Shown here one piece after another: positions 1-64,000 of a DNA stretch of 64,000 nucleotides. The translations under genes and the position numbers were made by a program. Each line of letters opens with the position of its first letter. Positions within the stretch are counted from its first letter, which is position 1. The stretch is from positions 2,793,234 through 2,857,233 of the forward strand of contig OY969099.1 in assembly GCA_963697875.1 (NCBI GenBank), in the 5' to 3' direction. The DNA is from an uncultured Actinomycetes bacterium. GTDB lineage: Bacteria; Actinomycetota; UBA4738; HRBIN12. The notes beneath the pieces are model-generated. The model ran no database searches and was not told the origin of the DNA. It saw only the letters and a list, made by a program, of their open reading frames with translations.

Positions 1-782
1 ACACGCGCGCCGCGCATGGCCTTGATCTCGACCACGGCCGAGTGCAACGAGTCGCTCGTGTAGATCGGCGCCGAGCATCCCTCGACGTAGTGCACGTACG
101 AGCCCTCGTCGGCGATGATCAGCGTGCGCTCGAACTGCCCCATGTTCTCGGCGTTGATCCGGAAGTACGCCTGCAGCGGGATGTCGACGTGCACGCCCGG
201 CGGCACGTAGATGAACGACCCGCCCGACCAGACGGCGGTGTTCAGCGCCGCGAACTTGTTGTCGTTCGACGGGATCAGCGTGCCGAAGTGCTCCTTGACC
301 AGGTCGGGGTAGAGCCGCACCGCCGAGTCCATGTCGGTGAACAGGACGCCCATCGACTCGAGCTCGTCCTTGATCTTGTGGTAGACGACCTCGCTCTCGT
401 ACTGCGCGCTGACGCCACCGAGGTACTTCTTCTCGGCCTCGGGGATCCCGAGCTTGTCCCACGTGCCTCGGATGTCCTCCGGCAGGTCTTCCCAGCTCTG
501 GGCCTGTTTCTCGGTGGACCGGATGAAGTAGTAGATGTTGTCGAAGTCGATGCCGGACAGGTCGGCACCCCACCACGGCATCGGGCGTGCCTCGAAGTGC
601 TTCAACGCCTTCAGGCGGTACTTCCGCATCCAGTCCGGCTCGTCCTTGAGCGCCGAGATCTCCTCGACGACGGCGGGCGACAGCCCGCGTTTGGGCGTGA
701 AGACCGAATGCTCCGGATCCTTCCAGTCGAACCGGTAGCCCTTGCTGAGCTCCCTCAGGTGTTCTTCCTGGCTGACGGCCAC
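1..782 (-). CDS. sufB: Fe-S cluster assembly protein SufB, N-terminal about 260 aa; the gene runs off the left edge of the window
   Basis: The reverse-strand translation reads ...[116 protein letters not shown]...[61 protein letters not shown]. This matches actinobacterial SufB nearly residue for residue. There is no stop before position 1, so the ORF is absent from the supplied track. The likely start is GTG at 782. Confidence 0.85.
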
Positions 783-912
783 GACCTCATCCCTTTCGGA
801 TCCACGACGTCGGAACGCGAGCCGCGCTCGCGACCTGCTGAAAGTCTACCCGCCCGGTCGGATTCCGAACAGTCGGCCGCGCCTGGAAGCGCCCAGGGCG
901 TTGCGCCCTAGG

Positions 913-1794
913 CTATGCACCGAGCTCGACGGGCGCGCCGACGAGTGAGCCGTACTCGGTCCAGCTGCCGTCGTAGTTCTTGACCTCCGGATACCCGAGC
1001 AGCTCTTGCAGTGCGAACCAGGTGTGTGAGCTGCGCTCCCCGATCCGGCAGTAGGCGATGACCTCCTTGTCGGGGGTGATCCCCTCGCCCTCGTAGAGGG
1101 AGCGGAGCTCGTCCGCGGACTTGAAGGTACCGTCGTCGTTGGCGGCTTTCGCCCACGGGATGTTGGCCGCGCCGGCGATGTGACCCGGAACCTGCGACTG
1201 CTCCTGGGGGAGGTGGTCGGGAGCGAGCTTCTCCCCGCGGAACTCCTCGGGCGAGCGAACGTCGATGAAGCCCGTCCCCGATCCGACCTTGGCGAGCACG
1301 TCGTCGCGAAGCGCACGGATCTCCGAACGCTCGCCGCCCTCGAGCGTGAAGCCCGTGGGCTGGTGAGACTGGACGTCCTGCGTCAGCTCGCGGCTCTCGA
1401 GCTCCCACTTCTTGCGTCCACCGTTCAGCAACTTCACAGCGCCGAAGCCGCGGAGCTTCAACAGCCAATACGCGTAGGCCGCGAACCAGTTGTTGTTGCC
1501 GCCGTAGAGCACCACGGTGGTGCCCGGCCCGACCCCCGCATCGGACAGGAGCTTCGAGAACCCGGCCCGGTCGATGTAGTCGCGGCCCACCGGCGAGTGC
1601 AGATCGGTCGTCCAGTTCCACGCGGCAGCGCCGCTGATGTGGCCCTTCTCGTAGGCAGTCGTGTCCTCGTCGACCTCGATCACGCGGACCGAGGGATCGT
1701 CGAGGTGCTGCTCGAGCCACTCGGTCGACACGAGCACGTCAGGATTCGCGTAGTCACTCACGCTGTTGCCCTCCTCGCTGTAGCTCCAAGACAT
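913..1794 (-). CDS. thiosulfate/3-mercaptopyruvate sulfurtransferase with two tandem rhodanese domains (CysA/SseA family)
   Basis: The ORF 913..1827 matches mycobacterial CysA2 closely, including YGGNNNWFAAYAYW, HLPQEQSQ.PGHI.GA.N.PW and the active-site CRIGERSSHTW. The start is chosen at the second Met (MSWSY). Met 1827 is possible, and a GGCCGCC-CAA-GGCGGCC hairpin lies between the two. Confidence 0.85.
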   Translation of the reverse strand: MSWSYSEEGNSVSDYANPDVLVSTEWLEQHLDDPSVRVIEVDEDTTAYEKGHISGAAAWNWTTDLHSPVGRDYIDRAGFSKLLSDAGVGPGTTVVLYGGNNNWFAAYAYWLLKLRGFGAVKLLNGGRKKWELESRELTQDVQSHQPTGFTLEGGERSEIRALRDDVLAKVGSGTGFIDVRSPEEFRGEKLAPDHLPQEQSQVPGHIAGAANIPWAKAANDDGTFKSADELRSLYEGEGITPDKEVIAYCRIGERSSHTWFALQELLGYPEVKNYDGSWTEYGSLVGAPVELGA

Positions 1795-2024
1795 AAGAAC
1801 GGCCGCCCAAGGCGGCCGCTCGACCATGCATGGCTGGTTCGGATTACGTCGGCCGCTGCATCTGCCCTCGCGCGAGGGCCTGGGGCATCGGACAGCACAG
1901 ACGCGACGGGATCATCGCGCCGACGAGGCCGCGGCACCTGGTGCGGATCACGACTTCCCTACCTCCAGGGTCGGATTTGCAGATGCAATTCAAGCCACCT
2001 GGTCGCGATGCGTCAAGGGAGACC

Positions 2025-2387
2025 TCAGAAGATGCCGAGCGCCGCCTTCGCCTCGTCCGACATCAGCTCGGGGCTCCACGGCGGACGGAGCACCAGCTCG
2101 GGCCGGATCTCTCCGATCCCGTCGATCGGCGCGAGGAAGGCACGGATCTGGTCCTCGATCAGCGGGCCGATCGGGCAGCCCATGGTGGTGAGCGTGTACT
2201 CGATGTCCACGTCGCCGTTGTCCTGGACCGCGATGTCGTAGACGAGCCCGAGATCGACGATGTTGATGCCGAGCTCCGGGTCGTAGACCTGCTTGAGAGC
2301 CTCCTCGACCCGCTCCCTCGTCACGCCTTCGTCCTGGCCGGTGGTCTGGTCCTCGATCGCGACATCCTTCTCGTCCATCTCCACCAT
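2025..2387 (-). CDS. sufT: SufT/DUF59 (MIP18-family) Fe-S assembly protein
   Basis: The C-terminal 110 aa of ORF 2025..2711, [56 protein letters not shown]...[19 protein letters not shown], match Rv1466-like SufT. The upstream part of the ORF is antisense noise. The start is ATG 2387, or 2378 which has a GAGG 8 nt upstream. Confidence 0.8.
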
Positions 2388-2457
2388 CCATCCTCGCGCG
2401 GGCATATCCTTAGGCACCAAGGTTACCTGCCCGAACCTGAACGAGGTGCCGAACCGG

Positions 2458-3102
2458 ATGTCCTCCATCCGCGCCATGATCGTCGACGACCACCCTGTGA
2501 CCCGCGAGGGGCTTCGAACCGCGCTCGAGTTCTCCGACGAGACGGTCGTGGTGGTGGGTGAGGCCGCCAGCGGCGAGGAGGCGGTCGAGCGCGCCCGAGA
2601 GCTTATGCCCGACGTGGTGTTCATGGACGTGCGGATGCCGGGGATGGACGGCATCGAGGCGACCCGACGGATCCGCGAGGCGTCGCCGGAGACGAAGGTC
2701 ATCCTGATCACGATCGACGAGTCGCGAGGAGCGATCTCCGAGGCGATCCAGGCCGGCGTCTCGGGCTACCTCCTGAAGGACGCCTCCCCCGACGCCCTGA
2801 TCGACGCCGCACGGAACGCGGTCGAAGGAAACGCCGTGATCCACCCGCAGCTCGCGAAGACGTTCATCGAGGAGGCCCAAGCGGTCTCCGGCGACGAGCC
2901 CCGGCAGGCGCCCTTGTCCAAGCGCGAGCGCGAGATCCTGCAGAAGGTCGCCGACGGTTCCACGACCCGGCAGGTGGCCAACGAGCTCGGGATCTCGCCG
3001 CACACCGTCAAGACGCACCTCGAGCGGATCTTCGAGAAGCTTGGGGCCAACGACCGGGCGCAGGCGGTCGCGATCGCCATCCGCACCGGGATCGTCCACT
3101 GA
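2458..3102 (+). CDS. two-component response regulator, NarL/FixJ (LuxR HTH) family
   Basis: [19 protein letters not shown]...[20 protein letters not shown]... is a receiver domain. The C-terminal [44 protein letters not shown] is a LuxR-type HTH. GAGGTG lies about 12 nt upstream of ATG 2458. Confidence 0.85.
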
Positions 3103-3168
3103 GTCATTGAGTCGTCCGTTCGGCCTCCCCCGCTCAACCCGGCCGAGCCTCGGCCGATACGCGTAGAG

Positions 3169-4365
3169 ATGGTGTCCAACGTGCTGCTCTGCGACACGAC
3201 CGACGAGATCGCGAGCCTCCAGTACCACCTGCTCCGCGAGGCCCCGGATCTCCTGGTCGAGGTCACCACGGACGCGTTCCGAGCCGTGGAGTCGGCGGCG
3301 CGGGTGCGCCCCGACGTCGTGGTGTGCGATCTCGAGCTCGAAGGGCTCGGGGGCGCGGAGCTCGTCCGGCGGCTCGTCACGGCCTCGCCCGGCTCGCGGG
3401 TGATCGCCCGCTCGGCGAGCCCGGACCCGGGAAGGATCGCCGAGACGCTCGCAGCAGGCGCCTCCGGCTACCTGTTGAAGGACGAGGGGTCCGAACCGGT
3501 GATCGCCGCCGTGCGAGCCGCGCTCGGTGGGAGCGTCGCCCTCAGTCCCGCCGCGGCCGGCCTGCTGGGAGACGAGGTCGCGCGCACCGTCGTTCGGGCC
3601 CGCGAGCTCGAGGACGAGCTCGCGCGGCTGCGCGACGACGTCAGCCAGGGCACCTCGGCCAAGGCCGACTTTCTCGCCAACATCTCGCACGAGCTCCGCA
3701 CCCCCGTCACGGTCGCCAAGGGCATCGCCTACGTGCTGCGCAACCCGAGCGTGCCCGAGGCCGAGCGCATCCAGTTCCTGGAACAGCTCCAGGCCTCCCT
3801 CGACAAGTTGATGGCCATCGTCGACGAGATCATCACGATCGCCGAGCTGGAACGCGGAACCTTCGAACTCGAGGTGACGGAGACCGACCTGGCACCGCTC
3901 GTGCGCCACGCGCTCGACGAGGTGGGGCGTCAGTACCCGTCGATCCCGATCGACGCCGAGGTGCCCGACGAGCTGCTGGCGATCGCCGACGCCTCGCGCG
4001 TGGGCGGAGTCGTCCGTGAGCTGCTCGACAACGCGTGCCGGTACTCTCCCGCAGGGTGCTCGGTGGATCTCGTCGCGCGGAACCTCGAAGAGGGCGTGGT
4101 CGTCGGGATCGCCGACCGGGGCGAGGGTCTCGACCGAGCGGTCGCGATGCAGGCGTTCGAGCAGCCGTTCTCGACCGGCGAGGCAACCCTGCGCAAGGAG
4201 AAGGCGGGGGTCGGCGTCGGGCTGCACCTGGCGCGGCAGATCGTCGTCGAGCACGGCGGGGTCATGTGGGCCGACCCCCTCCCGGGAGGGGGGACCCGCG
4301 TCTCTTTCTGCATCCCTTCCCACGAGGGCGAACGCCTTGCGGCGCCGCCCCTCGGGGCCGCCTGA
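3169..4365 (+). CDS. soluble hybrid sensor histidine kinase (N-terminal receiver-like domain, HisKA, HATPase_c; no TM segment)
   Basis: The N-terminus (VLLCDTTDE...VVVCDLELEGLGGAEL) resembles a REC domain. It is followed by an H-box FLANISHELRTPV and by N/G1/G2 boxes (VRELLDNACRYS, GIADRGEGL, GVGVGLHLARQIVVEHGG). No hydrophobic segments are present. Confidence 0.8.
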   Translation: MVSNVLLCDTTDEIASLQYHLLREAPDLLVEVTTDAFRAVESAARVRPDVVVCDLELEGLGGAELVRRLVTASPGSRVIARSASPDPGRIAETLAAGASGYLLKDEGSEPVIAAVRAALGGSVALSPAAAGLLGDEVARTVVRARELEDELARLRDDVSQGTSAKADFLANISHELRTPVTVAKGIAYVLRNPSVPEAERIQFLEQLQASLDKLMAIVDEIITIAELERGTFELEVTETDLAPLVRHALDEVGRQYPSIPIDAEVPDELLAIADASRVGGVVRELLDNACRYSPAGCSVDLVARNLEEGVVVGIADRGEGLDRAVAMQAFEQPFSTGEATLRKEKAGVGVGLHLARQIVVEHGGVMWADPLPGGGTRVSFCIPSHEGERLAAPPLGAA

Positions 4366-4434
4366 GAGCTCGGAGGCCGATCGCGCGGGCTGGCGTCTCT
4401 GGGGGAGGGGGCGTATCCTCCGCCGGGAAAGCCG

Positions 4435-5142
4435 GTGCGAAGCGTCTTGCTCGGGTTCATCATGATGGTGGCGGCAGCGAGTTGCGCCGCAGCTGATCTA
4501 CAACCCCTGTCGCGACCCGAAGCGGCAGTGCAGATCCGGCCGACGGCGTCACCCTACGTCCATGTGGACGCCGGGGATGTTCACGCTCTCGTGCCGCACG
4601 GATGGCAAGCGGTCCTCGCAACCGGTGACGGGGTCCGAGAGGGGTTCGTGGCCTCACCTAGCCCGACCCGGTGGCGGGCATTCGACGGCGAGACCTACGG
4701 CATGGCCGCCACCTGGATCGACGCGACCCGGGTGGGGGTGCCGAGCGACTTCTACTACCTGGCCGCGACCGGGCCCCTCCTCTCGCGGCTGACATCCACC
4801 CCCGGGTGCACGATGCAGGAGCAGCGGGTCTTCGCGAACCACGTCCCCTCCTACGTCGCATCGGGCTCGGCCGGATCCGCGGGCGACTACGTGGCGCGGG
4901 GCGAAGGCGTCTGCACGAGCGCGAACCATCCGGCGACGCGATGGTCGTACTTCGTGGCCGCGCCGGGCTTCGGGCCGGCGCGGAGCATCGGCATCCCGAG
5001 CTCGGGGCTGTACCTGGTCGTCGCGATGACGCGGGAGTCGCCGAGAGCCCACCGTATCCTCGACCGGTTGCTCGGAAGCATCCGGTTCGGCACGGCCGGG
5101 ATCGTCGACTTCACACACGCCGTCCGTCACCCGACCGTCTGA
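4435..5142 (+). CDS. hypothetical secreted protein with an N-terminal signal peptide
   Basis: MRSVLLGFIMMVAAASCAAADL is a signal-peptide-like N-terminus. No recognisable catalytic motif is present. The composition is ordinary and non-repetitive, and the ORF fills an otherwise empty 0.7 kb gap. Confidence 0.45.
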   Translation: MRSVLLGFIMMVAAASCAAADLQPLSRPEAAVQIRPTASPYVHVDAGDVHALVPHGWQAVLATGDGVREGFVASPSPTRWRAFDGETYGMAATWIDATRVGVPSDFYYLAATGPLLSRLTSTPGCTMQEQRVFANHVPSYVASGSAGSAGDYVARGEGVCTSANHPATRWSYFVAAPGFGPARSIGIPSSGLYLVVAMTRESPRAHRILDRLLGSIRFGTAGIVDFTHAVRHPTV

Positions 5143-5149
5143 GCCGGGT

Positions 5150-6259
5150 TCAGCGCGGGTTGCGATCCACGAACGGCGGACGCACGACCGTCGCCGCCCC
5201 ACGCCTTCCCCGGATGTCCACCTCAACCTCGGCCCCGAGCGCGGCGATGTCGGCCGGCCACAGGTACCCGAGCCCGATCCCCGTCTGCAGCAGCGGGCTG
5301 AAGGTCTCGCTCGTCACCTCGCCGATCAGCTGGTCGGCCACGAGGACCGGGCAGTGGGCGCGAGGGATGTGTCGCCGGTCGTGCATCCGCAGACCGCGGA
5401 GCAGGCTCGGCAGACCCTCGTCGCGCTGGCGCATCAGGGCGTCACGACCGCGGAAGTCGCCCTTCTCGAACGACACGGCCCAGCTCAGGCCGGCTTCCAG
5501 CGCGGTCGAGGATTCGAACAGGTCCTGCCCGTAGAGCGGATAGCCCATCTCGAGCCGGAGGATGTCTCTGGCAGCTAGCGCACAGGGCCGTCCGTCGAAC
5601 GCCGACGCCGCGGTCATCAGGTCGCGCCAGAGGTCGACCGCGACGTCCTGGTACGTGAACAGCTCGTACCCGAGCTCCCCCGTATAGCCCGACCGCGTGA
5701 CGATCACCGGTCGGCGGCGGTACTCCGACTCCTCGCATTGCATGAACCCGAGGTCGGAGGACTCAGGGAACAGCGCGGACACGACATGGGCCGAGTCCGG
5801 CCCCTGGACCGCGAGGAAGCACCAGTCCTGGTGGTACATGAGATGGACGGGCGCGTCGGTGTCAGCGTCGGCGAGGAGCTGAAGCACGCGTTGCGTGTTC
5901 GACGCGTTGGGGACCACGAAGAAGCGCTCGTCGCCGAGGCGGTAGACGATCAGGTCCTCGATCACGCCGCCGCCCTCGTTCAGCACGAGGTTGTACTGCG
6001 CTTCCCCCACCGCGACCGTGCCGACGTCGTTCGTGATCAACCCCTGCAGCAGCCCGAGCGCGCCGGAACCGACGACCTCCACCTTTCCCAGATGGGTCAG
6101 ATCGAACAAGCCGACGCGCTCGCGGACGGCTCGGTGCTCGGCGAGCGCGCCCTCGTACTCGATCGGCATGAGCCAGCCCGCGAACGCGCCCAGCTTCGCG
6201 CCGAGCGAGCGGTGTTCCGCCTCCAGCGGCGTGCGCCTGAGCTCAACCGGCTCGTCCAT
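5150..6259 (-). CDS. gcvT: glycine cleavage system T protein (aminomethyltransferase)
   Basis: RRTPLEAEHRSLGAKLGAFAGWLMPIEYEGALAEHRAVRERVGLFDLTHLGKVEV...YTGELGYELF are GcvT hallmarks. Three in-frame ATGs occur at 6277, 6268 and 6259. The 6259 start (MDEPVEL) has AGGA 8 nt upstream. Confidence 0.85.
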   Translation of the reverse strand: MDEPVELRRTPLEAEHRSLGAKLGAFAGWLMPIEYEGALAEHRAVRERVGLFDLTHLGKVEVVGSGALGLLQGLITNDVGTVAVGEAQYNLVLNEGGGVIEDLIVYRLGDERFFVVPNASNTQRVLQLLADADTDAPVHLMYHQDWCFLAVQGPDSAHVVSALFPESSDLGFMQCEESEYRRRPVIVTRSGYTGELGYELFTYQDVAVDLWRDLMTAASAFDGRPCALAARDILRLEMGYPLYGQDLFESSTALEAGLSWAVSFEKGDFRGRDALMRQRDEGLPSLLRGLRMHDRRHIPRAHCPVLVADQLIGEVTSETFSPLLQTGIGLGYLWPADIAALGAEVEVDIRGRRGAATVVRPPFVDRNPR

Positions 6260-6322
6260 CGACAGCATCCTATGCATCGCCTTCGGGCGTGTCGGACGAG
6301 CGTGGGTAGACTGGCATTCCGT

Positions 6323-7702
6323 ATGGCCGATGCATACGACGTCGTCGTTGTCGGCGCCGGCACGGGGGGCTACTCGACGGCCCTGCGTGCTGCGCAGCTG
6401 GCCAAGCGCGTTGCCATCGTGGAGAAGGACGAGCGGCTCGGTGGCACCTGTCTGCTGCGCGGTTGCATCCCGACGAAGGCGCTCCTGCAGTCCGCCGCCG
6501 TCCTCGACACCGTGAACCGCGCGACCGAGTGGGGCGTGAAGGCGAGCGGCGAGCCCGACTGGGACGCCGTCAAGGCCTTCGAGGACAAGGTCGTCGACAA
6601 GCTCGTCACCGGTCTGACGGGCGTGATCAAGCAGCGACAGATCGACGTGATCGCCGGCACCGCCACCCTCCTCGAGGGTCCCGCGGTGGAGGTCGACGGG
6701 CGCCGCGTCGAGGCGGGCGACGTCGTGATCGCATCCGGCTCGCGTCCCAAGCTGCTCCCGGGCGTGCAGGTCACCGACCGGATCATCACGAGCGACCAGG
6801 CTCTCTGGTACGAGCGGATCCCCGCCTCGGCCGTCGTGATCGGGGCCGGCGCGGTCGGGCTCGAGTTCGCCTCCCTCTACCGGTCGTTCGGGGCCGACGT
6901 GACGCTGCTCGAGGCGTTGCCGCGGCTCGCGCCGCTCGAAGACGACGAGGTGTCGAAAGAGATCGGTCGAGCGTTCCGCAAGCGAGGCATCACCAGCGAT
7001 GCCGGGGCCTCAGTCCAGACGATCGCCGACAACGGCGAGACCGTCGACGTCACCTACGAGGTCGGCGGGAAGACGCAGACGGTCAACGCCGAGGTCTGCC
7101 TGGTGGCGGTCGGACGTGGGCCGGTCACCGACGACCTCGGGCTGGAGGCCGCGGGCGTCACGCTGCACCAGAAGGGCTTCGTCGACGTCGACGGACAGCT
7201 CCGTACCAGCGCCCCACACGTGTGGGCCGTGGGCGACGTCGCCGCGACGCCGCTTCAGCTGGCGCACGTCTCGTTCACCGAAGGCATCGCCGTCGCCGAG
7301 CGCATCGCCGGCATGCCCGTTCCCGACCTCGACTACGTGAACATCCCCCGCGTCACTTACTGCACCCCGGAGATCGCGAGCGTCGGGCTGACCGAGGCGC
7401 AGGCGCGCGAGCAGGGGCGCGAGGTCGTCGTCGAGAAGCTCGACTTCCGCGCGATCGGCAAGGCCAACATCGTCGGCGAGGGCGGGTTCGTGAAGGTGGT
7501 CGCCGAGCCCGACGGTCCGGTCGTCGGCATCCACATGATCGGGCCCCACGTCACCGACCTGATCGCCGAGGGCATGTTGATCACCAGCTGGGAGGCCACC
7601 GCGGCCGACGTCGCGGCGCTGATCCACCCGCATCCGTCCCTGTCCGAAGGTGTCGGTGAGGCGATGCTCGCGCTGGCCGGCAAGGCGCTGCACACCGTCT
7701 AG
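6323..7702 (+). CDS. lpdA: dihydrolipoyl (lipoamide) dehydrogenase, E3 component and L-protein
   Basis: MADAYDVVVVGAGTGGYSTALRAAQLAKRVAIVEKDERLGGTCLLRGCIPTK carries the FAD fold and the redox-active CLLRGC disulfide. The C-terminal HPHPSLSE interface motif is present. The ORF is in frame within the longer track ORF 5738..7702. Confidence 0.9.
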   Translation: MADAYDVVVVGAGTGGYSTALRAAQLAKRVAIVEKDERLGGTCLLRGCIPTKALLQSAAVLDTVNRATEWGVKASGEPDWDAVKAFEDKVVDKLVTGLTGVIKQRQIDVIAGTATLLEGPAVEVDGRRVEAGDVVIASGSRPKLLPGVQVTDRIITSDQALWYERIPASAVVIGAGAVGLEFASLYRSFGADVTLLEALPRLAPLEDDEVSKEIGRAFRKRGITSDAGASVQTIADNGETVDVTYEVGGKTQTVNAEVCLVAVGRGPVTDDLGLEAAGVTLHQKGFVDVDGQLRTSAPHVWAVGDVAATPLQLAHVSFTEGIAVAERIAGMPVPDLDYVNIPRVTYCTPEIASVGLTEAQAREQGREVVVEKLDFRAIGKANIVGEGGFVKVVAEPDGPVVGIHMIGPHVTDLIAEGMLITSWEATAADVAALIHPHPSLSEGVGEAMLALAGKALHTV

Positions 7703-7713
7703 GGGGAAGGAAC

Positions 7714-8772
7714 GTGGCCACGAAGGTGCGACGTGAGGCGGATATGAGCGGTCGGCCGCTGCCGGACGATCGTCTCAAGGAGATCCTGCATCACCTCAAG
7801 CTCGCCCGGTACTTCGACGAGCGCATGGAGGCCCTCTACCGGCAGGGCCGCCTCCCCGGTGCCATCTACTCCGGGCGGGGTCAGGAAGGCACGCACGTCG
7901 GTGTCGCGTTCGCGCTCGAGAAGGACGACTCCCTCTTCCCGACGCATCGAGACCTGACCGCCCAGTTGACGAAGGGCCTCGACCTGAAGCGCGTCATGGC
8001 CCAGTACTGGGGTCGCATCGACGGCTACACGCGTGGCCGCGACGGCAACAGCCACATCGGCGACTGGTTCGGGAACCGCACGTTCACGGTGATCTCGCAC
8101 CTCCCGATCGCCTATCCGGTGGCCGTCGGTGCCGCGCTCGCGTACAAGCGATCGGGCGACCGTCGGGTGGCCATGGCGATCTGCGGCGACGGCTCCACCT
8201 CGAACGGACGCTGGCACGAGGCGATCAACGCGTCGGCGATCCATCGGCTGCCCGTGGTGTGGGTCGTGAACAACAATCAGTGGGCGTATTCGACGCCAAA
8301 CCCCCTCGAGTTCGCCGTGCCGACGATCGCGGAGCGGGCCGTCGCCTACGGCATCCCCGGGGTCCGGGTCGACGGCGGCAACGTGCTCGAGGTCTACGAG
8401 GCCGCACGCGAAGCCGTCGAGCGTGCGCGGGGCGGCGAGGGACCGACCCTGATCGAGTCGGTATCGCTCCGATGGCGCGGGCATGCAGGTCACGACCCCG
8501 CGAAGTACGTGCCCACCGAGATGCTCGAGCACTACATGGCCGAGAAGGACCCGGTCCGGAACTTCGAGGAGTACCTCCTGTCCGAAGGGGTCGTGACGAA
8601 GGAGGAGATCGCCGAGGTGCAGTCGGCCATCGAGAAGGAGTTCGACGAGGGCTACGAGTACGCGCTGGCGAGCCCGTTCCCCGAGCCGGGCGACGTCACG
8701 AAGGGCGTCTGGGTCGAGGACGGCTACTGGACGAGCGAGCCCGGCCGCGGCGGCGGCACGGAGGCCGGCTGA
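7714..8772 (+). CDS. 2-oxo acid (pyruvate or branched-chain) dehydrogenase E1 component, alpha subunit (ThDP-dependent)
   Basis: E1-alpha motifs are present: YRQGRLPGAIYSGRGQEGTHVG, GDGSTSNGRWHEAINASAIHRLPVVWVVNNNQWAYSTP, and RWRGHAGHDP (the phosphorylation loop with its His). A strong GGGGGAAGGAA SD precedes GTG 7714. Confidence 0.85.
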   Translation: MATKVRREADMSGRPLPDDRLKEILHHLKLARYFDERMEALYRQGRLPGAIYSGRGQEGTHVGVAFALEKDDSLFPTHRDLTAQLTKGLDLKRVMAQYWGRIDGYTRGRDGNSHIGDWFGNRTFTVISHLPIAYPVAVGAALAYKRSGDRRVAMAICGDGSTSNGRWHEAINASAIHRLPVVWVVNNNQWAYSTPNPLEFAVPTIAERAVAYGIPGVRVDGGNVLEVYEAAREAVERARGGEGPTLIESVSLRWRGHAGHDPAKYVPTEMLEHYMAEKDPVRNFEEYLLSEGVVTKEEIAEVQSAIEKEFDEGYEYALASPFPEPGDVTKGVWVEDGYWTSEPGRGGGTEAG

Positions 8773-9818
8773 TGGCAACGACCCAGGTGGAGGCGGGGGC
8801 AGCAGGTCATGGCGCGGAACCCCGCGGAAAGCGTACCGAGGACGGCCAGGCAACTTATCTGATCGCGATCGCCGAGGCGCTCTGGGAGGAGATGGAACGC
8901 GACGACCGCGTGTACATGCTGGGCGAGGACATCGGCGTCTACGGGGGGGCGTTCAAGGTCACCGAGGGCTTCATCGAACGCTTCGGCGCCGAGCGCGTGA
9001 TGGACACGCCGATCGCCGAGGAGACCATCGTGGGGATGGCGATCGGCTCGGCGATGGAGGGGTTCCGCCCGGTGGCAGAGTTCCAGTACGCCGACTTCAT
9101 GTCCAGCGGCTTCGACGAGATCACCACGGTACTCGCCCGCTATCACTACCGGAGCGGCGTGCCGCTGCCCGTCGTGCTGCGGGCTCCCTCGGGTGGCGGC
9201 GTCCGTGCTTCGTCCTTCCATTCCACGAACCCGGAGCCCTACTTCTCGCACCCGGGTGGCATCAAGGTCATCTGTCCCGCGTTCCCTGCCGATGCGAAGG
9301 GTCTGCTCAAGTCGGCGATCCGAGACGACAACCCGTGCCTGTTCCTCGAGCACAAGTGGATCTACCGCAGGGTGAAGGAGCAGGTGTCGGAGGAGCCGGA
9401 CTTCCTCGTGCCGATCGGCAGGGCGAACGTCCGCCGGGAGGGGACCGACGTCACGATCGTCAGCTACGGCGCCATGGTGCACAAGGCGCTCGAGGCCGCC
9501 GAGAACCTCGCACACCGCGGAACGTCGGCCGAGGTGGTCGATCTGCGCACGGTCTACCCGCTCGACGAAGAGACCGTGCTGCGCTCGATCGAGAAGACGT
9601 CGCGTGCCGTGGTGGTGTCCGAGTCGTACCGCTTCGGGGGGATCGCGGGTGAGGTCGTCGCTACGATCGCCGAGAAGGCGTTCGAGCACCTCGACGCCCC
9701 GGTCGAGCGGTTGTCTCCGCCGAACATCCCCGTCCCGTTCTCCCCGCCGTTGGAGGACGCGTTCCTGCCGCAGGTGGCCGACATCGAGGCGTCGGTCGAG
9801 CGGCTCTCGGCCTGGTGA
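8772..9818 (+). CDS. 2-oxo acid dehydrogenase E1 component, beta subunit
   Basis: ATG 8772 overlaps the alpha-subunit stop (TGATG). LIAIAEALWEEMERDDRVYMLGEDIGVYGGAFKVTEGF...VMDTPIAEETIVGMAIGSAMEGFRPVAEFQYADFM is a transketolase-like E1-beta. The sequence is in frame within track ORF 8259..9818. Confidence 0.88.
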   Translation: MATTQVEAGAAGHGAEPRGKRTEDGQATYLIAIAEALWEEMERDDRVYMLGEDIGVYGGAFKVTEGFIERFGAERVMDTPIAEETIVGMAIGSAMEGFRPVAEFQYADFMSSGFDEITTVLARYHYRSGVPLPVVLRAPSGGGVRASSFHSTNPEPYFSHPGGIKVICPAFPADAKGLLKSAIRDDNPCLFLEHKWIYRRVKEQVSEEPDFLVPIGRANVRREGTDVTIVSYGAMVHKALEAAENLAHRGTSAEVVDLRTVYPLDEETVLRSIEKTSRAVVVSESYRFGGIAGEVVATIAEKAFEHLDAPVERLSPPNIPVPFSPPLEDAFLPQVADIEASVERLSAW

Positions 9819-9834
9819 GATCGGAGGCTATGCC

Positions 9835-11220
9835 GTGACGCAGGTGCAGATGCCCCAGCTCGGGGAGACGATCGTCGAGGGGACGATCCTCAAGTGGCTC
9901 AAGCACGAGGGCGACAGCGTCGACCGCGACGAGCCGCTGTTCGAGATCTCGACCGACAAGGTTGACACCGAGGTGCCGTCGCCCGTGGCCGGCACCGTGT
10001 CGAAGATCCTCGTCGAAGAAGGCGCTACGGTCGCGGTCGGCACGCCGTTGATGGACATCGACGACGGGAAGAGCGGAGCGGCTGCGCCCGGTGCTCCGAC
10101 TGAGCCTGCTGACGCGGCCCGTGACGCCGGCGGTGTCGCCGCCGGGAAAGAAACGCCCGGCGTCGCCCCCGCCGGCGGTTCCGGGGCTTCGCCCCCATCG
10201 ACCCGCGAGGCACCGGCTGCGGCGTCGGCACCTGCCGCACCCGCCGCCACGGGCGCGATGCCGGATCGGGGACCGAGGTCGCAGATCCTGTCGCCGATCG
10301 TGCGACGGCTGGCCCAGGAACACGGGCTCGACCTGTCGACCGTCGAAGGCACCGGCACCGGGGGTCGCATCACGAAGAAGGACGTCCTCGCCGCTGCCGC
10401 GTCTGGCGGCGCGGCAGCCGCCACGGCGCCGGTGGCGGCGGCGCAGGGCGTTTCTTTCCCTGCGACGACGCCGCCGATAGCTCCGGTCACCCCTACGACA
10501 CCCGCCGGTGTGGGCGAGGACGTCGCGCCGATGACGCACATCCGCAAGGCGATCGCCCAGCACATGCTGGCCTCGGTCCAGCAGACGGCGCGCGCGTGGA
10601 CCATGGTCGAGGTCAACGTCGAGAACCTGGTTCGGCTGCGCACCACGGCGAAGGATCCGTTCGAGGCCGCCCACGGCGCCAAGCTCACCTATCTGCCGTT
10701 CGTGGTCCGCGCGACGATCGAGGCGCTGCAGGCCTTCCCGCTCGTGAACTCGCGGCTGGACGGCGAGAACCTCGTCACGCCGCGGTTCGTGAACATGGGG
10801 ATCGCCGTCAGCTACGACGAGGGATTGATCGTTCCCGTGATCAAGGGGGCGGACGGCATGAACGCCGTCGGCATCGCACGCGCGATCGCGGACCTCGCGT
10901 CGCGGGCCCGCGCACACCAGCTGAGGCCCGACGAGGTGCAGGGCGCCACGTTCACGATCACGAATCCGGGCCCGTACGGGTCACTGATCAGCGTGCCGAT
11001 CATCAGTCAGCCGAACGTGGGCATCCTCTCGCTCGACGCGATCCAGAAACGGCCCGTCGTGGTGGAGGGCGACGCGATCGCGGTGCGGCACATGGTCTAC
11101 GTCTCGATGTCGTGGGACCATCGCGTGATCGACGGCGAGCTCGCCACCCGATTCCTCGCCCGCGTGAAGCAGAACCTCGAGACGTGGGACTTCGCCGAGG
11201 ATCTCGGCCTTCCCCGATGA
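9835..11220 (+). CDS. dihydrolipoamide acyltransferase E2 (single lipoyl domain, peripheral-subunit-binding domain, catalytic domain)
   Basis: The lipoyl domain contains EGDSVDRDEPLFEISTDKVDTEVPSPVAGTV, with the lipoyl-Lys in TDKV. An Ala/Pro linker and the SPIVRRLAQEHGLDL E3-binding domain follow. The catalytic domain ends MVYVSMSWDHRVIDGELATRF (DHR active site). GGAGG lies 7 nt before GTG 9835. Confidence 0.88.
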   Translation: MTQVQMPQLGETIVEGTILKWLKHEGDSVDRDEPLFEISTDKVDTEVPSPVAGTVSKILVEEGATVAVGTPLMDIDDGKSGAAAPGAPTEPADAARDAGGVAAGKETPGVAPAGGSGASPPSTREAPAAASAPAAPAATGAMPDRGPRSQILSPIVRRLAQEHGLDLSTVEGTGTGGRITKKDVLAAAASGGAAAATAPVAAAQGVSFPATTPPIAPVTPTTPAGVGEDVAPMTHIRKAIAQHMLASVQQTARAWTMVEVNVENLVRLRTTAKDPFEAAHGAKLTYLPFVVRATIEALQAFPLVNSRLDGENLVTPRFVNMGIAVSYDEGLIVPVIKGADGMNAVGIARAIADLASRARAHQLRPDEVQGATFTITNPGPYGSLISVPIISQPNVGILSLDAIQKRPVVVEGDAIAVRHMVYVSMSWDHRVIDGELATRFLARVKQNLETWDFAEDLGLPR

Positions 11221-11918
11221 CCCGCCCGGGCTGGCTGGTCCGCCCGGCCGCACCCGTGCCCTACGACGCCGCGAACGACGCCATGCACGCGCTCGCGGAG
11301 CGGCGGCTCGCGGCGGATGTCCCAGACGCCGTGATCCTCCTCGAGCATCCGCCGGTCTTCACGGCGGGCAGACGGGCCAAGCCCGACGAGCTGTTGTGGG
11401 ACGAGGCGCGGGTCGAGGATCGTGGCGGCGCGATCCGGCGGATCGACCGCGGCGGATCGTTCACCTTCCACGGGCCCGGACAGCTGGTCGGCTATCCGAT
11501 CCTCGATCTCGGAACCAGACCCGACGCGAGCCGCTACCTGCGCGCCCTCGAGGAGGTCGTGATCCGTGCCTGCGCAGACCTCGGCGCCGAGGTGCATCGC
11601 CGGGAAGAGGTCCAGACCGGGGTCTGGTCGGGCGACAGGAAGGTATGCGCGATCGGCGTCCGCCTGATGCGGGCGCGCGTCACGCTGCACGGGTTCGCGC
11701 TCAACTGCGACACGGACCTCTCCTGGTTCGGAGGGATCGTCGCGTGCGGGCTGCCCGACCACGGGGTGACGTCGCTCTCCGAGTTGCTCGAGCGCGACGT
11801 GACGATCGGAGAGGTTCGGCCCCTGATCGAGTGGCACCTCGCCGACGTCTTCGATCTCGACCTCCTGCCCGCGCCCGAGGAGGTCGCTACCGCATTCGCC
11901 GAAGCGGCCGCGGTCTGA
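11217..11918 (+). CDS. lipB: lipoyl(octanoyl) transferase LipB
   Basis: ATG 11217 overlaps the E2 stop (ATGA). LEHPPVFTAGRRAKPDELLWDE...IRRIDRGGSFTFHGPGQLVGYPILDL...KVCAIGVRL...GIVACGL are LipB family hallmarks. Confidence 0.88.
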   Translation: MTRPGWLVRPAAPVPYDAANDAMHALAERRLAADVPDAVILLEHPPVFTAGRRAKPDELLWDEARVEDRGGAIRRIDRGGSFTFHGPGQLVGYPILDLGTRPDASRYLRALEEVVIRACADLGAEVHRREEVQTGVWSGDRKVCAIGVRLMRARVTLHGFALNCDTDLSWFGGIVACGLPDHGVTSLSELLERDVTIGEVRPLIEWHLADVFDLDLLPAPEEVATAFAEAAAV

Positions 11919-11931
11919 ACGCGGACCGCGG
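11908..11931. terminator. hairpin (8-bp CCGCGGTC/GACCGCGG stem) between the convergent lipB and methyltransferase genes
   Basis: The inverted repeat is read directly from the sequence. It overlaps the lipB stop codon. There is no U-tract, as is usual in high-GC genomes. Confidence 0.3.
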
Positions 11932-11950
11932 ACGAAGAAGCGGACCCGCG

Positions 11951-12694
11951 CTACGCGTCGGCCGTGAGAGCGACGTGCGGCACCTGTTCGAGCCAGCCCA
12001 GCGGCCACGGCGCCTGCAACCGACGAGCCCACTCGATGTCGCGAAGGCGAGCGATCTGCGCCGATCGCCAGCCGGCCTGATACACAGCGGCGATGACGGG
12101 GGCCGCCGACGTCAACCGAGAGAACGGCAGCGACGCGATGACGTCTTCCGGATACGGCGCATGGTGGCTCTCCGGCACGCTGAGCGCGCGCTTGACCACT
12201 TCGGCGGTGCCGCGCCTGACGCGTGCGGCGACGTCGTCACCTCCGAAGATCGCTTCGAGAAGCACCAGGCGGCCGCCGGGCCGGACGGCCTCACGCCACG
12301 CGCGGAGGGTGGCGAAGGGATCCGGCATCGTCCACAGAACGTGGCGTTCCACGATCGCGTCGAACGGTCCGGCGGGAGGAGCGTCGGCCGGTCCGACGAC
12401 GAACGAGAGCTGCAGACCTCGCTCGGCGGCCTTCTCCTTGGCCCTGGCGAGCATGTCCTCGGCCAGATCGAGCGCCGTCACGTCGTAGCCGAGCTCCGCG
12501 GCGAGCAGGGCGATCGCTCCCGTCCCCGAGCCGACGTCCAGGACGCGCGCCGGAGCAGGCGGCAGGGTTTCGGTCAGGACACGCCGCCACGCCGCCGACT
12601 CGACAGGGTCGGTCATGGCGTGCCCGGGCGCGAGGTCGTACGTCTCGCTGTCGCGGTTCCAGAAGTCCCGGAGACGGTCGTGAACGTCGCCCAT
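11951..12694 (-). CDS. class I SAM-dependent methyltransferase
   Basis: VLDVGSGTGAIALLAAELGYDVTALDLAEDM is SAM motif I. RLVLLE is motif II-like. Confidence 0.75.
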   Translation of the reverse strand: MGDVHDRLRDFWNRDSETYDLAPGHAMTDPVESAAWRRVLTETLPPAPARVLDVGSGTGAIALLAAELGYDVTALDLAEDMLARAKEKAAERGLQLSFVVGPADAPPAGPFDAIVERHVLWTMPDPFATLRAWREAVRPGGRLVLLEAIFGGDDVAARVRRGTAEVVKRALSVPESHHAPYPEDVIASLPFSRLTSAAPVIAAVYQAGWRSAQIARLRDIEWARRLQAPWPLGWLEQVPHVALTADA

Positions 12695-12695
12695 A

Positions 12696-13499
12696 TCAGA
12701 ACAGCGCCGCGGACAGGCGCTTGCGGTACTCGACCACCAGGTCGTCCTCGTCGCCGAGCACGGCGAAGACCGTGACCATCGCCTGGCGTGCCGCGTCGCG
12801 GTCGTCCTGGACGGCGGCGAGCATCCCGTCCAGCGCCTCGCGCCACTTCCCCTGCGCAGCGAGGCGCTTCGCCGAAGCGAGCGTTCCGGGCTGGGGGTCT
12901 TCGACCCACTCCTGCACCTCGATCGCGGCGTGCAACCGCTCCGCCTCGGGGTCGGGCAGATGCTTCATCACAAGGGGACGCGCCTCGTCGATCGCGCCGC
13001 GCGACACGAGGATGCGCGCGAGCCCGAGGGCGGCCTCACGGTTGTCTGGCTCTTTCTGGAGCGCTTCGCGGAAGCCTTCCTCCGCCGCCGCGACGTCGCC
13101 CGACTCGGCGACGGCCTCCGCCTGCATCGCCTCACGGTCGGCCTCGGTCGGCAGGACCGAGTCGACGAACGCGTTGACCTCCGACTCCGGGTAGGCGCCG
13201 ATGAACATACTCACCGGTTGCCCGTCGCGGAACGCGACCACCGTGGGGATGCCCTGGCTGCGGACCGCCTGCAGCAGCGCCTGGCCCACCCCGTTCGCGT
13301 CGACGTCGACCTTCGCGAGCAGGAACTCGCCCTTGCGCTCTCCGGCCACTTTCTCGAGAACCGGGCTCAAGGACTTGCACGGGCCGCACCAGTCCGCCCA
13401 GAGATCCACCACGACCGGTCGGTCCTTCGAACCCTCGATCACCACGCGTTCGAAGTCCTCGTCGGTGACGTCGACGACGTGTTCCGCAGTCATGCTCAT
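12696..13499 (-). CDS. thioredoxin-domain protein with a C-terminal TPR-like domain (YbbN/CnoX-like chaperedoxin)
   Basis: VVVDLWADWCGPCKSLSPVLE is a thioredoxin WCGPC active site. A helical Ala/Glu-rich TPR-like tail follows. The start is MSM at 13499, with GGAGGA upstream. The longer track ORF extends spuriously to 13643. Confidence 0.8.
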   Translation of the reverse strand: MSMTAEHVVDVTDEDFERVVIEGSKDRPVVVDLWADWCGPCKSLSPVLEKVAGERKGEFLLAKVDVDANGVGQALLQAVRSQGIPTVVAFRDGQPVSMFIGAYPESEVNAFVDSVLPTEADREAMQAEAVAESGDVAAAEEGFREALQKEPDNREAALGLARILVSRGAIDEARPLVMKHLPDPEAERLHAAIEVQEWVEDPQPGTLASAKRLAAQGKWREALDGMLAAVQDDRDAARQAMVTVFAVLGDEDDLVVEYRKRLSAALF

Positions 13500-13633
13500 G
13501 GGGTAGGTCCGTCCTCCGTTCGCACGTTCGCTTCCACGCAAGTCTCGGCGAGGACCGCGCGAGTGACAACGTGGGGCGCATCCCCCGTTCGGACCCCGGT
13601 GTAGACTCGCCCCACGGTGCGAGGAACTGCGCA

Positions 13634-14641
13634 GTGGCGACACGGGTGACGCAGACCCCTCACGGGGCGCTCGGTCTGTCGGGGGACGATCTCCTCGCGA
13701 TGCATCGCACGATGCTCGAGGCGCGCCTGATCGACGAGGCCTCCTTGCGGCAGAACCGGATGGGCCGTGCTCCCTTCGTCGTGCCGGTGTCGGGGCACGA
13801 GGGATGTCAGATCGGCACCGCCTGGGCGATGCGGCGCGGTCCCGACGTCTGGGTCCCCTACTACCGGGACCTCGGCGTCGTGCTCGTGGCCGGGATGACC
13901 GCCGAGGAGGTCTTCCTCGGCCTCTTCTCCAAGGCGGCCGACCCGTCCTCAGCGGGACGGCAGATGCCCAACCACTGGGGCTCGGAGGCTCTCAACATCG
14001 TGTCGCACTCCTCGCCGATCGCCACCCAGGTGCCCCACGCGGCGGGCATCGCGTACGCGATGAAGTACCGCGGCGAAGACGGTGTGACGGGCTGCTGGTT
14101 CGGCGAGGGTGCGACCAGCGAAGGCGACTGGCACGAGGGCGTGAACTTCGCCAGCATCCACAGGCTCCCCGTCATCTTCGTCTGCGAGAACAACGAGTAC
14201 GCGATCAGCGTGCATCAGACGAAGCAGATGGCGGTGAAGGACGTCGCGAGCCGCGCTGAGGGATACGGCATGCCCGGTGTCGTCGTCGACGGCAACGACG
14301 TCCTGGCGTGCTACGACGCGATGAAGCAGGCGCACGATCGCGCAAGGGGCGGCGACGGCCCCACCCTGATCGAGTGCAAGACGTACCGGTTCCTGCCCCA
14401 CACGTCCGACGACGACGACAAGACCTACCGCTCACGCGAAGAGGTCGAGGAACACAAGCACCTCGATCCGCTGGTCCGCTTCGGCGCGTACCTGAAGCAG
14501 CACGAGCTGGCCGACGACGCGTCGCTCGACGCGCTGCGCGCCGAGGTCAAGGGGCAGATCGACGAAGCGATCCAGTCGGCCTGGGACGCCCCCGATCCCG
14601 ACCCGGCGAGCGCGACCCGGTACGTGTTCGCGGAAGGATGA
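13634..14641 (+). CDS. second 2-oxo acid dehydrogenase E1 alpha subunit (acetoin/branched-chain type paralog)
   Basis: HRTMLEARLIDEASLRQNRMGRAPFVVPVSGHEGCQIG...GDWHEGVNFASIHRLPVIFVCENNEYAIS...YRFLPHTSDDDD is a paralog of the gene at 7714. GTG 13634 has GAGGAA 7 nt upstream. GTG 13571 is an alternative start. Confidence 0.82.
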   Translation: MATRVTQTPHGALGLSGDDLLAMHRTMLEARLIDEASLRQNRMGRAPFVVPVSGHEGCQIGTAWAMRRGPDVWVPYYRDLGVVLVAGMTAEEVFLGLFSKAADPSSAGRQMPNHWGSEALNIVSHSSPIATQVPHAAGIAYAMKYRGEDGVTGCWFGEGATSEGDWHEGVNFASIHRLPVIFVCENNEYAISVHQTKQMAVKDVASRAEGYGMPGVVVDGNDVLACYDAMKQAHDRARGGDGPTLIECKTYRFLPHTSDDDDKTYRSREEVEEHKHLDPLVRFGAYLKQHELADDASLDALRAEVKGQIDEAIQSAWDAPDPDPASATRYVFAEG

Positions 14642-14642
14642 C

Positions 14643-15632
14643 GTGAGCGAGAAGAACCTCGTCACCGCGATCCGCGACACGCTGCACGACGAGATGGCGG
14701 CCGACGACCGGCTGATCCTTCTCGGCGAGGACGTGGGTGCACGCGGCGGCGTCTTCAAGATCTCCGAGGGATTCCTCGACGAGTTCGGGGGCATGCGCGT
14801 GCTGGACACGCCGCTTGCCGAATCAGGGATCGTGGGGGTCGCGATCGGGATGGCGCTGCACGGCTTGCTTCCGGTAGCCGAGATCGAGTTCGCGGACTTC
14901 ATCCATCCTGCGTTCGATCAGATCGTGTCGGAGGCTGCGCGCATGCGCTATCGGACCAACGGCACGATCGGCGTTCCGATGGTGATCCGCGCACCGTGCG
15001 GGGGCGGCATCCACGGTGCCCTCTACCATTCGCAGTCGATCGAAGCGTTCTACGCGCACGTGCCCGGGATCAAGGTCGTCTTGCCGTCGACGCCCGCCGA
15101 CGCCGCCGGGTTGCTGCGTTCCGCGATCCACGACCCGGACCCCGTGCTGTTCCTCGAGCACAAGAAGTGCTACCGGCTGATCAAGGGTGAGGTGCCCGAC
15201 GATGCGGGGACCACGCCGATCGGGAAGGCCGACGTGAAGCGGGAGGGATCCGACCTGACCGTGGTGACCTACGGCTACGACCTCCACCGGTGCCTCGACG
15301 CAGCGGAGCGCCTGGCGGCCGACGAAGGTGTCGACGCGGAGGTCGTGGACGTGCGAACGCTGGCACCCCTGGACACCGAGACGATCCTGGCGTCGGTGCG
15401 CAAGACCACCAAGGCGATGGTCGTCTACGAGGACAACCGCACGTACGGGGCCGGGGCCGAGATCGCCGCGACGATCGCCGAGGAGACCATGTTCGACCTC
15501 GACGCCCCGATCGTGCGGGTGGGTGGCCCCGACATCCCGGCGATGCCCTTCGCAGCAGGGCTCGAGCACTACTACATGGAGCCCGAGCCGGACCACATCT
15601 ACCGGCGCATGCTCGACCTGGCACGGTTCTGA
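14643..15632 (+). CDS. second 2-oxo acid dehydrogenase E1 beta subunit
   Basis: VSEKNLVTAIRDTLHDEMAADDRLILLGEDVGARGGVFKISEGF...VLDTPLAESGIVGVAIGMALHGLLPVAEIEFADF is an E1-beta. GTG 14643 lies 1 nt after the alpha-subunit stop, with GGAAGGA 4 nt upstream. Confidence 0.85.
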   Translation: MSEKNLVTAIRDTLHDEMAADDRLILLGEDVGARGGVFKISEGFLDEFGGMRVLDTPLAESGIVGVAIGMALHGLLPVAEIEFADFIHPAFDQIVSEAARMRYRTNGTIGVPMVIRAPCGGGIHGALYHSQSIEAFYAHVPGIKVVLPSTPADAAGLLRSAIHDPDPVLFLEHKKCYRLIKGEVPDDAGTTPIGKADVKREGSDLTVVTYGYDLHRCLDAAERLAADEGVDAEVVDVRTLAPLDTETILASVRKTTKAMVVYEDNRTYGAGAEIAATIAEETMFDLDAPIVRVGGPDIPAMPFAAGLEHYYMEPEPDHIYRRMLDLARF

Positions 15633-15671
15633 GTTCAGGCCGCACCGGCCGCACCCGATACTGCGCAAGAG

Positions 15672-18600
15672 ATGCGCGTTCGAGCGGGGCCGCGTGGAAG
15701 GCGGCGGCGATCCGGCACCCGGGACCTCATGGTCCTCCTCGTGGCGGTCGCAGCGTTCTTCGCGCTGGGTGCTGCCCTCGGCGTGTTCGTGGACCTCTGG
15801 CGACGCCTCGCCGATGCACCCGCCCTGGCGAACCTGTTCGGGGCGGCCGTGCTGCTCCTCGTGACCGCCGCGGTGCTGGGGTTGCGTCAGTGGGGGCAGG
15901 TCGAGGGCGAGCGGGCGCTGCGCGTGGACGCCGAGGCGAAGTTCCGTGCGCTCGTCGAGGAGTCACCAGCCGTGTCGTACACGTGGGACCCGGTCCGCCG
16001 CCGCCACCTGTACGTCAGCCCCCAGATCGCGAACGTCCTCGGGTACACGGCGAGCGGATGGGCCGACGACGACGACCTGTGGTTCGAGGTCATCGACGAG
16101 GGGCATCGAGACGCGGTGCTCGCCGCGTCCAGAGAGGCCGACCGCACCGGCCGGCCGTTCCTGCAGGAATACCGGATGCGCGCGAAGGACGGGCGCACGG
16201 TGTGGATCCGCGACGAGTCCAACTACGTCTCGTTCTCGGCGACGGGCAAGCCGCTGCTGGCGCAGGGCGTGATGTACGACATCACACGTCAGAAGGAGGC
16301 CGAGGAGCGGGCCTTCGCGGCCGAGGAGCGGTACCGGCAGCTGATCGAACACCTCCCGGTGGCCGTCTATACCGACGCGGTCGACGAGGTGAGCACGGCG
16401 CTGTACATCAGCCCGCAGTACGAAGACCTCACCGGCTACACCCCGGAGCAGCGCCTCCTCGACCCCACCCTGTGGACGACGATGCTCCACCCCGAGGACA
16501 GGGACCGCGTGCTCGCCGAATCGAAGCGCACGAACGAGAGCGGCGACCCGTTCGACATCGAGTATCGGATCGTTCGCGCCGACCGGCGGATCGCGTGGCT
16601 CCACGACCACGCGATGCTCGTGGGTGGTCCCGGCGGCAAGCCGATCTGGCAGGGCGTGCTGCAGGACGTCACCGAGCGACGCCAGGCACAGGACGCCCTC
16701 GCGCGCCGCGACGCGATCCTGCAGGCGACCGGGTTCGCCGCAGAGCGGTTCCTCCGCTCGCCGTCGTGGCGCTCGGTGATCGCCGACGCGCTCGAACGCA
16801 TGGGACGGGCGAGCGGAGCAGGCCGGACGACGCTCTGGGCGAACCAGCGGGGCGAGGACGAGGACCTGCGTGTCAGTCAGCTCGCCTCGTGGTGCGCACC
16901 CGGCGTCCCGATCGAAGGCGACGAGAAGCGCACCCGCGGCTTCTCGTGGCTCGCCGGGGGGTTCGGGCGCTGGATGGAGCTGTTGGGGGCGGGCGAGATC
17001 GTGCACGGGCACGTCCACGACCTTCCCGGGCCCGAGCGCGAGCTGCTCGAACGGGACCCGTTCGAGATCCACGCGCTCCTCGCCATCCCCGTCTTCGTGG
17101 AGGACGACTGGTGGGGCTACCTGGGGTTCGAGCAGGGCGAGGCCGGACGCACCTGGCACGAGGTGGAGATCGAGGCCCTGATGGTGACGGCGAACACGCT
17201 CGGGGCGGCGATCGCGCGTGAACGCGCGGCCGGCGAGCTCGCCGAGACACAGCGCCGCTACCAGACCCTCGTGGAGCAGATCCCCGCGATGACCTACATC
17301 GAGCGCGCGTTCCAAGGCGGCGCGATCTACACGAGCCCGCAGACCCGTGAGGTGCTCGGCTACGCGGAGGACGAGTGGAACCGCAACGAGCACTGGGTCC
17401 GTGCGCTCCATCCGGACGACCGCGACCGCGTGGTCGCAGAGGACACGCGAACCAACGAGACGGGCGAGCCTTTCCGCGCCGAGTATCGGCTGCTCGCGAA
17501 GGACGGCCACGTGGTGTGGGTCCGCGACGAGGCGGTCCTGGTACGCGCGGACGACGGCTCACCGCTCTACTGGCAGGGCGTGCGATTCGACATCACCGCA
17601 GAGAAGGAGTCGGAGGAACAGCTGCGCGCGGCGGAGGAGCGCTACCGGGGGATCGTGGAGCACGTGCCGGCCGCGATCTACCTCGATCGGCCCGATGCGA
17701 GCATGCAGAGCGTCTACGTGAGTCCGCAGATCGAGGAGATCACGGGTGTAGGCGCCGATCGGTGGATGGAGGAGCCGGAGCTCTGGCTCGAGCTCGCGCA
17801 CCCGGATGATCGCCAGCGCGTCCGCACGTCGTATCTGGCGGCCGCGCGCGAGCACACGCCGTGGAGCGCGGAGTACCGCATGCGCACGCCGGACGGCCGG
17901 ACGATCTGGGTCCACGACGAGACGACCTTCTTGCACGACACGGAAGGCACGCCCGTCTACATGCAGGGCGTCATCTTCGACATCACCGAGCAGAAGCTCG
18001 CGGAGCAGGCGCTGCGTGAGAGCGAGCGGCGCGAGCGCGAGGCAGCCGAGCGCCTGCGTTCTCTCGACGTGATGAAGAACACCTTCCTCGCGGCCGTGTC
18101 GCACGAGTTGCGGAGCCCGCTCACGTCGATCCTCGGGCTCTCGCTGACCCTCGAGCGGGGATCCGAGATCGGCGCCGACGACCGGCAGGACCTGCTGCGG
18201 CGGCTCGCCGGGAACGCCAGGAAGCTCGATCGGTTGCTTCGTGATCTCCTCGACATCGACAGGCTGAACCGAGGGATCGTCGAGCCTCAGTACCGGGTGA
18301 CCGACATCGGCACGCTCGCTCGCAGGACGGTCGAGAGCCTGGACGTCCTCGCCGGGCGGGACGTGATCGTCCAGACCGACGCCGTCGTCCTGGCCGTCGA
18401 CCCACCGAAGGTCGAACGCATCGTGGAGAACCTGCTCGCCAACGCGGTCCGGCATACGGAGCCCGACCGCAGGATCTGGCTCAAGGTGCAGCCGCGCGAT
18501 GCGGGGGCGATCATCACCGTGGAGGACGACGGTCCCGGGGTCGACGAAGGGATGCGCGACGCCATCTTCGAGCCGTTCCGTCAGGGACCCACCGCCTCTC

Positions 18601-18809
18601 CCCACGCGCCGGGCACGGGCATCGGCCTGTCGCTCGTGGCGCGGTTCGCCGAGCTGCACGGCGGCCGTGCCTGGGTCGAGGAGCGGCGCGGCGGCGGCGC
18701 CTCGTTCCGCGTGTTCCTGCCGGGCCGCCAGGCGACCCTTGACCTGCGCCAGCCCGATCCCGTCGAGGGTGCGTCCGTCCACCTGCCGCGCGCGGACGCC
18801 GCGGGCTGA
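15672..18809 (+). CDS. membrane-anchored multi-sensor histidine kinase (N-terminal TM, about four PAS domains, GAF-like domain, HisKA, HATPase_c)
   Basis: An N-terminal hydrophobic segment (LMVLLVAVAAFFALGAALGVFV) is followed by repeated PAS signatures: ...YTWDP...RMRAKDGRTVWIRDE...; ...DIEYRIVRADRRIAWLHDH...; ...RAEYRLLAKDGHVVWVRDE...; ...EYRMRTPDGRTIWVHDE.... The H-box FLAAVSHELRSPLTSI and the N/G boxes (NLLANAVRHT, TVEDDGPGV, GTGIGLSLV) follow. An alternative start is ATG 15729. Confidence 0.85.
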   Translation: MRVRAGPRGRRRRSGTRDLMVLLVAVAAFFALGAALGVFVDLWRRLADAPALANLFGAAVLLLVTAAVLGLRQWGQVEGERALRVDAEAKFRALVEESPAVSYTWDPVRRRHLYVSPQIANVLGYTASGWADDDDLWFEVIDEGHRDAVLAASREADRTGRPFLQEYRMRAKDGRTVWIRDESNYVSFSATGKPLLAQGVMYDITRQKEAEERAFAAEERYRQLIEHLPVAVYTDAVDEVSTALYISPQYEDLTGYTPEQRLLDPTLWTTMLHPEDRDRVLAESKRTNESGDPFDIEYRIVRADRRIAWLHDHAMLVGGPGGKPIWQGVLQDVTERRQAQDALARRDAILQATGFAAERFLRSPSWRSVIADALERMGRASGAGRTTLWANQRGEDEDLRVSQLASWCAPGVPIEGDEKRTRGFSWLAGGFGRWMELLGAGEIVHGHVHDLPGPERELLERDPFEIHALLAIPVFVEDDWWGYLGFEQGEAGRTWHEVEIEALMVTANTLGAAIARERAAGELAETQRRYQTLVEQIPAMTYIERAFQGGAIYTSPQTREVLGYAEDEWNRNEHWVRALHPDDRDRVVAEDTRTNETGEPFRAEYRLLAKDGHVVWVRDEAVLVRADDGSPLYWQGVRFDITAEKESEEQLRAAEERYRGIVEHVPAAIYLDRPDASMQSVYVSPQIEEITGVGADRWMEEPELWLELAHPDDRQRVRTSYLAAAREHTPWSAEYRMRTPDGRTIWVHDETTFLHDTEGTPVYMQGVIFDITEQKLAEQALRESERREREAAERLRSLDVMKNTFLAAVSHELRSPLTSILGLSLTLERGSEIGADDRQDLLRRLAGNARKLDRLLRDLLDIDRLNRGIVEPQYRVTDIGTLARRTVESLDVLAGRDVIVQTDAVVLAVDPPKVERIVENLLANAVRHTEPDRRIWLKVQPRDAGAIITVEDDGPGVDEGMRDAIFEPFRQGPTASPHAPGTGIGLSLVARFAELHGGRAWVEERRGGGASFRVFLPGRQATLDLRQPDPVEGASVHLPRADAAG

Positions 18810-18812
18810 CCC

Positions 18813-20000
18813 TCAGGGTTTGCCGCGGCGTCGCTCGAACCACCGGCGGCGCTGACCGGACTCGACGCTCGGCTCCTCGCCCGTGACCGCCTGTGTCGTG
18901 AGCTCGGAGGTGATGACCTCGTGGCGCTGGACGTAGGTGCTGATCACGGCCTGGACGATGGCGGCGGCGGGCAGGGCGAGGAAGGCGCCCACCACGCCGT
19001 AGAGACTGGCGCCCGCGATCGCGGCGCCGAACGCGAGCGCAGGGTGCAGGTTCATCGTCCGCGCCGCGACGTGAGGGCTGAGGATGTAGTTCTCCAACTG
19101 CTGATAAAGGGTGAAGAAGATCAGCAGGACAAGGGCATCCCACGGATCCTTGGCCACGGCAACGAGCAAGGGCAGCGCCATCGCGATGTACGTCCCGATC
19201 GTGGGGATGAACTGGGACACGAGGCCCATCCAGACCGAGAGCGGGAGGGCGAAGTCGATGCCCAGGATCATCAGGGCCGTGAACGTGGCGATCCCGGAGA
19301 ACATCGCCAGCAGCAGCCGCGAGTAGAGGAACCCACCGGTCTTATCGATCGCCACCTCCCACGTGTCGAGCACGCGTTGCTGCTGCCGCGGAGGCAGCAT
19401 CGAGCAGATCTGTCGCCGGAACCGAGGGCCATCGGCCACGATGTAGAAGGTGAACAGGGCGATCGCCAGCAGCTTGAACACGGTCGCGAGGAGCGCCAGG
19501 CCGATGCCGAACACGTTGCCTGCGATGTTCGAGGCGAAATCGGTCAGCCGAGAGTTCGCGCTCTGGAGCCCGCTCTGGATCTGGTCCGGTGAGAGGTTGA
19601 GGTGGAAGACGCGTTTGCCCCACTGGGTGACGCTGTCGAAGATCCCCGGGGCCGCCTCGACGAGCGCCTGCAGCTGCCGCACGAAGACCGGCACCATGGA
19701 GGCCACCAGGAGCACGCCGAGGACGACGACACCCAACAGGATCACGAACGTGGCGAACCCGCGACGCATGCCGTGACGCGACAGGTACGCGACGGCGGGC
19801 TCCAGCGCAAACGAGAGGAACAGGGAGACGACCACGATCTCGATCAGGTCCTTGAGACCCCGCAGGACGTTGAACACCAACATCCCGAGCAGCACCGCCG
19901 CGACGACCGAGGCGAGGAGCTTCCAGATCCAGATCCATGACGGGAGCGCCGGGGCGCGCTCCGTCATCCGCTCGTCGGTTTCCTTCGGGTTCGACGCCAT
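18813..20000 (-). CDS. AI-2E family transporter (PerM/YhhT, UPF0118)
   Basis: The polytopic membrane protein shows AI-2E patterns such as FALPLSVWMGLVSQFIPTIGTYIAMALPLLVA and LALPAAAIVQ. The gene is convergent with the kinase, and the two stops are 3 bp apart. Confidence 0.75.
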   Translation of the reverse strand: MASNPKETDERMTERAPALPSWIWIWKLLASVVAAVLLGMLVFNVLRGLKDLIEIVVVSLFLSFALEPAVAYLSRHGMRRGFATFVILLGVVVLGVLLVASMVPVFVRQLQALVEAAPGIFDSVTQWGKRVFHLNLSPDQIQSGLQSANSRLTDFASNIAGNVFGIGLALLATVFKLLAIALFTFYIVADGPRFRRQICSMLPPRQQQRVLDTWEVAIDKTGGFLYSRLLLAMFSGIATFTALMILGIDFALPLSVWMGLVSQFIPTIGTYIAMALPLLVAVAKDPWDALVLLIFFTLYQQLENYILSPHVAARTMNLHPALAFGAAIAGASLYGVVGAFLALPAAAIVQAVISTYVQRHEVITSELTTQAVTGEEPSVESGQRRRWFERRRGKP

Positions 20001-20044
20001 CTGCGGCGAAGCCTAGTCGCGATGCGGCCCGGGGCGGCTAAGGC

Positions 20045-20473
20045 TCACGGACCGGTGGGCCGGCCGCACCCGAGGTCCCCCGCGATCGCCTGGTAGGCCG
20101 CGCCGAGGCGCTGGCGGGCATCGGCGATGTCGGCGGCCACCGCTGTGGCCGGGTCGTCGTCGCCCACGTTCGCGATCGCGCCAGAGTACGCCGTCCGTGC
20201 GTCTTCGAGCTCGCCTCGAAGCGCCTCGGGCACCAGCGGGGAGCGGACGATCTCGTCGACCGTCGGATCGAGCTTCTCGAGTGCGGACCGGACCTGCCCG
20301 ACGGTCGCGTCCAGCGGCGGACGAGCCACCAGCTCGACCGTCTGCCGCAGATGAAGGAGGTCCTCGCACAGCGACGCAACCGGGTCCTCCCGCGTGGCCG
20401 ATCCGCATGCGACACACACCACGGCGAGGGCCGCCACGAGCGCGACGAGCTCGGCGCGCCCGGGCCTCCGCAT
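20045..20473 (-). CDS. hypothetical lipoprotein
   Basis: The start is at MRRPGRAELVALVAALAVVCVACGS, a signal peptide with a lipobox-like VAC. The mature protein is helical and Ala/Asp-rich. The longer track ORF adds 25 aa at the N-terminus. Confidence 0.5.
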   Translation of the reverse strand: MRRPGRAELVALVAALAVVCVACGSATREDPVASLCEDLLHLRQTVELVARPPLDATVGQVRSALEKLDPTVDEIVRSPLVPEALRGELEDARTAYSGAIANVGDDDPATAVAADIADARQRLGAAYQAIAGDLGCGRPTGP

Positions 20474-20497
20474 CGCCCGAGCGTACACTCGACGTCG

Positions 20498-21484
20498 ATG
20501 GTCTCCGTGGGAGAACGCGACCACAATCCGTCCAAGCGGCGGCTGCACCTGCCGATCCTCGGCGTCACGAACGGACCCGGCGACGCACGCGGGGTCAACG
20601 TGCCCGGGGAGCGGAAGCCTCCCTGGTTGAAGGTGCGCCTCGCGAGCGGTCCGAACTACTCGGCCCTGAAGGGCCTGATGCGCGGCAAGGCGCTACACAC
20701 CGTGTGTGAAGAGGCGATGTGCCCGAACATCGGCGAGTGCTGGGAGGAGCGTGAGGCCACGTTCCTGCTGCTCGGTTCGAAGTGCACCCGCCGGTGTGGC
20801 TTCTGCGACGTGATGACGGCCAAGCCCGACCCGGTCGACGAGGACGAGCCGCGCCGGATCGCCGAGGCCGTCGCCGAGATGGGGCTGCGGCACGTGGTCC
20901 TGACCGGCGTTGCCCGCGACGACCTGCCCGACGGAGGCGCGCGGATCTGGGCGGCTGCGATCCGCGCATGCAGGGACGCGGTTGCGGGGGTCGCCGTGGA
21001 GGTGCTGCCGTCCGATCTCAAGGGCGGCGAGGACGACGTTGCCACGGTGCTCGACGCCGAGCCCGACGTGTTCGCGCACAACCTCGAGACCGTGCGGCGG
21101 CTTCACGACCGGATCCGGCCCGCGTTCGGCTATGACCGATCTCTTGACGTCCTGCGCTTCGCGAAGCGTCACCGCCCGGGACAGGTTACGAAGTCGAACC
21201 TGATCCTGGGGATGGGCGAGCGCCCCGATGAGGTCGCCGACGCCATGCGCGACGTCGCGGACGCGGACGTCGACATCCTCACGATGGGTCAGTATCTGCA
21301 GCCCACCCCGTACCACCTGCCGGTCGATCGGTGGGTGACGCCCGATGAGTTCGCCGAGCACACGCGTGTGGGCGAAGGCCTCGGCATCGCCCACGTGGAG
21401 GCGGGACCGCTCGTGCGATCGAGCTACCACGCCGGCCGGCAGCTGAGGCGCGCCGTCGAAGCGGGCGCCGTCGCGGCCGGGTAG
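20498..21484 (+). CDS. lipA: lipoyl synthase LipA (radical SAM)
   Basis: CEEAMCPNIGECW is the auxiliary cluster motif. CTRRCGFCDV is the radical-SAM CxxxCxxC. ...RSSYHAG is the C-terminal motif. The ORF is in frame within track ORF 20351..21484, with ATG at 20498. Confidence 0.9.
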   Translation: MVSVGERDHNPSKRRLHLPILGVTNGPGDARGVNVPGERKPPWLKVRLASGPNYSALKGLMRGKALHTVCEEAMCPNIGECWEEREATFLLLGSKCTRRCGFCDVMTAKPDPVDEDEPRRIAEAVAEMGLRHVVLTGVARDDLPDGGARIWAAAIRACRDAVAGVAVEVLPSDLKGGEDDVATVLDAEPDVFAHNLETVRRLHDRIRPAFGYDRSLDVLRFAKRHRPGQVTKSNLILGMGERPDEVADAMRDVADADVDILTMGQYLQPTPYHLPVDRWVTPDEFAEHTRVGEGLGIAHVEAGPLVRSSYHAGRQLRRAVEAGAVAAG

Positions 21485-21495
21485 ACGAGGTCGCG

Positions 21496-22044
21496 TCACC
21501 CCGACGCGCACGCGACGAGCCGCAGCTCCGCGAACCGGATCGCGAGATCGTCGACCTGATGGTGGGCGTTCAACCCGCTCGGGTTGGGCAGCACCCAAAG
21601 GGCGGCAGCCTCGAGCTCCTCGACTTGCCGGCCGAGCAGCGCGGCGCGGCGGTCGAACGCCGAGCGGTACGCGGTGATGCCGAGCACGGCGACCGCGGCC
21701 GGACGAAACCGCCGAACCTTCCGCGCGAGCGAGAACGCACCGGCGCGGAGCTCCTCGGCCGAGAGCTCGCTCGCGACGGGAGTCGGACGCGCCACCAGGT
21801 TCGTGATCCCGACACCGAACGCCGGCAGTGTCGCGTCCTCGGTCGCGTCGAGCACGCGATCGGTGAACCCACCGAGATGTAAGGCCCTCCAGAACCGGTT
21901 CCCGGGCCGGGCGAAGTGATGTCCAACCGCGGCCGAGTACAGCCCGGGATTGATGCCGACGAACAGCACGTCCAGATCCTCGGCGAGGACGTCGGGAACG
22001 CCGCGCGTTCGCGCGGCCTCGAGCTCTTCTCGCGTCGGCCCCAC
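21496..22044 (-). CDS. mug: G/U mismatch-specific DNA glycosylase (Mug/TDG, UDG family 2)
   Basis: VLFVGINPGLYSAAVGHHFARPGNRFW matches the Mug active-site motif. ...WVLPNPSGLN is the C-terminal motif. The track ORF extends to 22152, but that N-terminal extension overlaps the rnpB 3' end. The start is placed at GTG about 22044. Confidence 0.75.
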   Translation of the reverse strand: MGPTREELEAARTRGVPDVLAEDLDVLFVGINPGLYSAAVGHHFARPGNRFWRALHLGGFTDRVLDATEDATLPAFGVGITNLVARPTPVASELSAEELRAGAFSLARKVRRFRPAAVAVLGITAYRSAFDRRAALLGRQVEELEAAALWVLPNPSGLNAHHQVDDLAIRFAELRLVACASG

Positions 22045-22082
22045 CGACGAGAGCGTAGCGGCAGGGGGTGTGGAGGAGCCGG

Positions 22083-22493
22083 CCTGTAAGCCGGATCCTG
22101 TGCGCGGGGCTCGCGCCCCGCCGGCGACCATCTCTCTCGGCTGCGCGCTCACGCGCCCGCCGCGTCGCGGTTCGCCCGCGCCGTGCGGCCTACCCGGGAG
22201 CTCGAACGGGCCGCCCTCCTCGGTGGGGCTACCGCGTCGCTGCGTGAGCCCCGCCGAACGCTCCCTGCTTGGCCTTGCTCCGGGTGGGGGTTGCCGAGCC
22301 GCGCCGGTCGCCCGACGCGCTGGTGAGCTCTTACCTCACCGTTGCACCCTTGCCCGCTCGCGCGGGCGGTCTGTTCTCTGTGGCCCTGTCCGCGAGGTCA
22401 CCCCCGCCTGGCTCTCGCCAGCACCCTGCCCTTCGGAGTCCGGACTTTCCTCGACCGCGCGAACGCGGCCGCGGCCGCCCGGCCGGCTCCTCC
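22083..22493 (-). ncRNA. rnpB: RNase P RNA (bacterial type A), rnpB
   Basis: The reverse complement reads GGAGCCGGCCGGGCGGCC...GGUCGAGGAAAGUCCGGACUCCGAAGGGCAGGGUGCUGGCGAGAGCCAGG...ACAGAGAACAGACCGCCCG...GGUAAGAGCUCACCAGCG...ACAGGAUCCGGCUUACAGGCCGGCUCC. It contains the universal GAAAGUCCGG (P4 region). The 5' GAGCCGGCC pairs with the 3' GGCCGGCUC to form P1. The ends are approximate to within about 10 nt. Confidence 0.85.
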
Positions 22494-22506
22494 GCGCTCC
22501 ACGCTA

Positions 22507-22920
22507 CTACCGATGCTCGTACCAGACGTCGGCGCCGAGGTTCGCGAGCCGGTCCGCCTCGGTGTTCTGCGCCCGAGGCACGTGCTCGTAGCTGACGCGG
22601 TCGAACCCGGCGGCGAGCGAACGGATCCTCCGGTGGAGCGGTTGCAGGTGCGGTGTCTTCACACGATAGACGCCGCTCAGCTGGTTGACGAGCAGCTGGC
22701 TGTCGGTGCGCAGCGTGACCTCGGTGGCGCCCAGCTCCGCGGCCCGCTCCAGCCCGCGGATCGCGGCCGTGTACTCGGCGACGTTGTTCGTGGTCTCGCC
22801 GAGCCCCTCGGCGATCTCGGCCAGCACCTCACCGTCGGGAGCCGTGATCTGGACCCCGATGCCGGCGCGGCCCGGGTTGCCCCGCGCGGCCCCGTCGGTG
22901 TGAACGATCACCCGCGTCAC
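22507..22920 (-). CDS. rnhA: ribonuclease HI
   Basis: VHTDGAARGNPGRAGIG...TNNVAEYTAAIRGLE...VTLRTDSQLLVNQ...NTEADRLAN carries the RNase H DEDD residues and fold. Confidence 0.85.
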   Translation of the reverse strand: MTRVIVHTDGAARGNPGRAGIGVQITAPDGEVLAEIAEGLGETTNNVAEYTAAIRGLERAAELGATEVTLRTDSQLLVNQLSGVYRVKTPHLQPLHRRIRSLAAGFDRVSYEHVPRAQNTEADRLANLGADVWYEHR

Positions 22921-23627
22921 AGCACGAGGATCCGTCGGCAGTGGTCGCAGCGCGGGATCTCACCGGAGTGCTTGACGCGGTCGAGCTCGACCGACGAGAG
23001 CTGCTCGTGGCATCCCTGGCACACGCCGTCCACGAGGGCGGCCGCGCCGACCCCTTTCTTGTGCGCGCGAAGGTCCTCGTAAAGCTCGAGGACCTCTGGC
23101 TCGATCTGCGGAACGAGAACCGAGCGTCGCGTACCCAGGTCCACCAGCTCGGCCCGCACCCGGAGGAGCTCCTCGCTGGCATCCGATGCCACGTTGTCGA
23201 CGTTCGAGCGCAGTTCGGTGGCCACACCCTCGGCCTGCTTCGCGCGGTCCTCGACCTCCTCGCGCTGCTCGAGGAGGGCCAGCAGCTCGTCTTCCCGGTC
23301 GGATCTGCGCCGCTTGAGGTTCTCAACCTCGTGACGGATCGCCTCGAGCTCCTTGGCGTTGGCGACCGATCCGTCGTACATGCGCGCCTCCTCGGCCGCG
23401 GCCTTCTGCGACAGGGTGTCGATCTCGTGTTCGAGCCTCGTACCGTCACGGTCGAAGACGTCGAGCTGCAGGCGAAGCTCCCCCAGCGCCGTCTCGGCCT
23501 CGTCCGCGGTATTCCGTGCGGCGGCCAGCTCGCTCTCCCCCTCGAGTGCACGCTGGCGCGCGGCGAGCCGGTCGATCGCCGAGTCGATCGCCTGGAGGTC
23601 GAGCAGCCGGTGGGTCACCTTCGCCAT
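22917..23627 (-). CDS. zinc-ribbon (C4) coiled-coil protein, Rv2229c-like (DUF164)
   Basis: A long coiled-coil is followed by the C-terminal CQGCHEQL...IPRCDHCRRIL, a C-x2-C...C-x2-C motif. The stop overlaps the rnhA start, matching the conserved actinobacterial gene pairing. Confidence 0.75.
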   Translation of the reverse strand: MAKVTHRLLDLQAIDSAIDRLAARQRALEGESELAAARNTADEAETALGELRLQLDVFDRDGTRLEHEIDTLSQKAAAEEARMYDGSVANAKELEAIRHEVENLKRRRSDREDELLALLEQREEVEDRAKQAEGVATELRSNVDNVASDASEELLRVRAELVDLGTRRSVLVPQIEPEVLELYEDLRAHKKGVGAAALVDGVCQGCHEQLSSVELDRVKHSGEIPRCDHCRRILVL

Positions 23628-23667
23628 GGAACGCGAGGGTAGTCGATGGCCCGATCGGCGCGCGGCG

Positions 23668-24666
23668 CTAGCCGACGAGCGTCAGCTGCTCCGGCGGCTC
23701 GTCGCGCCGCCCTGCCGAGGGTTCGCCGCGCCAGAAGGGCTCCGGTTCGACGGACGGGCGGAGACCGCCCATCGCGCGGATCAGCGACGTCACCCGCGCC
23801 GAGAGCTCGCCCCGAGCACCCCCTGACGCGTAGGAACGCGGGTACATCGCCGCGTATCTCGGCACGAGATCCGGGTACTCGCGCTGGAGCCACGGCAGGA
23901 ACTCTTCGCGGACGCCCGGCCGAAGGTGCAGCAGCACCGGAGACACGTGGGTCGCACCGGCGTCGATCGCTGCGGCGACCACCTCGCGGAGCTGACGCGG
24001 GGCGTCGCTGATGCCGGGCAGCACCGGCGCAAGCAGCACGCCGGTCGGGATACCCGCCTCGACGAGTGCCCGGACCGCTTCCATGCGCGCCTTCGGATGA
24101 GGCGTGCCGGGCTCCGTGCGCTTCCAGACCTGCTCGTCCATCGTTCCGATCGAGAAGGCGGCCGACACCGACGCGTGGCCGGAGGCCTCCCGCAGCAGGT
24201 CGACGTCACGCAGGATCAGCGTGCCCTTCGTGAGGATGGAGAACGGGTTGCGCGCGTCACGGAGCGCCTCGAGGATCTCCCGCATCAACCGGTAACGCCC
24301 CTCCGCGCGCTGGTACGGGTCGGTGTTCGTTCCCATCGCGATGTGGTCGCCCTTCCACGATCGCCTGGCGAGCTCGCGGCGCAGCACCTCGGGCGCGTTG
24401 ACCTTGACCACGATCTTCGACTCGAAGTCACGCCCCGCGTCCATCTCGAGGTAGGTGTGCGTCGGCCGCGCGAAGCAGTAGACGCACGCATGCGAGCATC
24501 CCCGGTAGGGGTTGATCGTGTAGTCGAACGGCATGCGCGATGCGGCCGGCACCTTGTTGATGACGGACTTGGCCTCGACCTCGATGAAGGTCATGCCACG
24601 GAACTCGGGCGTATCGAACGTCCGGCGGCGCAGCTCGAACAGGCGCTCGGGAGCCATCAGGCCCAC
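23668..24666 (-). CDS. radical SAM protein, DNA-repair photolyase-like (SplB/COG1533 family, Rv2578c-like)
   Basis: INPYRGCSHACVYCFARPTH is a CxxxCxxC cluster motif in the SplB-like context. The conserved downstream blocks GTNTDPYQ and FSILTKGTLILRD are present. Confidence 0.8.
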   Translation of the reverse strand: MGLMAPERLFELRRRTFDTPEFRGMTFIEVEAKSVINKVPAASRMPFDYTINPYRGCSHACVYCFARPTHTYLEMDAGRDFESKIVVKVNAPEVLRRELARRSWKGDHIAMGTNTDPYQRAEGRYRLMREILEALRDARNPFSILTKGTLILRDVDLLREASGHASVSAAFSIGTMDEQVWKRTEPGTPHPKARMEAVRALVEAGIPTGVLLAPVLPGISDAPRQLREVVAAAIDAGATHVSPVLLHLRPGVREEFLPWLQREYPDLVPRYAAMYPRSYASGGARGELSARVTSLIRAMGGLRPSVEPEPFWRGEPSAGRRDEPPEQLTLVG

Positions 24667-24744
24667 GAGACTAGAACATATGTTCGACTCCGGTCAACCT
24701 CTTGTCATCCGGCCGTGGCGGGGCCGCCGCTAGGCTGTGCCGTC

Positions 24745-25524
24745 ATGGAGCGGGAGTCCGACGGGCGGGTCGCGCTGGTCACCGGGGCCGGCTCGCCGAC
24801 GGGAATCGGGTTCGCGGCGGCCCGGGCCTTGGGACGCGACGGCGCGGTCCTGGCCATCGCTTCCACGACCGATCGGATCCACGAGCGTGCCGGCGAGCTC
24901 GTCGGGATGGGCTTCGACGCGGCGGGGTTCGTGGCCGACCTCACCGATCGCGAACGCGTGCGGTCGATGGTCGACGCCGTGACGCAGACCTTCGGACGCA
25001 TCGACATCCTGGTGAACAACGCCGGCATGGTCCACGTCGGCATGGGGGCGCAGGTCGGCGCGACGTTCGTCGATCTGGACGACGCCGACTGGGACCTGGA
25101 GATCGCGCTCAACCTCCACACGGCCTACAACGTGACCCGGGCCGTGGTTCCCGGCATGGTCGAGCGCGGATGGGGCCGCGTGGTCATGGTCTCGTCCGTC
25201 ACCGGCACGATCGCCACGAATCCCGCATCGACCGGCTACAGCGCAGCGAAGGCGGCGATGGACGGGCTGATGCGCGGGGTCGCGATCGACGTCGGCCCCG
25301 CGGGCGTGACGGTCAACTCGGTCGCACCCGGGTGGATTGCCACCGGCTCGCAACTGCCGGAGGAGGCCGTCGCCGGGATGCACACCCCGCTGGGACGCTC
25401 CGGCACGCCGGAGGAGGTCGCCGAGGTGATCGCGTTCCTGGCCAGCGACCGTGCCTCCTACGTGACTGGATCGGTGGTCGTCGTCGACGGCGGCAACACC
25501 CTGCAGGAGACCAAGGCCTCCTGA
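24745..25524 (+). CDS. short-chain dehydrogenase/reductase (SDR) family oxidoreductase
   Basis: VALVTGAGSPTGIGFAAARAL is a TGxxxGxG Rossmann motif. NNAG is present. YSAAKAA is the catalytic YxxxK. The ORF is in frame within the track ORF 23926..25524, whose upstream part is an antisense shadow. Confidence 0.85.
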   Translation: MERESDGRVALVTGAGSPTGIGFAAARALGRDGAVLAIASTTDRIHERAGELVGMGFDAAGFVADLTDRERVRSMVDAVTQTFGRIDILVNNAGMVHVGMGAQVGATFVDLDDADWDLEIALNLHTAYNVTRAVVPGMVERGWGRVVMVSSVTGTIATNPASTGYSAAKAAMDGLMRGVAIDVGPAGVTVNSVAPGWIATGSQLPEEAVAGMHTPLGRSGTPEEVAEVIAFLASDRASYVTGSVVVVDGGNTLQETKAS

Positions 25525-25569
25525 GGACGGAGTCCCGGACAGGGCAGCGCGCCCGGATATCCTCGAGCG

Positions 25570-26349
25570 GTGGCGCGATCCCGCACCCGTTCGATCCTTC
25601 TGCTCCTGGTCGCCCTCTCGGTGGCGGGGGTCTGCGTCCGGCTGGGCATCTGGCAGTTGCACCGTCTCGCGACGCGACGGGCGTTCAACGCTGCGGTGCT
25701 GACGGGGACCTCGTCCTCACCCGCGCCGGTCGCCGCCCTCGCGCACGGCACAGACGCCGCGTACCGAAGGGCAGAGGCCACGGGTCGGTACGACCCCGCG
25801 CGCGAGGTCATCTTCTACGGCCGCAGCAACGCCGACGGAGACCCCGGCAACGAGGTGCTCACGCCTCTTCTGCTGGACGACGGCGGCGCGATCCTCGTCG
25901 ACCGGGGCTGGATCCCGTTCGACGCGAACCAGCCGGTACCCGTGGCCGGGGCCGGGGCCGCTCCCGACGGCACGGTCATCGTCACCGGCGTGCTGTTCCC
26001 CCCGGATTCCTCGACGGCCCCGGCCGCCGGGGCCACTTCGGTCACCTACGTCCGGCACGTGGACCTCGTCCAGATCGGCGCACAGCTGCCGTACCGGCTG
26101 CTGCCCTACTACCTGCTGCTTCAGGAGCAGGCGCCCGCTCAGACGGAGGGGTTGCCCTCGCCCGCACCGTTGCCGGAGCTGTCGGAGGGTCCTCACCTCT
26201 CGTACGCGATCCAGTGGTTCACGTTCGCGGGGATCGCGATCCTCGGGTATGGTCTGCTCCTTCACCGCGACCTGCGCGCGAAGCGCGGTCCATCGGCGCG
26301 CTCCGGCGAAGGCGAAAGCAAAGGCGCACGCGCACAGGAGGGTGCCTGA
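25570..26349 (+). CDS. SURF1-family cytochrome oxidase assembly protein
   Basis: An N-terminal TM helix is followed by LGIWQLHRLATRRAFN (SURF1 LGxWQL.R motif). A periplasmic domain and a C-terminal TM helix containing LSYAIQWFTFAGIAILGY follow. Confidence 0.75.
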   Translation: MARSRTRSILLLLVALSVAGVCVRLGIWQLHRLATRRAFNAAVLTGTSSSPAPVAALAHGTDAAYRRAEATGRYDPAREVIFYGRSNADGDPGNEVLTPLLLDDGGAILVDRGWIPFDANQPVPVAGAGAAPDGTVIVTGVLFPPDSSTAPAAGATSVTYVRHVDLVQIGAQLPYRLLPYYLLLQEQAPAQTEGLPSPAPLPELSEGPHLSYAIQWFTFAGIAILGYGLLLHRDLRAKRGPSARSGEGESKGARAQEGA

Positions 26350-26627
26350 TGGGCTGTCTGCTGGTGCTGTTCTCCCTGATCACGCCGCGGTTCGTCCTCG
26401 TCGTCATGTGGTTGTTCACGGACTACCTCTCCCGAGCCTACGGGGGCTGGTTCTGGCCGACGCTCGGCTTCCTCTTCCTGCCGACCACGACGATCGCCTA
26501 CGCGATCGCCCAGAACGCGTTCTCGCCCAGGGGCGCGATCAACGCCGCCGGTGTGGTCATCATCGTGCTGGGCGTGGCGGTCGACCTCGGGCTGGTGGGC
26601 GGGAGCGCGCGCTCGCGCCGGCGGTAA
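26349..26627 (+). CDS. small two-TM membrane protein (hypothetical), translationally coupled to SURF1
   Basis: ATG 26349 overlaps the SURF1 stop (TGATG). Two clear hydrophobic helices are present: MGCLLVLFSLITPRFVLVVMWLF and AAGVVIIVLGVAVDLGLVGG. Confidence 0.55.
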   Translation: MGCLLVLFSLITPRFVLVVMWLFTDYLSRAYGGWFWPTLGFLFLPTTTIAYAIAQNAFSPRGAINAAGVVIIVLGVAVDLGLVGGSARSRRR

Positions 26628-26634
26628 CGCCGCG

Positions 26635-27015
26635 TCAGACGTTGCGCATCGCCTCGGCGGCCATCGCGAAGTACTCGTCGAAGGCCGTGCGGATCGGCTC
26701 GGCGGGCTCCAGCGCGTCGAGCGCCGCCGTCATGTGGGTGAGCCAGCGGTCGCGTTCCTCCGGGCCGATCACGAAGGGCGCGTGGCGCATCCGGAGCCGG
26801 GGGTGACCTCGTTCCTCGCTGTACGTGCCGGGTCCCCCCCAGTATTGGGCCAGGAACAGGGCGAGCTTGCGGCGGGCGCTCGAGAGGTCGCCCGGCTCCG
26901 GGTACAGGCGCAGGAGCGCGCGGTCGGCGGCCACCCCGTCGTAGAAGCGGTCGACGAGTTCCACGAAGAAACCCATGCCGCCGACCGCATCGTAGACGCT
27001 GCTCGTCTCGAGCAC
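26635..27015 (-). CDS. glbO: group II truncated haemoglobin (GlbO/trHbO)
   Basis: SVYDAVGGMGFFVELVDRFYDGVAAD..LRLYPE.DL..A...L.LFLAQYWGGPGTYSEERGHPRLRMRHAPF matches M. tuberculosis GlbO closely. The start is GTG about 27015. Track Met 27090 gives an Arg-rich extension that is unlikely to be translated. Confidence 0.85.
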   Translation of the reverse strand: MLETSSVYDAVGGMGFFVELVDRFYDGVAADRALLRLYPEPGDLSSARRKLALFLAQYWGGPGTYSEERGHPRLRMRHAPFVIGPEERDRWLTHMTAALDALEPAEPIRTAFDEYFAMAAEAMRNV

Positions 27016-27106
27016 GCGACCGAGTCTACGAGCGCGATCGAGCCCCCCTCGTCGCCGCCGCCGTTCGCCGCACGATCCTGTCCTGATCACGCGTACGCTG
27101 GGGTCG

Positions 27107-27751
27107 ATGCAGGAGCCTCAGCGTCCTCGCCTGCGCGGCCGGATCCACCAGTTCGCGTTCTTCGGGTCACTCCCCTGCGGGGCCGCGCTCGCCGCCCTCG
27201 CGGCCACCGGCGTCGCCCGTGTTGCGGCCGTCATCTTCGCGGCCGGGTTGACCGGGGTCTTCGGGGTCAGCGCCGCCTATCACCGTGGGCGATGGACCGT
27301 GCAAGGACGCCGCCGCATGCGGCGCCTCGACCACTCGATGATCTACGTGCTGATCGCGGCCACATACACGCCCTTCTGCCTGTTGGCATTCCCGGGACGG
27401 TGGGGATACGCCCTGCTGGCCGCGGTGTGGGCCGGCTCCATCACCGGCATCGCGATCAAGCTCGTGAGCCTCGAACGGCTGGCCAGGGTGACCGCCGCGC
27501 TGTACGTGGTGCTCGGATGGCTGGCGGTCCTAGCGATCCCGATCATGATCACCCACCTACCGCCGGCGGCGTTCGTGTTGATCGTGTGCGGCGGCCTCCT
27601 CTACACGGTCGGCGCGGTCATCTTCGCCGCCGGACGTCCGAACCCGCGGCCCGGGGTCTTCGGGTACCACGAGATGTTCCACGCGTTCGGCGTGGTCGCC
27701 GGGGCGTGCCACTACGTCGCGGTGCTGCTGGTGGTCGTCGCCGCGCGCTGA
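27107..27751 (+). CDS. hemolysin III / PAQR (YqfA) family membrane protein
   Basis: Seven TM helices are present, with HlyIII motifs: FGVSAAYH, RRLDHSMIYVLIAATYTPF and GYHEMFHAFGVVAGACHYVAV. Confidence 0.8.
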   Translation: MQEPQRPRLRGRIHQFAFFGSLPCGAALAALAATGVARVAAVIFAAGLTGVFGVSAAYHRGRWTVQGRRRMRRLDHSMIYVLIAATYTPFCLLAFPGRWGYALLAAVWAGSITGIAIKLVSLERLARVTAALYVVLGWLAVLAIPIMITHLPPAAFVLIVCGGLLYTVGAVIFAAGRPNPRPGVFGYHEMFHAFGVVAGACHYVAVLLVVVAAR

Positions 27752-27947
27752 CGCGCCTCCGTTGGGGCGACGTCTCAGGCGGCGCCGGGTTCCCCTGTGT
27801 CGGTCAGGTCGACAGCCGCCGGGGTCGGTGGGAAGTACTCGACGATGCCCAGGTCGTTCCCGTCCCCGAGCTCAGGGAAGAGCTCCACGAAGCCGGACTC
27901 GGTCACCGCGAGGCCGGGCGTCTCGAGTTCGCCGGAGCCCTCGTGTT

Positions 27948-28175
27948 TCACGCGACCCTGGGCTCGTCAGCCCGGCGGCGGGGCGCCGGCATCACGACCG
28001 GGACGAGTTCCGTATGCGTCCAGCAGGTCGTTCCGCGGTTGTAGACCGACAACCGGGTGCTGCACCCGGGCTCCGAGCACGAACGGTCCTCGGCGAACCG
28101 CTTGGGCGCCTGACCGTGGGAGGTGACGCCTCGCCCTCGGAACGCCTGTTGACCTGCCCTGATCGCGGATGCCAT
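27948..28175 (-). CDS. small basic Cys/His-containing protein (putative zinc-finger-like), divergent from cspA
   Basis: A strong GGGGAGGAA SD lies 5 nt before ATG. The protein is MASAIRAGQQAFRGRGVTSHGQAPKRFAEDRSCSEPGCSTRLSVYNRGTTCWTHTELVPVVMP..., with a C-x4-C...C-x2-H arrangement. Only the C-terminal 75 aa of track ORF 27948..28313 is supported. Confidence 0.45.
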   Translation of the reverse strand: MASAIRAGQQAFRGRGVTSHGQAPKRFAEDRSCSEPGCSTRLSVYNRGTTCWTHTELVPVVMPAPRRRADEPRVA

Positions 28176-28405
28176 ACGGTTCCTCCCCTTCGTGCAAGGA
28201 CTTCGGTGTCTCGGCGATACCCGAGGGCTCCTAGGCCCAAACGCGATCGTGTGAGGCAAAGGCAGGCGGCGCCTGGTAGCGTTGCGGCCGAGGGTTCCGG
28301 TCGAAAGTTGCACTTGCGAGCAGTTCCCTCACGCCGGCGGTTGTCCAGCCGGCCGCCCAAGGGCAGCACCAAGGCCCGGACGGCGAAAGGAAGGAGGGAT
28401 CGCCA

Positions 28406-28609
28406 GTGGCAACCGGTACCGTGAAGTGGTTCAACCCCGAGAAGGGGTTCGGCTTCATCACCCCCGAGGACGGCAGCGCAGACGTGTTCGTGCACTTCAG
28501 CGCGATCGCGGGGACGGGGTACCGCAACCTGGAGGAGGGTCAGCGCGTCGAGTACGACGTGACCCAGGGCCAAAAGGGCCCCCAGGCTGCGAACGTTCGC
28601 GGCGTCTGA
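28406..28609 (+). CDS. cspA: cold-shock protein (CspA family)
   Basis: [34 protein letters not shown] carries the RNP1 and RNP2 motifs. An AAGGAGGGA SD precedes the start. The gene has a long 5' leader. Confidence 0.95.
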
Positions 28610-28628
28610 GATACGCGGACGACGGGTT

Positions 28629-28660
28629 GGACGGGGCTCGGCGCACGCGCCGGGCCCCGT
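28629..28660 (+). terminator. strong intrinsic-terminator-like hairpin downstream of cspA
   Basis: The GACGGGGCTCGGCG / CGCCGGGCCCCGTC stem is 14 bp with one G-U pair and a 4-nt loop. It lies 20 nt after the cspA stop. Confidence 0.5.
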
Positions 28661-28787
28661 CGCCGTTCACGAGCCCGGCAGCGTGACGTCCGCCGACATG
28701 CCCTCGCCGCCACCCGTCTCGATCCGTAAGGTCCCCCGAGCTCTGAGATCGCCCTCGAACGTCATCACCCGGCCCTAAGCTGTCTCG

Positions 28788-31631
28788 ATGACCTGTGGGG
28801 TCTGTGGACAGCTCTTGCCGGACGGGGCACGTTTCTGCCCGAACTGCGGGACCCCTGTGCCCACCTCGGTGGGCACCGAAGAGCGGAAGCTCGTCACGGT
28901 GATGTTCGCCGATCTCGTCGACTCGACAGGTCTGACGCAACGCCTCGATGCCGAGCGGACCCGGGAGGTTCTCGGCCGCTTCTACGACGAGGCCACCGAG
29001 GAGATCCTCGCGCTGCGCGGTCGGCCCGAGAAGTTCATCGGCGATGCGGTGATGGCGGTCTTCGGTCTGCCACAGGTGCACGAGGACGACGCGGTTCGAG
29101 CGGTGCGGGCCGGGCTCGCCGTGCGCGACCGAGTGCGCCGGATGTGCTCCGTCCTGGGGCTCCCGGACGAGCTCGAGGTGCGAGTGGGGATCGAGACCGG
29201 CGAGGCCGCGACCGGTGAGGGGCCTACCGGTCAGCTCCTGGTCACGGGTCCCGTGGTGAACGCCGCCGCCCGGCTGCAGGACGCCGCGGCGCCGGGCCAG
29301 GTGCTCGCCGGCGCCACCACGCACCAGCTGACGCAGGCGGCCGTCTCGTTCGAGGAACGACGCACGGTGCGAGCCAAAGGATTCTCCGACGGGCTCGCGG
29401 CCCATCCGATCCTCGAGCTCACCACGCGGTCGGCACGGCGCACCATCCCGGTCGTCGGGCGAGCGGGTGAGCTGTCGACCCTGCGCGACGCCTACGCGCG
29501 TGCGGTCGCCGGGGCGCGGCCGGTTCTCGTCACGCTGCTCGGCGAGCCCGGGATCGGCAAGTCGCGGCTCATCGAGGAGTTCGTCGCCGGCCTGGAGCCC
29601 GACGTGCTCGTCCTGACCGGACACGGCCGCACGTACTCGGACAGCGCCACCTTCGCCCCGGTCGCCGCGATGGTGCGTGAGCTCGCAGGCATCGACGACG
29701 GCGAGGTGTCGGAGGGTTCCGTGCAGACGCTCCGCGTGCTCGCCGCACGATGTTGCGATCCGACCGAGGCCAAGCACGTCGCCGAGCGGCTCGCGCTCAC
29801 GCTCGGGATCGGCGAGCCGCGACGCGACGAGTCGGCCTTCGTCCAGGAGGTGCAGGGCGGCTTCTTGGCGCTGGCGGAAGGGCTGGCGGCCGAGGCGCCG
29901 CTCGTCCTCGTGTTCGACGACGCGCATGCGCTGCGACCGCCGATGCTCGACCTGATCGAACGGCTGGCCGGCAGGGCCGGCACACGCCCGGGCGCAGCCT
30001 TGATCGTCGTCGTGGCACGCCCCCACCTCGTCGAGTCCCGCGCGTCGTGGGGCGCGGCGTCGGCCGATCACACCGTGATCCGCATCGACCCGCTGCCGAC
30101 GCCCGACGCCATCGAGTTGGCGCGCGAGTCGAGCGGCGGTCGCGTCGACGCCCCGACCGCGGCGCAGATCGCCGAGCGCACGGGTGGGAACCCGTTCTTC
30201 ATCGTCGAGATCACGGGCATGCTCCTTCGGGCCGGCGACGGGGCGCAGCCGGGCGACGCGATCCCGCCCACCGTGCAATCGGTGGTGGCCGCGCGCCTCG
30301 ACTCCCTCTCTCCCACGCTTCGCGAGCTCGTGCGGCAAGTGTCCGTGTTCCTCTACAACTTCGACCCGGTCGAGCTCGAGTACATCGGCCTCGGCGCCGG
30401 CGTGGTCCCCGCCCTCGACGAGCTGATGGACGAGGAGGTGCTCGTCCGGGTCGACGGCGCCGAGCCGCGTTGGCGCTTCCGGCACGAGATGCTTCGCGAC
30501 GTCGCGTACGCCAGCCTGCCCAAGCGCGAGCGCGTCCGCCTGCACCTGGCGATCGTCGACGGGCTCCGACGAGCCAGGCACGAGCACGAGCACGTCACGT
30601 ACGCCGCCGAACACCTCGAGCGTGCGGCGATCGCCTCGCTCGACCTCGCGCCCGACGACCGCGCGATCCCCGAACGCGCCGTCGATGCACTGGCCGCGGC
30701 CGGCGACCGGTCGCGCCGGCGCATGGAGAGCCGCTCCGCCGTCGACTTCTACCTGCGAGCGCTCGCACTCGCAGGTTCCGAGGACGCGTGGGGCACCCGC
30801 GAGGCACGTATCCTCGCCGGTATCGGCGAGTCTCGGTACTGGCTGAGCGAGTATGCGGCGGCGATCGACGTCCTCGATCGGGCGCTGCAGGTCGATGCCG
30901 ACGACGCGTGGACGGTCGCGCTCGCGCTCCGGTTCCGGGGGGATGTCGCGCTCAACTACGAGGGCGACCTCAACATGGCCGAGGAGATGTTCGACCGGTC
31001 GCTCGAGGCCGCCGAACGCTTGGGTGACCCGTTCGCGGTCGATCGCACCCTGCTGTTCGCCGGGTGGGTGCCGTGGGCGCGCCAGGACTTCGAGGCGGCC
31101 GACCGGGTGTGGAAGCGCGCGCTCGCGTTGTCCGAGGAGCACGCCGACCCGTGGGCTCGCGCGAGGGCTCTGACCGCCCTGTCGATCAACCGGTCCGATC
31201 AGGGCGGCCACCAGGAGGCCGTCCGGCTGATCGAGGAAGCCGCGTCCGTCGCCCAAGACCTCGGCGACCAGTTCAGCTCCGCGGTCGCCGCCGTGCAGCG
31301 CGGGCGCCTTCATCAGGAGGCCAACGAGGGACGTGAGGCGATCGACCGCTTCGACGGCGCGATACGAACCTTCTCCGAGCTCGGGGCGCGATGGGAGCTC
31401 GCCGACGCCACCGCCGAGCGCGGGATCTCCTATCGCGAGCTGGGCCAGCTGGACCGGGCGGAAGCCGACCTCAAGCGGGCGATCCAGATCTCGGAGGAGC
31501 TCGGCGAGCGTCAGCTCGCCAGGTGGAGCTGGCGCGCGCTCGCGCGCGTCTCCGAGCAGCGGGGCGACGGCGCCGAGGCGCAGGCGCGCTTGCGCCGCGC
31601 CGATGAAGAAGAGGCGCGGAAGCCCCAGTAG
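28788..31631 (+). CDS. multidomain signalling protein: N-terminal zinc ribbon, class III adenylate/guanylate cyclase domain, AAA/STAND ATPase, C-terminal TPR
   Basis: The N-terminus is CGVCGQLLPDGARFCPNCG. The cyclase core is KLVTVMFADLVDSTGLTQRL...FIGDAVMAVFGLPQVHEDDAVRAVRAGL. The Walker A is LLGEPGIGKSRL and the Walker B is LVLVFDDAH. A long TPR-like C-terminal region follows. The architecture resembles mycobacterial Rv0386/Rv1358, but there is no LuxR HTH. Confidence 0.8.
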   Translation: MTCGVCGQLLPDGARFCPNCGTPVPTSVGTEERKLVTVMFADLVDSTGLTQRLDAERTREVLGRFYDEATEEILALRGRPEKFIGDAVMAVFGLPQVHEDDAVRAVRAGLAVRDRVRRMCSVLGLPDELEVRVGIETGEAATGEGPTGQLLVTGPVVNAAARLQDAAAPGQVLAGATTHQLTQAAVSFEERRTVRAKGFSDGLAAHPILELTTRSARRTIPVVGRAGELSTLRDAYARAVAGARPVLVTLLGEPGIGKSRLIEEFVAGLEPDVLVLTGHGRTYSDSATFAPVAAMVRELAGIDDGEVSEGSVQTLRVLAARCCDPTEAKHVAERLALTLGIGEPRRDESAFVQEVQGGFLALAEGLAAEAPLVLVFDDAHALRPPMLDLIERLAGRAGTRPGAALIVVVARPHLVESRASWGAASADHTVIRIDPLPTPDAIELARESSGGRVDAPTAAQIAERTGGNPFFIVEITGMLLRAGDGAQPGDAIPPTVQSVVAARLDSLSPTLRELVRQVSVFLYNFDPVELEYIGLGAGVVPALDELMDEEVLVRVDGAEPRWRFRHEMLRDVAYASLPKRERVRLHLAIVDGLRRARHEHEHVTYAAEHLERAAIASLDLAPDDRAIPERAVDALAAAGDRSRRRMESRSAVDFYLRALALAGSEDAWGTREARILAGIGESRYWLSEYAAAIDVLDRALQVDADDAWTVALALRFRGDVALNYEGDLNMAEEMFDRSLEAAERLGDPFAVDRTLLFAGWVPWARQDFEAADRVWKRALALSEEHADPWARARALTALSINRSDQGGHQEAVRLIEEAASVAQDLGDQFSSAVAAVQRGRLHQEANEGREAIDRFDGAIRTFSELGARWELADATAERGISYRELGQLDRAEADLKRAIQISEELGERQLARWSWRALARVSEQRGDGAEAQARLRRADEEEARKPQ

Positions 31632-31812
31632 CCGGGGGTGCTACCCGATCCCCGGTACCAGCCTCTACCCGCGCATCGAGCCTCGGTCATCCGGTCCACT
31701 GCGAACGGGACGTTCGGTGCGTGCGCCTGGCCGTATGGCCGATGAGCAGCCGTCGCGGTGCGCGCATCATCGAACGCAGGGCTCCACGGACGGACTCGGA
31801 TCGAGGGTGACG

Positions 31813-31983
31813 ATGCGAACCTTGTTCACCGGCTGCGTGCAATGCGGGATCCTCACCACCAACGTCGAGGGCTACTGTCGCGACTGCGAAGCGGCGCGGG
31901 CGGCCCGGCGACGCGACGCCGCGACCGCACAGCGTCGCGTGCACGTGCCGAAGACCACGCGCTCGGCCACCGTGCATCGTTGA
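31813..31983 (+). CDS. small zinc-ribbon protein (hypothetical)
   Basis: MRTLFTGCVQCGILTTNVEGYCRDCEAARAARRRD... has C-x2-C-x12-C-x2-C. GAGGG lies 6 to 10 nt upstream of ATG. The ORF is in frame at the end of the implausible Arg-rich track ORF 31333..31983. Confidence 0.35.
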   Translation: MRTLFTGCVQCGILTTNVEGYCRDCEAARAARRRDAATAQRRVHVPKTTRSATVHR

Positions 31984-31992
31984 CCGGGCGGC

Positions 31993-32889
31993 TCAGGGCA
32001 GCACGAGCACGCAGGTGACCGGGGGCAGGGTCGCCGCCGCCTGCTCCCACGAGGAGCCGCGATCGCTCGAGACGAACACGCGCCCGTCCGACGTGCCGAA
32101 GGCAGCGACGTCGCCTCCGGGCGGCGCGTCGAGGCAATGGCTGTCGATGTTGTCGTCGAACCACTCCGGGAGCCCGGCGCGGCATCGCTCGAACGGGCCG
32201 CCGTTGAGACTGCTCCGGTAGACGCCGCTGCGACCGCCTCGCGGTCCGTTCGACGCCGAGACGAGGACGACGTCCCCGCTCACGGCAACCGCACGGCTGT
32301 AGCGAGCCTCGAGCCCGTCGGCGCGGATCGTCCACGTCTCGCCCCGATCCACGCTGCCCGCCAACCCGCGGGCGCATGCGGCGAGCACGACGCCCCCCTC
32401 GGCCGTCGTCACCCGGTGGACGTCGGCGTCGACATCGATCGTCGGCTGCCAGGTCGCGCCTCGATCCACCGTGCGGAGGATCCCCCCGACGTGGACGTTG
32501 ACGTAGACGGACTCGTCCCACTCGGAGATCGAGCGCGTGTCCGGCGGACCTCCCCACGGCGTGTACCAGCCGGCGCGACCATCGGCCCTGTCGAAGCCGT
32601 CGACCGGTTCGGCGGCTCGCTCCACCACCCGGAACAGCCGCGCCTCCGATGAACCGACGAACACGTCGTCGTCCGTGGCGGCGATGCACGTGGCCCATAC
32701 GCCTTCGAGATCCGCGACATGGTCCCAATCGTCGCCGCCCGCCCCATGCCAGATCTCCGAGCGATCCACGATCGCCCACAGCTCGTCGCGATACGGCGCG
32801 AGGGCGGTCACGTGGCGGCCGGCGAACGCGGGCACGCCGCCGTCCAACGCGAGCAATCCGTTGCGCGTCGCGACGAGGATCCGAGGCAT
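31993..32889 (-). CDS. BNR/Asp-box repeat protein (sialidase / Ycf48-like beta-propeller)
   Basis: The protein carries three SxDxGxTW BNR (Asp-box) motifs: TVDRGATWQ, SVDRGETWT and SSDRGSSWEQ. Confidence 0.7.
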   Translation of the reverse strand: MPRILVATRNGLLALDGGVPAFAGRHVTALAPYRDELWAIVDRSEIWHGAGGDDWDHVADLEGVWATCIAATDDDVFVGSSEARLFRVVERAAEPVDGFDRADGRAGWYTPWGGPPDTRSISEWDESVYVNVHVGGILRTVDRGATWQPTIDVDADVHRVTTAEGGVVLAACARGLAGSVDRGETWTIRADGLEARYSRAVAVSGDVVLVSASNGPRGGRSGVYRSSLNGGPFERCRAGLPEWFDDNIDSHCLDAPPGGDVAAFGTSDGRVFVSSDRGSSWEQAAATLPPVTCVLVLP

Positions 32890-32953
32890 ACATCGATCGT
32901 CTCACGTCGACAGTGAAGGTCCTGCGGACAAGCACGTCCGTACACTTGGCATC

Positions 32954-34156
32954 GTGAGTCGCACGGACCACGTCGGGATCCGCGAGGTGCTCCGCATCCC
33001 CGAGATCCGGGCGGCGATGCTCGGCACATTCGTGATCATGCTGGGATTCGGCATCCTGGCGCCGGTCCTCCCCAACTACGCCCGCAGCTTCGGGGTCGGC
33101 TACGACGCGGTTGGCTTGCTGATCTCCGCGTTCTCGTTCATGAGACTGGTGTCCGACCCGTTCGTCGGCCGGTTCATCGACCGCTACGGGGAACGGGCGA
33201 TGTCGACCCTGGGTGCGGCCTGGGTGGGCCTCTCCTCGATCGCAGCCGGCCTCGCGCCGACGTTCCCCTTGCTCGTCCTTTTCCGCGCGCTCGGCGGCGC
33301 CGGAAGTGCGCTGTTCTTCGCCGCCCTCCTCTCGTTCCTGCTGCGCTCGATCCCGGCGGAGCGAACTGGCCGCGTGATGGGCGTGTACTACGCGGCGTTC
33401 AACATCGGGTTCATCGCGGGCGGCCCGCTCGGCGGCGTCACCGCCGGGTGGTTCGGCTTGGCGAGCCCACTGTTCGTGTACGCAGGCGCGTGCCTGGTGG
33501 CCGCCGTCGCGTTCTGGCGGACGCTGCGTGACCCGCCGCGCCACGAGTCGGAGGTGCGCCGCGGCGGGCTCCGGCAGCTGCCCTGGAACCGTCCCTTCAT
33601 CACGGTCCTGATCGTGAACTGCGCCTACCTGTGGATCATCGGGGCGGTCTTCCAGACGCTGGTGCCCGTGTTCGGCACGAGCGCGGACGTCGGGCTCGGC
33701 ATCGAGGGAGTGGGCTTCGCCCTGGGCGTGGCCACCGCGACCGAGCTCGTCGCCCTCTACCCGGCCGGCAGGGCGAGCGACCGCCGCGGCCGGCGCGCCG
33801 TCCTGATCCCGGCCCTGGCCGGGCTCGCGCTGATGACCGCGCTGATCGGGCAGGCGTCCACCCCGCTCACGTTCATCCTCGCGCTCGGTGGGCTCGGGAT
33901 CACGAGCGCCTACTCGGGCGTCCCGCCGGCGCCGATGCTCTCCGACGTCGCACCCGAAGCGCTCAAGGGAACTGCCGTCGGCGTGTTCCGATTCGTCGGC
34001 GACATCGGTTTCGTGCTCGGACCGCTCGTTGCCGGCTGGTCGACGAGCGCGTTCGGGTTCGGGACCGCGTTCGCCGTCACAGCGCTTCCCGCGCTGGTTG
34101 CCGTGGCGTTCGTGGTCTCGATCCGCGAAACGATGATCGGCCAGCGGCAGAGATAG
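32954..34156 (+). CDS. MFS transporter
   Basis: Twelve hydrophobic helices are present. MFS motif A-like sequences are GRFIDRYGER and PAGRASDRRGRR. The likely start is GTG 32954 or ATG 33017. The upstream part of track ORF 32537..34156 is antisense to the BNR gene. Confidence 0.8.
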   Translation: MSRTDHVGIREVLRIPEIRAAMLGTFVIMLGFGILAPVLPNYARSFGVGYDAVGLLISAFSFMRLVSDPFVGRFIDRYGERAMSTLGAAWVGLSSIAAGLAPTFPLLVLFRALGGAGSALFFAALLSFLLRSIPAERTGRVMGVYYAAFNIGFIAGGPLGGVTAGWFGLASPLFVYAGACLVAAVAFWRTLRDPPRHESEVRRGGLRQLPWNRPFITVLIVNCAYLWIIGAVFQTLVPVFGTSADVGLGIEGVGFALGVATATELVALYPAGRASDRRGRRAVLIPALAGLALMTALIGQASTPLTFILALGGLGITSAYSGVPPAPMLSDVAPEALKGTAVGVFRFVGDIGFVLGPLVAGWSTSAFGFGTAFAVTALPALVAVAFVVSIRETMIGQRQR

Positions 34157-34181
34157 GGTCGATCCGGGCTCGCCCTCGCCA

Positions 34182-35612
34182 CTACCAGTGGAAGCCGGGC
34201 GGAGACGGCGAGCATGCCGCCCGCGCCCTCCGCATAAGGCGACGCTTCACACCTGCCAGCGATGGATCGCGCCGGCGATCGGTGAGCTCGTGCGGATCCG
34301 TCCTGTAGTCGTAGAGCTCGGAGCGCCCATTGGCGTAGCGAATGTAGAGGTAGCGAAGCGTCCGCCAGCCGCAGTACGGGGGACGGGCTACGTTCGTCCC
34401 GTTGCCGCCTGGTGGGTTGGCCGCCGCGGCCTCCATGACGAAGCCGTGTCGTCGCCATACGGTCAACAGGTTCTTCCCCTCGACCGGGCTCGTCGGTGCC
34501 CTTGCGGCGGCGGCGATCGTCACCGGCACGTCCACGTTGAGAGCGATCCTGTCGTCCACACGACCCGGCTTCAGGCGACGGCTCCACCGCATCGCGAGCG
34601 GCACGTGCGTCGCCCCCGCGTAGGGAAGGAACTTGCCGATGGCCCGATGCTCGCCCCACATGTCGCCGTTGTCCGACATGAGGATGATCAACGTGTTGCG
34701 CAGCCGGGATCTGGCTCGCTGCACCCTCATGATCGCGTGAACCGCGCGGTCCACGGCCTGCAGCGATCGATACTGTTCGACTCGGCTCACCTCGATCGCC
34801 TGACGTGACACGAGCGGCAACGCGCGGATCCAGGCCGGCTTGTCGCTCACGTTGGCCTCGTTGAAGTCGGGAGGTGAGAACGGGGCGAGGTGCACCGGCA
34901 GGTTGACGTCGCCGGGCGCCGGCGTCGCCGGGCCGTGCGGCGCGAAAGGGGCGAAGTAGAGGAAGAGCGGCCGCGAGGCAGGGCTCGACCGCAGGAACCG
35001 GGTCGCGTAGTCCTTGAGGACGTTCGTCGAGTAGTCCTGCGGCGCGGAACCGTAGGACGTGACGGACCCGTTCGAGTTGAGGATCTGATAGTCGTAGTAG
35101 CTCCCGTTGCCTCCGATGAAGGAGTGCCAGCGCTTCCACCCCCGAGGCGGTAACGAGCCCGTGAACCCGTTCAGGTACTTGCCCACCAGAGCTGTCCGAT
35201 AGCCGGCTCGGGACAGCCACACCGCCACGGTCCTCGCTTGGTTCCCCGCCGCCTTGAACGCCTTCCATCCGTCGGCGTTGGACCAGACCTTCGTGCCGTG
35301 GGCGAACCGGCCGGTCAGCAACGAGGCACGGGACGGACAGCACACCGATGTCGGCACCATGGCCTCGGAGAACCGCTCGCCACGGCGAACGATGCCGTTC
35401 CACACATGCGGCATCCACGGGAGGGTCCCGTAGCGCGCGTCGTCGGTGACGATCAGGATGATGTCGGGCCGGGTCGGACGTCGCACCGCCGCGGTCGCCC
35501 GGTGCACCGTCGCCTCTCGGGAGGCCACCAGCGAGGCCGCGACGAGCGCGACGAGCGCGGCCGCTCGCCGTGCTGCGTCAGAAGGTCGACCAGGGCAGGC
35601 GGGTTTCTGCAC
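34182..35612 (-). CDS. secreted Cys-type sulfatase (arylsulfatase family)
   Basis: A signal peptide is followed by TDDARYGTLPW and the sulfatase signature CCPSRASLLTGR (C-x-P-x-R formylglycine site). GKYLNG and MSDNGDMWGEH are sulfatase motifs. Confidence 0.85.
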   Translation of the reverse strand: MQKPACPGRPSDAARRAAALVALVAASLVASREATVHRATAAVRRPTRPDIILIVTDDARYGTLPWMPHVWNGIVRRGERFSEAMVPTSVCCPSRASLLTGRFAHGTKVWSNADGWKAFKAAGNQARTVAVWLSRAGYRTALVGKYLNGFTGSLPPRGWKRWHSFIGGNGSYYDYQILNSNGSVTSYGSAPQDYSTNVLKDYATRFLRSSPASRPLFLYFAPFAPHGPATPAPGDVNLPVHLAPFSPPDFNEANVSDKPAWIRALPLVSRQAIEVSRVEQYRSLQAVDRAVHAIMRVQRARSRLRNTLIILMSDNGDMWGEHRAIGKFLPYAGATHVPLAMRWSRRLKPGRVDDRIALNVDVPVTIAAAARAPTSPVEGKNLLTVWRRHGFVMEAAAANPPGGNGTNVARPPYCGWRTLRYLYIRYANGRSELYDYRTDPHELTDRRRDPSLAGVKRRLMRRARAACSPSPPGFHW

Positions 35613-35643
35613 GGAGCAACGCTATGCCCTGTTCCACGAGGCG

Positions 35644-36747
35644 TCAACAGCCGAGCCCAGGCGCCTCGCATGTCGAGTCGAGGAGCTCCCGTACGGCCCC
35701 GAAGAACAGGTCGGCAGACCGGCTCCAGGTCGGCAGCGTCTGGCCTCGTCGGCGAGCCCCCGCCGCAAGCCGTTCGCGCGCGATCGGATCCGTGGTGATG
35801 GTCCGGAGGGCGGCCGCAAGCCCCTGATGGTCCCCCGGCTCGGGCATCAGGCCTTCCCGTTCGTGCCCTGCGAGGCGCGGCAGGTTCGCAGCTCGCCATC
35901 CGATCACCGGCAGGCCGGCCGCGAGCGCCTCCGCCCACGCCGTCCCGTACGCATCGACGAGCGAGCACAGAGCGAAGACGTCGGCCGATCGGTAGAGGCG
36001 TCCCACCTCACCGATCGGGGCGGGCCCGCACACGACCACGCGCCCGGACAGATCGGGGGACGAGATCCTCCGGCGCACGCGCTCGGCGTACGCTCGATCC
36101 GGATCGGTGGCTCCCACGAGCCAGAGCGTCGCCGCATCCTCGGGCAGCAAGGCGAACGCGTCCAGCAATTCGACGATGCCCTTGCTCCGTGTCCAGTTCG
36201 CGACGCACAGCACGGCGGTCGCGCGACCTCGACGGAGGTCGAGGGGCGGTCCGAACGTGTCCGGTACATCGCTGCCCGGTGGGACGACGCGGATCCGCTG
36301 CTCCGGTACGCCCGATCCACGCAGGTCGTCCACGAGGCTCTCGCTCGCCGCGATGACGCCCCTCGCACGGCGGTAGGCGAGCCCGTCGAGCGCTCCCTGC
36401 GTCCTCGAGCGCACCCATCCGTGATCCACCCCTCCGGGCACTTGATGCACGATCGCGATGACCGTCACGCCGGTCCGAGCGATCCACGGCGCCGCGAGCG
36501 CGGCCGCGATGCTGTCGAGCAAGACGCAGTCCGCGGACACCGAGGCGCCGCGGACCGCGGATGCCGCCGGCCGGATGCCGGCCGGCCAAGGAAGGGTCGG
36601 GATCGACGTGAACCGGATCTCCGCTGCGTGGGCCGTGGCAGCCCGAGCCATCATCCGGTGATAGCGGTAGCCGCCCGTCAGCCGGCCCGGATCGCCGACC
36701 GTCACGAGTGAGAGCCGGAGTCGCTTGCCGGCCTCACAACCGTTCAC
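35644..36747 (-). CDS. glycosyltransferase family 4 (GT-B)
   Basis: GT4 C-terminal domain signatures are present: ...LVGATDPDRAYAERV..., VFALCSLVDAYGTAWAEALAAGLPVIG and EREGLMPEPGD (EX7E-like). The start overlaps the upstream PTPS-like gene. Confidence 0.75.
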   Translation of the reverse strand: MNGCEAGKRLRLSLVTVGDPGRLTGGYRYHRMMARAATAHAAEIRFTSIPTLPWPAGIRPAASAVRGASVSADCVLLDSIAAALAAPWIARTGVTVIAIVHQVPGGVDHGWVRSRTQGALDGLAYRRARGVIAASESLVDDLRGSGVPEQRIRVVPPGSDVPDTFGPPLDLRRGRATAVLCVANWTRSKGIVELLDAFALLPEDAATLWLVGATDPDRAYAERVRRRISSPDLSGRVVVCGPAPIGEVGRLYRSADVFALCSLVDAYGTAWAEALAAGLPVIGWRAANLPRLAGHEREGLMPEPGDHQGLAAALRTITTDPIARERLAAGARRRGQTLPTWSRSADLFFGAVRELLDSTCEAPGLGC

Positions 36748-37102
36748 GGATGCCTCCGAACGCGTCCTCCGACTCCCACACCCGCACCGCTAGGGATTCG
36801 GCGCCGTCCCTCCTGAGGGGCGCGGCCAACTGTCCGTGCATCCACGCGGCAAGGACCTCCACGGTCACGACCTCCGTCCCGCACACGTCGGCGAGGTCGC
36901 GGTCGCTCGCGCGGGCGACCGCGTCGCCAAGACGTTCGGTGACGACGTCGAGATCGCACACCATCCCCCGCTCGTCGAGACTCGCCCGTTCGGCCACGAC
37001 CTCGACGCGGTAGTCGTGCGGATGTCGCTCGTTCTCGGGCGGGGGCTGCGACGGCATGCTGTGGAACGCACGGAACGAGGCCGTCGCCCCCACCTCGAAC
37101 AT
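36734..37102 (-). CDS. 6-pyruvoyl-tetrahydropterin synthase (PTPS)/QueD-family protein
   Basis: The C-terminal 122 aa of track ORF 36734..37381 is MFEVGATASFRAFHSMPSQPPPENERHPHDYRVEVVAERASLDERGMVCDLDVV..., with the PTPS fold and the zinc-His pattern H..H. ATG 37102 overlaps the upstream gene stop (TGATG). Confidence 0.7.
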   Translation of the reverse strand: MFEVGATASFRAFHSMPSQPPPENERHPHDYRVEVVAERASLDERGMVCDLDVVTERLGDAVARASDRDLADVCGTEVVTVEVLAAWMHGQLAAPLRRDGAESLAVRVWESEDAFGGIRERL

Positions 37103-38094
37103 CAGTACCTCAGCTCGACGTGCATGACTCCGGCCTCGCCCCGGTCCAGGGCGGCGTAGCCGTCCGCGGCCCGGCCGAACGGGACCTCGTCCGACGTCAG
37201 GAGCTTCACGGGAAGATCGCCGAGCAGCTCTGCGGCGACCCGGCGACGCCGAGCGATGTCCCACCGCGCGGCGAGGCGTGCGGGGATCGTCGAGACCTGT
37301 GTGCTCCTGATCTGCAGCCGGCGGCGGTGGAACTCCCTCCCGAGCGGCAGCGACACCTCCTTGGTCCCGTACCAGCTGCACACGAGCACCTCGCCCTCGT
37401 GGCCGAGGAGTTCCAGAGCGCGCGCCAGGGCGGGCGGGTGCCCTGAGGCTTCCACCACGAGCGGCACGCCCGTGCCCGACGTCATCCGATCCACGAGCGA
37501 ATCGATCTCGGCGGCATCGACGGCACGGATCCCGAACCGACCCGCCACCTCACGGCGGTCCCGCCGGACGTCGACGCCGACCACATCGGCCCCCGACCGT
37601 TCCAGCAGCGCGACCGACAGGATCCCCACCGGGCCGAGCCCGAACACCACCACGGGCTGGCCCAATCGAGGACCCGCGTCGAGCGCCACCTGAAGGGCCG
37701 TTTCGACCAACGGGAAGAGCGTCGCCGCGCGCGCGTCGATCTTGTCGACCGGCACGACATCGCCGCCCTCGATGCAGAACAGATCCTGGTGCGGATGGAA
37801 GGCGAAGACCGTCGCGCCCTCGTCCAGACCTTCGGTGTGGGAGACCACGACCTCCCCCACGCAGCTGTAGCCGTAGGCGAACGGGTACGCGAACGTGCCG
37901 CCGAGCGAGCCGATCGTGTCGTCGCGGCTCCAGGCCGGGTCGAGCTCGCCTCGGTACGCCAGCAGTTCGGTGCCTCCGCTGATGCCGGACCACCGCGTCC
38001 TGACGAGGATCTCTCCCTCGGTCGGGGCCGCGACCTCGACGTCCGCGTGCTCCACACGGCGTGGAGCCACGAACCGCAAGACGCGCCCCCTCAT
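37102..38094 (-). CDS. medium-chain dehydrogenase/reductase (zinc-ADH-like, BchC/sorbitol-DH-like)
   Basis: The GroES-like domain is ...VRTRWSGISGGTELLAYRG.... The Rossmann domain is VVVFGLGPVGILSVALLERSGADVVGVDV. The canonical catalytic-zinc Cys are not evident. Confidence 0.75.
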   Translation of the reverse strand: MRGRVLRFVAPRRVEHADVEVAAPTEGEILVRTRWSGISGGTELLAYRGELDPAWSRDDTIGSLGGTFAYPFAYGYSCVGEVVVSHTEGLDEGATVFAFHPHQDLFCIEGGDVVPVDKIDARAATLFPLVETALQVALDAGPRLGQPVVVFGLGPVGILSVALLERSGADVVGVDVRRDRREVAGRFGIRAVDAAEIDSLVDRMTSGTGVPLVVEASGHPPALARALELLGHEGEVLVCSWYGTKEVSLPLGREFHRRRLQIRSTQVSTIPARLAARWDIARRRRVAAELLGDLPVKLLTSDEVPFGRAADGYAALDRGEAGVMHVELRY

Positions 38095-38169
38095 GGGTGG
38101 CTCCTACCCCGAGGCACCGTCGTCCAATCGACGGTTGAAGGGGGTGCCGGGAGGGAAAGCCGCGGATAC

Positions 38170-39510
38170 ATGCCATCCACGACGGTCGCTCCCACCGAGG
38201 TCGCGCGTCTCAGCTTGCCTACCCCGTTCGGAGAATGGCAGATGCGTGCGTTCGACTGGCGGGGCACCGTGCACCTCTGCCTCTCGCGGGGCGAGGTCGG
38301 CGATGGCGAGAACGTCCTCGCGCGCATGCACTCTGAATGTCTGACGGGCGACGTGCTCGGCTCCCTCCGGTGCGACTGCGGGGTTCAACTCCGGCAAGCG
38401 ATGCGGGTGATCGCGGCGGAGGGCCGTGGCGTGCTCGTGTATTCGACCGGCCACGAAGGCCGAGGCATCGGTCTGGCCAACAAGCTGCGTGCGTACATGC
38501 TTCAGGACGACGGACTCGACACCGTGCAGGCGAACCAACACCTCGGATTCCCGGTCGATCGGCGGACGTTCGCCGACGCTGCAGCCTGCCTCCAGACGCT
38601 CGGGGTTCGGTCGGTTCGCCTGTTGTCGAACAACCCGGCGAAGGCGCGAGGCTTGGAAGATGGCGGCATCCGCGTCCTCCGCGTCATGGGCCTGGCGACG
38701 GCGGCCCACACGCGCAACCTGCGATACCTGACGACGAAGCAAGACCTGATGGGCCACGTGGTTCCGATGGGGCTTCCGCTCGACGATCACCTCGGCCCGC
38801 CGGCCGACGTCGGAGCGCTCCTGGGAGCGGTGCGTCCTTCCGGAACGAAGCCCTACGTGGTCCTCAAGTACGCACAGACGCTCGACGGAAGGATCGCCAC
38901 CTCCACCGGGGACTCTCGATGGATCAGTGGCGACGAGGAGCGGCGCATCTCGCATGCGCTCCGTGCGTCGTGCGACGCGGTCCTGGTCGGGGTCGGAACG
39001 GTATTGAGCGACGATCCGCAGCTGACGGTCCGGATGATCCCGGGGGCCTCGCCGATCCGTGTCGTGCTCGATTCGACCCTTCGCGTCCCCGACGGCTCGC
39101 GGCTCCTTGCTGACGACATGGCCACCACGATCGTCATCACCACCGACGCGTCACCGGCCGAGCGTCGTGACGAGCTTCGGCGGAACCGAGTCTCCGTGCT
39201 CGTCGTGCCCGCCGGCCCGTTCGGCGTCGACCCCTCCGCCGCCCTCGAAGCGCTCCACCAAGCTGGGATCCGGTCGTTGCTGGTGGAAGGTGGTGCGCGT
39301 GTGATCACGTCGTTCCTGTCGCTGGGTCTCGCGGACCGGCTGATCGTCGGGATCGCCCCTCGGGTCCTCGGCAACGGAACGGACGCCGTCATGGATCTCG
39401 GGGTCACGGAGGTCTCGAACTCGCTCCGGCTCGAGCGCCGGGCTGTTCACCTGGCGGGCGACGACGTCCTGATCGCCGGCGACGTCGTGCTCTCTAGCCG
39501 GACGGCTTAG
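38170..39510 (+). CDS. GTP cyclohydrolase II (RibA) fused to a RibD C-terminal-type reductase domain; no deaminase domain
   Basis: RMHSECLTGDVLGSLRCDCGVQL is the GCHII zinc motif. VYSTGHEGRGIGLANKLRAY is a GCHII hallmark. The C-terminal half (KPYVVLKYAQTLDGRIATSTGDSRWISGDEERRISHALRASCDAVLVGVGTVLSDDPQL...LLVEGGARV) is a RibD_C/DHFR-like reductase. ATG 38170 is in frame within track ORF 37789..39510. Confidence 0.8.
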   Translation: MPSTTVAPTEVARLSLPTPFGEWQMRAFDWRGTVHLCLSRGEVGDGENVLARMHSECLTGDVLGSLRCDCGVQLRQAMRVIAAEGRGVLVYSTGHEGRGIGLANKLRAYMLQDDGLDTVQANQHLGFPVDRRTFADAAACLQTLGVRSVRLLSNNPAKARGLEDGGIRVLRVMGLATAAHTRNLRYLTTKQDLMGHVVPMGLPLDDHLGPPADVGALLGAVRPSGTKPYVVLKYAQTLDGRIATSTGDSRWISGDEERRISHALRASCDAVLVGVGTVLSDDPQLTVRMIPGASPIRVVLDSTLRVPDGSRLLADDMATTIVITTDASPAERRDELRRNRVSVLVVPAGPFGVDPSAALEALHQAGIRSLLVEGGARVITSFLSLGLADRLIVGIAPRVLGNGTDAVMDLGVTEVSNSLRLERRAVHLAGDDVLIAGDVVLSSRTA

Positions 39511-39959
39511 CCGGGCTTCTCCTCTTGTCCCTTGGAGAATCTGCCGTGGAGCTTGCCTTCCGGGTGGTGCTCGATCTCCTCTTGGCCCTCCGCGAACTCA
39601 CCCTCGTGTACTTCCTCGTGCCCGGGCAGATCCTCGTGCTGTCCCCGAGCGAAGTCGGGCTGCACCAGCCGTTCGGGATCGTCCGGCAGGTCCTCCTGCC
39701 CGCGAGCGAAGTCCGGGCGGGCGGTCGACTGCGGCTCGTCGCCGGGGACCGGCGGGACCACGGGCTCGACGTCGTTCGGATCGACCTCCACGTCCATCGC
39801 TACAACGATCTCTTCCTCCACAACCATCTCTTCGTCGACAGGGGACTCGTCGGTTGGCTCGCGCGGGTCCATCGTCGTGCCTCCTCCCGGGGCGGCCTCG
39901 TTGCCGACCTCTAAGGTGAAGCTTCCCGGGGCGGAGCCGCGGCAAACGACGACCGCCAT
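39507..39959 (-). CDS. acidic, His-rich repeat protein (hypothetical)
   Basis: About 150 aa with pI well below 5. It carries an imperfect tandem motif: PDFARGQEDLPDDPERLVQ / PDFARGQHEDLPGHEEVHEG / EFAEGQEEIEHHPEGKLHGRFSKGQEEKPG. The corresponding approximate DNA repeats are visible. The true start may be Met 29 (about 39875). Confidence 0.5.
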   Translation of the reverse strand: MAVVVCRGSAPGSFTLEVGNEAAPGGGTTMDPREPTDESPVDEEMVVEEEIVVAMDVEVDPNDVEPVVPPVPGDEPQSTARPDFARGQEDLPDDPERLVQPDFARGQHEDLPGHEEVHEGEFAEGQEEIEHHPEGKLHGRFSKGQEEKPG

Positions 39960-39989
39960 CCCGGTGATGGACCCGAGATCTCTGCGACG

Positions 39990-41078
39990 TCAGGAGCCGC
40001 CGAGGCGGAACGCCCGCGGCGCGCGCGTCCGGTCGCCCGACCGATCCGACGACCAGGGCGCAGAGGGCGCGGCCACGATGTTGGCGAGCGCGAGCAAGAC
40101 CGTGTCGTAGTTCACGCGCCAGCCCGCGAAGTCGCGCCACGCCTGATCCCGGTCGGTCCTCAGCCGAACGCCCTCCGCCTCGAGCGCGTCGACGACCGCC
40201 TGCCACTCGTCGCGCGAGACCGAGATCGGGTCGTCGGGCCCCGGATCGGGATCGAACGGCACCTTGAAGAACCGCGCGATCCTGCGCAGGCACAGGTACC
40301 CGGCACGCAGGCAGAACTCCGCCTGCACGTCCCTGGGCCAGTCCACCGTCGAGAGGGTGAACGCGGCGCTGTCGAGCACGGCCCCCGCCGCCGTCACCCA
40401 GTTGTGCTGCGGCTGCGGCGATCGGAAGAACACGAGCGCCGGCAACGAGCTATGGGTCTCCTCCACGTCGACGAACCAGCGCTCCCACTCCATCCACACG
40501 GCGCCGAGCTCGCCCATGCGCTCGAGCGCCCAATGCCGCCAGACCATCTCGCGTGCCGATGGCGGCGATCCCGCGCGCACCTCGAGAGCGGTGACGCCGA
40601 CCTCCCGGCGCGAGTAGGCCGAGTAGATCGCCGGCAGGTACGTGATCAGCAGCGCGAGCAGGAAGAGCCCCATCGCCGCTTCCGTGAACGTGAGGATCGT
40701 GACCGGGAGCCCGGAGGGGTGGGCAAAGCCGAGCGTGAACAGCGAGGAGCCGGAGAGGGTGAAGGCATCGCGCAGCGACAGGCCCTCGACGCCGACGAAT
40801 ACGAGCGTGTACCCGGCGAGCATCAGGATCAGCCACACGGCCAGCGTCACCGTGAGGCTGATCGGAGCGTACGAGGCAAGCCGACGGTCGCGGCGCTCGT
40901 AGTCGAGCCCTCGTGGCGCGATCACCAGGAAGACCCGTCGCATCGTGAGGAAGACCCATCGAGTGATCGAGGACGCCGATGCGCGCGGTAGGACCACCGT
41001 CTTGATCGCCGAGCCCAGGGTCGCCAAGACGATGACAAGGCCCGCCGCCGTGGCGAGCACGCGTAGGAAGGACTCCAT
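39990..41078 (-). CDS. hypothetical membrane protein with a pore-loop-like segment (possible ion-channel family)
   Basis: The start is at MESFLRVLATAAGLVIVLATLG (ATG 41078). Three to four TM helices are present. Between two helices lies LRDAFTLSGSSLFTLGFAHPSGLP, resembling a pore helix and selectivity loop (compare TxGYG). A cytoplasmic roughly 180-aa C-terminal domain follows. The rest of the 683-aa track ORF is antisense to the protease gene. Confidence 0.5.
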   Translation of the reverse strand: MESFLRVLATAAGLVIVLATLGSAIKTVVLPRASASSITRWVFLTMRRVFLVIAPRGLDYERRDRRLASYAPISLTVTLAVWLILMLAGYTLVFVGVEGLSLRDAFTLSGSSLFTLGFAHPSGLPVTILTFTEAAMGLFLLALLITYLPAIYSAYSRREVGVTALEVRAGSPPSAREMVWRHWALERMGELGAVWMEWERWFVDVEETHSSLPALVFFRSPQPQHNWVTAAGAVLDSAAFTLSTVDWPRDVQAEFCLRAGYLCLRRIARFFKVPFDPDPGPDDPISVSRDEWQAVVDALEAEGVRLRTDRDQAWRDFAGWRVNYDTVLLALANIVAAPSAPWSSDRSGDRTRAPRAFRLGGS

Positions 41079-41249
41079 TGGGGCGGATGCTAGTGGGAAC
41101 GCCCGTGTCGAGCGCCTCGCGACCGGCAAGGCCCGCCGCCTCTCGCACCAGGAAGCGATCGAAGGCCACCAAGGCTCGTCCCTTGCGGCCCCGAACAGCC
41201 CGCGGATAGGCTGAACAACCCCACCCAGGAAGACTCCCAAGGAGGATCG

Positions 41250-42023
41250 ATGAGGCGTTTCCTCGTGATCGGCGCAGCCACGTTGTTGTGTGCCCTGGCC
41301 CCCGGATCGGCCGGCGCCATCACGGGCGGACAGAAGGACATACAGAACCGGTATCCGTTCGTCGGCCTGCTCGCCTTCTACGATGCCGGGGGCGATTACC
41401 TGCATCGATGCTCCGGCACCCTCATCTCGCCGACGGTGGTGCTCACCGCGGCTCACTGCACGGAGGGAACCGCCACGGCATACGTCTATTTCTCGGTCGA
41501 CGTGCCCGCTGACTTCAGGGAGAACCCCTCGGGCGTCCTCGGCACGACGTACACCGATCCGAACTTCAACCCCAACACGCTGACCAACGACGTGGGGGTC
41601 GTGGTCCTCGAGCAGGCAGTCAGTCGCAGCGAGTACCCGGTCCTTGCGCCGATGGGGTTCCTCAGCGATCTGAAGGCTCAGGGCGAGATCAAGGACGACA
41701 CCTTCGTGAACGTCGGCTACGGCCTCTTGGCAGGATGGCCCCCCTCGACCCTGGTGGACAACGAGAGCCGCTGGTTCTCCACCTCTCCCTATCGAGGGCT
41801 GACGCACCAGAAGCTGCACCTGCTCCAGAACCCCGAAGCGACGGGCCAGGGCGGGACGTGTTTCGGCGACTCGGGTGGTCCGCACTTCTGGGAGGACACG
41901 TTGGTCATCGTGTCCGTGACGAGCTGGGGCGACGCGATCTGCCGCTCCAACGACATGACCCAGCGGGTCGACATCGGATCGGTGCTGGATTGGCTGGAGC
42001 AGTTCGGGCCCACGCCGGGCTGA
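41250..42023 (+). CDS. secreted trypsin-like serine protease (S1 family)
   Basis: A signal peptide is present. The catalytic triad is TAAHC (His), NDVGVV (Asp) and GDSGGP (Ser). An AAGGAGGA SD lies 6 nt upstream. Confidence 0.85.
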   Translation: MRRFLVIGAATLLCALAPGSAGAITGGQKDIQNRYPFVGLLAFYDAGGDYLHRCSGTLISPTVVLTAAHCTEGTATAYVYFSVDVPADFRENPSGVLGTTYTDPNFNPNTLTNDVGVVVLEQAVSRSEYPVLAPMGFLSDLKAQGEIKDDTFVNVGYGLLAGWPPSTLVDNESRWFSTSPYRGLTHQKLHLLQNPEATGQGGTCFGDSGGPHFWEDTLVIVSVTSWGDAICRSNDMTQRVDIGSVLDWLEQFGPTPG

Positions 42024-42102
42024 GAAGAGCTCGCTTCCCACGCTCGGGACACCCGAACCGAACGCGGCTCATGCGGATGACCGATCGGCTGGTGAAGGCC
42101 CC

Positions 42103-43239
42103 TTGACGGTCTCGTCGTTGATCGACCGCCACCAATACCCAACGCTGCAGAAGTGCGTCTATCTCAACCAGGCTTCCCTGGGCCTGATCGCGAACCCGGC
42201 CGTCGACGCTATCCACGATCTGCTCGAGCGAGTCGTGCGCCACGGCAATCTCTACATGTCCGACGAGGACGAGACGGGCTTCCTCGACAACCTGCGTGAG
42301 CGCGCGGCCCGGTTGTTGTCGGTAGGCGACGGCAGGATCGCGATCCTGAACAGCGCGAGCGAGCTGTTGGGCCAGGCACCCTTCCTGCTGGCGCCTCGAC
42401 AGGGCTCCAAGGTGATCGCCGTGGCTACGGACTTCCCGGCGATCACACGGCCCTGGCTGCGTCTGGAAGAGCGTGGTGAGTGCCGCGTCGAGTTCGTCGA
42501 GGATGGCCTCGAGTCCGACCTGACGGCCGATCTCATCGCCCGGATCGATGATCGCACGTCGGTGGTCGCCGTCGGGTGGGTCCAATACGCGACGGGGACT
42601 GTGGTCGATGTTCCCCGGCTACGAGCGGCCACCGAGGAGGCCGGCGTCAGGCTCGTCCTCGACGCCACGCAGGGGGCCGGCGCGATGAGGTGCGACGGGG
42701 GCACCTGGCGCGCCGACCTCATGGTGTCCAGCGGGTACAAGTGGCTCGGCGGCCCCGGCGGGGTGGCGATCGGGGCGCTCGCTCCCGATCTCATCGACCA
42801 GATACCGCCGCTGCCGGGGTGGATGGGCGCCCCCTCCCCCTTCGCGTTCGACGCCACTCGGATCGCTCAGGCCGAAGGTGCCAGGCGGTTCACGCAGTCG
42901 ACGATGTCCTACCTCTCGGTGGCCGGCTTGACCACGGCGATCGATCAGCTCCTGGCGGTCGGCCTGGACCGCGTCGAGCAGCACGCGACACGACTGCACG
43001 AGCTCTTGCTCCGTTCGGTCGAGGACCGCGGCTGGCTGCCGTTCCGCCGTCCCACCGACCCCGCATCCGCGCCGCACATCGTCTCGCTCGGCCGTCCGGG
43101 CACGGAGTCCGCGGACGTCCAGCTGCGGCTGCGCGAAGCGGGGATCGTATGCAGCCTTCGCGGAGACCGGCTGCGCGTGTCCTTGTCGCCCTACAACGAC
43201 GAGGAGGACATCGCCGCTCTTGCGACGGGACTCGCATAG
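42103..43239 (+). CDS. PLP-dependent aminotransferase class V (cysteine desulfurase / isopenicillin-N-epimerase-like)
   Basis: The protein has a fold-type I pattern. MVSSGYKWLGGPGG is a PLP-Lys region. Confidence 0.7.
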   Translation: MTVSSLIDRHQYPTLQKCVYLNQASLGLIANPAVDAIHDLLERVVRHGNLYMSDEDETGFLDNLRERAARLLSVGDGRIAILNSASELLGQAPFLLAPRQGSKVIAVATDFPAITRPWLRLEERGECRVEFVEDGLESDLTADLIARIDDRTSVVAVGWVQYATGTVVDVPRLRAATEEAGVRLVLDATQGAGAMRCDGGTWRADLMVSSGYKWLGGPGGVAIGALAPDLIDQIPPLPGWMGAPSPFAFDATRIAQAEGARRFTQSTMSYLSVAGLTTAIDQLLAVGLDRVEQHATRLHELLLRSVEDRGWLPFRRPTDPASAPHIVSLGRPGTESADVQLRLREAGIVCSLRGDRLRVSLSPYNDEEDIAALATGLA

Positions 43240-43520
43240 AGCGTCCGGCGACGCCGGATGCGCTCGGGCGATCAGGACACCGGACTCCGGGGGCTCGGAC
43301 GGCAAGCTCTCAGGCCGTCGGTCGATAGGTCGCGAGGATGACTCCGCCATAGCCGGGTCGTCGCCCTTGGCCCACCCACCATGGGCAAAGCCTCCGCGCG
43401 TGTCTTCGTTGGCACGCGCCGGGCTTTGCATGACCCCATCGAGGCTGACGTGGTTGAGGACAACGAGTTCCACGATCGATGGTGCCAGAGCGTTCCTTCT
43501 CGCGCCAAGCGCCACTCAGG

Positions 43521-44060
43521 CTAGGTCCGCAGAATGAGCCGCCCAGGCGGCGCAAGCCTCGCTACTGTCGTGCCCGGGATCAGCGCGAGCGTGCCAACCG
43601 CCGCGGCGAGACGGCCGGGACCGATCCAACCGGGTCGCTCGGACGTGGTGCGACGTACGAAACGCACCAATCGGAGACGCATCACGACATGCGTGAAGAA
43701 GTAGAGCGACAGCCCGCCACACAACGTCACGGCCGGGACGGTCGCCAGCGGGTCGCGGACATCGTGCATCGCGATCTTCAAGCCCAGCGCGAACAGGACG
43801 ATCCCCGCGATCATCGGCATGTGCAGGTAGCTGTAATGGTCCCGAGAGAGGCGCGCACGGGTCACGCCGCTCGTCTCCGATAGCTGGCGTTCGGCCAGCA
43901 CGGCGTAGACGTCGAAGTACGCCCACCAGAGCGCGGCGCTCACGGCGAGACCGAGGACCGCGTAAGGACGATAAAGGAGCTGTGCGAGGCCGACCTTGCG
44001 CCGAAGACGTAGACCGGTCGTCGACGCCCGCACCTGAATCCCCTCTCTCAGCGGAGCCAC
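43521..44060 (-). pseudogene. truncated low-temperature-requirement A (LtrA)-family membrane protein gene; only the C-terminal roughly 180-aa half is present
   Basis: WWAYFDVYAV...RDHYSYLHMPMIAGIVLFALGLK resembles the LtrA C-terminal half. No room for the N-terminal half exists before the tRNA remnant and the epimerase gene. Confidence 0.4.
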
Positions 44061-44074
44061 AGGTCAAACGCAGT

Positions 44075-44113
44075 GAGCGCTGAGGGGCTCGAACCCCCGA
44101 CCCTCTGCGTGAG
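44075..44113 (-). tRNA. tRNA 3'-end remnant (T-arm plus 3' acceptor strand), probably an att-site scar; no intact tRNA
   Basis: The reverse complement reads ...CACGCAGAGGGTC GGGGG TTCGAGC CCCCT CAGCGCT C A. GGTTCGAGCCCC is a canonical T-stem-loop followed by a 7-nt acceptor strand. The 5' half cannot be folded into a cloverleaf. Confidence 0.4.
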
Positions 44114-44141
44114 CGGCCTCCTCGGCGGAGTACTCGCTATG

Positions 44142-45086
44142 TCATTCGCCGCGAAACCAGGTGACCGTGCGGCGGATCCCCTCGCGGATCGGGACGCGGG
44201 GCTCGTAGCCGAGGAGCTCCCCGGCGAGCGAGATGTCGGCCTCCGAGCGCAGGATGTCGCCCTCGCGGGGCGGCGTGAACCTCGGATCCGGGGAGGCCCC
44301 GCACTCGCCCGCGATCAGCTCGAGCAGCGCCTTCACCGAGGTCGGTGTGGCGCCCCCGCCGACGTTGAAGGCCCGTCCGAACGCTTGCTCGTCCGCGCGG
44401 ATCGCGAGCAGGTTCGCGTCGACGACGTCGTCGACGTACGTGAAGTCGCGCGACTGCGACCCGTCGCCGTGGATCACCGGCCGTTCGCTCGTCAGACAGG
44501 CCACGATGAACCGCGGGACCACGGCGGCATACTCGCTCGCCGGGTCCTGCCCCGGCCCGTAGACGTTGAAGTAGCGCAGCGAGATCGTCGGGACGCGGTA
44601 GGCGGTCCACGCGGTCATCGCGTACAGCTCGGCCGACGCCTTGGCCGCCGCGTACGGCGAGCGCGGCAACACCGGCATCGTCTCCCGCAGCGGGAACTCG
44701 TCCTGATCGCCGTAGACCGAGGAGGACGACGCCTCTACCACGACGGCGCCCGCGTCGCGCGCCGCGAGCATCACGTTGAGGCTTCCGCGCAGGTTCACGT
44801 CGGTGACGAGGCCCGGTTCGCGGATCGAGAAGGGGACCGAGCGTATCGCAGCCTGGTGCAGGATCGCGTCGCAGCCGCGCGCGGCGTCGGCGACCGCCGC
44901 CTCGTCGCGCACGTCCGCTTCGACGAACCGGACCTCCGGCACGTCCCGGAGCGCCTCGAGTGATCCGGCGGACAGGTCGTCGAGGCCCACCACCTGCACG
45001 CCGTCGGCGACCAGACGGCGGCACAGGTGGGCGCCGACGAACCCGGCCGCCCCCGTCACCAGCATCCGTCGCACGTCTCGATCCAT
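44142..45086 (-). CDS. NAD-dependent sugar epimerase/dehydratase (UDP-glucose 4-epimerase family)
   Basis: MLVTGAAGFVGAHLCRRL is a Rossmann GxxGxxG. SSSSVYGD is present. YAAAKAS is the catalytic YxxxK. The start is Met 91 of track ORF 44142..45356. Confidence 0.85.
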   Translation of the reverse strand: MDRDVRRMLVTGAAGFVGAHLCRRLVADGVQVVGLDDLSAGSLEALRDVPEVRFVEADVRDEAAVADAARGCDAILHQAAIRSVPFSIREPGLVTDVNLRGSLNVMLAARDAGAVVVEASSSSVYGDQDEFPLRETMPVLPRSPYAAAKASAELYAMTAWTAYRVPTISLRYFNVYGPGQDPASEYAAVVPRFIVACLTSERPVIHGDGSQSRDFTYVDDVVDANLLAIRADEQAFGRAFNVGGGATPTSVKALLELIAGECGASPDPRFTPPREGDILRSEADISLAGELLGYEPRVPIREGIRRTVTWFRGE

Positions 45087-45217
45087 CAGCCGTTGCACCG
45101 TAGCCGCCGCGAACCGGAAGCGTAGAGAGAACACCGCATGCGGCGTATGCCCTCCGACGCCCCCCTCCGTACGATCGGAGGCACCAGGATCCGCATCCGG
45201 GACCAGGAGGTCTTCGC

Positions 45218-45745
45218 GTGCCGACCGAGACCGAGACCGAGACCGAGCATCGAGGCATCGATCGTCGTCAACTCCTGAAGCGGGCTGCCGCCGCGGGCGT
45301 CGTCGTATGGACCGTGCCTGCCGTCCAGACGCTGAACATGCCGGCGGCGCTCGCACAGGTCGGCTCGCCGGGCGAGACCTGTTACACGATCAAGATCCTC
45401 TCGAACTCCAGCTGCAGCTCCCCGAACGCGAACGAGAACGTGGCGTCCACGCTGAAGTGCCTCTACGCCTTCGACCCGGACCTGATCCTCCGCAACACGG
45501 GGATCGGGTGCCAGTTCGCGAAGCTCGTGTCGACCGACGTCGACGAGCTCGGGACCTGGCAGGTCAACCTCGAGCCCGGCTGTCGTCTCATTGCCGGGTT
45601 CGCGCGCTCGGGCACCGGTCAGGGTACGTGCATCCAGGCGTCCGATGCCGGCGGCGACCCGGTCGGAGAGGGCGCGACCGGTTCGATCTTCTTCCGCGGG
45701 CAGCCCGTGAACCATGTCGAGATAACGTTCTGCTGCAAGCCGTGA
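45218..45745 (+). CDS. Tat-signal secreted Cys-containing protein (paralog A)
   Basis: GGAGG lies 7 nt before GTG 45218. The N-terminus is MPTETETETEHRGIDRRQLLKRAAAAGVVVWTVPAVQTLNMPAALAQ, with a twin-arginine RRQLLK, an h-region and AxA. The mature region begins VGSPGETCY... and has about seven Cys. It is homologous to the 46950..47435 product. Confidence 0.6.
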   Translation: MPTETETETEHRGIDRRQLLKRAAAAGVVVWTVPAVQTLNMPAALAQVGSPGETCYTIKILSNSSCSSPNANENVASTLKCLYAFDPDLILRNTGIGCQFAKLVSTDVDELGTWQVNLEPGCRLIAGFARSGTGQGTCIQASDAGGDPVGEGATGSIFFRGQPVNHVEITFCCKP

Positions 45746-45752
45746 GCGCAGG

Positions 45753-46004
45753 TCACCACACGAGCCCTCGCTCGACGTCGTCCAGCATCACGATCGCGGC
45801 CCGGTAGCGCCTCAGCAGGTCGTCGCGGTCCTGGTCGCCGATCGCCCTGAGCTCGTCCTCGGAGCATTCGGACACGATGTCTGCGGCGACGACGAGCTCG
45901 TCCCGGACCCGCCCTGCGATCGCGCGCGCCTGCACCGCAGCGGTCACGGCGCGCGCCACGGTCCTAGGCCCGCGTTCGGTTGCGTTGCCGATCGCAGCGT
46001 TCAC
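45753..46004 (-). CDS. small protein (83 aa), translationally coupled downstream of the HprK-like kinase (possible PqqD/RRE-like partner; unverified)
   Basis: ATG 46004 overlaps the kinase stop (ATGA). GC3 is high. No motif is recognised. Confidence 0.4.
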   Translation of the reverse strand: MNAAIGNATERGPRTVARAVTAAVQARAIAGRVRDELVVAADIVSECSEDELRAIGDQDRDDLLRRYRAAIVMLDDVERGLVW

Positions 46005-46873
46005 GTCGATCCGCCTCCCATCAGGTCCTCGATCAGCCGGACGGCGGCATCGAGGTTACCCACCGTCAGCCGATAGCACGCCGCGCCGCGCAGCACGCCC
46101 GCGAGGCGCTCCACGCCGCGGCCGCCGACGACCTCCAGGTTGAACGTTTGCTCCAGCAGGAGCGACAGCATCTCCGCCCGCGACACCGCGCGGAGCTCCG
46201 TGGGGGACCCCTCCTCGAACCGCGGCGCGATGATGTACCGAAGCTCGCACGGCTCGCCCAGGCACCCTGGGCGAAGCGCGCCCGGTGGGATCAGGAAGTC
46301 GAGGTTCCGCACGCGCTCGGCCCACCCGGGCAAGGACGCCCGGAGATCGGGGAACAATGCCATCGAGTCGGGCGCGAGGAGCAGCGGCCGGGTGAACGGA
46401 TACACGAGACCGTCTTGGAGCCCGATCAGCGCGGACTCGTCCGACAGGAATTCGAACCCCGTGCGGACGAGTCCTATCGTGGTCGTCGTCTTGCCGTGAT
46501 CCGGCGGCGCCGGCAGCGCAACCCCCACGCCACCCTTGCTCACGACGCCGGCGTGCACCGCGACGTGAGTAGCCACGCGCATCAATGAGGCGCGAGCGAC
46601 GTCCGCGATGACCCAGGTGAGCATCGTGCCGGGCGGGTTGCCTCGTTGCACCGACCTCCCGTTCATGAGGAGTTCGGGCTGGCCGTTCTGACCGGTGCCC
46701 AGCACTTCGTAGGTGGTGCGATGGGCAGGCGTCACGCGGGGATCGACCCAATCCGCGAACAGCGACGCCGCGGCCTCCGCTACATCGCGCGAGTCGGTGG
46801 TGACGACGAAACGGAATCCAGCCACGTGGAACGACATCGTCGACGCGACGGAACCTGGCGCCGACACGCTCAC
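46001..46873 (-). CDS. HprK-related serine kinase (HPr kinase/phosphorylase C-terminal-domain-like P-loop protein)
   Basis: THVAVHAGVVSKGGVGVALPAPPDHGKTTTTIGLVRTGFEFLSDE is an HprK-type P-loop (GxxGxGKS/T-like PDHGKTTTT) with downstream conserved blocks. The N-terminal HPr-binding domain is absent. Confidence 0.65.
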   Translation of the reverse strand: MSVSAPGSVASTMSFHVAGFRFVVTTDSRDVAEAAASLFADWVDPRVTPAHRTTYEVLGTGQNGQPELLMNGRSVQRGNPPGTMLTWVIADVARASLMRVATHVAVHAGVVSKGGVGVALPAPPDHGKTTTTIGLVRTGFEFLSDESALIGLQDGLVYPFTRPLLLAPDSMALFPDLRASLPGWAERVRNLDFLIPPGALRPGCLGEPCELRYIIAPRFEEGSPTELRAVSRAEMLSLLLEQTFNLEVVGGRGVERLAGVLRGAACYRLTVGNLDAAVRLIEDLMGGGST

Positions 46874-46949
46874 GACGAGCCTCCTCCGGCGCGCCGATGC
46901 CTGGTCCGGTCCGGACCGGGCATCGCGGAGAACGGCCGCGCGACCGCCC

Positions 46950-47435
46950 CTACGGGCAGTTCGCGCGCGGCGGCGAGGTGTTTACCGGCCGACCGGGCCT
47001 TCCGATCGTCACCTGGCAGTTCTCGGTACCCGAGCAGTAGAGGAAGTTCGTGAAGGGCCCCCGCTGGTAGGCGGGGAGCGCCGGATTGTGGCCTGCCCCG
47101 TTGGAGGAGTTGTACCCGCTCTGCCACTTGCACCAGTTCTCGCAGTCGTCCGCCGTGTTCTGACCGGGGTCGACGAAGGCGTCGGGTTGGCCGTAGTTCT
47201 TGACGATGTTCCCGCTGCCATCCGGCGTGTAGCAGTAGCAGGCGGAGCACTCGCCCGGGCTCGGGCCGTAGGCCGCGGCCGCTTTCATCCCGACGGTCTG
47301 GATCGTCGGGGCCGCCCAGAGCAGAGCTCCGCCCACGATCGCGGAGCGCCGCAGCAGGTCGCGTCGCGACATCCCGATCTCGGACTCCACGTCGATCGAA
47401 CGCTTCTTGGGCTCGAGCTCGTCGTCCACGGTCAC
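46950..47435 (-). CDS. Tat-signal secreted Cys-rich protein (paralog B)
   Basis: ...MSRRDLLRRSAIVGGALLWAAPTIQTVGMKAAAAYGPSPGECSACYCY... is a twin-arginine motif with signal region and an N-terminus homologous to paralog A. The mature part has about nine Cys. The start is GTG 47435 or ATG 47372. Confidence 0.6.
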   Translation of the reverse strand: MTVDDELEPKKRSIDVESEIGMSRRDLLRRSAIVGGALLWAAPTIQTVGMKAAAAYGPSPGECSACYCYTPDGSGNIVKNYGQPDAFVDPGQNTADDCENWCKWQSGYNSSNGAGHNPALPAYQRGPFTNFLYCSGTENCQVTIGRPGRPVNTSPPRANCP

Positions 47436-47549
47436 TCCACCTCGATCCGGGTCGATGGGGACACGCTAGCGACGGCCGGACGGCCGCAGATGCGCCGTCG
47501 ACCGTATCTTTCGCCCACACGGCGTACGTAGGCGGTCTGCGTACCCGGG

Positions 47550-48716
47550 TCACGGCCGCGCCGCCTCGATCGCCCGCCCCACACGGTCGACGTCTTCGAC
47601 CGCCATGCCGTTCCACAACGGCAACGTGAGGGCCTGCCGCGCGGCCCGTTCGGTCTCGGGCAGGTCCGCGACGTGACCGTTCAGGTGCGCGTACGCCTTC
47701 ATCCGGTGCACCGGCGGGTGGTAGTAGCGGCGCGTCTCGATCCCCCAGGCGGCGAGCGCCGCCGCCAGCGCGTCGGCGTCGATCCCGAAGCGGTCCGGGT
47801 CGATCAAGACGGTGAGGTCCTTATAGGTGCTTCGATCGCCGTCGGGCACGACCGGGAACCGGATCCCGCCGATCCCGCCGAGGCGCTCGCGGTACCGGCC
47901 GGCGATCGCGTTGCGCTCGTCCAGCCGCTCGTCCAGGTCCTCGAACGAGGCGAGGGCCACCGCGGCGTGGAGCTCGGAGAGACGCGCGTTCAGCCCCACG
48001 AACAGGCAGTCGTAGTCGCCGGGGTTGCCGTAGTCCCGGGCGATGCGCAGGCGCTCGGCGAGCAGGTCGTCGTCGGTCGAGACCAACCCGCCCTCGGCGG
48101 CCACGAGCACCTTCGTCGGGGACATGCTGAAGACCTCGGCGTCGCCGAGCCCGCCGACCCGGACGCCGCCGGACGAGGACCCGAACGCGTGGGCGGCGTC
48201 GAAGAACAGGCGCAGGCCGTTCACGCCGGCGAGCGCCCGGAGCGCGTCGACGTCGCACGGCGTGCCGTAGACGTGCGTCGCGAGGATCGCCGCGGTGCGG
48301 GCACCGAGGACGCGGTCGACGGCCTCCGGGCTGAGGGTGAGCGTGTCGGGGTCGACGTCGGCGAACACGGGCCGCAGGCCGTTCCACGCCACCGCGTGGG
48401 CCGTGGCCGCGAACGTGAACGACGGCACGATCACGTCGCCGTCGAGCTCGGCGCACCGGAGCACGAGCATCAACCCGGCCGTGCAGGACGAGACCGCGAC
48501 CACGTGCCGGACCCCCAGGTACGCCGCGGCGGCCGCCTCGAGCCGCCGGACCGTGGGGCCGTTCGTCAGGACCCCGCTCCGCAGGATCGTCTCGACCTCG
48601 GCCGCGACGCGCGCGGGGTCGGCGAGGCGGGGGCGCGCGAGCGGCAGCGGTGTGGCCGGACCGAGCGCCGGGATGGACCGACGCGCCTGGGTGGCGTCGA
48701 GCGGGTGGGTACTCAT
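47550..48716 (-). CDS. DegT/DnrJ/EryC1/StrS-family sugar aminotransferase (PLP-dependent)
   Basis: The start is MSTHPLD (ATG 48716). ...GVLTNGPTVRRLEAAAAAYLGVRHVVAVSSCTAGL...VIVPSFTFAATAHAV...FSMSPTKVL carries the PLP-Lys motif. Confidence 0.85.
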   Translation of the reverse strand: MSTHPLDATQARRSIPALGPATPLPLARPRLADPARVAAEVETILRSGVLTNGPTVRRLEAAAAAYLGVRHVVAVSSCTAGLMLVLRCAELDGDVIVPSFTFAATAHAVAWNGLRPVFADVDPDTLTLSPEAVDRVLGARTAAILATHVYGTPCDVDALRALAGVNGLRLFFDAAHAFGSSSGGVRVGGLGDAEVFSMSPTKVLVAAEGGLVSTDDDLLAERLRIARDYGNPGDYDCLFVGLNARLSELHAAVALASFEDLDERLDERNAIAGRYRERLGGIGGIRFPVVPDGDRSTYKDLTVLIDPDRFGIDADALAAALAAWGIETRRYYHPPVHRMKAYAHLNGHVADLPETERAARQALTLPLWNGMAVEDVDRVGRAIEAARP

Positions 48717-49675
48717 CGGGGCTCCTCTCGTGGACGCGGGATCGGGCGGGCGGCCGTCAGCAGCCAACCGGTGCACGCGACGCCCGCGCCGGCCGCCGCG
48801 GCGAGGGCCGACGCCGGCTGGAGCCGGGCGACCGCCTGCGCACCGAGCGCGAGGAGCGCGCCGCAGGCCCAGCAGGCGAGCGTCGAGGCTGTCCGGCTCC
48901 CGAGCGCCTCGGCCAGCCGGTCGTACGCGTGCTCGCGGTCGCCGAGGACGGCCGGAGCCGACGACCACCGCCGCCGGACCACCGTGGACGCCAGCTCGAC
49001 GAGGAAGAAGCCGAGGCACACCGCCGCCGCGAACAGGCCCGGCCAGTCGGTCGCCGCGGTGGCCGAGGCGACCACCAGGAGCACGCCGAGTGCGTAGGCG
49101 CCTCCGTCTCCGAGGAACGCGCGCGCCGGAGGGCGGTTCCACGCCAAGAACCCGAGCGCCGCGCCGGCGGTTGCTGTGGCCACCGCCGTCGACATTCCGG
49201 CCGCGGCCGCGACCCCGGCGAGGCCGGCCGCAGCGAACGCTCCCAGCCCGGTCGCCAACCCGTCCTGACCGTCGACCATGTTCACCGCGTTGCAGGCGGC
49301 GACGGTCGCGATCACGACCGCGACGCCACCGAGCGGGCCGAGCGGCGCGAACGTGAGGCCGCCGGCCGCGAGGCACACCCCCGCGAGCACCTGCGCGGCG
49401 AGCCGGATCCACGGCGAGATCGGACGGATGTCGTCCACCAAGCCGGCGGCGAGCGCCACGACCACGGCGACCACGAACCACATCCGGCGCTCGCCGCCGA
49501 GCCACGGCCACGCGCCGGCCAGCGCGCCGGCCGCGACCGCCGCCCCGGCGAGCGCCACGGGCCTCGCGTGCAGCTTCAGCGCGCCCGGCCGATCCACCAG
49601 ACCGAGCCGCGGCCCGACGCGGACGAGCACCGCCGTCCCGACCAGCGAGACGGCGAGCGCGATCACGAACGGCAC
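48713..49675 (-). CDS. polyprenyl-phosphate N-acetylhexosamine-1-phosphate transferase (WecA/TagO/MraY GT4-PNPT family); initiating transferase
   Basis: Ten TM helices are present. DDIRPISPWIRL is a motif of the family. NAVNMVDGQDGLA is the NxxNxxDGxDGL active site. The stop overlaps the aminotransferase start. Confidence 0.85.
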   Translation of the reverse strand: MPFVIALAVSLVGTAVLVRVGPRLGLVDRPGALKLHARPVALAGAAVAAGALAGAWPWLGGERRMWFVVAVVVALAAGLVDDIRPISPWIRLAAQVLAGVCLAAGGLTFAPLGPLGGVAVVIATVAACNAVNMVDGQDGLATGLGAFAAAGLAGVAAAAGMSTAVATATAGAALGFLAWNRPPARAFLGDGGAYALGVLLVVASATAATDWPGLFAAAVCLGFFLVELASTVVRRRWSSAPAVLGDREHAYDRLAEALGSRTASTLACWACGALLALGAQAVARLQPASALAAAAGAGVACTGWLLTAARPIPRPREEPR

Positions 49676-51423
49676 GACGCCACCCAGACGGTGCTCTCGA
49701 CGCCGTCGTGCACGGCGATCGTGCCGACCCGCTCGAACCCGAGCGCGGCGTAGAAGGCGTTCGCCCCGTCGTTGTCGGCGCCGACGACCGCCTTGCAGCG
49801 ATCGGCCCCGCGACGCGCCAGGCCTGACAGGACCGCCCCCGCGAGGGCGCGGCCGGCCCCGGTCCCCCGGGCCCGCTCGTCGACCGCGATCGCCAGCAGC
49901 TCCGCGTCGGGAAGGTCGGCGCGCCGGCCGGGGTAGCGGGCGGTCTCGCCGGCGCGTGCGCGGACCGACGCATCCCGAAGGCGCGGCGCGGCCGCGAGGG
50001 CCGCCCGGACGCCCCGCCGGAACGCGAACCGACGGTAGAAGGCGCCGAGCGATGGCACGCCGGACGCGAACCCCAGCACCTCACCCCCCCGCTCGGCGAC
50101 GAACACCGTGGCGGCGCGATCGCCGATCAGCCCGGCGTGCAGCTGCGTGAGGAACCGCGCCCCGAGCCAGGGCAGGAACGCCGTGGGCATCGTCGCGATG
50201 TGCAGCCGCGCGATCGCCCGGGCGTCCGATCGCCGCGCCGGCCGTACGACCGTCGCGTCCCGGTTCCCCCGGACGATCCCCCTGGCTCGCAGCAGGCGCT
50301 CGGTGACGCCGACAACCGTGGCGACCACCCGCTCCTGGTCGAACTCGGCCTCGGCCCGGCGCCTCGCGGCCGCGCCCATCCTCCGTCGCAGTGCGCCGTC
50401 CTCCAGGACCCGGACGAGCGCCGAGGCCAGCGCGCCCGCGTCGCGGACCGGCACGAGCAGCCCCTGCACGCCGTCGGTCACGACCTCCCGGCAGCCGCGG
50501 ATGTCGGTGAGCACGAGCGGAAGCCCGCTCGCCGCGGCCTCGATCGCCGAGCGCGGCATCCCCTCGCGCCACGACGGCAGCGCGAACACGTCCATCACGG
50601 CCATCAGCTCGGCCACGTCCTCGCGCCACCCCGTGAACACCACGTCCTTGCTCGCCGCCTCGATCTCGGCGGCCTCGATCGCGTCGGGCTTATCCGGGTC
50701 ACCCTGCCCGACCACGAGGAACCGCGCCGCGGGCACCCGCGCCCGGACCCGACGCGCCGCCTCGAACAGCTCGAGGAAGCCCTTCTCGCGAACCATCCTC
50801 CCGACGGTCCCGACGACCAGCTCGTCCTCGCCGATCCCGAGCTCGGCGCGGAGCTTCCGCGCCGCCTCCGAGCCGGCGCGCTCGGGCGCGAACCGCGCCA
50901 CGTCGATCCCGTTGCCCAGCTGGATCGCCCTGCCGCGGCGGACGACCCGCAGGCGTCGCGCCCACGCGAGGTCCTCTCCCGACTGGTACAGCTCGAGGTC
51001 CGAGCAGCGGGATGCGAGCGCCTCCACCGCCAGGACCGGCCCGCGCTTCCCGAGCCGGTCCTCCGGCGTCGCCCAGAGCCCGTGGACCGTGTTCAGCACG
51101 ACCGGCACGCCGAGCAGGCGGGCGGCCACGCGCCCCATCGCGCCGGGCTTCGGGTTGTGCGTGTGGACGGCGTTGAACCGCTCGCGCCGGAGGATCCGGA
51201 CCAGCTCGCGGAGGGCCCGCACGTCCGCCCGCGGGTTCCACGCCCGCGTCACGGTCGTCCACGCCACGTACCGGATCCCCTCGGCCTCGACGTCGCCGAC
51301 CCACGGGCCCGGCGCGCCGATCGCCGTCACGTCGTGCCCCTTCTCGCGGAGCCCCACGAGCTGCGGCAGCAGCAGGAACCGGTGCGTCAGGTCGACCGTG
51401 GCCACGTGTGCGATCTTCGCCAT
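49663..51423 (-). CDS. bifunctional glycosyltransferase family 4 with a C-terminal GNAT N-acetyltransferase domain
   Basis: The start is MAKIAHVATVD (ATG 51423). The GT4 domain is ...GRMVREKGFLELFEAA...FALPSWREGMPRSAIEAAASGLPLVLTDIRGCREVV.... The reading frame then continues uninterrupted into the GNAT fold ...VFVAERGGEVLGFASGV...LLAIAVDERARGTGAGRALAGAV...GANAFYAALGFERVG. Confidence 0.75.
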   Translation of the reverse strand: MAKIAHVATVDLTHRFLLLPQLVGLREKGHDVTAIGAPGPWVGDVEAEGIRYVAWTTVTRAWNPRADVRALRELVRILRRERFNAVHTHNPKPGAMGRVAARLLGVPVVLNTVHGLWATPEDRLGKRGPVLAVEALASRCSDLELYQSGEDLAWARRLRVVRRGRAIQLGNGIDVARFAPERAGSEAARKLRAELGIGEDELVVGTVGRMVREKGFLELFEAARRVRARVPAARFLVVGQGDPDKPDAIEAAEIEAASKDVVFTGWREDVAELMAVMDVFALPSWREGMPRSAIEAAASGLPLVLTDIRGCREVVTDGVQGLLVPVRDAGALASALVRVLEDGALRRRMGAAARRRAEAEFDQERVVATVVGVTERLLRARGIVRGNRDATVVRPARRSDARAIARLHIATMPTAFLPWLGARFLTQLHAGLIGDRAATVFVAERGGEVLGFASGVPSLGAFYRRFAFRRGVRAALAAAPRLRDASVRARAGETARYPGRRADLPDAELLAIAVDERARGTGAGRALAGAVLSGLARRGADRCKAVVGADNDGANAFYAALGFERVGTIAVHDGVESTVWVASCRS

Positions 51424-52169
51424 CAGCCCTTCCCCCACGGTCCCCGTCCGAGCGCGCGGTAGACCCACGCCTCGGTGTCCAGCTGCCCGGCCGCCTTCCG
51501 CCGGAAGAAGAAGTCCCCGTCGGAGCGCAGCACCGGCACCCGCCCCAGCCGGTACCGGTCGGTTCGGCCGGCGCGGTTCGTCCGCCACGCGTCCCGGGCG
51601 GCCGAGACGAACAGCCGCCGCGCAGCGCGGTCGGCGGCGGCCCCGCCGACGGCCCAGGGGTACGCGAAGTGCCGGCACGCCGCGCCGAGCCGGTCCTCGA
51701 TCAGGTCCCGGGACCGCCGCATCTCCGCGTCCGCCTGTTCCTCGCTCACGTCCGCGAGGTTCGCGTGCGAATGGGTGTGCGACCCGACCTCCACGAGCCC
51801 GCTCGCGACGCACTCCCCCAGCTGCCGCCACGTCAGCCCGTCGCCGCCGACCCCGCCGGTGGCGAGGTACAGCAGCGCCGGTACCCGGTGCCGCTCCAGC
51901 AACGGCAGCGCGCGCTCGGCGAAGTCGGGCGTCCCGTCGTCGAACGTGACCACCACTCCGCCGCGGCCGGCGAGCGCCTCGTCCAGCGTGATCGCGTGTG
52001 GCGCCACGTGCGCGAGCTGCCGGTCGAGCACGTCCTCGGGCAGCTCGATCTCCGAGGTCCCGTCGCCGACCCGGTGGTACAGCAGGATCACGACGTCGTC
52101 CGCCGCGCGCCGACCGGGCAGCCCGAACGGCAGCACCGCCGCCTTCGAGAGGGTCCGGACCGCGCTCAC
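51423..52169 (-). CDS. polysaccharide deacetylase (NodB/CE4 family)
   Basis: GTG 52169 overlaps the upstream stop (GTGA). ...VVILLYHRV..., ...VVVTFDDGTPD... (the DD metal motif) and ...GSHTHSH... are CE4 blocks. Confidence 0.7.
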   Translation of the reverse strand: MSAVRTLSKAAVLPFGLPGRRAADDVVILLYHRVGDGTSEIELPEDVLDRQLAHVAPHAITLDEALAGRGGVVVTFDDGTPDFAERALPLLERHRVPALLYLATGGVGGDGLTWRQLGECVASGLVEVGSHTHSHANLADVSEEQADAEMRRSRDLIEDRLGAACRHFAYPWAVGGAAADRAARRLFVSAARDAWRTNRAGRTDRYRLGRVPVLRSDGDFFFRRKAAGQLDTEAWVYRALGRGPWGKG

Positions 52170-53221
52170 TCCCACCCGTCCTCGCGCCGCGGCACGAGCG
52201 CCGTCCCGAACAGTGCGGCCACGACCAGCACCACGGCCGGCGTGTGCAGCACGTAATCGACGCAGGCGTGCGCCCCGACAACCGCGACCGCCGCCGCGCC
52301 GAGCGCGGTCACCGCGTCGGGGCGAGGCACGGCCAGGAGCCGTACGAAGGCCCACCCGAAGACCGCGACCATCAGGAGCAGGCCCAGGACGCCGAGCTCC
52401 GCGCCGCGCTCGAGGAACTCGTGGTGCGCCTGGAACGCGTCGCGGTCCGAGCGGGCCGTCGGGCTCACCCGGGCGAACGTCCCGAGCCCGTTGCCGCGCG
52501 GCTCGGCCGTCGTCGCGTCCCACGCGTCGTGCCACAGGGCCAGTCGGCGTTCGGTGAGCCCCGCGTCCACCAGGCGTTCGGCGACCCCGGTCGGGCCGGC
52601 CGTGGGGTCGTACGTAGCCGCGAGCCAAACCGTCGCCGAAAGCGAGACCACGAACACGGCGGCCATCGCCGCGATCGCTACGCGCGAGGCCCGCGGACCC
52701 ACGAGCGCGATCGCGAGCGCCACGAACGCCAGCCCGACCACCGCCGCCGCCTCGGCGCTTCGGACCGCGACCGCCGAGGGCGCCAGCGCCACGGCGACCG
52801 TCACCACGATCGCCGGCCACCGCCGGAGCGCGCCGCCCGTCATCAGCCACGCAACCGCGGCCGCCGCCAGGAACGCCCCGCTCGCGTTCCGGTAGCCGAA
52901 CGGTCCGCCGAGCGGCCCGGTCGTCAGGTCGAGCCGCCATCGCCACGCGAACCAGGTCGCGCCCACCGCGACGACGGCCGGCACCAGCGCCCGGTGCGTC
53001 CGCGCGCCGACAACCGCCGAGACGACGACCACCCCGGCGACGGCGCCGAGCAGCGCCACGAACGACCCCGCGTCGGTCCCGGTGCGGAGCCCCACGAGCA
53101 GGGCCACGAGCGCCAGCGCGCCCACCAGCACGAGGCCGGCCACGTCCAGCCCCGGCCGGAGCTCCTCGTGGACCCGCGTCGTGACGACGGCCCGGTCACG
53201 CCAGCGGCTCAGCGCCTGCAT
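52166..53221 (-). CDS. O-antigen ligase/polymerase-like (Wzy_C domain) polytopic membrane protein
   Basis: About ten TM helices are present, with a large loop containing ...RNGLGTFARVSPT...AHHEFLERGAELGVLGLLLMVAVFG, which is Wzy_C-like. Confidence 0.6.
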   Translation of the reverse strand: MQALSRWRDRAVVTTRVHEELRPGLDVAGLVLVGALALVALLVGLRTGTDAGSFVALLGAVAGVVVVSAVVGARTHRALVPAVVAVGATWFAWRWRLDLTTGPLGGPFGYRNASGAFLAAAAVAWLMTGGALRRWPAIVVTVAVALAPSAVAVRSAEAAAVVGLAFVALAIALVGPRASRVAIAAMAAVFVVSLSATVWLAATYDPTAGPTGVAERLVDAGLTERRLALWHDAWDATTAEPRGNGLGTFARVSPTARSDRDAFQAHHEFLERGAELGVLGLLLMVAVFGWAFVRLLAVPRPDAVTALGAAAVAVVGAHACVDYVLHTPAVVLVVAALFGTALVPRREDGWE

Positions 53222-54569
53222 GCTCCACCTCCCGTACCTCGGGGTGCCGCTCCCACCACACGGGCGTGGGAACCGCCAGCAGCACCAGGAAGAACGGCAG
53301 CACCTGCGAGCGCTGCCGCGCGAGGATCCCGAAGTTCGCGATGCTCGAGAACCCGAACACGAACACCGCCACGAACACGATCGCCACGGCCACGTAGGGC
53401 TGCCGGCGGATCGACGTCGCGGCCTCCCAGATCCACCGCCACCGCCAGACCGACCACGCGAGCAGCGCCGTCCCCTCGAGCGCCGCGAGGAACCCCTGGA
53501 CGTTCTTCGCCTCCGGAAGCAGCGGCCGGAAGAGCACCGTCACAGCCGCGAGCGGCGCGCGCGTGGGGCTGTCGAGCACCGACGCCTGGAACGACGAGCC
53601 GCCCTGCTGGGTGCGGAACTCCGTGTTCTGCAGCGTCGCGCTCACGCCGCCCTCGTCGTTCACCCCCGCCTGCGCCAGGAAGTCGTTCGTCATCCGGACG
53701 AGGAAGAGCGTCCCGACCGCGAGCGCCGCGAGCACGGCGACCTTCGCGAGGAGCCCGACCTCGCGGTGCTCGGGCCGCGTCGGCCGCACCACGTACCCGG
53801 CCACCGTCGCGATCGCGACCATCGCCGCGATATGGGGCCGGACGACCGCGAGCGCCGCCACGCCCAGCACCACCGGCAACGCGGCGCCCCTGATCCCGGT
53901 CGTCAACAGCCGCGCGATGCCGAACGCCGCGAGCCCCAGCCCGAAGAGCATCCATGCCTCCTTGCCGACGCTCGACGGCCAGAACAGCAGCGACGGCATG
54001 AAGAAGACGAGCCGCGCGTACGTGCGACGGCGGCCCTCCGGGACCGCGATCGCGAACGCCCGATAGAAGAGGAAGAGGCCCCAGAACGCGATCCACGAGA
54101 AGACGAGGAAGGCCCCGACCTGGGTCGGCCACGTGAACGAGTAGACGACCCCCGTCAGGAGACCGGGGAACCCGGTCCCGGTGACGCTGCCCGTCATCGT
54201 GAAGTCGAGGCGATGGAACCGCGCCGCGAACGACGTGCCTTCCTGCAGGTACCGCGCCGCGTCGGCCACCCCCCCGTAGACGCCGAACGCGACGTAGTAG
54301 CGGGCGAGCGATGCGCCGAGCTTCAGCAGCAGGGCCCAGACCAGGATCGTGAACACGCGCGGCTCGTCCTCGCGTGCCGCCTGGCGCCGGAGCGCCGGCA
54401 GCGACACGAGGATCAGGACCGGCGCCACGAGCACCGCGCCCCACGTGTCGTACGTGGACCGATCCATAAGGAGCAAGAGCCAGGCGCTGAGCCCGGCGAG
54501 GAGCGCGAGCCACAGCAGCCCGAGGGGCTGCGTCCGGATCAGGAGTCTGCGGTCGGCAGTGGTCGCCAC
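53196..54569 (-). CDS. polytopic membrane protein (12 or more TM helices), candidate glycan polymerase or flippase
   Basis: The hydrophobicity pattern shows 12 or more TM helices. No soluble catalytic motif is present. The gene sits inside the glycan cluster and overlaps both neighbours. Confidence 0.5.
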   Translation of the reverse strand: MATTADRRLLIRTQPLGLLWLALLAGLSAWLLLLMDRSTYDTWGAVLVAPVLILVSLPALRRQAAREDEPRVFTILVWALLLKLGASLARYYVAFGVYGGVADAARYLQEGTSFAARFHRLDFTMTGSVTGTGFPGLLTGVVYSFTWPTQVGAFLVFSWIAFWGLFLFYRAFAIAVPEGRRRTYARLVFFMPSLLFWPSSVGKEAWMLFGLGLAAFGIARLLTTGIRGAALPVVLGVAALAVVRPHIAAMVAIATVAGYVVRPTRPEHREVGLLAKVAVLAALAVGTLFLVRMTNDFLAQAGVNDEGGVSATLQNTEFRTQQGGSSFQASVLDSPTRAPLAAVTVLFRPLLPEAKNVQGFLAALEGTALLAWSVWRWRWIWEAATSIRRQPYVAVAIVFVAVFVFGFSSIANFGILARQRSQVLPFFLVLLAVPTPVWWERHPEVREVEHAGAEPLA

Positions 54570-54570
54570 C

Positions 54571-55587
54571 TCAGAACACCTCCAGGTCCCCGAGCGCGAG
54601 CGCCCACGACGACGCGCGCAGCGGATCGACCGGGATCGGGCGGAGCGGGTTTGCCACGAGGGTCAGCCCCTCCGGCGACGGCAGGAACCCGGCCCGGCGC
54701 ACTGCGCGACGAGCCTCGGACCCGGGCGGGAAGCTGCACGTGACGTGGTCGGCCGCCGCCGCCCCGACGGCCGCGCGCAACGCTCCGCGCACCGACCGCA
54801 CGTCGCCCGGCGCCGCGAAGACTTCCGCCACCGTCGTCTCCCAGAGCCGCCCGCGCGGCCGAACGCGGAAGATCGCGATCGCGTCCGGGCGTGACCGGTT
54901 GCCCAGTGCGACCGCCCGGTAGTCCAGGAGCGGTGCCTCCCCGTACCGCCACCGGAGGTACTCGACGGAGCGGTCCGTCACGAGCCGCCCGGCCTCAGCC
55001 GCGGGGAGCAGCGGCGCCACGGCGTCGCCGTCGGCGAGCAGGGAGCCGGCCGGCGGTGCGGACACCGTCGGCGCGGTGCCCGCGTCGGCGTGCAGCTCGT
55101 CACGCGACCGCATCCCTCTCGCGAAGCGGAGCGGCCGGCGGATCCGGACCTCGATCGGCACGTCGGCGATCCGCCGCCATCCCATCTTCAGGTAGCCGGC
55201 GAGGCTCTGGTCGTTCGGCGTGTTGAAGACCAGGTCGGTGTCCGCGCGGAGCTCGTCGACCGCCGAGAGCGTCAACCGCCGAAAGATCCCCTGCCCCTGG
55301 TAATCGGGGTGCGTCGCGGTATCGACGGCCCGCACCGCCGAGACCGGCTTCCCGTCCACGAGGAACCGCCACCGCATGAAGGTCCGGAACCCGACGACGC
55401 GGTCGCCGTGCTCGGCCAGGATCGCGAACGACCGACCGAACGGGTTCGACGCGTGCTTCCACCGGAAGAACGCCGGCGAGCGGCTGCCGGCCGGGCCGCC
55501 GCCGAGCGACGCGTCGAGCAGCCCGAGAACCGCCGCCTCGTCCTCGTCGCGGTAGGGCCGCACGTCCAATGCGATCCGAAGGCTCAT
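54571..55587 (-). CDS. GNAT-family acetyltransferase (FemAB-like double-GNAT possible)
   Basis: ...FAILAEHGDRVVGFRTFMRW..AVDTATHPDYQGQGIFRRLTLSAVDE... is a GNAT core. The protein is about 338 aa, allowing two GNAT-like halves. Confidence 0.6.
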   Translation of the reverse strand: MSLRIALDVRPYRDEDEAAVLGLLDASLGGGPAGSRSPAFFRWKHASNPFGRSFAILAEHGDRVVGFRTFMRWRFLVDGKPVSAVRAVDTATHPDYQGQGIFRRLTLSAVDELRADTDLVFNTPNDQSLAGYLKMGWRRIADVPIEVRIRRPLRFARGMRSRDELHADAGTAPTVSAPPAGSLLADGDAVAPLLPAAEAGRLVTDRSVEYLRWRYGEAPLLDYRAVALGNRSRPDAIAIFRVRPRGRLWETTVAEVFAAPGDVRSVRGALRAAVGAAAADHVTCSFPPGSEARRAVRRAGFLPSPEGLTLVANPLRPIPVDPLRASSWALALGDLEVF

Positions 55588-56690
55588 GCCAGCACCTCTC
55601 CGTACACCTGCTCGATCCGTCGGACGGCGACGCGGATGTCGAACTCGGCGGCACGCGCGCGGCCCGCCTCGCCGAGATGGGCGCGGAGCGCGGGGTCGTC
55701 CAGCAGCCGGACGATCGCGGCCGCGAGCGCCCGATCGTCGGCCGGCGGCACGACCAGTCCCTCACGGTCGTCCCGTACGACCTCGCCGAGCCCGCCGACG
55801 TCGGGCACCACCGCCGGCCGGCCGAGTGCGAGCGCCTCGATCAGCGCGATCGAGAGCCCCTCGTGCTCGGAGGACAACGCGAACACGTCGAACGCCGCGG
55901 CCAGCCGCTGCGCGTCCTGGCGGAACCCCAGGAACAGCACCGTCCCGTCGAGACCCATCCGTGTCGACATGTGCCGCAGCTCGTCCTCGAGCTGCCCAGA
56001 CCCGACGAGGAGGAACCGGACGTCGGGGTACTCGGCGCGGACGATCGTCGCCGCGTGGAGCAGCCGGTCGATGCGCTTGTGCTCCTTCAGGTTCGCGACG
56101 GTCCCGACGATCGGCGCGCCGGCCGGGATCGCGAGCTCCTCGCGGACCCCGTCGGCTTCGCCCTGCCCGCGGACGGCCTCCAGGTCGATCCCGTGGTAGC
56201 GCGTCTCGACCGGCGGCCTCGGCAGGGCCCGCAGCGCACCGGGGAGGACGATCGAGTCCCGGACGTGATCGGAGACGGCGAGCACACGGTCGCTCCGCCA
56301 AAAGGTGAGCGCGTTCGCCCAATACGTGGCCGGGTGGTAGCGCTCCCACACGTTGTGCTCGGTGTAGACGCGTCGCGGCCGGGCACCCCAGCAGGCGAGC
56401 CGCGCCCCGACCGCCGGCACCGGTGACTGCGCGTGGATCAGGTCGATCCGCTGCTCGCGGACGAGCGACCGCAGACGCGGCACCCACCCGATCCCACGCC
56501 CGCCCTGCAGGCAATGCACCGGTACGCCCTGGTCCGCGATCTCCTTCACGAAGGCGTCCTTCCACGGCAGGAGGTAGGCGACCTCGTAGTCGAATCGGGT
56601 CCGGTCGAGGTGCGGGATTGAGCTGGCGAGGATCTGCTCCGCTCCTCCCCGGCCGAGGCCCTTGATGAGGAGGAGGACTCGATGCCTCAT
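55584..56690 (-). CDS. glycosyltransferase family 4
   Basis: The start is MRHRVLLLIKGLGRGGAEQ (ATG 56690, overlapping the upstream stop as ATGA). ...FALSSEHEGLSIALIEALALGRPAVVPDVGGLGEVV... is the EX7E region. Confidence 0.8.
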   Translation of the reverse strand: MRHRVLLLIKGLGRGGAEQILASSIPHLDRTRFDYEVAYLLPWKDAFVKEIADQGVPVHCLQGGRGIGWVPRLRSLVREQRIDLIHAQSPVPAVGARLACWGARPRRVYTEHNVWERYHPATYWANALTFWRSDRVLAVSDHVRDSIVLPGALRALPRPPVETRYHGIDLEAVRGQGEADGVREELAIPAGAPIVGTVANLKEHKRIDRLLHAATIVRAEYPDVRFLLVGSGQLEDELRHMSTRMGLDGTVLFLGFRQDAQRLAAAFDVFALSSEHEGLSIALIEALALGRPAVVPDVGGLGEVVRDDREGLVVPPADDRALAAAIVRLLDDPALRAHLGEAGRARAAEFDIRVAVRRIEQVYGEVLA

Positions 56691-57793
56691 CGTCCCGCGG
56701 CGACCTCCTCGTAGACCGCCAGGTACCGGGCGGCGATCGCCCTGATGTCGAACGCGCTCGCGTGCGCCGGCGCCTCGGCACGGATCCGCGCCACGAGGTC
56801 CCGGTCGTCGAGCAGTCGGCCGGCGGCATCGGTGAGCGCGTCGACGTCGCCGTGCGTCACGAGCAGGCCGCTTCGACACGGGCAGACGACCTCCCCGATC
56901 CCGGCCACGTCGTAGCCGGCAAGGGGGAGTCCGAGCATGGCCGCTTCGATAGCTACGGCCGGCATCCCCTCCATCCCGTCCGGCCGGCTCGCGAACAGCA
57001 GGACGTCGCTCGCCGCGATCAGGTCGCCGACGTCCCGGCGTGATCCGAGGATCCGCGTCACCTGCGGATCGGCCGAGATGAGCACCTCGCCACGCTTCGG
57101 CCCGTCGCCGGCCATCAGATGGACCAGGCCGGGTCGCGTCGCCGCCAACCGCCGCGCGACCTCCACGTGAACCAGCGGATCCTTCTCCCAGCTCAGCGCG
57201 CCGATCGAGAGCACGACCGGGACCTCCGGATCGATCCCGAGCGCCGAACGGACCTCCTCCCGGGAGCGCCGCGGCGCGATCCGAGCGCGATCCACGCCGT
57301 TCGGAATCGTGACGACCTTCTCCGGCTCCAGCCCGAACTCCTCGATCGTCTCCTCGCGGAGCCGGTCGGCGACGGCGACGACCCGTGCGGCGCGTCGCAT
57401 CACCCTCCTGTAGAGGCCGCGGAGAACTCGGCTGCCGAGCTGCGGAGGTGATCCGCCTATCCGCCGATAAACGATCCGCGTTCCTCGTGAAGCTATCGAG
57501 GAGTACTTCAGGGCTTCACCCCCGTGCGCCTGGATCACGTCTGGCTCGAGCTCGGCCACGAGCGACCGAAGCCGAACCCCGGGGGTCTGAAGTGCCGCAC
57601 GCGACACCTTCGCCGGCATCACCTGGTGGGTGGGCGCTTCGAACGAGAGCTCCTGTGGACCCGATCGGAGAATAGCGACCGCCTGCTGTCCTCCGCCCCG
57701 CGCGATCTCGCCGACCAGGTCGGCCGCGAATACCTCGGCGCCGCGACGTCGTCCCGACGCTACGACGTGGAGCACGCGCCCCTGATCATTCAT
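56687..57793 (-). CDS. glycosyltransferase family 4
   Basis: MNDQGRVLHVVASGRRRGAEV... and ...LFASRPDGMEGMPAVAIEAAMLGLPLAGYDVAGIGEVV... are GT4 patterns. Confidence 0.8.
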   Translation of the reverse strand: MNDQGRVLHVVASGRRRGAEVFAADLVGEIARGGGQQAVAILRSGPQELSFEAPTHQVMPAKVSRAALQTPGVRLRSLVAELEPDVIQAHGGEALKYSSIASRGTRIVYRRIGGSPPQLGSRVLRGLYRRVMRRAARVVAVADRLREETIEEFGLEPEKVVTIPNGVDRARIAPRRSREEVRSALGIDPEVPVVLSIGALSWEKDPLVHVEVARRLAATRPGLVHLMAGDGPKRGEVLISADPQVTRILGSRRDVGDLIAASDVLLFASRPDGMEGMPAVAIEAAMLGLPLAGYDVAGIGEVVCPCRSGLLVTHGDVDALTDAAGRLLDDRDLVARIRAEAPAHASAFDIRAIAARYLAVYEEVAAGR

Positions 57794-58937
57794 ATTGCGC
57801 GTGCTCTAGGTGTTCGCTATGCCGCGCGATAGCTTCATCGACCAACGCCTCGAATCGGCGCGTGACGGTCCCGGGGTCCAGCTCGTCGCGTCGGCTGTGC
57901 TCCATCGCGCGTGCCGAAAGTTCTTCATACCTCGACTCGTCATCCCAGACCTCTGCAAGGGCGCGGATCCACCCGTCGAGCGGCGCGCCCGGGTCGACCA
58001 GGACCCCTCCGCCGCCGACCGATTCCGGCAGCCCCCCCAAAGCGCTCGTGATGCTCGGGATCCCGTTGACTTGCGCCTCCGAGACGACCCGACACCAGGC
58101 TTCCTCATCCATGCTCGGGACCAAGACCAACCGGCAGTCCCCGTACAGCTCCCCGGGATCGCTCGTCGCCGGGCGAACCTCCATGTTGCCGAGAGCGCGT
58201 GCCCGCTCGCGCACGTCACGGAGCGCGCCTCGCCTCATCCGCCAGCTCAGCCGGATCACGAACGGGATGTCGCGCCGCGCCGACGCGATACCGAAGGCGA
58301 TCTCGATCCCCTTCCGCGGGGTCGGGTTCACGAACAACACCTTCTCGCGTCGAGTTTGAACCTCGTACGTGGACCTGGGGAAGAGAGATGGGAGGAACGT
58401 CGCCTCACGCCCAGCGAGATGGACACATCGCGCTGTGAAGGAAGAGTTCGCGATCACGACATCGGCGTGGATCGTCGATCCGGCCGCTTCGGCAGATCTA
58501 GCGTCCCTCACGTAAAGGATGCTGGGGCGATCGGTCGTCGCGTTGAGGCAGGCTCGCGCGAATCGAGGATCTCCACAGGTCACGACCACGACGTCGGCCG
58601 CAGTCTCGCTGGCAACGGCCCCGACCGCCGCAACCGGGTCGTGCACACGCCTCGTCGGGTATCCGAGCGACAGGTCGAGGCGAGGAGCAAGACGGCGGCC
58701 GAGGCCGTCAGCCGCCCAGGCCAGCGAACCAGCAAGCGATCTCCTTGGGAGGCGTGTCAAGACGGACACCTCGTCCCCTGCTGCTTGGAGACAAGCCGCG
58801 AGATGGTGGGTACTGACCTCCGACCCGCCCACGTAGGGCAGATGGTTCTTGCCGACGAACAGCACGCGACGCGCAGGTAGCTCAGCGCGCCGACGCGTCT
58901 CGACGTCTGAGATCGCGGAACGACGGGCCGTCATCAT
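57786..58937 (-). CDS. glycosyltransferase family 4
   Basis: VLFVGKNHLPYVGGSEV... and ...LVPSMDEEAWCRVVSEAQVNGIPSITSALGGLPESV... are GT4 patterns. The local GC is lower than in the core. Confidence 0.75.
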   Translation of the reverse strand: MMTARRSAISDVETRRRAELPARRVLFVGKNHLPYVGGSEVSTHHLAACLQAAGDEVSVLTRLPRRSLAGSLAWAADGLGRRLAPRLDLSLGYPTRRVHDPVAAVGAVASETAADVVVVTCGDPRFARACLNATTDRPSILYVRDARSAEAAGSTIHADVVIANSSFTARCVHLAGREATFLPSLFPRSTYEVQTRREKVLFVNPTPRKGIEIAFGIASARRDIPFVIRLSWRMRRGALRDVRERARALGNMEVRPATSDPGELYGDCRLVLVPSMDEEAWCRVVSEAQVNGIPSITSALGGLPESVGGGGVLVDPGAPLDGWIRALAEVWDDESRYEELSARAMEHSRRDELDPGTVTRRFEALVDEAIARHSEHLEHAQYE

Positions 58938-60067
58938 CGCCCCACCTCAGAGGTCGGCCTCTGCGAGAGCGCGTCGACCGCATCCTGCCAGATAACCGAC
59001 CACCTCAGATCTGCCACCGCATCCCGATTGGCGATACCCGCGTCAACGGCACGCGACCTGTCAGCCAGGTATCCGGTGACTGCTTGGGCGAACGGCTCCG
59101 GGTCGTCGCACACGCGGAGGCCCGTCGATCCGGCGATGCCGGCGGCCGCCCACGATGTGGCGACGACAGGACGTGAGGACGCCATCCCCTCGACCACCTT
59201 GATCTTCGTGCCCCCGCCGCCGAACAAAGGAGCCACGACGACCGTTGCTGCCTCGTACTCGGGCACGAGAGAACGAACGAACCCGGAGTACGACACAGAG
59301 TTGTCGCCTCGTCCGTTCCACCCTGGACCGACGACGCGGAGCCGAGCGCCGGGAACGCGCTCCCGAACCGTCGGCCAGACCATGTTCACGAACCAGTCCA
59401 GACCGGACCGGTTCGCCGCGTAGTTCCCGGGACCGACGAAGAGACAGACGGATGCGCCGTTGGACGGCGGGCTGACCGACCACAACTCGTCGGTGGCACC
59501 GTTCGGGATCGTCCGCGCGGTGAGGTTCGGTAGGGACCTGGTGAGCCGCAAGCGCTCTTCCTCCGATACGAACCAGGCCTCGTCACATCGACGGAGGACG
59601 CGCTGCTGCCAACGCGCGTACTTCATGGCCGACAGCCGTGTCGAAACCCGAGCGATCCACGGGGTGCTCAAAGCTGCAAGCGACCCCAACCGTGCGGCGT
59701 CGTCGTCGTGGAGGACCACGATCCGTCGCGAAGTGTCGAGCCTCAGCGCTGCCGGCCAGACCGCGGTGGTCTCCGCCTGGACGACGTCGTACGTTCCCCG
59801 AAGGTCTCCGCGGGCTCGATCGACGTTCCATGCGAGCGGGGGGTCCGCGGATAGGTGGCAGCGCACCGGATGCGGTCGAACCTCGATGTCGACATAGCCA
59901 TCTAGCAGCGATGCCTCTTCCTGGGTCAGGGGGTGCTCGTGCCTCCGTCGGAAGTGGTACACGTCGACCTCGAAACCGGCACCCTTGTAGTAGCGGAGCA
60001 TGGCGGTCACGCGCGTTGCGAACCCCGTCCCCCGAAGCGACCGGGCGACGACAATCGCGACCCTCAC
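58934..60067 (-). CDS. glycosyltransferase family 4
   Basis: ...VVAPLFGGGGTKIKVVEGMASSRPVVATSWAAAGI... is a GT4 C-terminal domain. Confidence 0.7.
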   Translation of the reverse strand: MRVAIVVARSLRGTGFATRVTAMLRYYKGAGFEVDVYHFRRRHEHPLTQEEASLLDGYVDIEVRPHPVRCHLSADPPLAWNVDRARGDLRGTYDVVQAETTAVWPAALRLDTSRRIVVLHDDDAARLGSLAALSTPWIARVSTRLSAMKYARWQQRVLRRCDEAWFVSEEERLRLTRSLPNLTARTIPNGATDELWSVSPPSNGASVCLFVGPGNYAANRSGLDWFVNMVWPTVRERVPGARLRVVGPGWNGRGDNSVSYSGFVRSLVPEYEAATVVVAPLFGGGGTKIKVVEGMASSRPVVATSWAAAGIAGSTGLRVCDDPEPFAQAVTGYLADRSRAVDAGIANRDAVADLRWSVIWQDAVDALSQRPTSEVGR

Positions 60068-61047
60068 GTTGTGACCAACGCTCTCGTCAGGTGCTTCTTC
60101 GCCCGGCTAGCCCGTACGTGGATACCCCGCATGGCCACCCTCGTTGCTCCCCGTACACGGGTAGTTGCAGGAAGCGTCGGAAGACCGCGCTCGTACCCAA
60201 GCTCCGTCAGCAGCGACCCGGCGACCGACTCGAACACCTCCAGGTCGCTTCTGGTCATCTGCTCGCGCCAGTCCCTGGTCGAACGTTGCGGAGGCAACAA
60301 CGCGTTCATGTGGAAGCGCTCGAGGTCACTGGGAACCTCCAGCCGGTCGCGCGCGGTTCGGTGGTACTCAAGCATCGACGGAACGAACTCCAGCCCGAGG
60401 AAGGCGCATACATCGCGCAGCTTCCCCGGCGGGTCATCGACCAGATCCTCGTAACGAAGCTCGAGGTAGCGACTGGACCCGAGTGCCGCTCCCGCACGTA
60501 ATCCTGCGCTCACCCACTCGCGCCACCTCCACGATGCTTCCCAGATCCCTCCCTTGAAGGAGCGCATCTCCAGGTAGGAGAGCGCAACGTTGCGCCCATC
60601 CCTGATCAGGTGGACGAATCGCGCCCTCGGGAAGAGCACGGCCAAGTGACGCATCGACAACACATAGATCGGCGTCTTGTCTCCCCACCGTGGCTTGCCG
60701 TGAAGCGTCGCGTACGCTCTGAACGGCGCTGCGACCACGTCCGCGAACCCGACGTCGGGGCGCGACGGGGCTGCCTCCCGAATTGCCTCAGCCGGCACGC
60801 CCCAGGTCGCGAGGTTCGGGTCCGAAACGACGTCTTCCAGAAGCCGGTCCGGATGGAAGAACCCCTCCGACCAGTACCGGCGGCGCCCATCCCAGAGACT
60901 GCGGATGAAGTTGGACTCCCCAGGGATGGCGAGCTCGGGATGCGAGTCGAGCATCAGGCGAAGGAGGGTCGTGCCAGATCTCCCGCACCCGACCACGAAT
61001 ACTGGATCGTTCTCGACCGGGGGCCGCCCTTCCGTCAACACGCCCAC
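60064..61047 (-). CDS. sulfotransferase-family protein (PAPS-dependent; Stf0-like carbohydrate sulfotransferase)
   Basis: VFVVGCGRSGTTLL is the 5'-PSB P-loop motif. ...HLIRDGRNVALS... is 3'-PB-like (RDxR). Confidence 0.7.
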   Translation of the reverse strand: MGVLTEGRPPVENDPVFVVGCGRSGTTLLRLMLDSHPELAIPGESNFIRSLWDGRRRYWSEGFFHPDRLLEDVVSDPNLATWGVPAEAIREAAPSRPDVGFADVVAAPFRAYATLHGKPRWGDKTPIYVLSMRHLAVLFPRARFVHLIRDGRNVALSYLEMRSFKGGIWEASWRWREWVSAGLRAGAALGSSRYLELRYEDLVDDPPGKLRDVCAFLGLEFVPSMLEYHRTARDRLEVPSDLERFHMNALLPPQRSTRDWREQMTRSDLEVFESVAGSLLTELGYERGLPTLPATTRVRGATRVAMRGIHVRASRAKKHLTRALVTT

Positions 61048-62168
61048 CCCACATCGCTCGGTGCCGACGCCTCGAGCAGTCGCTCGTAGAACCTAAGCAG
61101 CTGCGGCATGACAACTCCGATGTCGAACGCGCGCATCGCCTCTCGACCTGCTGTGCCCAGTGAGCGACGGAGGTCAACGTCATCGACGAGCGCACGAAGA
61201 TGCACCGCCGCGACATCGGGTCGATGGACCGGGAAAGTGAGTGCCCCCGGCACTCGCCCAGTTAGTTCTCGCAACCCAGGAATATCGGCAGACACGACCG
61301 GCAGTGCTAGAGCCATGCCCTCCATGGCGACGCGACACCAACTCTCCTGAAGCGACGGGATGAGCAGGACGTCCATCTCTCGATAGGCCGTTTCGACGTC
61401 GTCGACGACACCGCGCCACTCGATTCGATCACGGAGGCCGGCCGCGACAAGTCGATCAATGCATGAACGGACGTATGCAGAGGACGAGTCTGGTTTCACG
61501 CCGAAGATGACCCATTCGACATTGTCGTCTGCCATCTGCCGCGCCACATCGACCACAATGTGGAGTCCCTTTCGCCTCGAACCTGAACCGACAAAGCCAA
61601 TCCGCATCGGTAGATCATTCCGGGGGAGGACTGAATGCGACGGGACTTCGATGGGGTTCGGCAGGATCTCTTCAGTCATGGGACCAAGGCCGGCATCGAC
61701 AAGAACCGCTTTCGCTCGCGTTGAGACGGGGTGGAGTTCCAAGCGAACGCCGAGTTGCATCCAGAGCTTCGCTAGAACTCGAGCGCGATAGCCAATCTCA
61801 GAGCCGTGGAAGTGAACGAGGACAGGAATCGACCTCCTCAACGCGATTGGTGCGATGAGGTTCAGTGCGGACAGTCCGTTCGCATGGATCACGTCGGGGA
61901 CGCAGCCACGAGCAATGTAGCCTGACAGCGCACGACTCCCTTTGAGCCAAGATCTCACTCGCGACCTCTGCAGAGGCAGTTGAAGCGACCCGACTTGAGG
62001 CAGCTCTTCAACCGATGTAAGGATGACGCCGCCTGCTGCAGCGACGTCAAGTTCGCACACATTCGCTACCTGGGAAGCAAAAGCCGCCATCGTTCGGTCG
62101 GGCCCGCGTAATCCTCCAAGCGGGTGGACCATCAGAACACGCACGGTCAGTCGGAACCCGCAACCCAC
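61035..62168 (-). CDS. glycosyltransferase family 4
   Basis: ...VLVHFHGSEIG... and ...LLIPSLQESWCRVAMEGMALALPVVSADIPGLRELT... are GT4 patterns. GC is markedly lower here. Confidence 0.75.
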   Translation of the reverse strand: MGCGFRLTVRVLMVHPLGGLRGPDRTMAAFASQVANVCELDVAAAGGVILTSVEELPQVGSLQLPLQRSRVRSWLKGSRALSGYIARGCVPDVIHANGLSALNLIAPIALRRSIPVLVHFHGSEIGYRARVLAKLWMQLGVRLELHPVSTRAKAVLVDAGLGPMTEEILPNPIEVPSHSVLPRNDLPMRIGFVGSGSRRKGLHIVVDVARQMADDNVEWVIFGVKPDSSSAYVRSCIDRLVAAGLRDRIEWRGVVDDVETAYREMDVLLIPSLQESWCRVAMEGMALALPVVSADIPGLRELTGRVPGALTFPVHRPDVAAVHLRALVDDVDLRRSLGTAGREAMRAFDIGVVMPQLLRFYERLLEASAPSDVGWAC

Positions 62169-62422
62169 GATGTTGGTGTCTTCTCGTTTGAACGTAGGTC
62201 CGTCCAGGCTCCTTCGAACACGACGGGTCCCAGTTCGGCTCCAATCGCATCCAGGTGGGCAGCCTCGAAAGCGACGGAGCGATCCAATTTCCCGGGGTCG
62301 ACGATCGCGCCCTCGACCGACAATGCGCAGATCACGGGGAAGTACGCACCCGGCCGCAGAGAGAGATTCTCAATCCGCCAACGCACCATTCGAGCATGCA
62401 TTCGGCTTTCGATCGGCTTCAT
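62147..62422 (-). CDS. small hypothetical ORF (91 aa) coupled to the upstream hydrolase gene
   Basis: The start overlaps the hydrolase stop. No motif is recognised. Confidence 0.25.
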   Translation of the reverse strand: MKPIESRMHARMVRWRIENLSLRPGAYFPVICALSVEGAIVDPGKLDRSVAFEAAHLDAIGAELGPVVFEGAWTDLRSNEKTPTSWVAGSD

Positions 62423-63363
62423 GCGCCATCCCAGTTCAGTCGACCGACCCAGTCGCGTACCAGTTCCAAGACCGTGTCCTGGGACTCCATCGTTCCGAAA
62501 CCGTGGATAGATCCACCGACGCGCCTGAGCTCCACTCTGGCTGAAGGAAGCGAGAGAGAGGACTCGAACAGAGGCTGAGCGCGCAGGTAGTCATCAAACA
62601 GATCGTCCTGCTCCCCATACACAATCAGCGTCGGCACGCCGCGCTCCGCGAGCCACTTGAGGGACCCCAGGAACGAATTGCTGACAGGGCCTACACCGTG
62701 AGCTACGGACTCCTGTTTCGAGTGTTGGAGCCGGTCCATCTTCGAGGCAAAGATCTTCCTGTAGGTGGTTCGACGATTGGGTGACAGGAATCCTCGGATT
62801 ACGCGAGGTTTCGCCGCTCGCCACAGAAGCTGGTTCACCGGTAGCTCCGCCATCCTGGTCGAAACGCGCTGGCCCATCTCGAAGTCGCGAACGGGCGGGC
62901 ACAGAAGGACAAGTCCAGCCAGGTGTTCCACCGCTGGAGCTGCTGACAGAGCTGTCCGCGCTCCGAAGCAGCTGCCGATGAGGAGCACCTCGTCCAGGCC
63001 AAGCGTCTCAAGGTGATGTATGGCCCCGAGCAGATCTTTGGTGAACGGCTCTGCGAGGTCGAATCGGTCAAGTTCACCGGTACTCTCCCCGACGCCGTGG
63101 TAATCGAACCGGAAGGCCGCCAGGCCTCTTTCCGCCGATCCCCTGCTAAGCCGAACCCATATGTCGTTGACACTCGTCGATAGCGGAGTGCCGCCGCTTG
63201 ACAAGCTGACGACCACGCCTCGGGGAACGGGTCGATCACCTTTCCCTTCGGAGAGAAGACCAAAGAGCCTCTCCTGACCGGCTTCGAAGTACATCGGGGT
63301 TTCCCGAACGGAGAGCATCCCTATTCCTTGTGAGAGAGGCGTCGGAGGCCGCCCAAGATCCAA
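62419..63363 (-). CDS. alpha/beta-hydrolase fold protein
   Basis: FDYHGVGESTG is an HG-x-G-x-S oxyanion region. LLIGSCFGARTALSAA is the nucleophile elbow. Confidence 0.65.
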   Translation of the reverse strand: MDLGRPPTPLSQGIGMLSVRETPMYFEAGQERLFGLLSEGKGDRPVPRGVVVSLSSGGTPLSTSVNDIWVRLSRGSAERGLAAFRFDYHGVGESTGELDRFDLAEPFTKDLLGAIHHLETLGLDEVLLIGSCFGARTALSAAPAVEHLAGLVLLCPPVRDFEMGQRVSTRMAELPVNQLLWRAAKPRVIRGFLSPNRRTTYRKIFASKMDRLQHSKQESVAHGVGPVSNSFLGSLKWLAERGVPTLIVYGEQDDLFDDYLRAQPLFESSLSLPSARVELRRVGGSIHGFGTMESQDTVLELVRDWVGRLNWDGA

Positions 63364-64000
63364 TCAGCCGTCGCCTTCACGCATCCCGCCGTCAAACGAG
63401 TGTGGGCGTCTCGCTCCTCCTGTATGCCGCGCGACCACCACGAAACCTCTTCACCCAAGACGTCGAACTCGACCTGGAACCCCTTCTCGCCCCAAACCTC
63501 GGCGGCGGAGGCATAGTCCGGTCGGGCCTTGCCGCGGCCGAACTGCACGATCTTCAATGGCCGCGGTGTGTCGCCGAGGACCTCCGGCAGGGAGTGATCG
63601 AGACTCTGGAGGAGGACCCGCCGAACGGGGTATCCATGCACGTCGACGAGACCGCGCCTGTCTAGCTCGGTAGCCGCGTCGGACCCACTCGACCGGTCAC
63701 GCGTGTCGCCAGCGAGACTTGCGAACCGCAGAGCTCGCTTCGCCTCCAGCAAGTAGCTCTCTGACGTCATGACGGGCGACCACAGCACCAAGGGGGCTCG
63801 AGGATGCTCGGAGGCGACGGCGGCAGCCACGTAACCGCCAAGACGGCTTCCGACGAAGCACAGCTGCTTCGCGTTGAACCGCTCCCGCATCAGTTGGATG
63901 ACTGTGCAAGCGTCGTGGGTCATCGTGGCAAACGTCATCTGCTGGGGATCCCCCCAGCTATGTCCTATACCCCGGTAATGGAGGCGTGCGGTCGCGACAC
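63321..64000 (-). CDS. alpha/beta-hydrolase fold protein, paralog of the previous; partial, as the N-terminus lies beyond the window
   Basis: The frame is open to the window edge: ...LHYRGIGHSWGDPQQMTFATM...LCFVGSRLGGYVAAAVA... shows the same block order as the neighbouring hydrolase. Track ORF 63321..63938 begins at an internal Met. Confidence 0.6.
   Translation of the reverse strand, partial: VATARLHYRGIGHSWGDPQQMTFATMTHDACTVIQLMRERFNAKQLCFVGSRLGGYVAAAVASEHPRAPLVLWSPVMTSESYLLEAKRALRFASLAGDTRDRSSGSDAATELDRRGLVDVHGYPVRRVLLQSLDHSLPEVLGDTPRPLKIVQFGRGKARPDYASAAEVWGEKGFQVEFDVLGEEVSWWSRGIQEERDAHTRLTAGCVKATADWILGGLRRLSHKE

Follow-up and report, generated by a model that had tools for sequence, protein, structure and literature searches.

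What is built by the long array of sugar-handling genes that closes the window (the whole 64,000-nt stretch of DNA analysed here), and do these genes act as one unit? The array is a surface-glycan locus of about 20 genes from an uncultured high-GC (~70% GC) actinobacterium. The glycan genes are all on the minus strand, transcribed from beyond 64000 down to 44142; cluster genes described below are on this strand unless stated otherwise. The locus probably directs the lipid-carrier-based assembly of a cell-surface heteroglycan, either a wall-associated polymer or an exopolysaccharide, and its genes fall into a conserved core and a tailoring module specific to this strain. The functional assignments all rest on family-level homology, below curated equivalog cut-offs, and none of the NCBIfam matches to named-locus families reaches its curated cut-off.

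The original prediction described a unidirectional, translationally coupled cluster in one very long operon, making an aminated, N-acetylated or de-N-acetylated, sulfated heteroglycan on polyprenyl-phosphate. Its core reading has held up: Pfam recovered every family that it named, the domain content fits such a glycan, with sulfation as a possibility, and the same gene order occurs in many Actinomycetota loci. Its direction, GT4 count, strict unidirectionality and single operon have to be revised. The region holds six GT4 genes rather than seven, the seventh (35644-36789) being outside the cluster, and on the minus strand the sulfotransferase and hydrolases taken for the cluster's end are promoter-proximal. 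Four genes at 45100-47550 had not been listed: an HprK-related kinase-like gene, an 83-aa ORF and the genes of two Cys-rich proteins with Tat signals. When genes were called independently on the Logan contig L085, which is 100% identical, their lengths from GT4_e to tatB came out the same.

The conserved core

The protein at 53196-54569 (457 aa, about 12 TM), previously listed as a further polytopic protein, is a GT-C-fold membrane glycosyltransferase, a point that the original prediction lacked. Its best Foldseek match has an E-value of 0.1 and a TM-score of 0.40, which is weak in absolute terms, and ALG12 and Pmt score on a par with ArnT. A soluble periplasmic domain is absent, of either the WWDYG or the MIR type. 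We used this gene to anchor a set of 82 related loci, in which the co-occurring families are GNAT (67), DegT (60), ABC-2 (34), deacetylase (31), epimerase (21), PNPT (16) and Wzy_C (14). The type of system is ordinary, although its conserved core contains a large family of membrane glycosyltransferases that is unannotated.

The stand-alone GNAT (54571-55587, 338 aa) has an Acetyltransf_9 N-terminal domain (42 bits) and no NCBIfam match; wherever it is present in the related loci it is directly upstream of the GT-C gene. GT4_e (55584-56690, 368 aa, Glycos_transf_1 120 bits) is a near-universal core glycosyltransferase; almost every related locus, those of Kitasatospora among them, has it beside the GNAT and GT-C genes. 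Its best NCBIfam match is stp2 (TIGR03088, 2.3e-40, under cut-off). GT4_d (56687-57793, 368 aa), a glycosyltransferase by Pfam, is kept upstream of GT4_e in many loci.

The Wzy_C-family membrane protein (52166-53221, 351 aa, about 10 TM) is of the polymerase or ligase type and scores 42.6 bits against a cut-off of 31.7; its gene shares 26 nt with that of the GT-C protein. It is followed by a NodB/CE4-type polysaccharide deacetylase (51423-52169, 248 aa, Polysacc_deac_1 77.9 bits) with no obvious signal peptide and weak NCBIfam matches to PgaB, NodB, HfsH and others. The next protein is a GT4 fused to a C-terminal GNAT (49663-51423, 586 aa, Glyco_trans_1_4 126 bits and Acetyltransf_1 45 bits), its best NCBIfam match is stp2 (1.4e-46) and the full-length fusion is found in 15 related loci.

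The polyprenyl-phosphate N-acetylhexosamine-1-phosphate transferase (48713-49675, 320 aa) belongs to the MraY/WecA family (PNPT; PF00953, Glycos_transf_4, 93.9 bits). It scores 60.7 against a cut-off of 326 for WecA (TIGR02380), and in L004 it is swapped for a Bac_transf enzyme. The DegT/DnrJ/EryC1-type sugar aminotransferase (47550-48716, 388 aa, Pfam 331 bits) best matches a DesI-type 4-aminotransferase in NCBIfam (4.3e-96, under cut-off). No 4,6-dehydratase that would feed a DesI/PseC-like 4-aminotransferase is present at the locus, and a CapD/PglF-type dehydratase occurs in only seven related loci.

The order GT4-GNAT-GT-C-Wzy_C-deacetylase-GT4/GNAT-PNPT-DegT is held in many Actinomycetota MAGs. 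Loci L001, L003, L008 and L010 retain it from GT4_d and GT4_e through DegT to the tatA and kinase genes, and L020 retains it from GT4_d to DegT without these two genes. In L036 Wzy_C is missing and an epimerase gene is inserted between PNPT and DegT. In L055 GT4_e has moved upstream and tatA is absent from its position, the remaining order running from GT4_d through GNAT to DegT and the kinase. A minimal core of GT4-GNAT-GT-C-DegT is found in Kitasatospora, Yinghuangia and Streptodolium.

As originally predicted, no ABC or Wzx exporter was found anywhere in the window, nor is a flippase, chain-length regulator or LCP-type ligase present there. In 34-36 related loci the GT-C gene has an ABC-2 permease gene upstream, and in L053, L058 and L068 this gene occurs together with sulfotransferase and hydrolase genes. 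Within 10 kb, neither an ABC-2 nor a Wzx gene is present in most Wzy_C-type relatives. That GT-C enzymes can glycosylate the wall polymers of Gram-positive bacteria outside the cytoplasm is documented in principle (PMC13390465), and there is actinomycete precedent for EPS clusters that carry a sulfotransferase (PMC13390465).

Tailoring module, downstream genes and transcription units

Two alpha/beta hydrolases lie at the upstream end. Abh2 (62419-63318, 299 aa, Abhydrolase_1 52 bits) matches hydr1_PEP best in NCBIfam (TIGR03100, 5.9e-19, full length, under cut-off). Abh1 (Pfam Hydrolase_4) is separated from it by 2 nt, occupies 63321-64000 and runs off the window, in agreement with the expectation that the cluster continues past 64000. 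L086 adds about 755 nt, on which the full 301-aa protein (P0157) begins near 64226, and its best NCBIfam match is hydr2_PEP (TIGR03101, 6e-15, under cut-off). Upstream of abh1, L086 encodes an 84-aa ACP and then the C-terminal part of an AMP-binding ligase, with 4 nt of overlap at the junctions. Both hydrolases are thus members of a ligase-ACP-hydrolase acyl cassette extending past the window, which the original prediction also lacked, and the cassette most resembles that of exosortase-A-associated EPS loci.

The sulfotransferase (Sulfotransfer_3, 60064-61047, 327 aa, Pfam 134 bits) overlaps GT4_a by 13 nt. Its best NCBIfam match is the Nod-factor sulfotransferase NoeE (2e-12), and its nearest PDB relatives, the sulfotransferase domains of OLS/CurM (PKS) and the tyrosylprotein sulfotransferases, act on polyketide intermediates or on tyrosine. 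Sulfation of the glycan is plausible. At least nine of the 82 related loci have a homologue of the enzyme. Three GT4 enzymes accompany it. GT4_a (61035-62132, Glyco_trans_1_4 73.5 bits) has an uncertain start at 62132, 62144 or 62168. GT4_b (58934-60067, 377 aa, assigned by Pfam) is joined by a GTGA overlap and has a single NCBIfam match, stp1 (TIGR03087, 7.7e-28, under cut-off). GT4_c (57786-58937, 383 aa, Glycos_transf_1 38.3 bits) is joined by an ATGA overlap and has no counterpart at 50% coverage or above in the related loci. Abh1, abh2 and these three GT4 enzymes have almost no counterparts in the 82 loci. The end with the hydrolases, sulfotransferase and three GT4s is strain-specific, and it looks horizontally acquired.

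At the other end, beyond DegT, is tatA (a working name; 46950-47429, 159 aa), which encodes a small secreted protein with eight conserved Cys and was called independently on L085. Its leader is strongly conserved (SRRDLLRRSAIVGGALLWxAPxIQ) and Tat-like, scoring 14.7 for TAT_signal_seq, slightly under the cut-off of 16.7. None of 36 homologues contains a Pfam domain. The gene has the same position in L001, L003, L008, L010 and L019. A longer ORF at 46870-47616 is in the wrong frame and was rejected. The next gene encodes an HprK-related kinase-like P-loop protein (46001-46873, 290 aa) with a GKTTT Walker A motif; it matches TIGR04352 (HprK_rel_A, 1.5e-33) at 116 bits, under the cut-off of 200, and 11 of the 82 loci have a homologue. 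Its stop codon is overlapped by 4 nt by the 83-aa ORF (45753-46004), also called independently on L085, which has no match in family searches and is without a homologue among the loci fetched.

The small Cys-containing protein tatB (a working name; 45218-45745, plus strand, 175 aa) scores 17.4 for TAT_signal_seq (TIGR01409; cut-off 16.7), has a leader paralogous to that of tatA and was called independently on L085. The same convergent arrangement is found in L001, at 43% identity. The last gene encodes a GalE/WbpP/TviC-like NAD-dependent SDR epimerase (44142-45065, about 307 aa, Pfam Epimerase 208 bits), with NCBIfam matches to TviC (1.9e-57) and GalE (2.3e-44) that do not reach cut-off. Read by eye, its SSSSVYG motif is epimerase-like, unlike the TDEVYG of dehydratases.

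All eleven junctions listed by the original prediction are real overlaps, of 1-26 nt, although coupling is incomplete, with four non-overlapping gaps of 76-286 nt. These include 286 nt between abh2 and GT4_a, 120 nt between DegT and tatA and 76 nt between tatA and the kinase gene; the epimerase gene is cut off from the other glycan genes by tatB, with a divergent region of 131-152 nt between. GC3 steps from 0.63-0.79 in the variable module to 0.91-0.96 in the core; GT4_a is the cluster minimum (0.63), GT4_d is at 0.83, tatA at 0.91 and the 83-aa ORF at 0.88. The non-overlapping junctions, the opposite-strand gene and the sharp GC3 step point to a mosaic origin and to a minimum of three units. 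The genes probably form several transcription units and a single operon is unlikely. Consensus scans of the locus found no promoters or terminators. The 14 genes from GT4_a through DegT form an unbroken series of overlaps or a 1-nt gap across the compositional boundary, which makes it likely that acquired and core genes are co-translated.

Proposed assembly pathway and alternatives

We propose that the SDR epimerase and DegT aminotransferase would, with the GNAT domains, make an NDP-amino or acetamido sugar. At the inner membrane face, the MraY/WecA-family transferase would load a HexNAc-1-phosphate-type sugar onto undecaprenyl or decaprenyl phosphate, and six GT4 enzymes would extend the lipid-linked glycan. 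The signal-less CE4 deacetylase would expose a free amine, as do the deacetylases HfsH and ArnD, the latter of the same CE4 family. In this strain, sulfation by the PAPS-type sulfotransferase and acylation via the AMP-ligase/ACP/two-hydrolase cassette may also modify the glycan or an intermediate. The glycan would cross the membrane through an exporter outside the window, most likely encoded upstream of ~64755. On the outside, the Wzy_C protein would polymerise or ligate the glycan and the GT-C enzyme would add a sugar from a polyprenyl-phosphate-sugar. The cluster contains no synthase for this donor, which is probably a housekeeping product because a dedicated GT2 synthase and a GtrA flippase are both absent.

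It is unlikely that the locus is instead a mosaic of independent neighbouring units (the conserved core, an acquired GT4/sulfotransferase/acyl cassette and a Tat-protein/kinase module) with no common product. The GC3 step, the gaps beside GT4_a and flanking tatA, the five variable genes nearly without counterparts and the non-carbohydrate enzymes related to the sulfotransferase would fit such a mosaic, but the 14-gene series is continuous across the boundary. Sulfotransferases are also found repeatedly among the variable genes, in at least nine related loci, and L058, L068 and L083 have the hydrolase pair; tailoring genes of the same kinds are recruited to this core time and again. That the locus copies a well-known one is extremely improbable, even though families of the XrtA loci are the best NCBIfam matches of many genes (stp1, stp2, hydr1_PEP, hydr2_PEP, ligase_PEP_1 and HprK_rel_A) and TuaC is among the GT4 matches. 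The scores are far under the cut-offs (stp2 139 against 409, hydr1_PEP 68 against 168, WecA 61 against 326), and PEP-CTERM/exosortase systems are reported absent in actinomycetes (PMC1569441). The architecture is like that of arabinogalactan synthesis in its WecA-family enzyme, cytoplasmic glycosyltransferases and extracellular-side GT-C, and in the ABC-2 exporter of relatives. Yet rhamnosyltransferase, rml, GlfT, exosortase, Wza/PCP and UDP-glucose dehydrogenase genes are all absent from the cluster, and the gene order differs from the mycobacterial rhamnosyl-GlcNAc linker/arabinogalactan, teichuronic acid and XrtA EPS loci. On gene content and order, the locus matches neither the mycobacterial linker locus, whose identity had been set beforehand as the refuting case, nor any other named locus.

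The DegT protein matches ArnB (3e-62) and the SDR epimerase weakly matches the ArnA C-terminal domain. With the shared CE4 family, and with GNAT, GT-C and DegT as the most constant neighbours, these matches recall an Arn-like core of DegT, GNAT, deacetylase and GT-C. In such a pathway an amino sugar would be synthesised, protected by N-acylation, attached to polyprenyl phosphate, then deprotected and flipped, after which the GT-C enzyme would transfer a single cationic residue to a wall polymer or lipid that already exists; the GT4 enzymes would make the acceptor or serve a separate pathway. We regard this as quite unlikely: an ArnC-like GT2 and a small flippase of the ArnE/F or GtrA type are absent from the window and most relatives, a PNPT product is pyrophosphate-linked rather than monophosphate-linked and the Kitasatospora-type minimal loci have no deacetylase. 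The fold match is not Arn-specific, since ArnT scores no better than ALG12 and Pmt. Protein O-glycosylation, with Wzy_C as a PglL-type O-oligosaccharyltransferase or GT-C as a PMT/OST-like enzyme moving the lipid-linked glycan to secreted proteins, and tatA and tatB as dedicated acceptors, is very improbable. The Wzy_C family is common to WaaL, Wzy and PglL, the combination of PNPT or Bac_transf, DegT, acetyltransferase and GT4s recalls pgl-type bacillosamine pathways, PglH and PglJ are among the NCBIfam matches and no polymer-specific Wzz, Wzx or LCP gene is in the window. The tatA gene directly follows DegT in at least five syntenic loci, and all six tatA loci have Wzy_C; this co-occurrence is confined to the closest relatives and is therefore not independent evidence. 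However, tatA and tatB are missing from most core-bearing loci (tatA is in 6 of 82), including all those of Kitasatospora, Tat substrates cross the membrane folded and the GT-C protein has only 457 aa, with no soluble periplasmic domain. The tatA model shows no fold that could be recognised and thus offers no basis for arguing a glycosylation motif. Six GT4s with tailoring enzymes suit a repeat unit or polymer, the cell-surface heteroglycan favoured here, better than a short protein glycan.

The tRNA-Lys remnant

The tRNA remnant at which the cluster was said to begin is real, and since all the glycan genes are on the minus strand it marks the downstream end of the array. It lies at 44073-44110 (minus strand), where ARAGORN and Rfam call no tRNA, and comprises the variable loop, T-arm and 3' acceptor strand of a tRNA-Lys. 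That this 3' fragment lies immediately beyond the last gene suggests that the region, or part of it, was acquired through site-specific integration. The last 35 nt are identical at 32 positions to an intact tRNA-Lys(UUU) at L088:1763-1838. The window contains two T-arm-like motifs against 0.26 expected, and a 22-mer from the remnant occurs in it once, with 0.01 chance matches expected.

Organisation of the cluster

The glycan-related open reading frames at 44142-64000 are all found on the minus strand, in a window with about 70% G+C. In the direction of transcription, Pfam identifies two alpha/beta hydrolases (abh1, 63321 to beyond 64000, which comes first, and abh2, 62419-63318), a GT4 glycosyltransferase (GT4_a, 61035-62132), a Sulfotransfer_3 enzyme (60064-61047), the glycosyltransferases GT4_b (58934-60067), GT4_c (57786-58937), GT4_d (56687-57793) and GT4_e (55584-56690), a GNAT (54571-55587), a Wzy_C protein (52166-53221), a Polysacc_deac_1 deacetylase (51423-52169), a GT4-GNAT fusion (49663-51423), a MraY/WecA-family transferase (PNPT, 48713-49675), a DegT aminotransferase (47550-48716) and, as the last gene, an SDR epimerase (44142-45065). 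A polytopic protein of 457 amino acids (53196-54569), which has no family match, is encoded between the GNAT and the Wzy_C protein.

The cluster is real and the gist of the original prediction was right, its named families all being recovered by Pfam and each of its 11 gene junctions being a true overlap of 1-26 nt; the direction, gene count, strandedness and operon structure need correcting. It counted seven GT4 enzymes; the region has six, and a seventh in the window is outside it, at 35644-36789. With the genes on the minus strand, the side with the hydrolases and the sulfotransferase, taken for the end of the cluster, is upstream and the epimerase is last. The 14 genes from GT4_a to DegT follow one another with overlaps or a 1-nt gap. 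Wider gaps separate abh2 from GT4_a (286 nt), DegT from tatA (120 nt) and tatA from the kinase-like gene (76 nt), and tatB (45218-45745) is on the plus strand; the array is therefore not strictly unidirectional, and the single, very long operon that was proposed is unlikely. Consensus promoter and terminator scans were uninformative, giving no promoters, and four terminator-like sites where 6.3 were expected. A Logan contig (L085) matches 44562-57429 at 100% identity, and in its independent gene calls every complete gene from GT4_e to tatB has the same length. Exact-protein look-ups of abh2 and the GNAT gave no match.

The stretch 45100-47550 had been misread. Its genes are tatA (46950-47429, minus strand), encoding a 159-residue protein with a Tat-like leader, an HprK-related kinase-like gene (46001-46873, minus strand; TIGR04352 at 1.5e-33, below the cut-off), an 83-residue ORF (45753-46004, minus strand) between this gene and tatB, and tatB itself, encoding a second Tat-signal protein on the opposite strand. 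A long ORF at 46870-47616 is in the wrong frame; its Arg-rich translation has no family match and its GC3 is below 0.80 in the scan. It was rejected on these grounds and because the frame 46950-47429 is conserved and was called independently; the GC3 0.80 filter recovered 46950-47465 in the overlapping frame, with a GC3 of 0.89. The tatA and tatB products are paralogous, both with Tat-type leaders, and flank the kinase-like gene and the 83-residue ORF. The tatA product has eight conserved cysteines and a Cys-X terminus, and its leader, DELEP..IDxESExGMSRRDLLRRSAIVGGALLWxAPxIQ, is better conserved than the mature part. Family and fold searches with this Tat-protein/kinase module gave no match, and a literature search on HprK-related kinases and ScmC found nothing relevant.

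Every NCBIfam match scored under its cut-off, so no gene is an equivalog of a named enzyme. The best matches of GT4_b (stp1, 97.8 against a cut-off of 317), GT4_e and the GT4-GNAT fusion (stp2, 138.8 against 409), abh2 (hydr1_PEP, full length, 68.4 against 168), abh1 (hydr2_PEP, 55.4 against 203) and the kinase-like gene (HprK_rel_A, 116 against 200) are all to families of exosortase-associated loci. The DegT protein is nearest to 4-aminotransferases of the DesI/PseC/ArnB type, and the SDR protein to TviC/GalE-type epimerases; its SSSSVYG motif, read by eye, is epimerase-like, and on this SSSxVYG reading a 4,6-dehydratase was rejected. The PNPT belongs to the MraY/WecA superfamily (PF00953, 93.9 bits against a cut-off of 27); it falls short of the WecA equivalog with its GlcNAc-1-P specificity (TIGR02380, 60.7 bits against 326), the MraY models scoring about equally. 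The Wzy_C domain is present, a domain which alone does not separate polymerases, ligases and O-oligosaccharyltransferases. The sulfotransferase has a PAPS-dependent fold (Sulfotransfer_3, 134 bits; Sulfotransfer_1, 42 bits). Its best NCBIfam match is the Nod-factor sulfotransferase NoeE (2e-12, below the cut-off), and among solved structures it is nearest to PKS sulfotransferase domains and tyrosylprotein sulfotransferases; the putative acceptor is therefore likely, but unproven, to be a sugar.

A predicted GT-C enzyme and the conserved core

The polytopic protein has no match in Pfam, NCBIfam or the sequences of the PDB. A Pfam scan of 35 members of its family at E <= 10 left 34 of them without a match, the one exception being a weak match to DUF2142 (1.4e-5). 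Significant HMM matches to the described GT-C families (PMT, PMT_2, DUF2142, GT87, Glyco_transf_22 and others) are thus lacking, and there is no sequence-level similarity to any solved GT-C enzyme or Pfam GT-C family. The predicted structure superposes on the conserved GT-C transmembrane core. Foldseek E-values are weak (best 0.1, TM 0.40), its high-probability matches being to the GT-C enzymes named here. All of the top 20 structural matches are GT-C enzymes: ArnT ranks among the highest, and further down the list come PIG-M, ALG9, STT3B, AftB, ALG3, PglB, ALG6, AftA, PimE, AftD and DPY19. For this reason a Wzx flippase, a Wzy polymerase and an exosortase were rejected as identities. The structure prediction makes the protein a GT-C enzyme, and its family, which is large and has no model, comprises 5,688 clusters at 50% identity with E <= 1e-3 and 1,197 with E <= 1e-30.

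GT-C enzymes carry a catalytic acid in the first large outside loop. In the window protein the first large loop, residues 98-148, is predicted to be outside and contains D103, which is invariant in 35 sequences and may be this acid. The count of lysine and arginine follows the positive-inside rule, with 20 per 88 residues in inside loops and nine per 123 in outside loops. The donor would be a polyprenyl-phosphate-linked sugar; the cluster contains no gene for a donor synthase.

With the GT-C protein as anchor, 82 independent loci were fetched at identities of up to 52%, nearly all from metagenome-assembled genomes (MAGs) of Actinomycetota. The set also takes in Acidimicrobiia and a Solirubrobacteraceae MAG, and the cultured genera Kitasatospora, Yinghuangia and Streptodolium at about 40-43%. 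Four loci (L001, L003, L008 and L010) keep the order GT4_d-GT4_e-GNAT-GT-C-Wzy_C-deacetylase-GT4/GNAT-PNPT-DegT-tatA-kinase; L020 has the same core order minus the tatA and kinase genes, and in L036 and L055 one or two genes of the core are missing or displaced. The Tat-protein/kinase module accompanies the cluster in its closest relatives. L001 shares a convergent layout of the tatA/tatB type, and leader-only matches are found near kinase homologues in L018, L025, L033 and L084.

Within 10 kb of the GT-C gene, a GNAT is present in 67 of the 82 loci and a DegT protein in 60, followed by an ABC-2 permease (34), the deacetylase (31), the epimerase (21), the PNPT (16), the GT4-GNAT fusion (15), the Wzy_C protein (14) and the kinase-like gene (11). 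The sulfotransferase is found in seven, plus two by Pfam in L001 and L003, tatA in six, the hydrolases in two or three, and the ligase with its acyl carrier protein in one. A compact version of the locus is present in Kitasatospora sp. NBC_00085 (L064, NZ_CP108229.1 7458511-7479749), where two GT4 genes and a 717-residue P-loop protein precede GT4-GNAT-GT-C-DegT; scanning this locus found an ABC-2 permease some 8-9 kb upstream and no initiating transferase. The 717-residue protein has a ParA/MinD-like P-loop at its C-terminus and is possibly BY-kinase-like. By tblastn, about 25 other Kitasatospora and Yinghuangia loci have GT4-GNAT-GT-C-DegT and ABC-2 matches, and no match to Wzy_C, the deacetylase or the PNPT. 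The locus is widely conserved in Actinomycetota, and its minimal form in culturable Kitasatospora makes genetic testing possible.

The upstream end, export and the tRNA-Lys remnant

The cluster was predicted to continue past 64000, and this is borne out by a 2.1-kb Logan contig (L086), which is identical to the window where they overlap and extends it by about 755 nt. The abh1 ORF, which leaves the window, encodes a full product of 301 amino acids (P0157) on this contig. On its 5' side, at L086:1-533 (approximately 64223-64755 in window numbering), are the C-terminus of an AMP-binding ligase and an acyl carrier protein (ACP) of 84 residues, joined by 4-nt overlaps. The ligase fragment matches first a generic family of long-chain-fatty-acid-CoA ligases and second ligase_PEP_1. 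Ligase, ACP, abh1 and abh2 reproduce the ligase-ACP-hydrolase 2-hydrolase 1 set of exosortase-A loci; the two hydrolases are part of an acyl-carrier cassette.

The genes from abh1 to GT4_c have GC3 values of 0.63-0.79, GT4_d of 0.83, and those from GT4_e to DegT of 0.91-0.96. This step (57786-64000 against 47550-56690) is sharp and falls within an unbroken run of overlapping genes; counterparts of abh1 to GT4_c are almost absent from the other loci. The step suggests that a tailoring module was recently acquired and fused in-phase onto an old core. This is a common pattern in glycan loci, where a conserved core is joined to tailoring genes that differ between strains and are exchanged horizontally.

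As predicted, the window contains no exporter: Wzx, ABC, GtrA-type and other candidates are all absent. There is no MOP-family Wzx flippase, no Wzz/PCP co-polymerase and no Wzm-type ABC-2 permease with its ATPase, and outside the cluster only three other proteins have at least four predicted membrane spans: an AI-2E transporter, a hemolysin-III protein and an MFS protein. In the related loci Polysacc_synt is found only in the pair L011/L012 (L011 by scanning, L012 grouped with it by BLAST). In 34-36 of the 82 loci the GT-C gene has a homologous ABC-2 permease gene upstream of it, at a distance of 2.5-9.7 kb; among these loci are L053, L058 and L068, which also have sulfotransferase or hydrolase genes. 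Insertion of the variable module would displace the equivalent position in the window beyond 64755. Most relatives of the Wzy_C sub-type also have no exporter within 10 kb, which makes export the main gap in the model.

A tRNA remnant from which the cluster was said to begin is genuine, but the cluster does not begin there, as the epimerase side is last. Lying 30 nt beyond the stop codon of the epimerase, the remnant (44073-44110, minus strand) corresponds to the final 35 nt or so of an intact tRNA-Lys(UUU) on a metagenome contig and takes in variable loop, T-arm and 3' acceptor strand. A 22-mer from it is unique in the window, with 0.01 chance matches expected, and retrieved the intact tRNA-Lys in a metagenome search; a 29-mer gave no match. 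ARAGORN and Rfam called no tRNA at 44073-44110, and RNA folding of the region (z = -0.08) does not support a structured terminator. A partial tRNA 3' end of this kind, an att-type repeat at the border, is characteristic of tRNA-linked integrative islands. The window has no second copy of the remnant with up to three mismatches allowed and no intact tRNA, and no integrase was found among the genes scanned. If the remnant is an integration scar, its orientation would put the inserted DNA, that is the glycan cluster, at higher coordinates, and the intact tRNA and integrase would sit beyond 64755. Immediately beyond the remnant, a gene for a 183-residue hydrophobic protein without family match (43516-44067, minus strand) would mark the return to the chromosome outside the putative island. 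A second orphan 3' piece of tRNA-Lys, similar to the remnant, is found at 1062-1088 of the metagenomic JGI contig Ga0182024_10009728 (L087); no tRNA is called there, and the 1.4 kb of sequence contains no adjoining cluster genes.

Relationship to known systems and a possible pathway

Identity with a known named locus is rejected. The original prediction had named the mycobacterial rhamnosyl-GlcNAc linker as a known locus whose gene order, if shared, would count against it. The cluster has no GT2, rml or glf family, no WbbL rhamnosyltransferase, no GlfT and no matching gene order, and its transferases are all GT4. The logic of mycobacterial arabinogalactan and LAM synthesis (WecA, cytoplasmic glycosyltransferases, ABC-2, Aft/Emb GT-C enzymes) differs in its galactofuranosyl and rhamnosyl transferases, which the cluster lacks. 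Systems combining a GT-A synthase, GtrA and a GT-C enzyme differ in that the cluster has neither a GT2 synthase nor GtrA.

The XrtA/PEP-CTERM EPS loci of Proteobacteria are the source of the best or only curated matches of GT4_b, GT4_e, the fusion, abh1, abh2 and the kinase-like gene, through the families stp1/stp2/stp3, hydr1_PEP, hydr2_PEP, ligase_PEP_1 and HprK_rel_A (Haft et al. 2006, PMC1569441), none of which is reached at its curated cut-off. Both have group-1 glycosyltransferases and a CE4 deacetylase, and the window has the ligase-ACP-hydrolase 2-hydrolase 1 genes as a compact cassette. Unlike these loci, the window has no exosortase (EpsH/XrtA), PEP-CTERM protein, outer-membrane exporter or Bac_transf initiator, all cluster genes being accounted for; its host is a monoderm actinobacterium, and the GT-C gene is not among the matched families. 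The exosortase/PEP-CTERM system has been reported absent from actinomycetes (PMC1569441). By sequence comparison, the matches appear to reflect shared EPS-tailoring chemistry, above all the ligase-ACP-two-hydrolase acyl cassette, and not membership of the system. Such a cassette in a monoderm would mean that its function is separable from protein sorting, and points to glycan acylation.

According to Tezuka & Ohnishi (2026, PMC13390465), bacterial sulfated polysaccharides are known essentially from cyanobacteria, and the first proposal of one in an actinomycete was theirs for Actinoplanes missouriensis, where the EPS cluster wps-1 encodes sulfotransferases, a precedent for the window. In the same species wps-3 contains a deacetylase, DegT, acyltransferases, a GT4 and an O-antigen-ligase-like Wzy (PMC13390465). 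Compared by published gene content, wps-1 and wps-3 encode Wzx and Wzz and no GT-C enzyme, the reverse of the window; gene order and glycosyltransferase families (GT2/GT26 in wps-1) also differ. At least nine related loci have sulfotransferase genes in their variable part, so glycan sulfation at the surface of Actinomycetota may be more common than is known.

From families, synteny and fold the most likely pathway can be put together as follows. The epimerase, DegT and GNAT domains would make an amino or acetamido sugar precursor. The PNPT would start the glycan on polyprenyl phosphate, the six GT4 enzymes would extend it, and the CE4 enzyme would de-N-acetylate it in the cytoplasm; in the window strain sulfation and acylation may follow. 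After export, the Wzy_C protein would polymerise or ligate the glycan and the GT-C enzyme would add a residue taken from a polyprenyl-phosphate sugar; as the cluster has no dedicated GT2 or GtrA gene, this donor is probably a housekeeping one. Decoration of Gram-positive wall polymers by GT-C enzymes is a general principle (PMC13390465).

Three other readings were weighed. The genes might be a mosaic of independent units, which is rather unlikely; the intergenic gaps and the GC3 step favour it, and the run of overlapping genes speaks against it. The universal core might instead make a cationic modification by a single residue. Like the cluster, the Arn pathway (L-Ara4N on lipid A) uses a DegT-type aminotransferase, N-acyl protection, a CE4-family deacylase and a GT-C transferase, and its ArnT ranks among the top structural matches; unlike it, the cluster has a PNPT and six GT4 enzymes in place of ArnC or ArnE/F, and in a monoderm host the acceptor cannot be lipid A; we consider this reading improbable. 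Protein glycosylation of the PglL/PMT type, with the tatA and tatB products as putative acceptors, recalls the bacillosamine systems (Neisseria PglL, Campylobacter Pgl) in having a phosphoglycosyl transferase, DegT, an acetyltransferase, GT4 enzymes and a Wzy_C-family protein. In contrast to those systems, the window has no PglF-type dehydratase or flippase, its Wzy_C protein has only 351 residues and there are far more glycosyltransferases and tailoring genes, and this alternative is highly doubtful.

The boldest reading, improbable as a whole, takes the conserved unit GT4-GNAT-GT-C-DegT for an extracytoplasmic glycosylation pathway of Actinomycetota that has yet to be described and centres on an unmodelled GT-C family. 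In the sub-type of the window, which adds Wzy_C, PNPT and deacetylase, the pathway would be functionally linked to the Tat-protein/kinase module; the Tat-exported eight-cysteine proteins would be glycosylated, phosphorylated or both, and would become part of a surface matrix that is sulfated and acylated. If all of this held, the locus would be a monoderm counterpart of the exosortase-associated systems of Gram-negative bacteria, in which EPS is coupled to dedicated secreted proteins. The locus answers no long-standing question and is best regarded as a useful annotation lead. Almost nothing is known of the surface glycopolymers that uncultured soil Actinomycetota make; here the gene set is recurrent, and the membrane enzyme at its centre comes from a large GT-C family for which neither Pfam nor NCBIfam has a model.

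Other genes were noted in the window outside the cluster. A large signalling protein with a zinc ribbon, an adenylate/guanylate cyclase, an AAA_16 ATPase and TPR repeats, in that order (28779-31631, plus strand), is unrelated to it. A BNR/Asp-box protein (31993-32901, minus strand) has a weak match to the F510_1955 glycosylhydrolase family and overlaps the start of the MFS ORF (32537-34156, plus strand). A sulfatase (34182-35621, minus strand; Pfam Sulfatase, 114 bits), resembling arylsulfatases and choline sulfatases, is directly 3' of the seventh GT4 gene (35644-36789, minus strand); the pair is about 8.5 kb from the cluster, and the sulfatase may have a bearing on turnover of a sulfated glycan.

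Follow-up and report, generated by a model that had tools for sequence, protein, structure and literature searches.

The 64-kb stretch of DNA analyzed here (the window) contains a small gene module that suggests an undescribed system, in which a kinase modifies leader-tagged, Cys-rich proteins before their export. In our best reading the core unit consists of a kinase with the PEPCK/HprK fold and one or more leader-bearing Cys-rich proteins, joined in a subset of loci by a coupled protein of ~85 amino acids. We propose, tentatively and with a little less than even confidence, that a cytoplasmic kinase, guided by the leader, modifies proteins exported by Tat and that, in the subfamily of the window, the module was recruited into a sulfated-glycan cluster. 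Literature searches returned no description of a kinase/leader-protein module and nothing on "HprK-related kinase".

ORF calling recovered all four genes that an earlier note on this DNA had listed, with the same coordinates and strands (Table 1). They encode a Tat-A-type protein, a small protein, the kinase, and a Tat-B-type protein; the public gene call starts Tat-B 6 nt later, giving 159 amino acids. Third-position GC of the four ORFs is 0.81-0.89 (0.89 in Tat-B), a level shared with other genes in this genome, whose GC content is 70%, and each of the four proteins (Tat-A, small ORF, kinase, and Tat-B) has homologs elsewhere. A GGAGG-type ribosome-binding site can be read upstream of the kinase, Tat-A, and Tat-B starts, with the site GGAGGAGG ahead of the GTG start of the kinase. 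The Tat-A gene converges on the small ORF and diverges from the gene of the epimerase. Between its stop (45745) and the stop codon of the small ORF (45753-45755) lie 7 nt, one fewer than the 8 bp first given. The GTG start of the small ORF overlaps the kinase stop by 4 bp, and the overlap, originally read as ATGA, is GTGA (tcac on the plus strand at 46001-46004). This overlap suggests translational coupling of these two genes. Tat-B does not overlap the kinase gene and is separated from it by a 76-nt spacer. Scanning the region for promoters, terminators, and Rfam families gave no matches.

Table 1. Genes and leader segments of the module, with the two flanking genes (positions in the window)
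Feature	Positions	Strand	Length or extent	Basis
NAD-dependent sugar epimerase/dehydratase	44142-45098 (start approximate)	-		PF01370 E 7.7e-62
Tat-A-type protein	45218-45745	+	175 aa	ORF call
Tat-A leader	45218-45355	+	residues 1-46	alignment
Small ORF	45753-46004	-	83 aa	ORF call
Kinase	46001-46873	-	290 aa	ORF call
Tat-B-type protein	46950-47435	-	161 aa	ORF call
Tat-B leader	47271-47435	-	residues 1-55	alignment
DegT/DnrJ/EryC1-type sugar aminotransferase	47550-48716	-		PF01041 E 1.2e-99; TIGR04427-like, 322 bits

In a confident predicted model, the kinase is a cytoplasmic two-domain P-loop kinase with the PEPCK/HprK fold. Its best HMM match in NCBIfam/Pfam profile searches is TIGR04352, HprK-related kinase A (116.1 bits, E 1.5e-33), which falls short of the curated cutoff (200) and spans only profile positions 92-280 of 280; the protein is therefore a relative, not a member, of that family. 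Several kinase homologs have weak matches to PF27840 (ScmC). The kinase had been described as HprK-related and distinct from the PTS HprK/P, and the scores agree, with only 15.1 bits for TIGR00679 (cutoff 240) and 13.2 bits for PF07475 (cutoff 33.3). We rejected an ordinary bifunctional HprK/P that has HPr as its partner on the basis of these scores and because no HPr was detected in the window, where tblastn with the HPr sequences of B. subtilis and E. coli found nothing better than E 0.9 in the 64 kb. No PTS genes were present in Pfam scans of ~50 window ORFs. The N-domain of the model resembles that of PEPCK and differs from the MurE/F-like N-domain of the HprK/P of PTS/carbon catabolite control, and a winged-helix RRE is not apparent in the model. 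ATP-dependent PEP carboxykinase is a structural neighbor only (10-13% identity), is twice the size of the kinase, and has no detectable HMM relationship with it.

The catalytic residues are conserved. H107, K128, D145, and E146 are invariant among the kinase homologs, and H107, G127-K128-T130, and D145-E146 align with HprK residues in 1ko7 and 2qmh. Relative to HprK, the second Asp of the Asp-Asp pair is replaced by Glu and the P-loop is atypical (APPDHGKT versus GxxGxGK[ST]). The lasso-precursor kinases PadeK, ThcoK, and PsmK need a His-Lys-Asp-Asp set (PMC9266682), of which the kinase has invariant His, Lys, and Asp and, in the fourth position, an invariant Glu (PadeK and PsmK were compared by description only). 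Invariance at these four positions favors phosphotransfer over mere binding. The PEPCK-like two-domain cleft seen in the model could equally well bind a small molecule.

Tat-A and Tat-B had been called paralogs, which is true of their leaders only. BLASTP confirms the similarity of the leaders (E = 3e-11, 33% identity), and the strings quoted for it and the SPGE(T/C)C motif are present. The similarity is restricted to the N-terminal ~60-110 residues; the bodies belong to unrelated families. The Tat-B leader comprises an acidic n-region (IDVESEIG), the segment MSRRDLLRR, an h-region (SAIVGGALLWAAPTIQT), and a c-region (VGMKAAAA). That of Tat-A reads GIDRRQLLKRAAAAGVVVWTVPAVQTLNMPAALA and is followed by an invariant VGSPG motif. 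The consensus is RRxxh[KR]x6Gx3WxxPxhx[S/T], then AxA. An S/T-R-R-x-F-L-K-like Tat motif, a moderately hydrophobic h-region, and AxA can be read in both Tat-B (MSRRDLLRR-SAIVGGALLWAAPTI-...KAAAA) and Tat-A (IDRRQLLKR-AAAAGVVVWTVPAV-...ALA). Against the Tat-signal model TIGR01409 (cutoff 16.7), Tat-A scores above the cutoff at 17.4 bits and Tat-B below it at 14.7. Pfam TAT_signal (PF10518) has no match in either protein; a related leader in locus L022 passes it (24.8 bits versus 22.7). We saw no tat genes in the window.

Leaders of this type are conserved far above the proteins that carry them. The Tat-B family has 36 proteins, all without names. Pairwise identity within it averages 0.70 for the leader and 0.30 for the body, and in 406/406 pairs the leader is the more similar of the two. 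Invariant residues of the Tat-B leader are D13, E17, G19, R22, R23, L26, R27, R28, A30, V32, G33, G34, W38, P41, and A50. The corresponding identities in the Tat-A family (12 proteins) are 0.71 and 0.51. At least six unrelated families of Cys-rich bodies share the leader, with the R-R, G, W, P, S/T, and first Cys invariant. Conservation of this kind, across unrelated body families, is what one expects of a recognition sequence and not of an ordinary signal peptide. It resembles the leader/core precursors of RiPPs, in which the leader is likewise better conserved than the core and common to divergent bodies.

The bodies themselves were less informative. That of Tat-B is hypervariable and has eight Cys (CxxCxC...DCxxxC...C...C...C), and that of Tat-A, ~125 amino acids, is conserved, contains Cys, and ends in FCCxP. 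An AF2 model of Tat-B built from 29 sequences was unusable (pLDDT 52.7), so the predicted structure yields no clue to the body. PDB sequence-profile searches with the Tat-A and Tat-B families gave no match, and Pfam found no domains in six other leader-bearing bodies. The window Tat-B ends in ...NCP and Tat-A in ...CCKP; many Tat-B homologs end in C-S or C-T. With their CxxC-type spacing, the Cys-rich bodies may bind metal or need cytoplasmic oxidation.

The pairing of kinase and leader-bearing protein recurs across loci. In the 15 non-redundant loci with readable DNA, 16/16 close-family kinases have a leader-bearing ORF no more than ~600 bp away, and the pairs occur in tandem, divergent, and convergent arrangements. 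A sixteenth locus outside this count (P0074), available at the protein level only, has a 293 amino acid ORF, a candidate kinase, after a Tat-B-type gene. Directly upstream of every kinase of the window subfamily is a Tat-B-type gene, and a Tat-A-type gene adjoins the kinase in L001, L004, L013, L017-L019, L022, and L028. A reverse search of metagenomes in which the Tat-A-type leader alone was the query recovered further kinase-adjacent loci. The neighborhood check proposed in the earlier note thus found the Tat-type proteins conserved with the kinase in other genomes, which leaves the proposed module standing. For some proteins whose leader subtype is more distant (L025 and L026), no kinase lies within 2-4 kb.

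Kinase paralogs pair with distinct leader subtypes, that is, kinase and leader have co-diversified. Two kinase paralogs in one genome (L007), 35% identical, flank different leader subtypes, and one of them (L007b) is 69% identical to the kinase of L027, the adjoining leaders being 81% identical. Kinase and leader identities correlate over 55 pairs (Pearson r = 0.81), a correlation that is confounded by shared phylogeny.

The 83 amino acid ORF encodes a conserved, predicted helical protein, an accessory component of the module. It has four true homologs (63-87 amino acids, 43-58% identity). In L017-L019 the small ORF comes after the kinase, again with a 4-bp overlap; it is found also in L014, L013, and L022, has a weak match in L007, and is missing from L001, L002, L004, and L008. 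We rejected a spurious ORF on the basis of homologs with the same length, position, and 4-bp overlap. A PqqD/RRE identity had been put forward for checking, and the ORF has no HMM match to such models (NCBIfam and Pfam, E <= 1); hhalign of its family against a PqqD domain gave a probability of 0.04, and PqqD was rejected. A PDB sequence-profile search with the family returned noise only and no relative.

TIGR04352 cassettes include a companion PqqD-family protein. The window kinase, for which this family is the closest HMM match, has no PqqD partner in the window, and PqqD was found only in other loci (L007 and L015). PqqD-domain proteins adjoin more distant kinase relatives and the paralogous L007 module, where the PqqD domain is fused to a ResA/TlpA-like thioredoxin, with a kinase paralog and a Cys-rich protein carrying the leader beside it. 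This partner of a peptide-binding type counts in favor of the proposed reading. The window module differs from RRE-guided RiPP tailoring in having no recognizable PqqD-like RRE; the L007 module has one. To our knowledge, Tat-leader Cys-rich partners are part of neither the TIGR04352 nor the ScmC (PF27840) family definition.

The closest functional parallels are the lasso-peptide kinases PadeK, ThcoK, SyanK, and PsmK, which are likewise HprK-superfamily P-loop kinases encoded beside the gene of a ribosomally made substrate (here putative). They act on the leader-bearing precursor and not on the mature product (PMC9266682, PMC6993621). Unlike a lasso cluster, the window has no cyclase, B1/B2 protease, or RRE; as the earlier note had observed of cyclase and protease, none of the ~50 scanned ORFs encodes a lasso cyclase (Asn-synthase-like C), a B1 or B2 protein, or a PqqD. 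Lasso substrates are peptides of ~40 amino acids, whereas the putative substrates here are Cys-rich proteins of 110-290 amino acids with a twin-arginine leader. Lasso kinases target a C-terminal Ser, and the window Tat-A and Tat-B both end in Pro.

We infer that the kinase phosphorylates the leader proteins, as follows. The kinase would recognize the conserved leader in the cytoplasm and use NTP to place a phosphate on one Ser or Thr in the pre-protein. One candidate site is T47 of Tat-B (T38 of Tat-A), the sole hydroxyl residue that every leader subtype conserves; the other is the Ser of the SPG motif, just past the predicted AxA cleavage site. The folded, modified protein would then be exported, most likely via the Tat pathway. 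Support comes from the kinase-then-sugar chemistry of PsmK, which phosphorylates its precursor before hexoses are installed on the phosphate (PMC6993621) and so offers a precedent. By analogy with pseudomycoidin, the module may represent a new class of leader-guided maturation in which the kinase reads the dedicated twin-arginine leader and phosphorylates Cys-rich pre-proteins in the cytoplasm; in the subfamily embedded in glycan genes, to which the window belongs, the phosphate would become the attachment point of the sulfated glycan of the cluster, and the product would be a Tat-exported phosphoglycosylated glycoprotein. The phosphate-linked hexoses of pseudomycoidin would here have their counterpart on full-size secreted proteins; we think this specific version quite improbable. 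In a variant of it, the phosphate may act as a leaving group when Ser/Thr is dehydrated and Cys is cross-linked.

A connection to a glycan is suggested by the surroundings of the module, which, as originally described, lies between the epimerase and DegT aminotransferase genes inside a large glycan cluster. The best NCBIfam match of the epimerase, encoded downstream of the module, is TviC-like (195 bits, under its own cutoff). Our best reading of the cluster is that it makes a Wzy-type sulfated heteropolysaccharide and that the kinase/leader pair was recruited there in the Tat-B subfamily, so that the exported protein is probably tied functionally to the glycan, for instance as its acceptor, primer, anchor, or processing factor. 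In all 10/10 loci of the window subfamily, the DegT gene is directly upstream of the Tat-B-type gene.

This strict position after DegT also leaves some room for an account in which the kinase belongs to the glycan pathway itself, phosphorylating a sugar, a nucleotide-sugar precursor, a polyprenol carrier, or the growing glycan, with the Tat-type proteins being extracytoplasmic glycan-binding or glycan-processing proteins merely co-regulated with it. We regard that account as unlikely. Locus L022 has a kinase and the small ORF together with two leader proteins, and no glycan gene lies within 9.4 kb of them; the neighbors encode MarR, a thioesterase, a response regulator, and an Ig/PMP surface protein. 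The account also leaves the hyper-conservation of the leader and the co-diversification of kinase and leader unexplained, and the detected sequence relatives of the kinase are protein or peptide Ser kinases and uncharacterized PqqD-associated cassette proteins. In the characterized relatives, namely HprK/P and the kinases of lasso precursors (PMC9266682), the target is a Ser of a protein or peptide. The earlier note had offered two roles for the kinase, and we favor the first, action on the Tat proteins, since the pairing persists in L022 without glycan genes and across changes in gene order. The second, with a glycan or lipid intermediate as the substrate, loses ground; we retain it for the window subfamily because of the 10/10 loci directly downstream of DegT.

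The kinase-like protein might instead be an NTP-binding, signal-peptide-specific chaperone or proofreading factor, perhaps acting with the 83 amino acid protein, that holds the Cys-rich protein until it is folded, oxidized, or metal-loaded and makes no covalent modification. TorD, DmsD, and NapD are chaperones that bind particular Tat leaders and are encoded beside the Tat substrate. The likeness is a cytoplasmic partner strictly adjoining a substrate whose leader is conserved above the mature protein, and Tat substrates and their dedicated chaperones are similarly organized. The possible metal binding or oxidation of the CxxC-type bodies and the PqqD-thioredoxin fusion of the paralogous L007 module would also fit. 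We nevertheless judge a chaperone improbable: TorD, DmsD, and NapD have an unrelated fold, we know of no Tat chaperone with a PEPCK/HprK fold, and the partner here appears to keep a complete kinase active site, its invariant catalytic His, P-loop Lys, and Asp-Glu pair corresponding to HprK and lasso-kinase residues.

Very unlikely, in our view, is the lack of any specific functional link, with the synteny inherited in a narrow uncultured lineage and the leader being that lineage's usual Tat signal: all loci with the kinase family are from uncultured Actinomycetota, a genome scan found the kinase in only 3 of ~185,000 species-representative genomes, and the identity correlation is confounded as stated above, but adjacency is kept at kinase identities down to ~33-36% despite rearranged gene order and orientation, paralogous modules in one genome retain distinct kinase/leader pairs, and full-length-leader matches with enough flank (L022, L023, L024, L027, and L028) have a kinase next door in 5/5 cases, whereas generic Tat-signal matches without the WxxPxhx[S/T] part have none nearby.

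Among characterized HprK-type kinases outside PTS regulation, we found only lasso-peptide tailoring enzymes in the literature. If modification of the leader proteins by the kinase is true, leader-guided phosphorylation would reach from short peptides to whole secreted proteins, and part of the uncharacterized HprK-related kinase A/ScmC group would gain its first functional context. The twin-arginine leader is portable and hyper-conserved and appears to be read by both a cytoplasmic enzyme and the export machinery, which makes it a concrete route to testing how cytoplasmic modification is coupled to Tat export. The components are small, soluble, and expressible, and the hypothesis is therefore directly testable. 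In uncultured soil Actinomycetota, the presence of the Tat-B subfamily in a sulfated-glycan cluster points to a possible dedicated glycoprotein or to a possible glycan that is primed or anchored by a protein.

The conserved unit is the HprK-related kinase together with Cys-rich proteins that carry a twin-arginine-type leader. We searched six-frame ORFs of all fetched loci with HMMs of the kinase, the two types of leader and the small ORF. A leader-bearing ORF occurs at most ~600 bp from every close-family kinase (16 kinases, from 15 non-redundant loci whose DNA could be read: the window and the related loci L001, L002, L004, L007 with two kinases, L008, L011, L013, L014, L017, L022, L023, L024, L027, and L028), so the proposed conservation of Tat-type proteins with the kinase in other genomes holds. 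The arrangement may be tandem upstream, convergent downstream, or divergent, and L014 has two tandem Tat-B copies. Conversely, a kinase adjoins all 5 full-length matches with usable flank from a leader-only scan; partial matches (generic RR/h-region only) have no adjoining kinase. L007 encodes two kinase paralogs, 35% identical, and the leader subtype beside one differs from that beside the other. The second paralog and the L027 kinase are 69% identical, and their adjoining leaders 81%. Kinase and leader identities correlate (r = 0.81, 55 pairs).

A sixteenth locus, that of P0074, has no DNA to read and is outside this count; there, a 293-aa ORF (putative kinase) follows a Tat-B-type gene. In L013 (8600-10320), frameshifts, probably long-read assembly errors, have fused or interrupted the Tat-B-type gene, kinase and small ORF; therefore the called “293-aa” gene begins with a Tat-B leader. 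Proteins of the “WTAPVIIDS” leader subtype, which adjoins a kinase in L023, are also encoded at L025:1511-2104 and L026:933-1844, with no kinase within 4.2 and 2.6 kb, respectively. L025 neighbors include a MerR/GyrI regulator and an AIR-synthase-like protein. A single kinase may serve dispersed substrates.

The window genome has a GC content of ~70%. The four ORFs of the module lie where the earlier note placed them, and their GC3 of 0.81-0.89 is the codon-position pattern of genuine genes. The kinase, Tat-A and Tat-B genes each have a GGAGG-type ribosome-binding site ahead of the start codon. Some details of that note need correction: the kinase stop and small-ORF start overlap as GTGA, not ATGA; the convergent gap between Tat-A and the small ORF is 7 nt, not 8 bp; and Tat-B is separated from the kinase by a 76-nt spacer, not coupled by overlap. 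The claimed homology of Tat-A and Tat-B is real for the N-terminal region (BLASTP E = 3e-11), to which the similarity is limited.

Features of the window and of the second module in related locus L007
Feature	Position	Strand	Remark
Tat-A	45218-45745	+	175 aa ORF
Small ORF	45753-46004	-	83 aa ORF
Kinase	46001-46873	-	290 aa ORF
Tat-B	46950-47435	-	161 aa ORF
LtrA-like ORF	43521-44060	-	matches profile positions 213-327 of 356 only
Sulfotransferase	60064-61047	-	inside glycan cluster
Sulfatase	34182-35621	-	~10 kb outside glycan cluster
Wzy_C-domain protein and preceding 457-aa polytopic membrane protein	52166-54569	-	latter conserved, without family match
Tat-leader Cys-rich protein	L007:10566-13614		151 aa
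Kinase paralog	L007:10566-13614		282 aa; TIGR04352 97.7 bits
PqqD domain fused to ResA/TlpA-like thioredoxin	L007:10566-13614		255 aa
Degenerate HprK-like protein	L007:10566-13614		274 aa

The module is on the minus strand within a ~20-kb glycan cluster, embedded as first described, with a DegT aminotransferase on one side and an epimerase/dehydratase on the other (gene order: glycan genes, module, epimerase/dehydratase). The cluster encodes several GT1/GT4 glycosyltransferases, a sulfotransferase, GNAT acetyltransferases, a polysaccharide deacetylase, a Wzy_C-domain membrane protein, an unannotated polytopic membrane protein, a GT4-GNAT fusion, and a WecA-like polyprenol-phosphate transferase. 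The rest of the window contains housekeeping genes. ORF family scans and a tRNA search of the window found no PTS genes, PqqD, tRNA genes or lasso cyclase, the last as the earlier note stated. DegT is directly upstream in all 10 window-subfamily loci (Tat-B-type gene plus type-1 kinase) that have upstream sequence, even with a different initiating transferase. This strict embedding suggests a functional tie between the Tat-B subfamily product and that glycan.

GC is uneven at 48000-64000 (0.73-0.78 at 48-56 kb, 0.61-0.63 at 61-64 kb, ~0.70 elsewhere), suggesting that the distal part of the cluster is mosaic or horizontally exchanged. The LtrA-like ORF is probably a truncated gene at the cluster edge. 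Sulfotransferases in the window and related loci (up to four in L008) point to a sulfated glycan. L004 and the P0074 locus also have the pair of Wzy_C protein and 457-aa membrane protein; polymerase, ligase and protein O-oligosaccharyltransferase are all candidate roles for the Wzy_C protein. In L001 (4695-5527), the module is immediately preceded by a fragment of an integrase core (rve) and a DegT remnant of 72 aa. The glycan operon was severed there by an IS insertion that left the module intact.

The best NCBIfam match of the kinase is TIGR04352 (HprK-related kinase A; 116 bits, E 1.5e-33), which falls under the cutoff of 200 and leaves the N-terminal third of the model unmatched. Models of true HprK give it 13-15 bits. 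The protein was thus rejected both as a TIGR04352 member and as HprK/P, in keeping with its initial description as HprK-related and not an ordinary HprK. We found no HPr in the 64-kb window (tblastn with two HPr sequences). The family is rare: a word-indexed search of 5.8 billion proteins gave 38 proteins, all unnamed, and a scan of 185,579 species representatives gave 3 loci, each in a MAG from uncultured Actinomycetota. The AlphaFold2 model (27 sequences) has a pLDDT of 94. H107, G127, K128, T130, D145, and E146 are invariant; in alignments to HprK structures, they occupy the positions of the His, the P-loop and the Asp-Asp pair. An equivalent His-Lys-Asp-Asp set is required by lasso-peptide tailoring kinases (PMC9266682). 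The protein therefore appears to be an active HprK/PEPCK-superfamily phosphotransferase.

The Tat-B and Tat-A families comprise 36 and 12 proteins, respectively, all unnamed; a cluster look-up gave no names. Mean pairwise identity in Tat-B is 70% for the ~45-residue leader versus 30% for the body, and the leader is better conserved in 406 of 406 pairs (Tat-A: leader 71%, body 51%). Tat-B-family bodies range from ~50 to ~110 residues and retain the Cys pattern alone. The leader also occurs on proteins with unrelated bodies, in related loci (L007_151, L008_242) and in the leader-only metagenome scan. Across 18 leaders and at least 6 body families, the common motif is h-x-R-R-x-x-h-[KR]-x6-G-x3-W-x2-P-x-h-x-[S/T], and the first Cys comes 13-25 residues after it. 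By inspection, the leader has Tat-signal features (S/T-R-R-x-x-L-K-like core, Gly/Ala-rich h-region, AxA), and its c-region often has a basic residue. HMM support for a Tat signal in Tat-A and Tat-B is borderline; one related leader passes the Pfam TAT_signal threshold. Judged from these sequences, the leader behaves like a recognition element, unlike an ordinary signal peptide.

The bodies have no Pfam or PDB sequence-profile match, and the Tat-B AF2 model is of low confidence (pLDDT 52.7). In Tat-B-family proteins, the last residue is Ser, Thr or Pro and the one before it Cys (alignments A2, A4); Tat-A-type bodies start C-[YF]-x-[VI] and end F-C-C-x-P (alignment A5). Distant leader-bearing bodies (L025, L026, L028) also have a terminal Cys pair. 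The Cys-paired ends hint at a common disulfide-clamped fold.

The small ORF has no NCBIfam or Pfam family match and no PDB sequence relative. A PqqD/RRE identity was rejected (hhalign probability for PqqD 0.04). It is predicted to be helical. Exhaustive phmmer gave four true homologs (63-87 aa, 43-58% identity). In L017-L019, as in the window, a homolog overlaps the kinase by 4 bp and separates it from a convergent Tat-A-type gene. The family HMM matches after the kinase in L014 and L013, nearby in L022 and weakly in L007, and finds no homolog in L001, L002, L004 or L008. We regard it as a genuine accessory gene.

The second module of L007 adds a peptide-binding PqqD domain and suggests leader-guided thiol/disulfide chemistry on Cys-rich proteins. 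Two loci with distant HprK-like proteins have other arrangements. In L015 (7518-9868), protein P0035 is between two PqqD-domain proteins whose C-terminal halves have an internal Tat-signal-like segment (TIGR01409 20.3 bits, residues 94-125) and then a short low-complexity tail; they are odd fusions of PqqD domain and leader-like segment. In L016 (37-6741), P0036 adjoins a SipW/archaeal-type signal peptidase I and an NTP_transf_5 protein (presumably the family to which Pfam assigns the lasso nucleotidyltransferase PsmN), with a Bac_transf-nucleotidyltransferase fusion and glycosyltransferases. This is a further kinase-plus-glycan association, outside the leader family.

Characterized sequence relatives of the kinase phosphorylate Ser on proteins or leader-bearing peptides. 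Because of this, the recognition-like leader and the PqqD domain of the paralogous module, we tentatively favor a model in which the cytoplasmic kinase would modify the pre-proteins in a leader-dependent manner, and the modified pre-proteins would then be exported via Tat. One candidate acceptor is the S/T after P-x-h-x, the sole hydroxyl residue kept across all leader subtypes; another may be the Ser of the SPG motif that follows the AxA site, a Ser that never varies in Tat-A and is frequent in Tat-B. The earlier note had also proposed a glycan or lipid substrate. The glycan context (10 of 10) and PEPCK-like architecture support this, but it is weakened to an unlikely reading by the leader data and by L022. 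That locus encodes a kinase with two leader proteins and a homolog of the small ORF; the genes around them are for MarR, a thioesterase, a response regulator and a large Ig/PMP surface protein, and none is a glycan gene. A non-covalent, leader-specific chaperone or proofreading NTPase is similarly improbable, as the catalytic residues are invariant. Inherited synteny without function is very improbable, since adjacency persists despite rearrangement and paralogs are paired with distinct leader subtypes. Under leader-dependent phosphorylation, a phospho-linked glycoprotein product is conceivable by analogy, if speculative and rather doubtful, because PsmK phosphorylation is followed by hexose addition onto the phosphate (PMC6993621).

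All module-family proteins are annotated as hypothetical or unnamed, and our literature search found no description of a kinase/leader-protein module. Both the kinase superfamily and the leader-guided phosphorylation of peptides were known before. What is new is that such a kinase is paired with full-size, secreted, Cys-rich proteins bearing a portable twin-arginine leader, that the module has a helical accessory protein, and that it has been recruited into a glycan cluster.

Follow-up and report, generated by a model that had tools for sequence, protein, structure and literature searches.

Protein glycosylation in Actinomycetota has been described as O-mannosylation of the PMT type, while the wall polymers of these bacteria are attached by LCP enzymes. 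We know of no O-glycosylation system of the oligosaccharyltransferase (OTase) type in this phylum. By our reading, the characterised OTases of the PglL, PglS, TfpO (PilO) and TfpM classes all come from Gram-negative bacteria (PMC12645811, PMC9829042), and location of the gene outside the polysaccharide and LPS biosynthesis loci serves as a criterion for an O-OTase (PMC3643930). WsaB and WsfB of Geobacillus and Paenibacillus are predicted S-layer O-OTases (PMC2943079). TacL of Streptococcus pneumoniae, a Wzy_C protein of ~400 aa, transfers a polyprenyl diphosphate-linked polymer to a membrane glycolipid (PMC5727136). WaaL sensu stricto (~400-420 aa; Cupriavidus metallidurans 7TPG/7TPJ, E. coli) has a lipid A-core acceptor and an LPS-core gene context.

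The gene studied here is located at positions 52166-53221 (minus strand) of the window, a 64,000-nucleotide stretch of DNA from an uncultured Actinomycetes bacterium. It starts with ATG, has a third-position G+C of 0.94 and codes for a 351-aa protein; the same 351-aa product was called independently on an 18-kb Logan contig of identical sequence (L084, 9453-10508). The start codon is supported because the N-terminus MQ(A/T)LSRWRDRAVV is kept in the nearest homologues. PF04932 is the only Pfam domain found in the protein (E 6.6e-11; 42.6 bits, with the gathering cut-off at 31.7), and 39 of the 39 aligned family members match it. ORF, domain and Logan gene call thus agree on the O-antigen-ligase-like (Wzy_C) protein that a sequence-only reading of this DNA had placed here. 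The protein is predicted to have 10 transmembrane helices with both termini in the cytoplasm, in a polytopic WaaL-type fold with the large outward loop after TM7. This extracytoplasmic loop is short (~65 residues), and neither TPR nor any large extracytoplasmic domain was found in the protein. It is a member of the WaaL/PglL (Wzy_C) superfamily, GT-C(B) class. NCBIfam has no family for it, and the best match in a scan of species-representative genomes is 46% identical.

R226 and H266 do not vary in the family alignment and, in the family profile, align with the corresponding residues of WaaL 7tpg and of 9rmk, a 610-aa oligosaccharyltransferase whose numbering agrees with Neisseria PglL. The two conserved catalytic-loop residues of E. 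coli WaaL, R288 and H338, both have counterparts, H266 aligning with H338; the third Arg (R215) has no assignable equivalent. The ligase-type H-x10-G motif is invariant as well. Counterparts of the PglL residues R298, H349, N180, H400 and E404 (PMC3643930) are present: in the profile alignment to 9rmk, N112 corresponds to N180, H318 to H400 and D322 to E404, while the Q178 position is occupied by Tyr, P406 has no counterpart and G316/G318 are unresolved.

PDB searches with single sequences of the Wzy_C protein and of the neighbouring GT-C protein returned nothing useful, and PglL and WaaL were reached by the Wzy_C family profile alone. Its best match is 9rmk (35.9 bits, E 4.4e-8) followed by 7tpg (31.7 bits), a margin of just ~4 bits. 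With E. coli WaaL the profile shares hardly any sequence similarity (8.6 bits), and with E. coli WbbH and WzyE, the only Wzy comparators, none (2.1 and -1.2 bits). PglL_A (PF15864) and Wzy_C_2 (PF11846), by which PglL/PglS enzymes are recognised, were found in none of the 39 family members, even at E up to 10. For the sequence-only reading, the best structure match speaks in favour, and the missing domains and short loop speak against. PglL is also ~250 residues longer, and there is no pilin here that could be an acceptor.

Directly upstream of the Wzy_C gene lies a gene whose last 26 nt overlap the beginning of Wzy_C (53196-54569, minus strand). It codes for a 457-aa membrane protein that had gone unnoticed in the sequence-only reading. 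The protein has a glycosyltransferase fold of the GT-C(A) class, and its first outward loop contains a conserved acidic residue. Its family includes more than 650 homologues, has no Pfam family of its own and is not covered by NCBIfam. The GT-C and Wzy_C genes are adjacent in most related loci; L015 and some other loci apparently have Wzy_C without the GT-C gene.

The Wzy_C gene occupies the middle of a glycan-assembly operon, all the genes of which named in this paragraph are on the minus strand. Its stop overlaps the start (GTGA) of a gene for a CE4 polysaccharide deacetylase (51423-52169; PF01522, E 2e-22) with weak matches to NodB, HfsH and PgaB. This enzyme has no signal peptide and is predicted to be cytoplasmic. 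P0033, P0037 and P0047 are natural fusions in which the deacetylase domain follows Wzy_C at its cytoplasmic C-terminus, with no additional transmembrane helix between the two in P0033 and P0037; a periplasmic location of the deacetylase was considered and rejected on these grounds. Next come a 586-aa fusion of a GT4-type glycosyltransferase with a C-terminal GNAT acetyltransferase (49663-51423; PF13692, PF00534, PF00583), which is kept in related loci, and the WecA/MraY-family polyprenyl-phosphate HexNAc-1-phosphate transferase of 320 aa (48713-49675; PF00953, E 1.4e-26; TIGR02380, E 1.3e-16, under that model's cut-off), which bears out the WecA-type initiator noticed earlier. They are followed by a DegT/DnrJ/EryC1 sugar aminotransferase (47550-48716; PF01041, E 1e-99) and, more distally, by an NAD-dependent sugar epimerase/dehydratase (44142-45068; PF01370, E 1.5e-61). 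On the other side of the GT-C gene are a 338-aa GNAT (Acetyltransf_9) protein (54571-55587; PF13527, E 1.1e-10), syntenic in related loci and without an NCBIfam family, two GT4-type glycosyltransferases (55584-56690 and 56687-57793; PF00534, PF13439), three more of the same type (57786-58937, 58934-60067 and 61035-62168) and a sulfotransferase (60064-61047).

This operon is a conserved, uncharacterised actinobacterial sugar-chain assembly operon with small exported proteins as regular members, and the full module was found in Actinomycetota MAGs only. What we observed directly is the gene model with its domains, fold and conserved motifs, together with the structure and synteny of the operon. 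Few genes of the module diverge as strongly as Wzy_C, with 37-47% identity where its neighbours have 55-70%. The loci L025, L028, L032 and L041, paralogous clusters from one MAG, each have their own fast-diverging Wzy_C gene. A Wzm/Wzt exporter is present in eight related loci. A tblastn search of the window with Wzm/Wzt of related loci turned up only a 91-aa ORF (62147-62422, minus strand; called as a gene on L084), which over 88 aa is 37.5% identical (E 4e-8) to their Wzt ABC-exporter ATPase and resembles its C-terminal domain alone. The ten ORFs annotated with Pfam at 15.6-36.8 kb include no MOP or ABC-2 gene. The annotated parts of the window and the six Pfam-annotated loci contain neither a Wzx (MOP) flippase nor a chain-length regulator, and LPS genes are absent from the annotated parts of the window and from the annotated loci; the absence of LPS or classical Wzx/Wzy surroundings is in line with the sequence-only reading. 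The acceptor of WaaL is presumably missing here, because the carriers are Actinomycetota and there are no LPS-core or lipid A genes nearby. The cluster likewise yielded no S-layer gene and no TPR partner.

Two small Cys-rich proteins with Tat-type signals are encoded at the distal end of the cluster. One has 161 aa (46950-47435, minus strand; 159 aa in the Logan gene call); the other, of a different mature-domain type, has 175 aa (45218-45745, plus strand), scores 17.4 bits with the TAT-signal model TIGR01409 (cut-off 16.7) and has homologues in L007, L021 and L037. In both, a twin-arginine motif (S/D-RR-x-LL-[KR]) is accompanied by a mildly hydrophobic stretch and a site resembling AxA. The two co-encoded exported proteins reported earlier are real ORFs, but they are next to the Wzy_C gene only in a loose sense, being located 4.7-6.9 kb downstream with four to six genes in between. 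They adjoin instead the gene for a 290-aa P-loop protein resembling HprK-related kinase A (46001-46873, minus strand; TIGR04352, E 1.5e-33, below the cut-off), which has tblastn matches in ~15 related loci with identity down to 27% in some. A literature search on HprK-related kinases in polysaccharide loci gave nothing relevant.

The family of the 161-aa protein was found in this cluster type alone, directly after DegT. It is present in 16 of the ~23 related loci covering sequence past DegT, and all three contigs sampled in reverse, from the small protein, carry the cluster. Because it is seen in most related loci past DegT, the link between the Wzy_C cluster and the small Tat protein is no coincidence of one genome. 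The Wzy_C gene occurs without the small protein in roughly a third of the covered loci, among them additional paralogous clusters of the same MAG. In the family alignment, the segment that immediately precedes the first mature Cys contains [S/T], mostly as [S/T]-P, in 11 of 11 sequences, and six of the 11 end in Ser or Thr. A candidate acceptor for a protein O-OTase is encoded nearby, although linkage does not prove that it is one.

Tentatively, we favour the possibility that the Wzy_C enzyme completes a conserved actinobacterial pathway for an envelope glycan. In this last, extracytoplasmic step it would transfer a finished polyprenyl diphosphate-linked heteroglycan en bloc to a component of the envelope, most likely not a protein but a membrane glycolipid or something else associated with the wall. 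WaaL carries out this kind of step in making LPS, and TacL in making pneumococcal lipoteichoic acid. TacL would be the closest functional model; there are no teichoic-acid genes here. The chemistry of each step is inferred, and so are the acceptor and the direction of transfer. The epimerase/dehydratase and DegT would supply an amino sugar nucleotide, and the WecA-like enzyme would start the chain on polyprenyl phosphate. Six GT4 enzymes may then lengthen it at the cytoplasmic face, where the deacetylase and the GNATs could exchange N-acyl groups and the sulfotransferase could decorate or cap the glycan. The lipid-linked product would be exported by Wzm/Wzt in the related loci and by another route in this window. 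ABC-dependent export is extrapolated from relatives here, because the annotated parts of the window showed neither a flippase nor an exporter. Outside the membrane, R226 and H266 would bind the diphosphate and activate a hydroxyl of the acceptor, with release of polyprenyl diphosphate. The adjacent GT-C enzyme may use a polyprenyl-phosphate donor to attach or modify a sugar. If the acceptor is indeed lipid or wall, the pathway would be a new one for actinobacterial lipoglycans or wall polymers, comparable to that of TacL.

Several observations agree less well with the ligase reading. A lipid or wall acceptor leaves the regular small exported protein unexplained, and no gene for glycolipid-anchor synthesis was identified. 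Ligases are usually promiscuous and single-copy, and several paralogous clusters per genome, each with its own Wzy_C, fit glycan-specific polymerases better. Among PDB sequences, a protein O-OTase and not WaaL is matched best.

The last point leads to the function originally proposed for this protein. As a protein O-OTase, which we consider rather unlikely, it would transfer the lipid-linked glycan en bloc to Ser/Thr of the small Tat-exported Cys-rich proteins, dedicated acceptors comparable to the pilins of TfpO and PglS or the S-layer proteins of WsaB and WsfB. Superfamily membership, the initiator, the top profile match to 9rmk, the restriction of the small-protein family to this cluster type and its conserved [S/T]-P-like segment and Ser/Thr ends are in line with this. 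Cognate acceptors are often encoded near the TfpO, TfpM and PglS genes, as possible acceptors are here, and these classes likewise lack PglL_A and Wzy_C_2 (PMC12645811). Against the O-OTase reading stand the absence of both domains from the present family and the lack of any TPR or large extracytoplasmic domain. There is also a Gram-positive precedent: the WsaB/WsfB loci share with this cluster type a Wzy_C domain, a lipid-carrier glycan, Wzm/Wzt export and an Asn-synthase homologue (PMC2943079), but the window has no Wzm/Wzt and its candidate acceptors are Cys-rich Tat-signal proteins of 110-175 aa, not S-layer proteins. Unlike PglL and PglS, moreover, this enzyme is encoded inside a glycan operon, roughly a third of the covered loci do without the small protein, and the score advantage of PglL over WaaL is slight. 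The pairing of the small proteins with an HprK-like kinase, together with their Tat-type signal, points to cytoplasmic modification or cofactor loading. Were they glycosylated, the neighbouring GT-C enzyme of PMT/OST fold would be an equally good candidate. Since sequence, fold and context cannot identify the acceptor, we treat the O-OTase function as a hypothesis. A fuller version of it seems unlikely: a sulfated, N-acyl-edited heteroglycan would be built on polyprenyl diphosphate and exported, and the WaaL-fold enzyme and the new GT-C family would attach it to a small Cys-rich protein first processed by the HprK-like kinase in the cytoplasm and then exported by Tat. Such dedicated protein glycosylation in uncultured Actinomycetota would give a proteoglycan-like envelope component.

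Many Wzy_C proteins of exopolysaccharide and capsule loci have been assigned a polymerase role, for example the Caulobacter holdfast polymerases, which occur alongside the HfsH deacetylase. We consider it rather unlikely, as with the O-OTase function, that our protein, too, is a Wzy-type polymerase joining polyprenyl diphosphate-linked repeat units outside the membrane. Its gene is embedded in a glycan-assembly operon and does not stand alone, the deacetylase is weakly HfsH-like, the fold is common to SEDS polymerases (RodA/FtsW), and fast divergence with one copy per paralogous cluster is what a glycan-specific enzyme should show. However, no Pfam-annotated locus has a Wzx flippase or a chain-length co-polymerase (Wzz), an external polymerase would be superfluous in the eight related loci with a Wzm/Wzt exporter, the His motif of ligase type is invariant, and the profile bears no similarity to E. 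coli Wzy or WzyE. Quite improbable, in our view, is a role of Wzy_C only as a partner that primes, trims or scaffolds for the GT-C enzyme as the true final transferase, or an activity not yet described for this fold. Overlap and frequent adjacency of the two genes would fit a partnership, and the fusions of Wzy_C to a cytoplasmic deacetylase suggest a membrane complex, but the loci with Wzy_C and apparently no GT-C gene do not fit, and the invariance of the catalytic Arg and His argues for catalysis.

Taken with the new GT-C family and the dedicated exported protein, the WaaL-fold transferase points to an envelope glycoconjugate pathway new for the phylum. A protein acceptor would extend OTase-type O-glycosylation to Actinomycetota, with compact 351-aa enzymes that might serve in glycoengineering. 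Whichever the acceptor, the 457-aa GT-C family and the pair of Tat protein and HprK-like kinase are concrete testable targets. Two smaller observations concern the distal end. An 83-aa ORF next to the kinase gene (45753-46004, minus strand) is also among the gene calls on the Logan contig. Related loci yielded no homologue of it, and the idea that it is a PqqD-type partner of HprK-related kinases found no support. The longest ORF of the epimerase reaches position 45356, and the Pfam domain begins at residue 98 of that ORF.

The Wzy_C gene (52166..53221, minus strand) codes for a 351-aa protein. As the G+C content of the window ranges from 0.62 to 0.77, genes were picked by third-position G+C, which is 0.94 for this reading frame, and a separate gene call on the identical 18-kb Logan contig L084 gave the same model (9453-10508, 351 aa). 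The sole Pfam match of the product is Wzy_C (PF04932, E 6.6e-11, 42.6 bits at a cut-off of 31.7).

The gene is part of a minus-strand run between 57793 and 47550 in which successive genes overlap or adjoin end to end. The run begins with two GT4-type glycosyltransferase genes and a GNAT gene, followed by a 457-aa membrane protein of GT-C(A) or PMT/OST-type fold (53196..54569), Wzy_C, a CE4 deacetylase, a GT4::GNAT fusion and a WecA/MraY-family initiator (PF00953, E 1.4e-26), and ends with a DegT aminotransferase. Downstream of DegT are a small Cys-rich protein with a Tat-type signal (46950-47435, minus; 161 aa), a P-loop protein resembling HprK-related kinase A (46001-46873, minus; TIGR04352, E 1.5e-33, under the model cut-off), an 83-aa ORF and a divergently oriented second Tat-signal gene (45218-45745, plus; 175 aa), so the kinase-like gene sits between the two small-protein genes. 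A sugar epimerase/dehydratase gene also lies on the downstream side; three further GT4 enzymes and a sulfotransferase are encoded upstream of the run. The Wzy_C protein, WecA-type initiator and two exported proteins named in the sequence-only reading are thus all present, and the secreted proteins do share a cluster with Wzy_C, but their genes do not adjoin it, lying 4.7-6.9 kb away.

Hydropathy and an AlphaFold model (pLDDT 91, pTM 0.90) give the Wzy_C protein ten helices, cytoplasmic N- and C-termini and an outward loop of about 65 residues (204-267) following helix 7. Among 5.8 billion proteins searched, 50 relatives turned up, almost all 320-380 aa long; those with a taxon label are all from Actinomycetota. 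Invariant in the 39-sequence alignment are P107, Y110, R226, W230, P241, G243, F249, A256, D259, D261, H266, L270, E275, G277 and G339, which include the R-x3-W and H-x10-G motifs, both in the outward loop. Two solved proteins match the family profile: 9rmk, a 610-aa "oligosaccharyltransferase" (E 4.4e-8, 35.9 bits), and the WaaL structure 7tpg (E 8.2e-7, 31.7 bits). Numbering of 9rmk fits Neisseria PglL, with Q178, N180, H400 and E404 at the published positions (PMC3643930). In the alignments, R226 and H266 correspond to Arg and His residues of demonstrated importance in E. coli WaaL (R288, H338) and PglL (R298, H349) (PMC3643930). Against E. coli proteins the profile scored 8.6 bits for WaaL, 2.1 for O16 Wzy (WbbH) and -1.2 for WzyE. 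Judged by these scores and the Arg/His alignment, the protein is assigned to the WaaL/PglL branch of the superfamily and not to classical enterobacterial Wzy.

Window proteins were run by tblastn against 82 fetched loci. In about 30 of them, from uncultured Actinomycetota, the order GT4 - GT4 - GNAT - GT-C - Wzy_C - deacetylase - GT4::GNAT - (Asn synthase) - WecA - DegT - small protein - HprK-like - epimerase is kept, and Pfam-annotated contigs show it likewise, whether found from the Wzy_C or the GT-C side. Wzy_C and the deacetylase are naturally fused in three metagenome proteins (P0033, P0037 and P0047) and in locus L002 (3390-5237), so the deacetylase probably belongs to a membrane complex with Wzy_C. 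Since the Wzy_C C-terminus is cytoplasmic and no helix separates the last Wzy_C helix from the CE4 domain in the P0033 and P0037 sequences, the deacetylase is cytoplasmic. Some genomes have the whole module in several paralogous copies: L025, L028, L032 and L041 in MAG MFD10007.bin.2.82, where motif search found the small protein in L041 only, and L004 with L030 in another MAG. L025 and L028 seem almost identical and may be strain variants.

Co-oriented Wzm/Wzt genes lie 6-10 kb upstream in eight related loci, often adjoining a sulfotransferase gene. No Wzx flippase, chain-length regulator or LCP ligase was found in the six Pfam-annotated loci. The window, beyond whose end the cluster extends, holds neither Wzm nor a Wzt nucleotide-binding domain; the only exporter-like sequence found is a 91-aa ORF (62147-62422, minus) with 37.5% identity over 88 aa to the Wzt ATPase C-terminal domain of related loci, either a remnant or a stand-alone glycan-binding module. 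An ABC-dependent export route for this organism is extrapolated from its relatives.

The conserved N-terminal region of the small proteins was found only in these cluster genes, which occur in this cluster type immediately behind DegT. Besides the two window genes, it occurs in L001, L004, L007, L008, L013, L017, L018, L021, L026, L030, L037, L039, L041, L085, L086 and L090-L092; among about 23 loci reaching past DegT, 16 have a small protein. Contigs fetched from the small protein carry it directly after DegT in all three cases, with the whole module visible in one. The two Cys-rich families share the Tat-like region (SRRDLLRRGAIVGGTLLWAAPAIQS), which in the 11 aligned members is much better conserved than the variable Cys-rich mature part. 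All 11 have a Ser/Thr-containing, mostly [S/T]-P, segment just ahead of the first Cys, and six end in Ser or Thr. A conserved leader with a variable Cys-rich core resembles modified-peptide precursors. By tblastn, the HprK-like gene has counterparts in about 15 related loci, with weak similarity in some. Related loci further encode an NTP_transf_5 nucleotidyltransferase (L083) and a ScmC-like protein (L086), as around modified-peptide systems.

Fold, motifs and outward loop point to an enzyme that acts on a polyprenyl-diphosphate-linked glycan on the external side of the membrane. We tentatively prefer an en-bloc ligase that would transfer this presumed donor to a non-protein acceptor, a glycolipid or the wall being the conservative choice. 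Such a ligase is likelier than a polymerase given Wzm/Wzt in relatives, the lack of Wzx/Wzz, an invariant His motif of ligase type and the precedent of TacL in a Gram-positive bacterium (PMC5727136). Polymerisation would suit an enzyme that is cluster-specific, fast-diverging and operon-embedded, but the exporter/flippase pattern and the His motif speak against it, and we consider it doubtful. An accessory or scaffold role, or some other activity, seems improbable.

The sequence-only reading proposed a protein O-oligosaccharyltransferase (O-OTase). The link that it drew with exported proteins is borne out and conserved; the activity itself is unproven and, in our estimate, rather unlikely. In its favour are the conserved association of the gene with a dedicated exported protein, three PglL-type residues, and S-layer glycosylation loci combining Wzm/Wzt, a Wzy_C O-OTase and an Asn-synthase homologue (PMC2943079). 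The family profile also places PglL-numbered 9rmk ahead of WaaL, which favours it too, but by only about 4 bits, and PglL_A and Wzy_C_2 are found in none of the 39 family members. Their absence does not exclude an O-OTase, as TfpO and TfpM also lack both domains (PMC12645811). Against it, about a third of the covered loci and the extra paralogous clusters of one MAG have no small protein; the pairing with a kinase and the Tat-type signal suggest that the small proteins mature in the cytoplasm; and the PMT/OST-fold neighbour is just as good a candidate for the protein glycosyltransferase. That the small Tat-exported proteins have a dedicated system for en-bloc O-glycosylation is less likely still.

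The 351-aa protein has the features of the Wzy_C/WaaL-fold superfamily, yet differs from WaaL proper in context, from PglL/PglS in domains and from Wzx/Wzy polymerases in partners. It is a compact WaaL-fold transferase of a previously undescribed conserved actinobacterial module that also contains a dedicated Tat-signal protein and a new GT-C family. The papers covered on bacterial O-OTases and actinobacterial glycosylation describe no OTase-type system in Actinomycetota, though such absence is not proof.

Within the cluster, G+C is about 0.75 at 48-54 kb but drops to about 0.62 around 60000-64000, a stretch with GT4 genes, two alpha/beta-hydrolase genes (62419-63363 and 63321-63938) and the sulfotransferase, which suggests that this distal part is mosaic or recently exchanged. 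A 947-aa protein encoded at 28788-31631 (plus), with a zinc ribbon, an adenylate/guanylate cyclase domain, an AAA ATPase and TPR repeats, appears unrelated to Wzy_C. Elsewhere in the window, 34182-36747 (minus) holds a sulfatase gene and one more GT4 gene, and ATP-sulfurylase genes lie close to related clusters (L091 18359-19525, L092 12776-13522); together with the cluster sulfotransferases, they point to a sulfated glycan. Also recurrent near the module (L004, L005, L008, L021, L022, L032 and L083 17974-19929) is a large secreted protein, about 650-700 aa long, that combines a Pro/Ser-rich linker with a G8/CEMIP beta-helix-like domain; it may be an enzyme acting on glycans or a further candidate glycoprotein.
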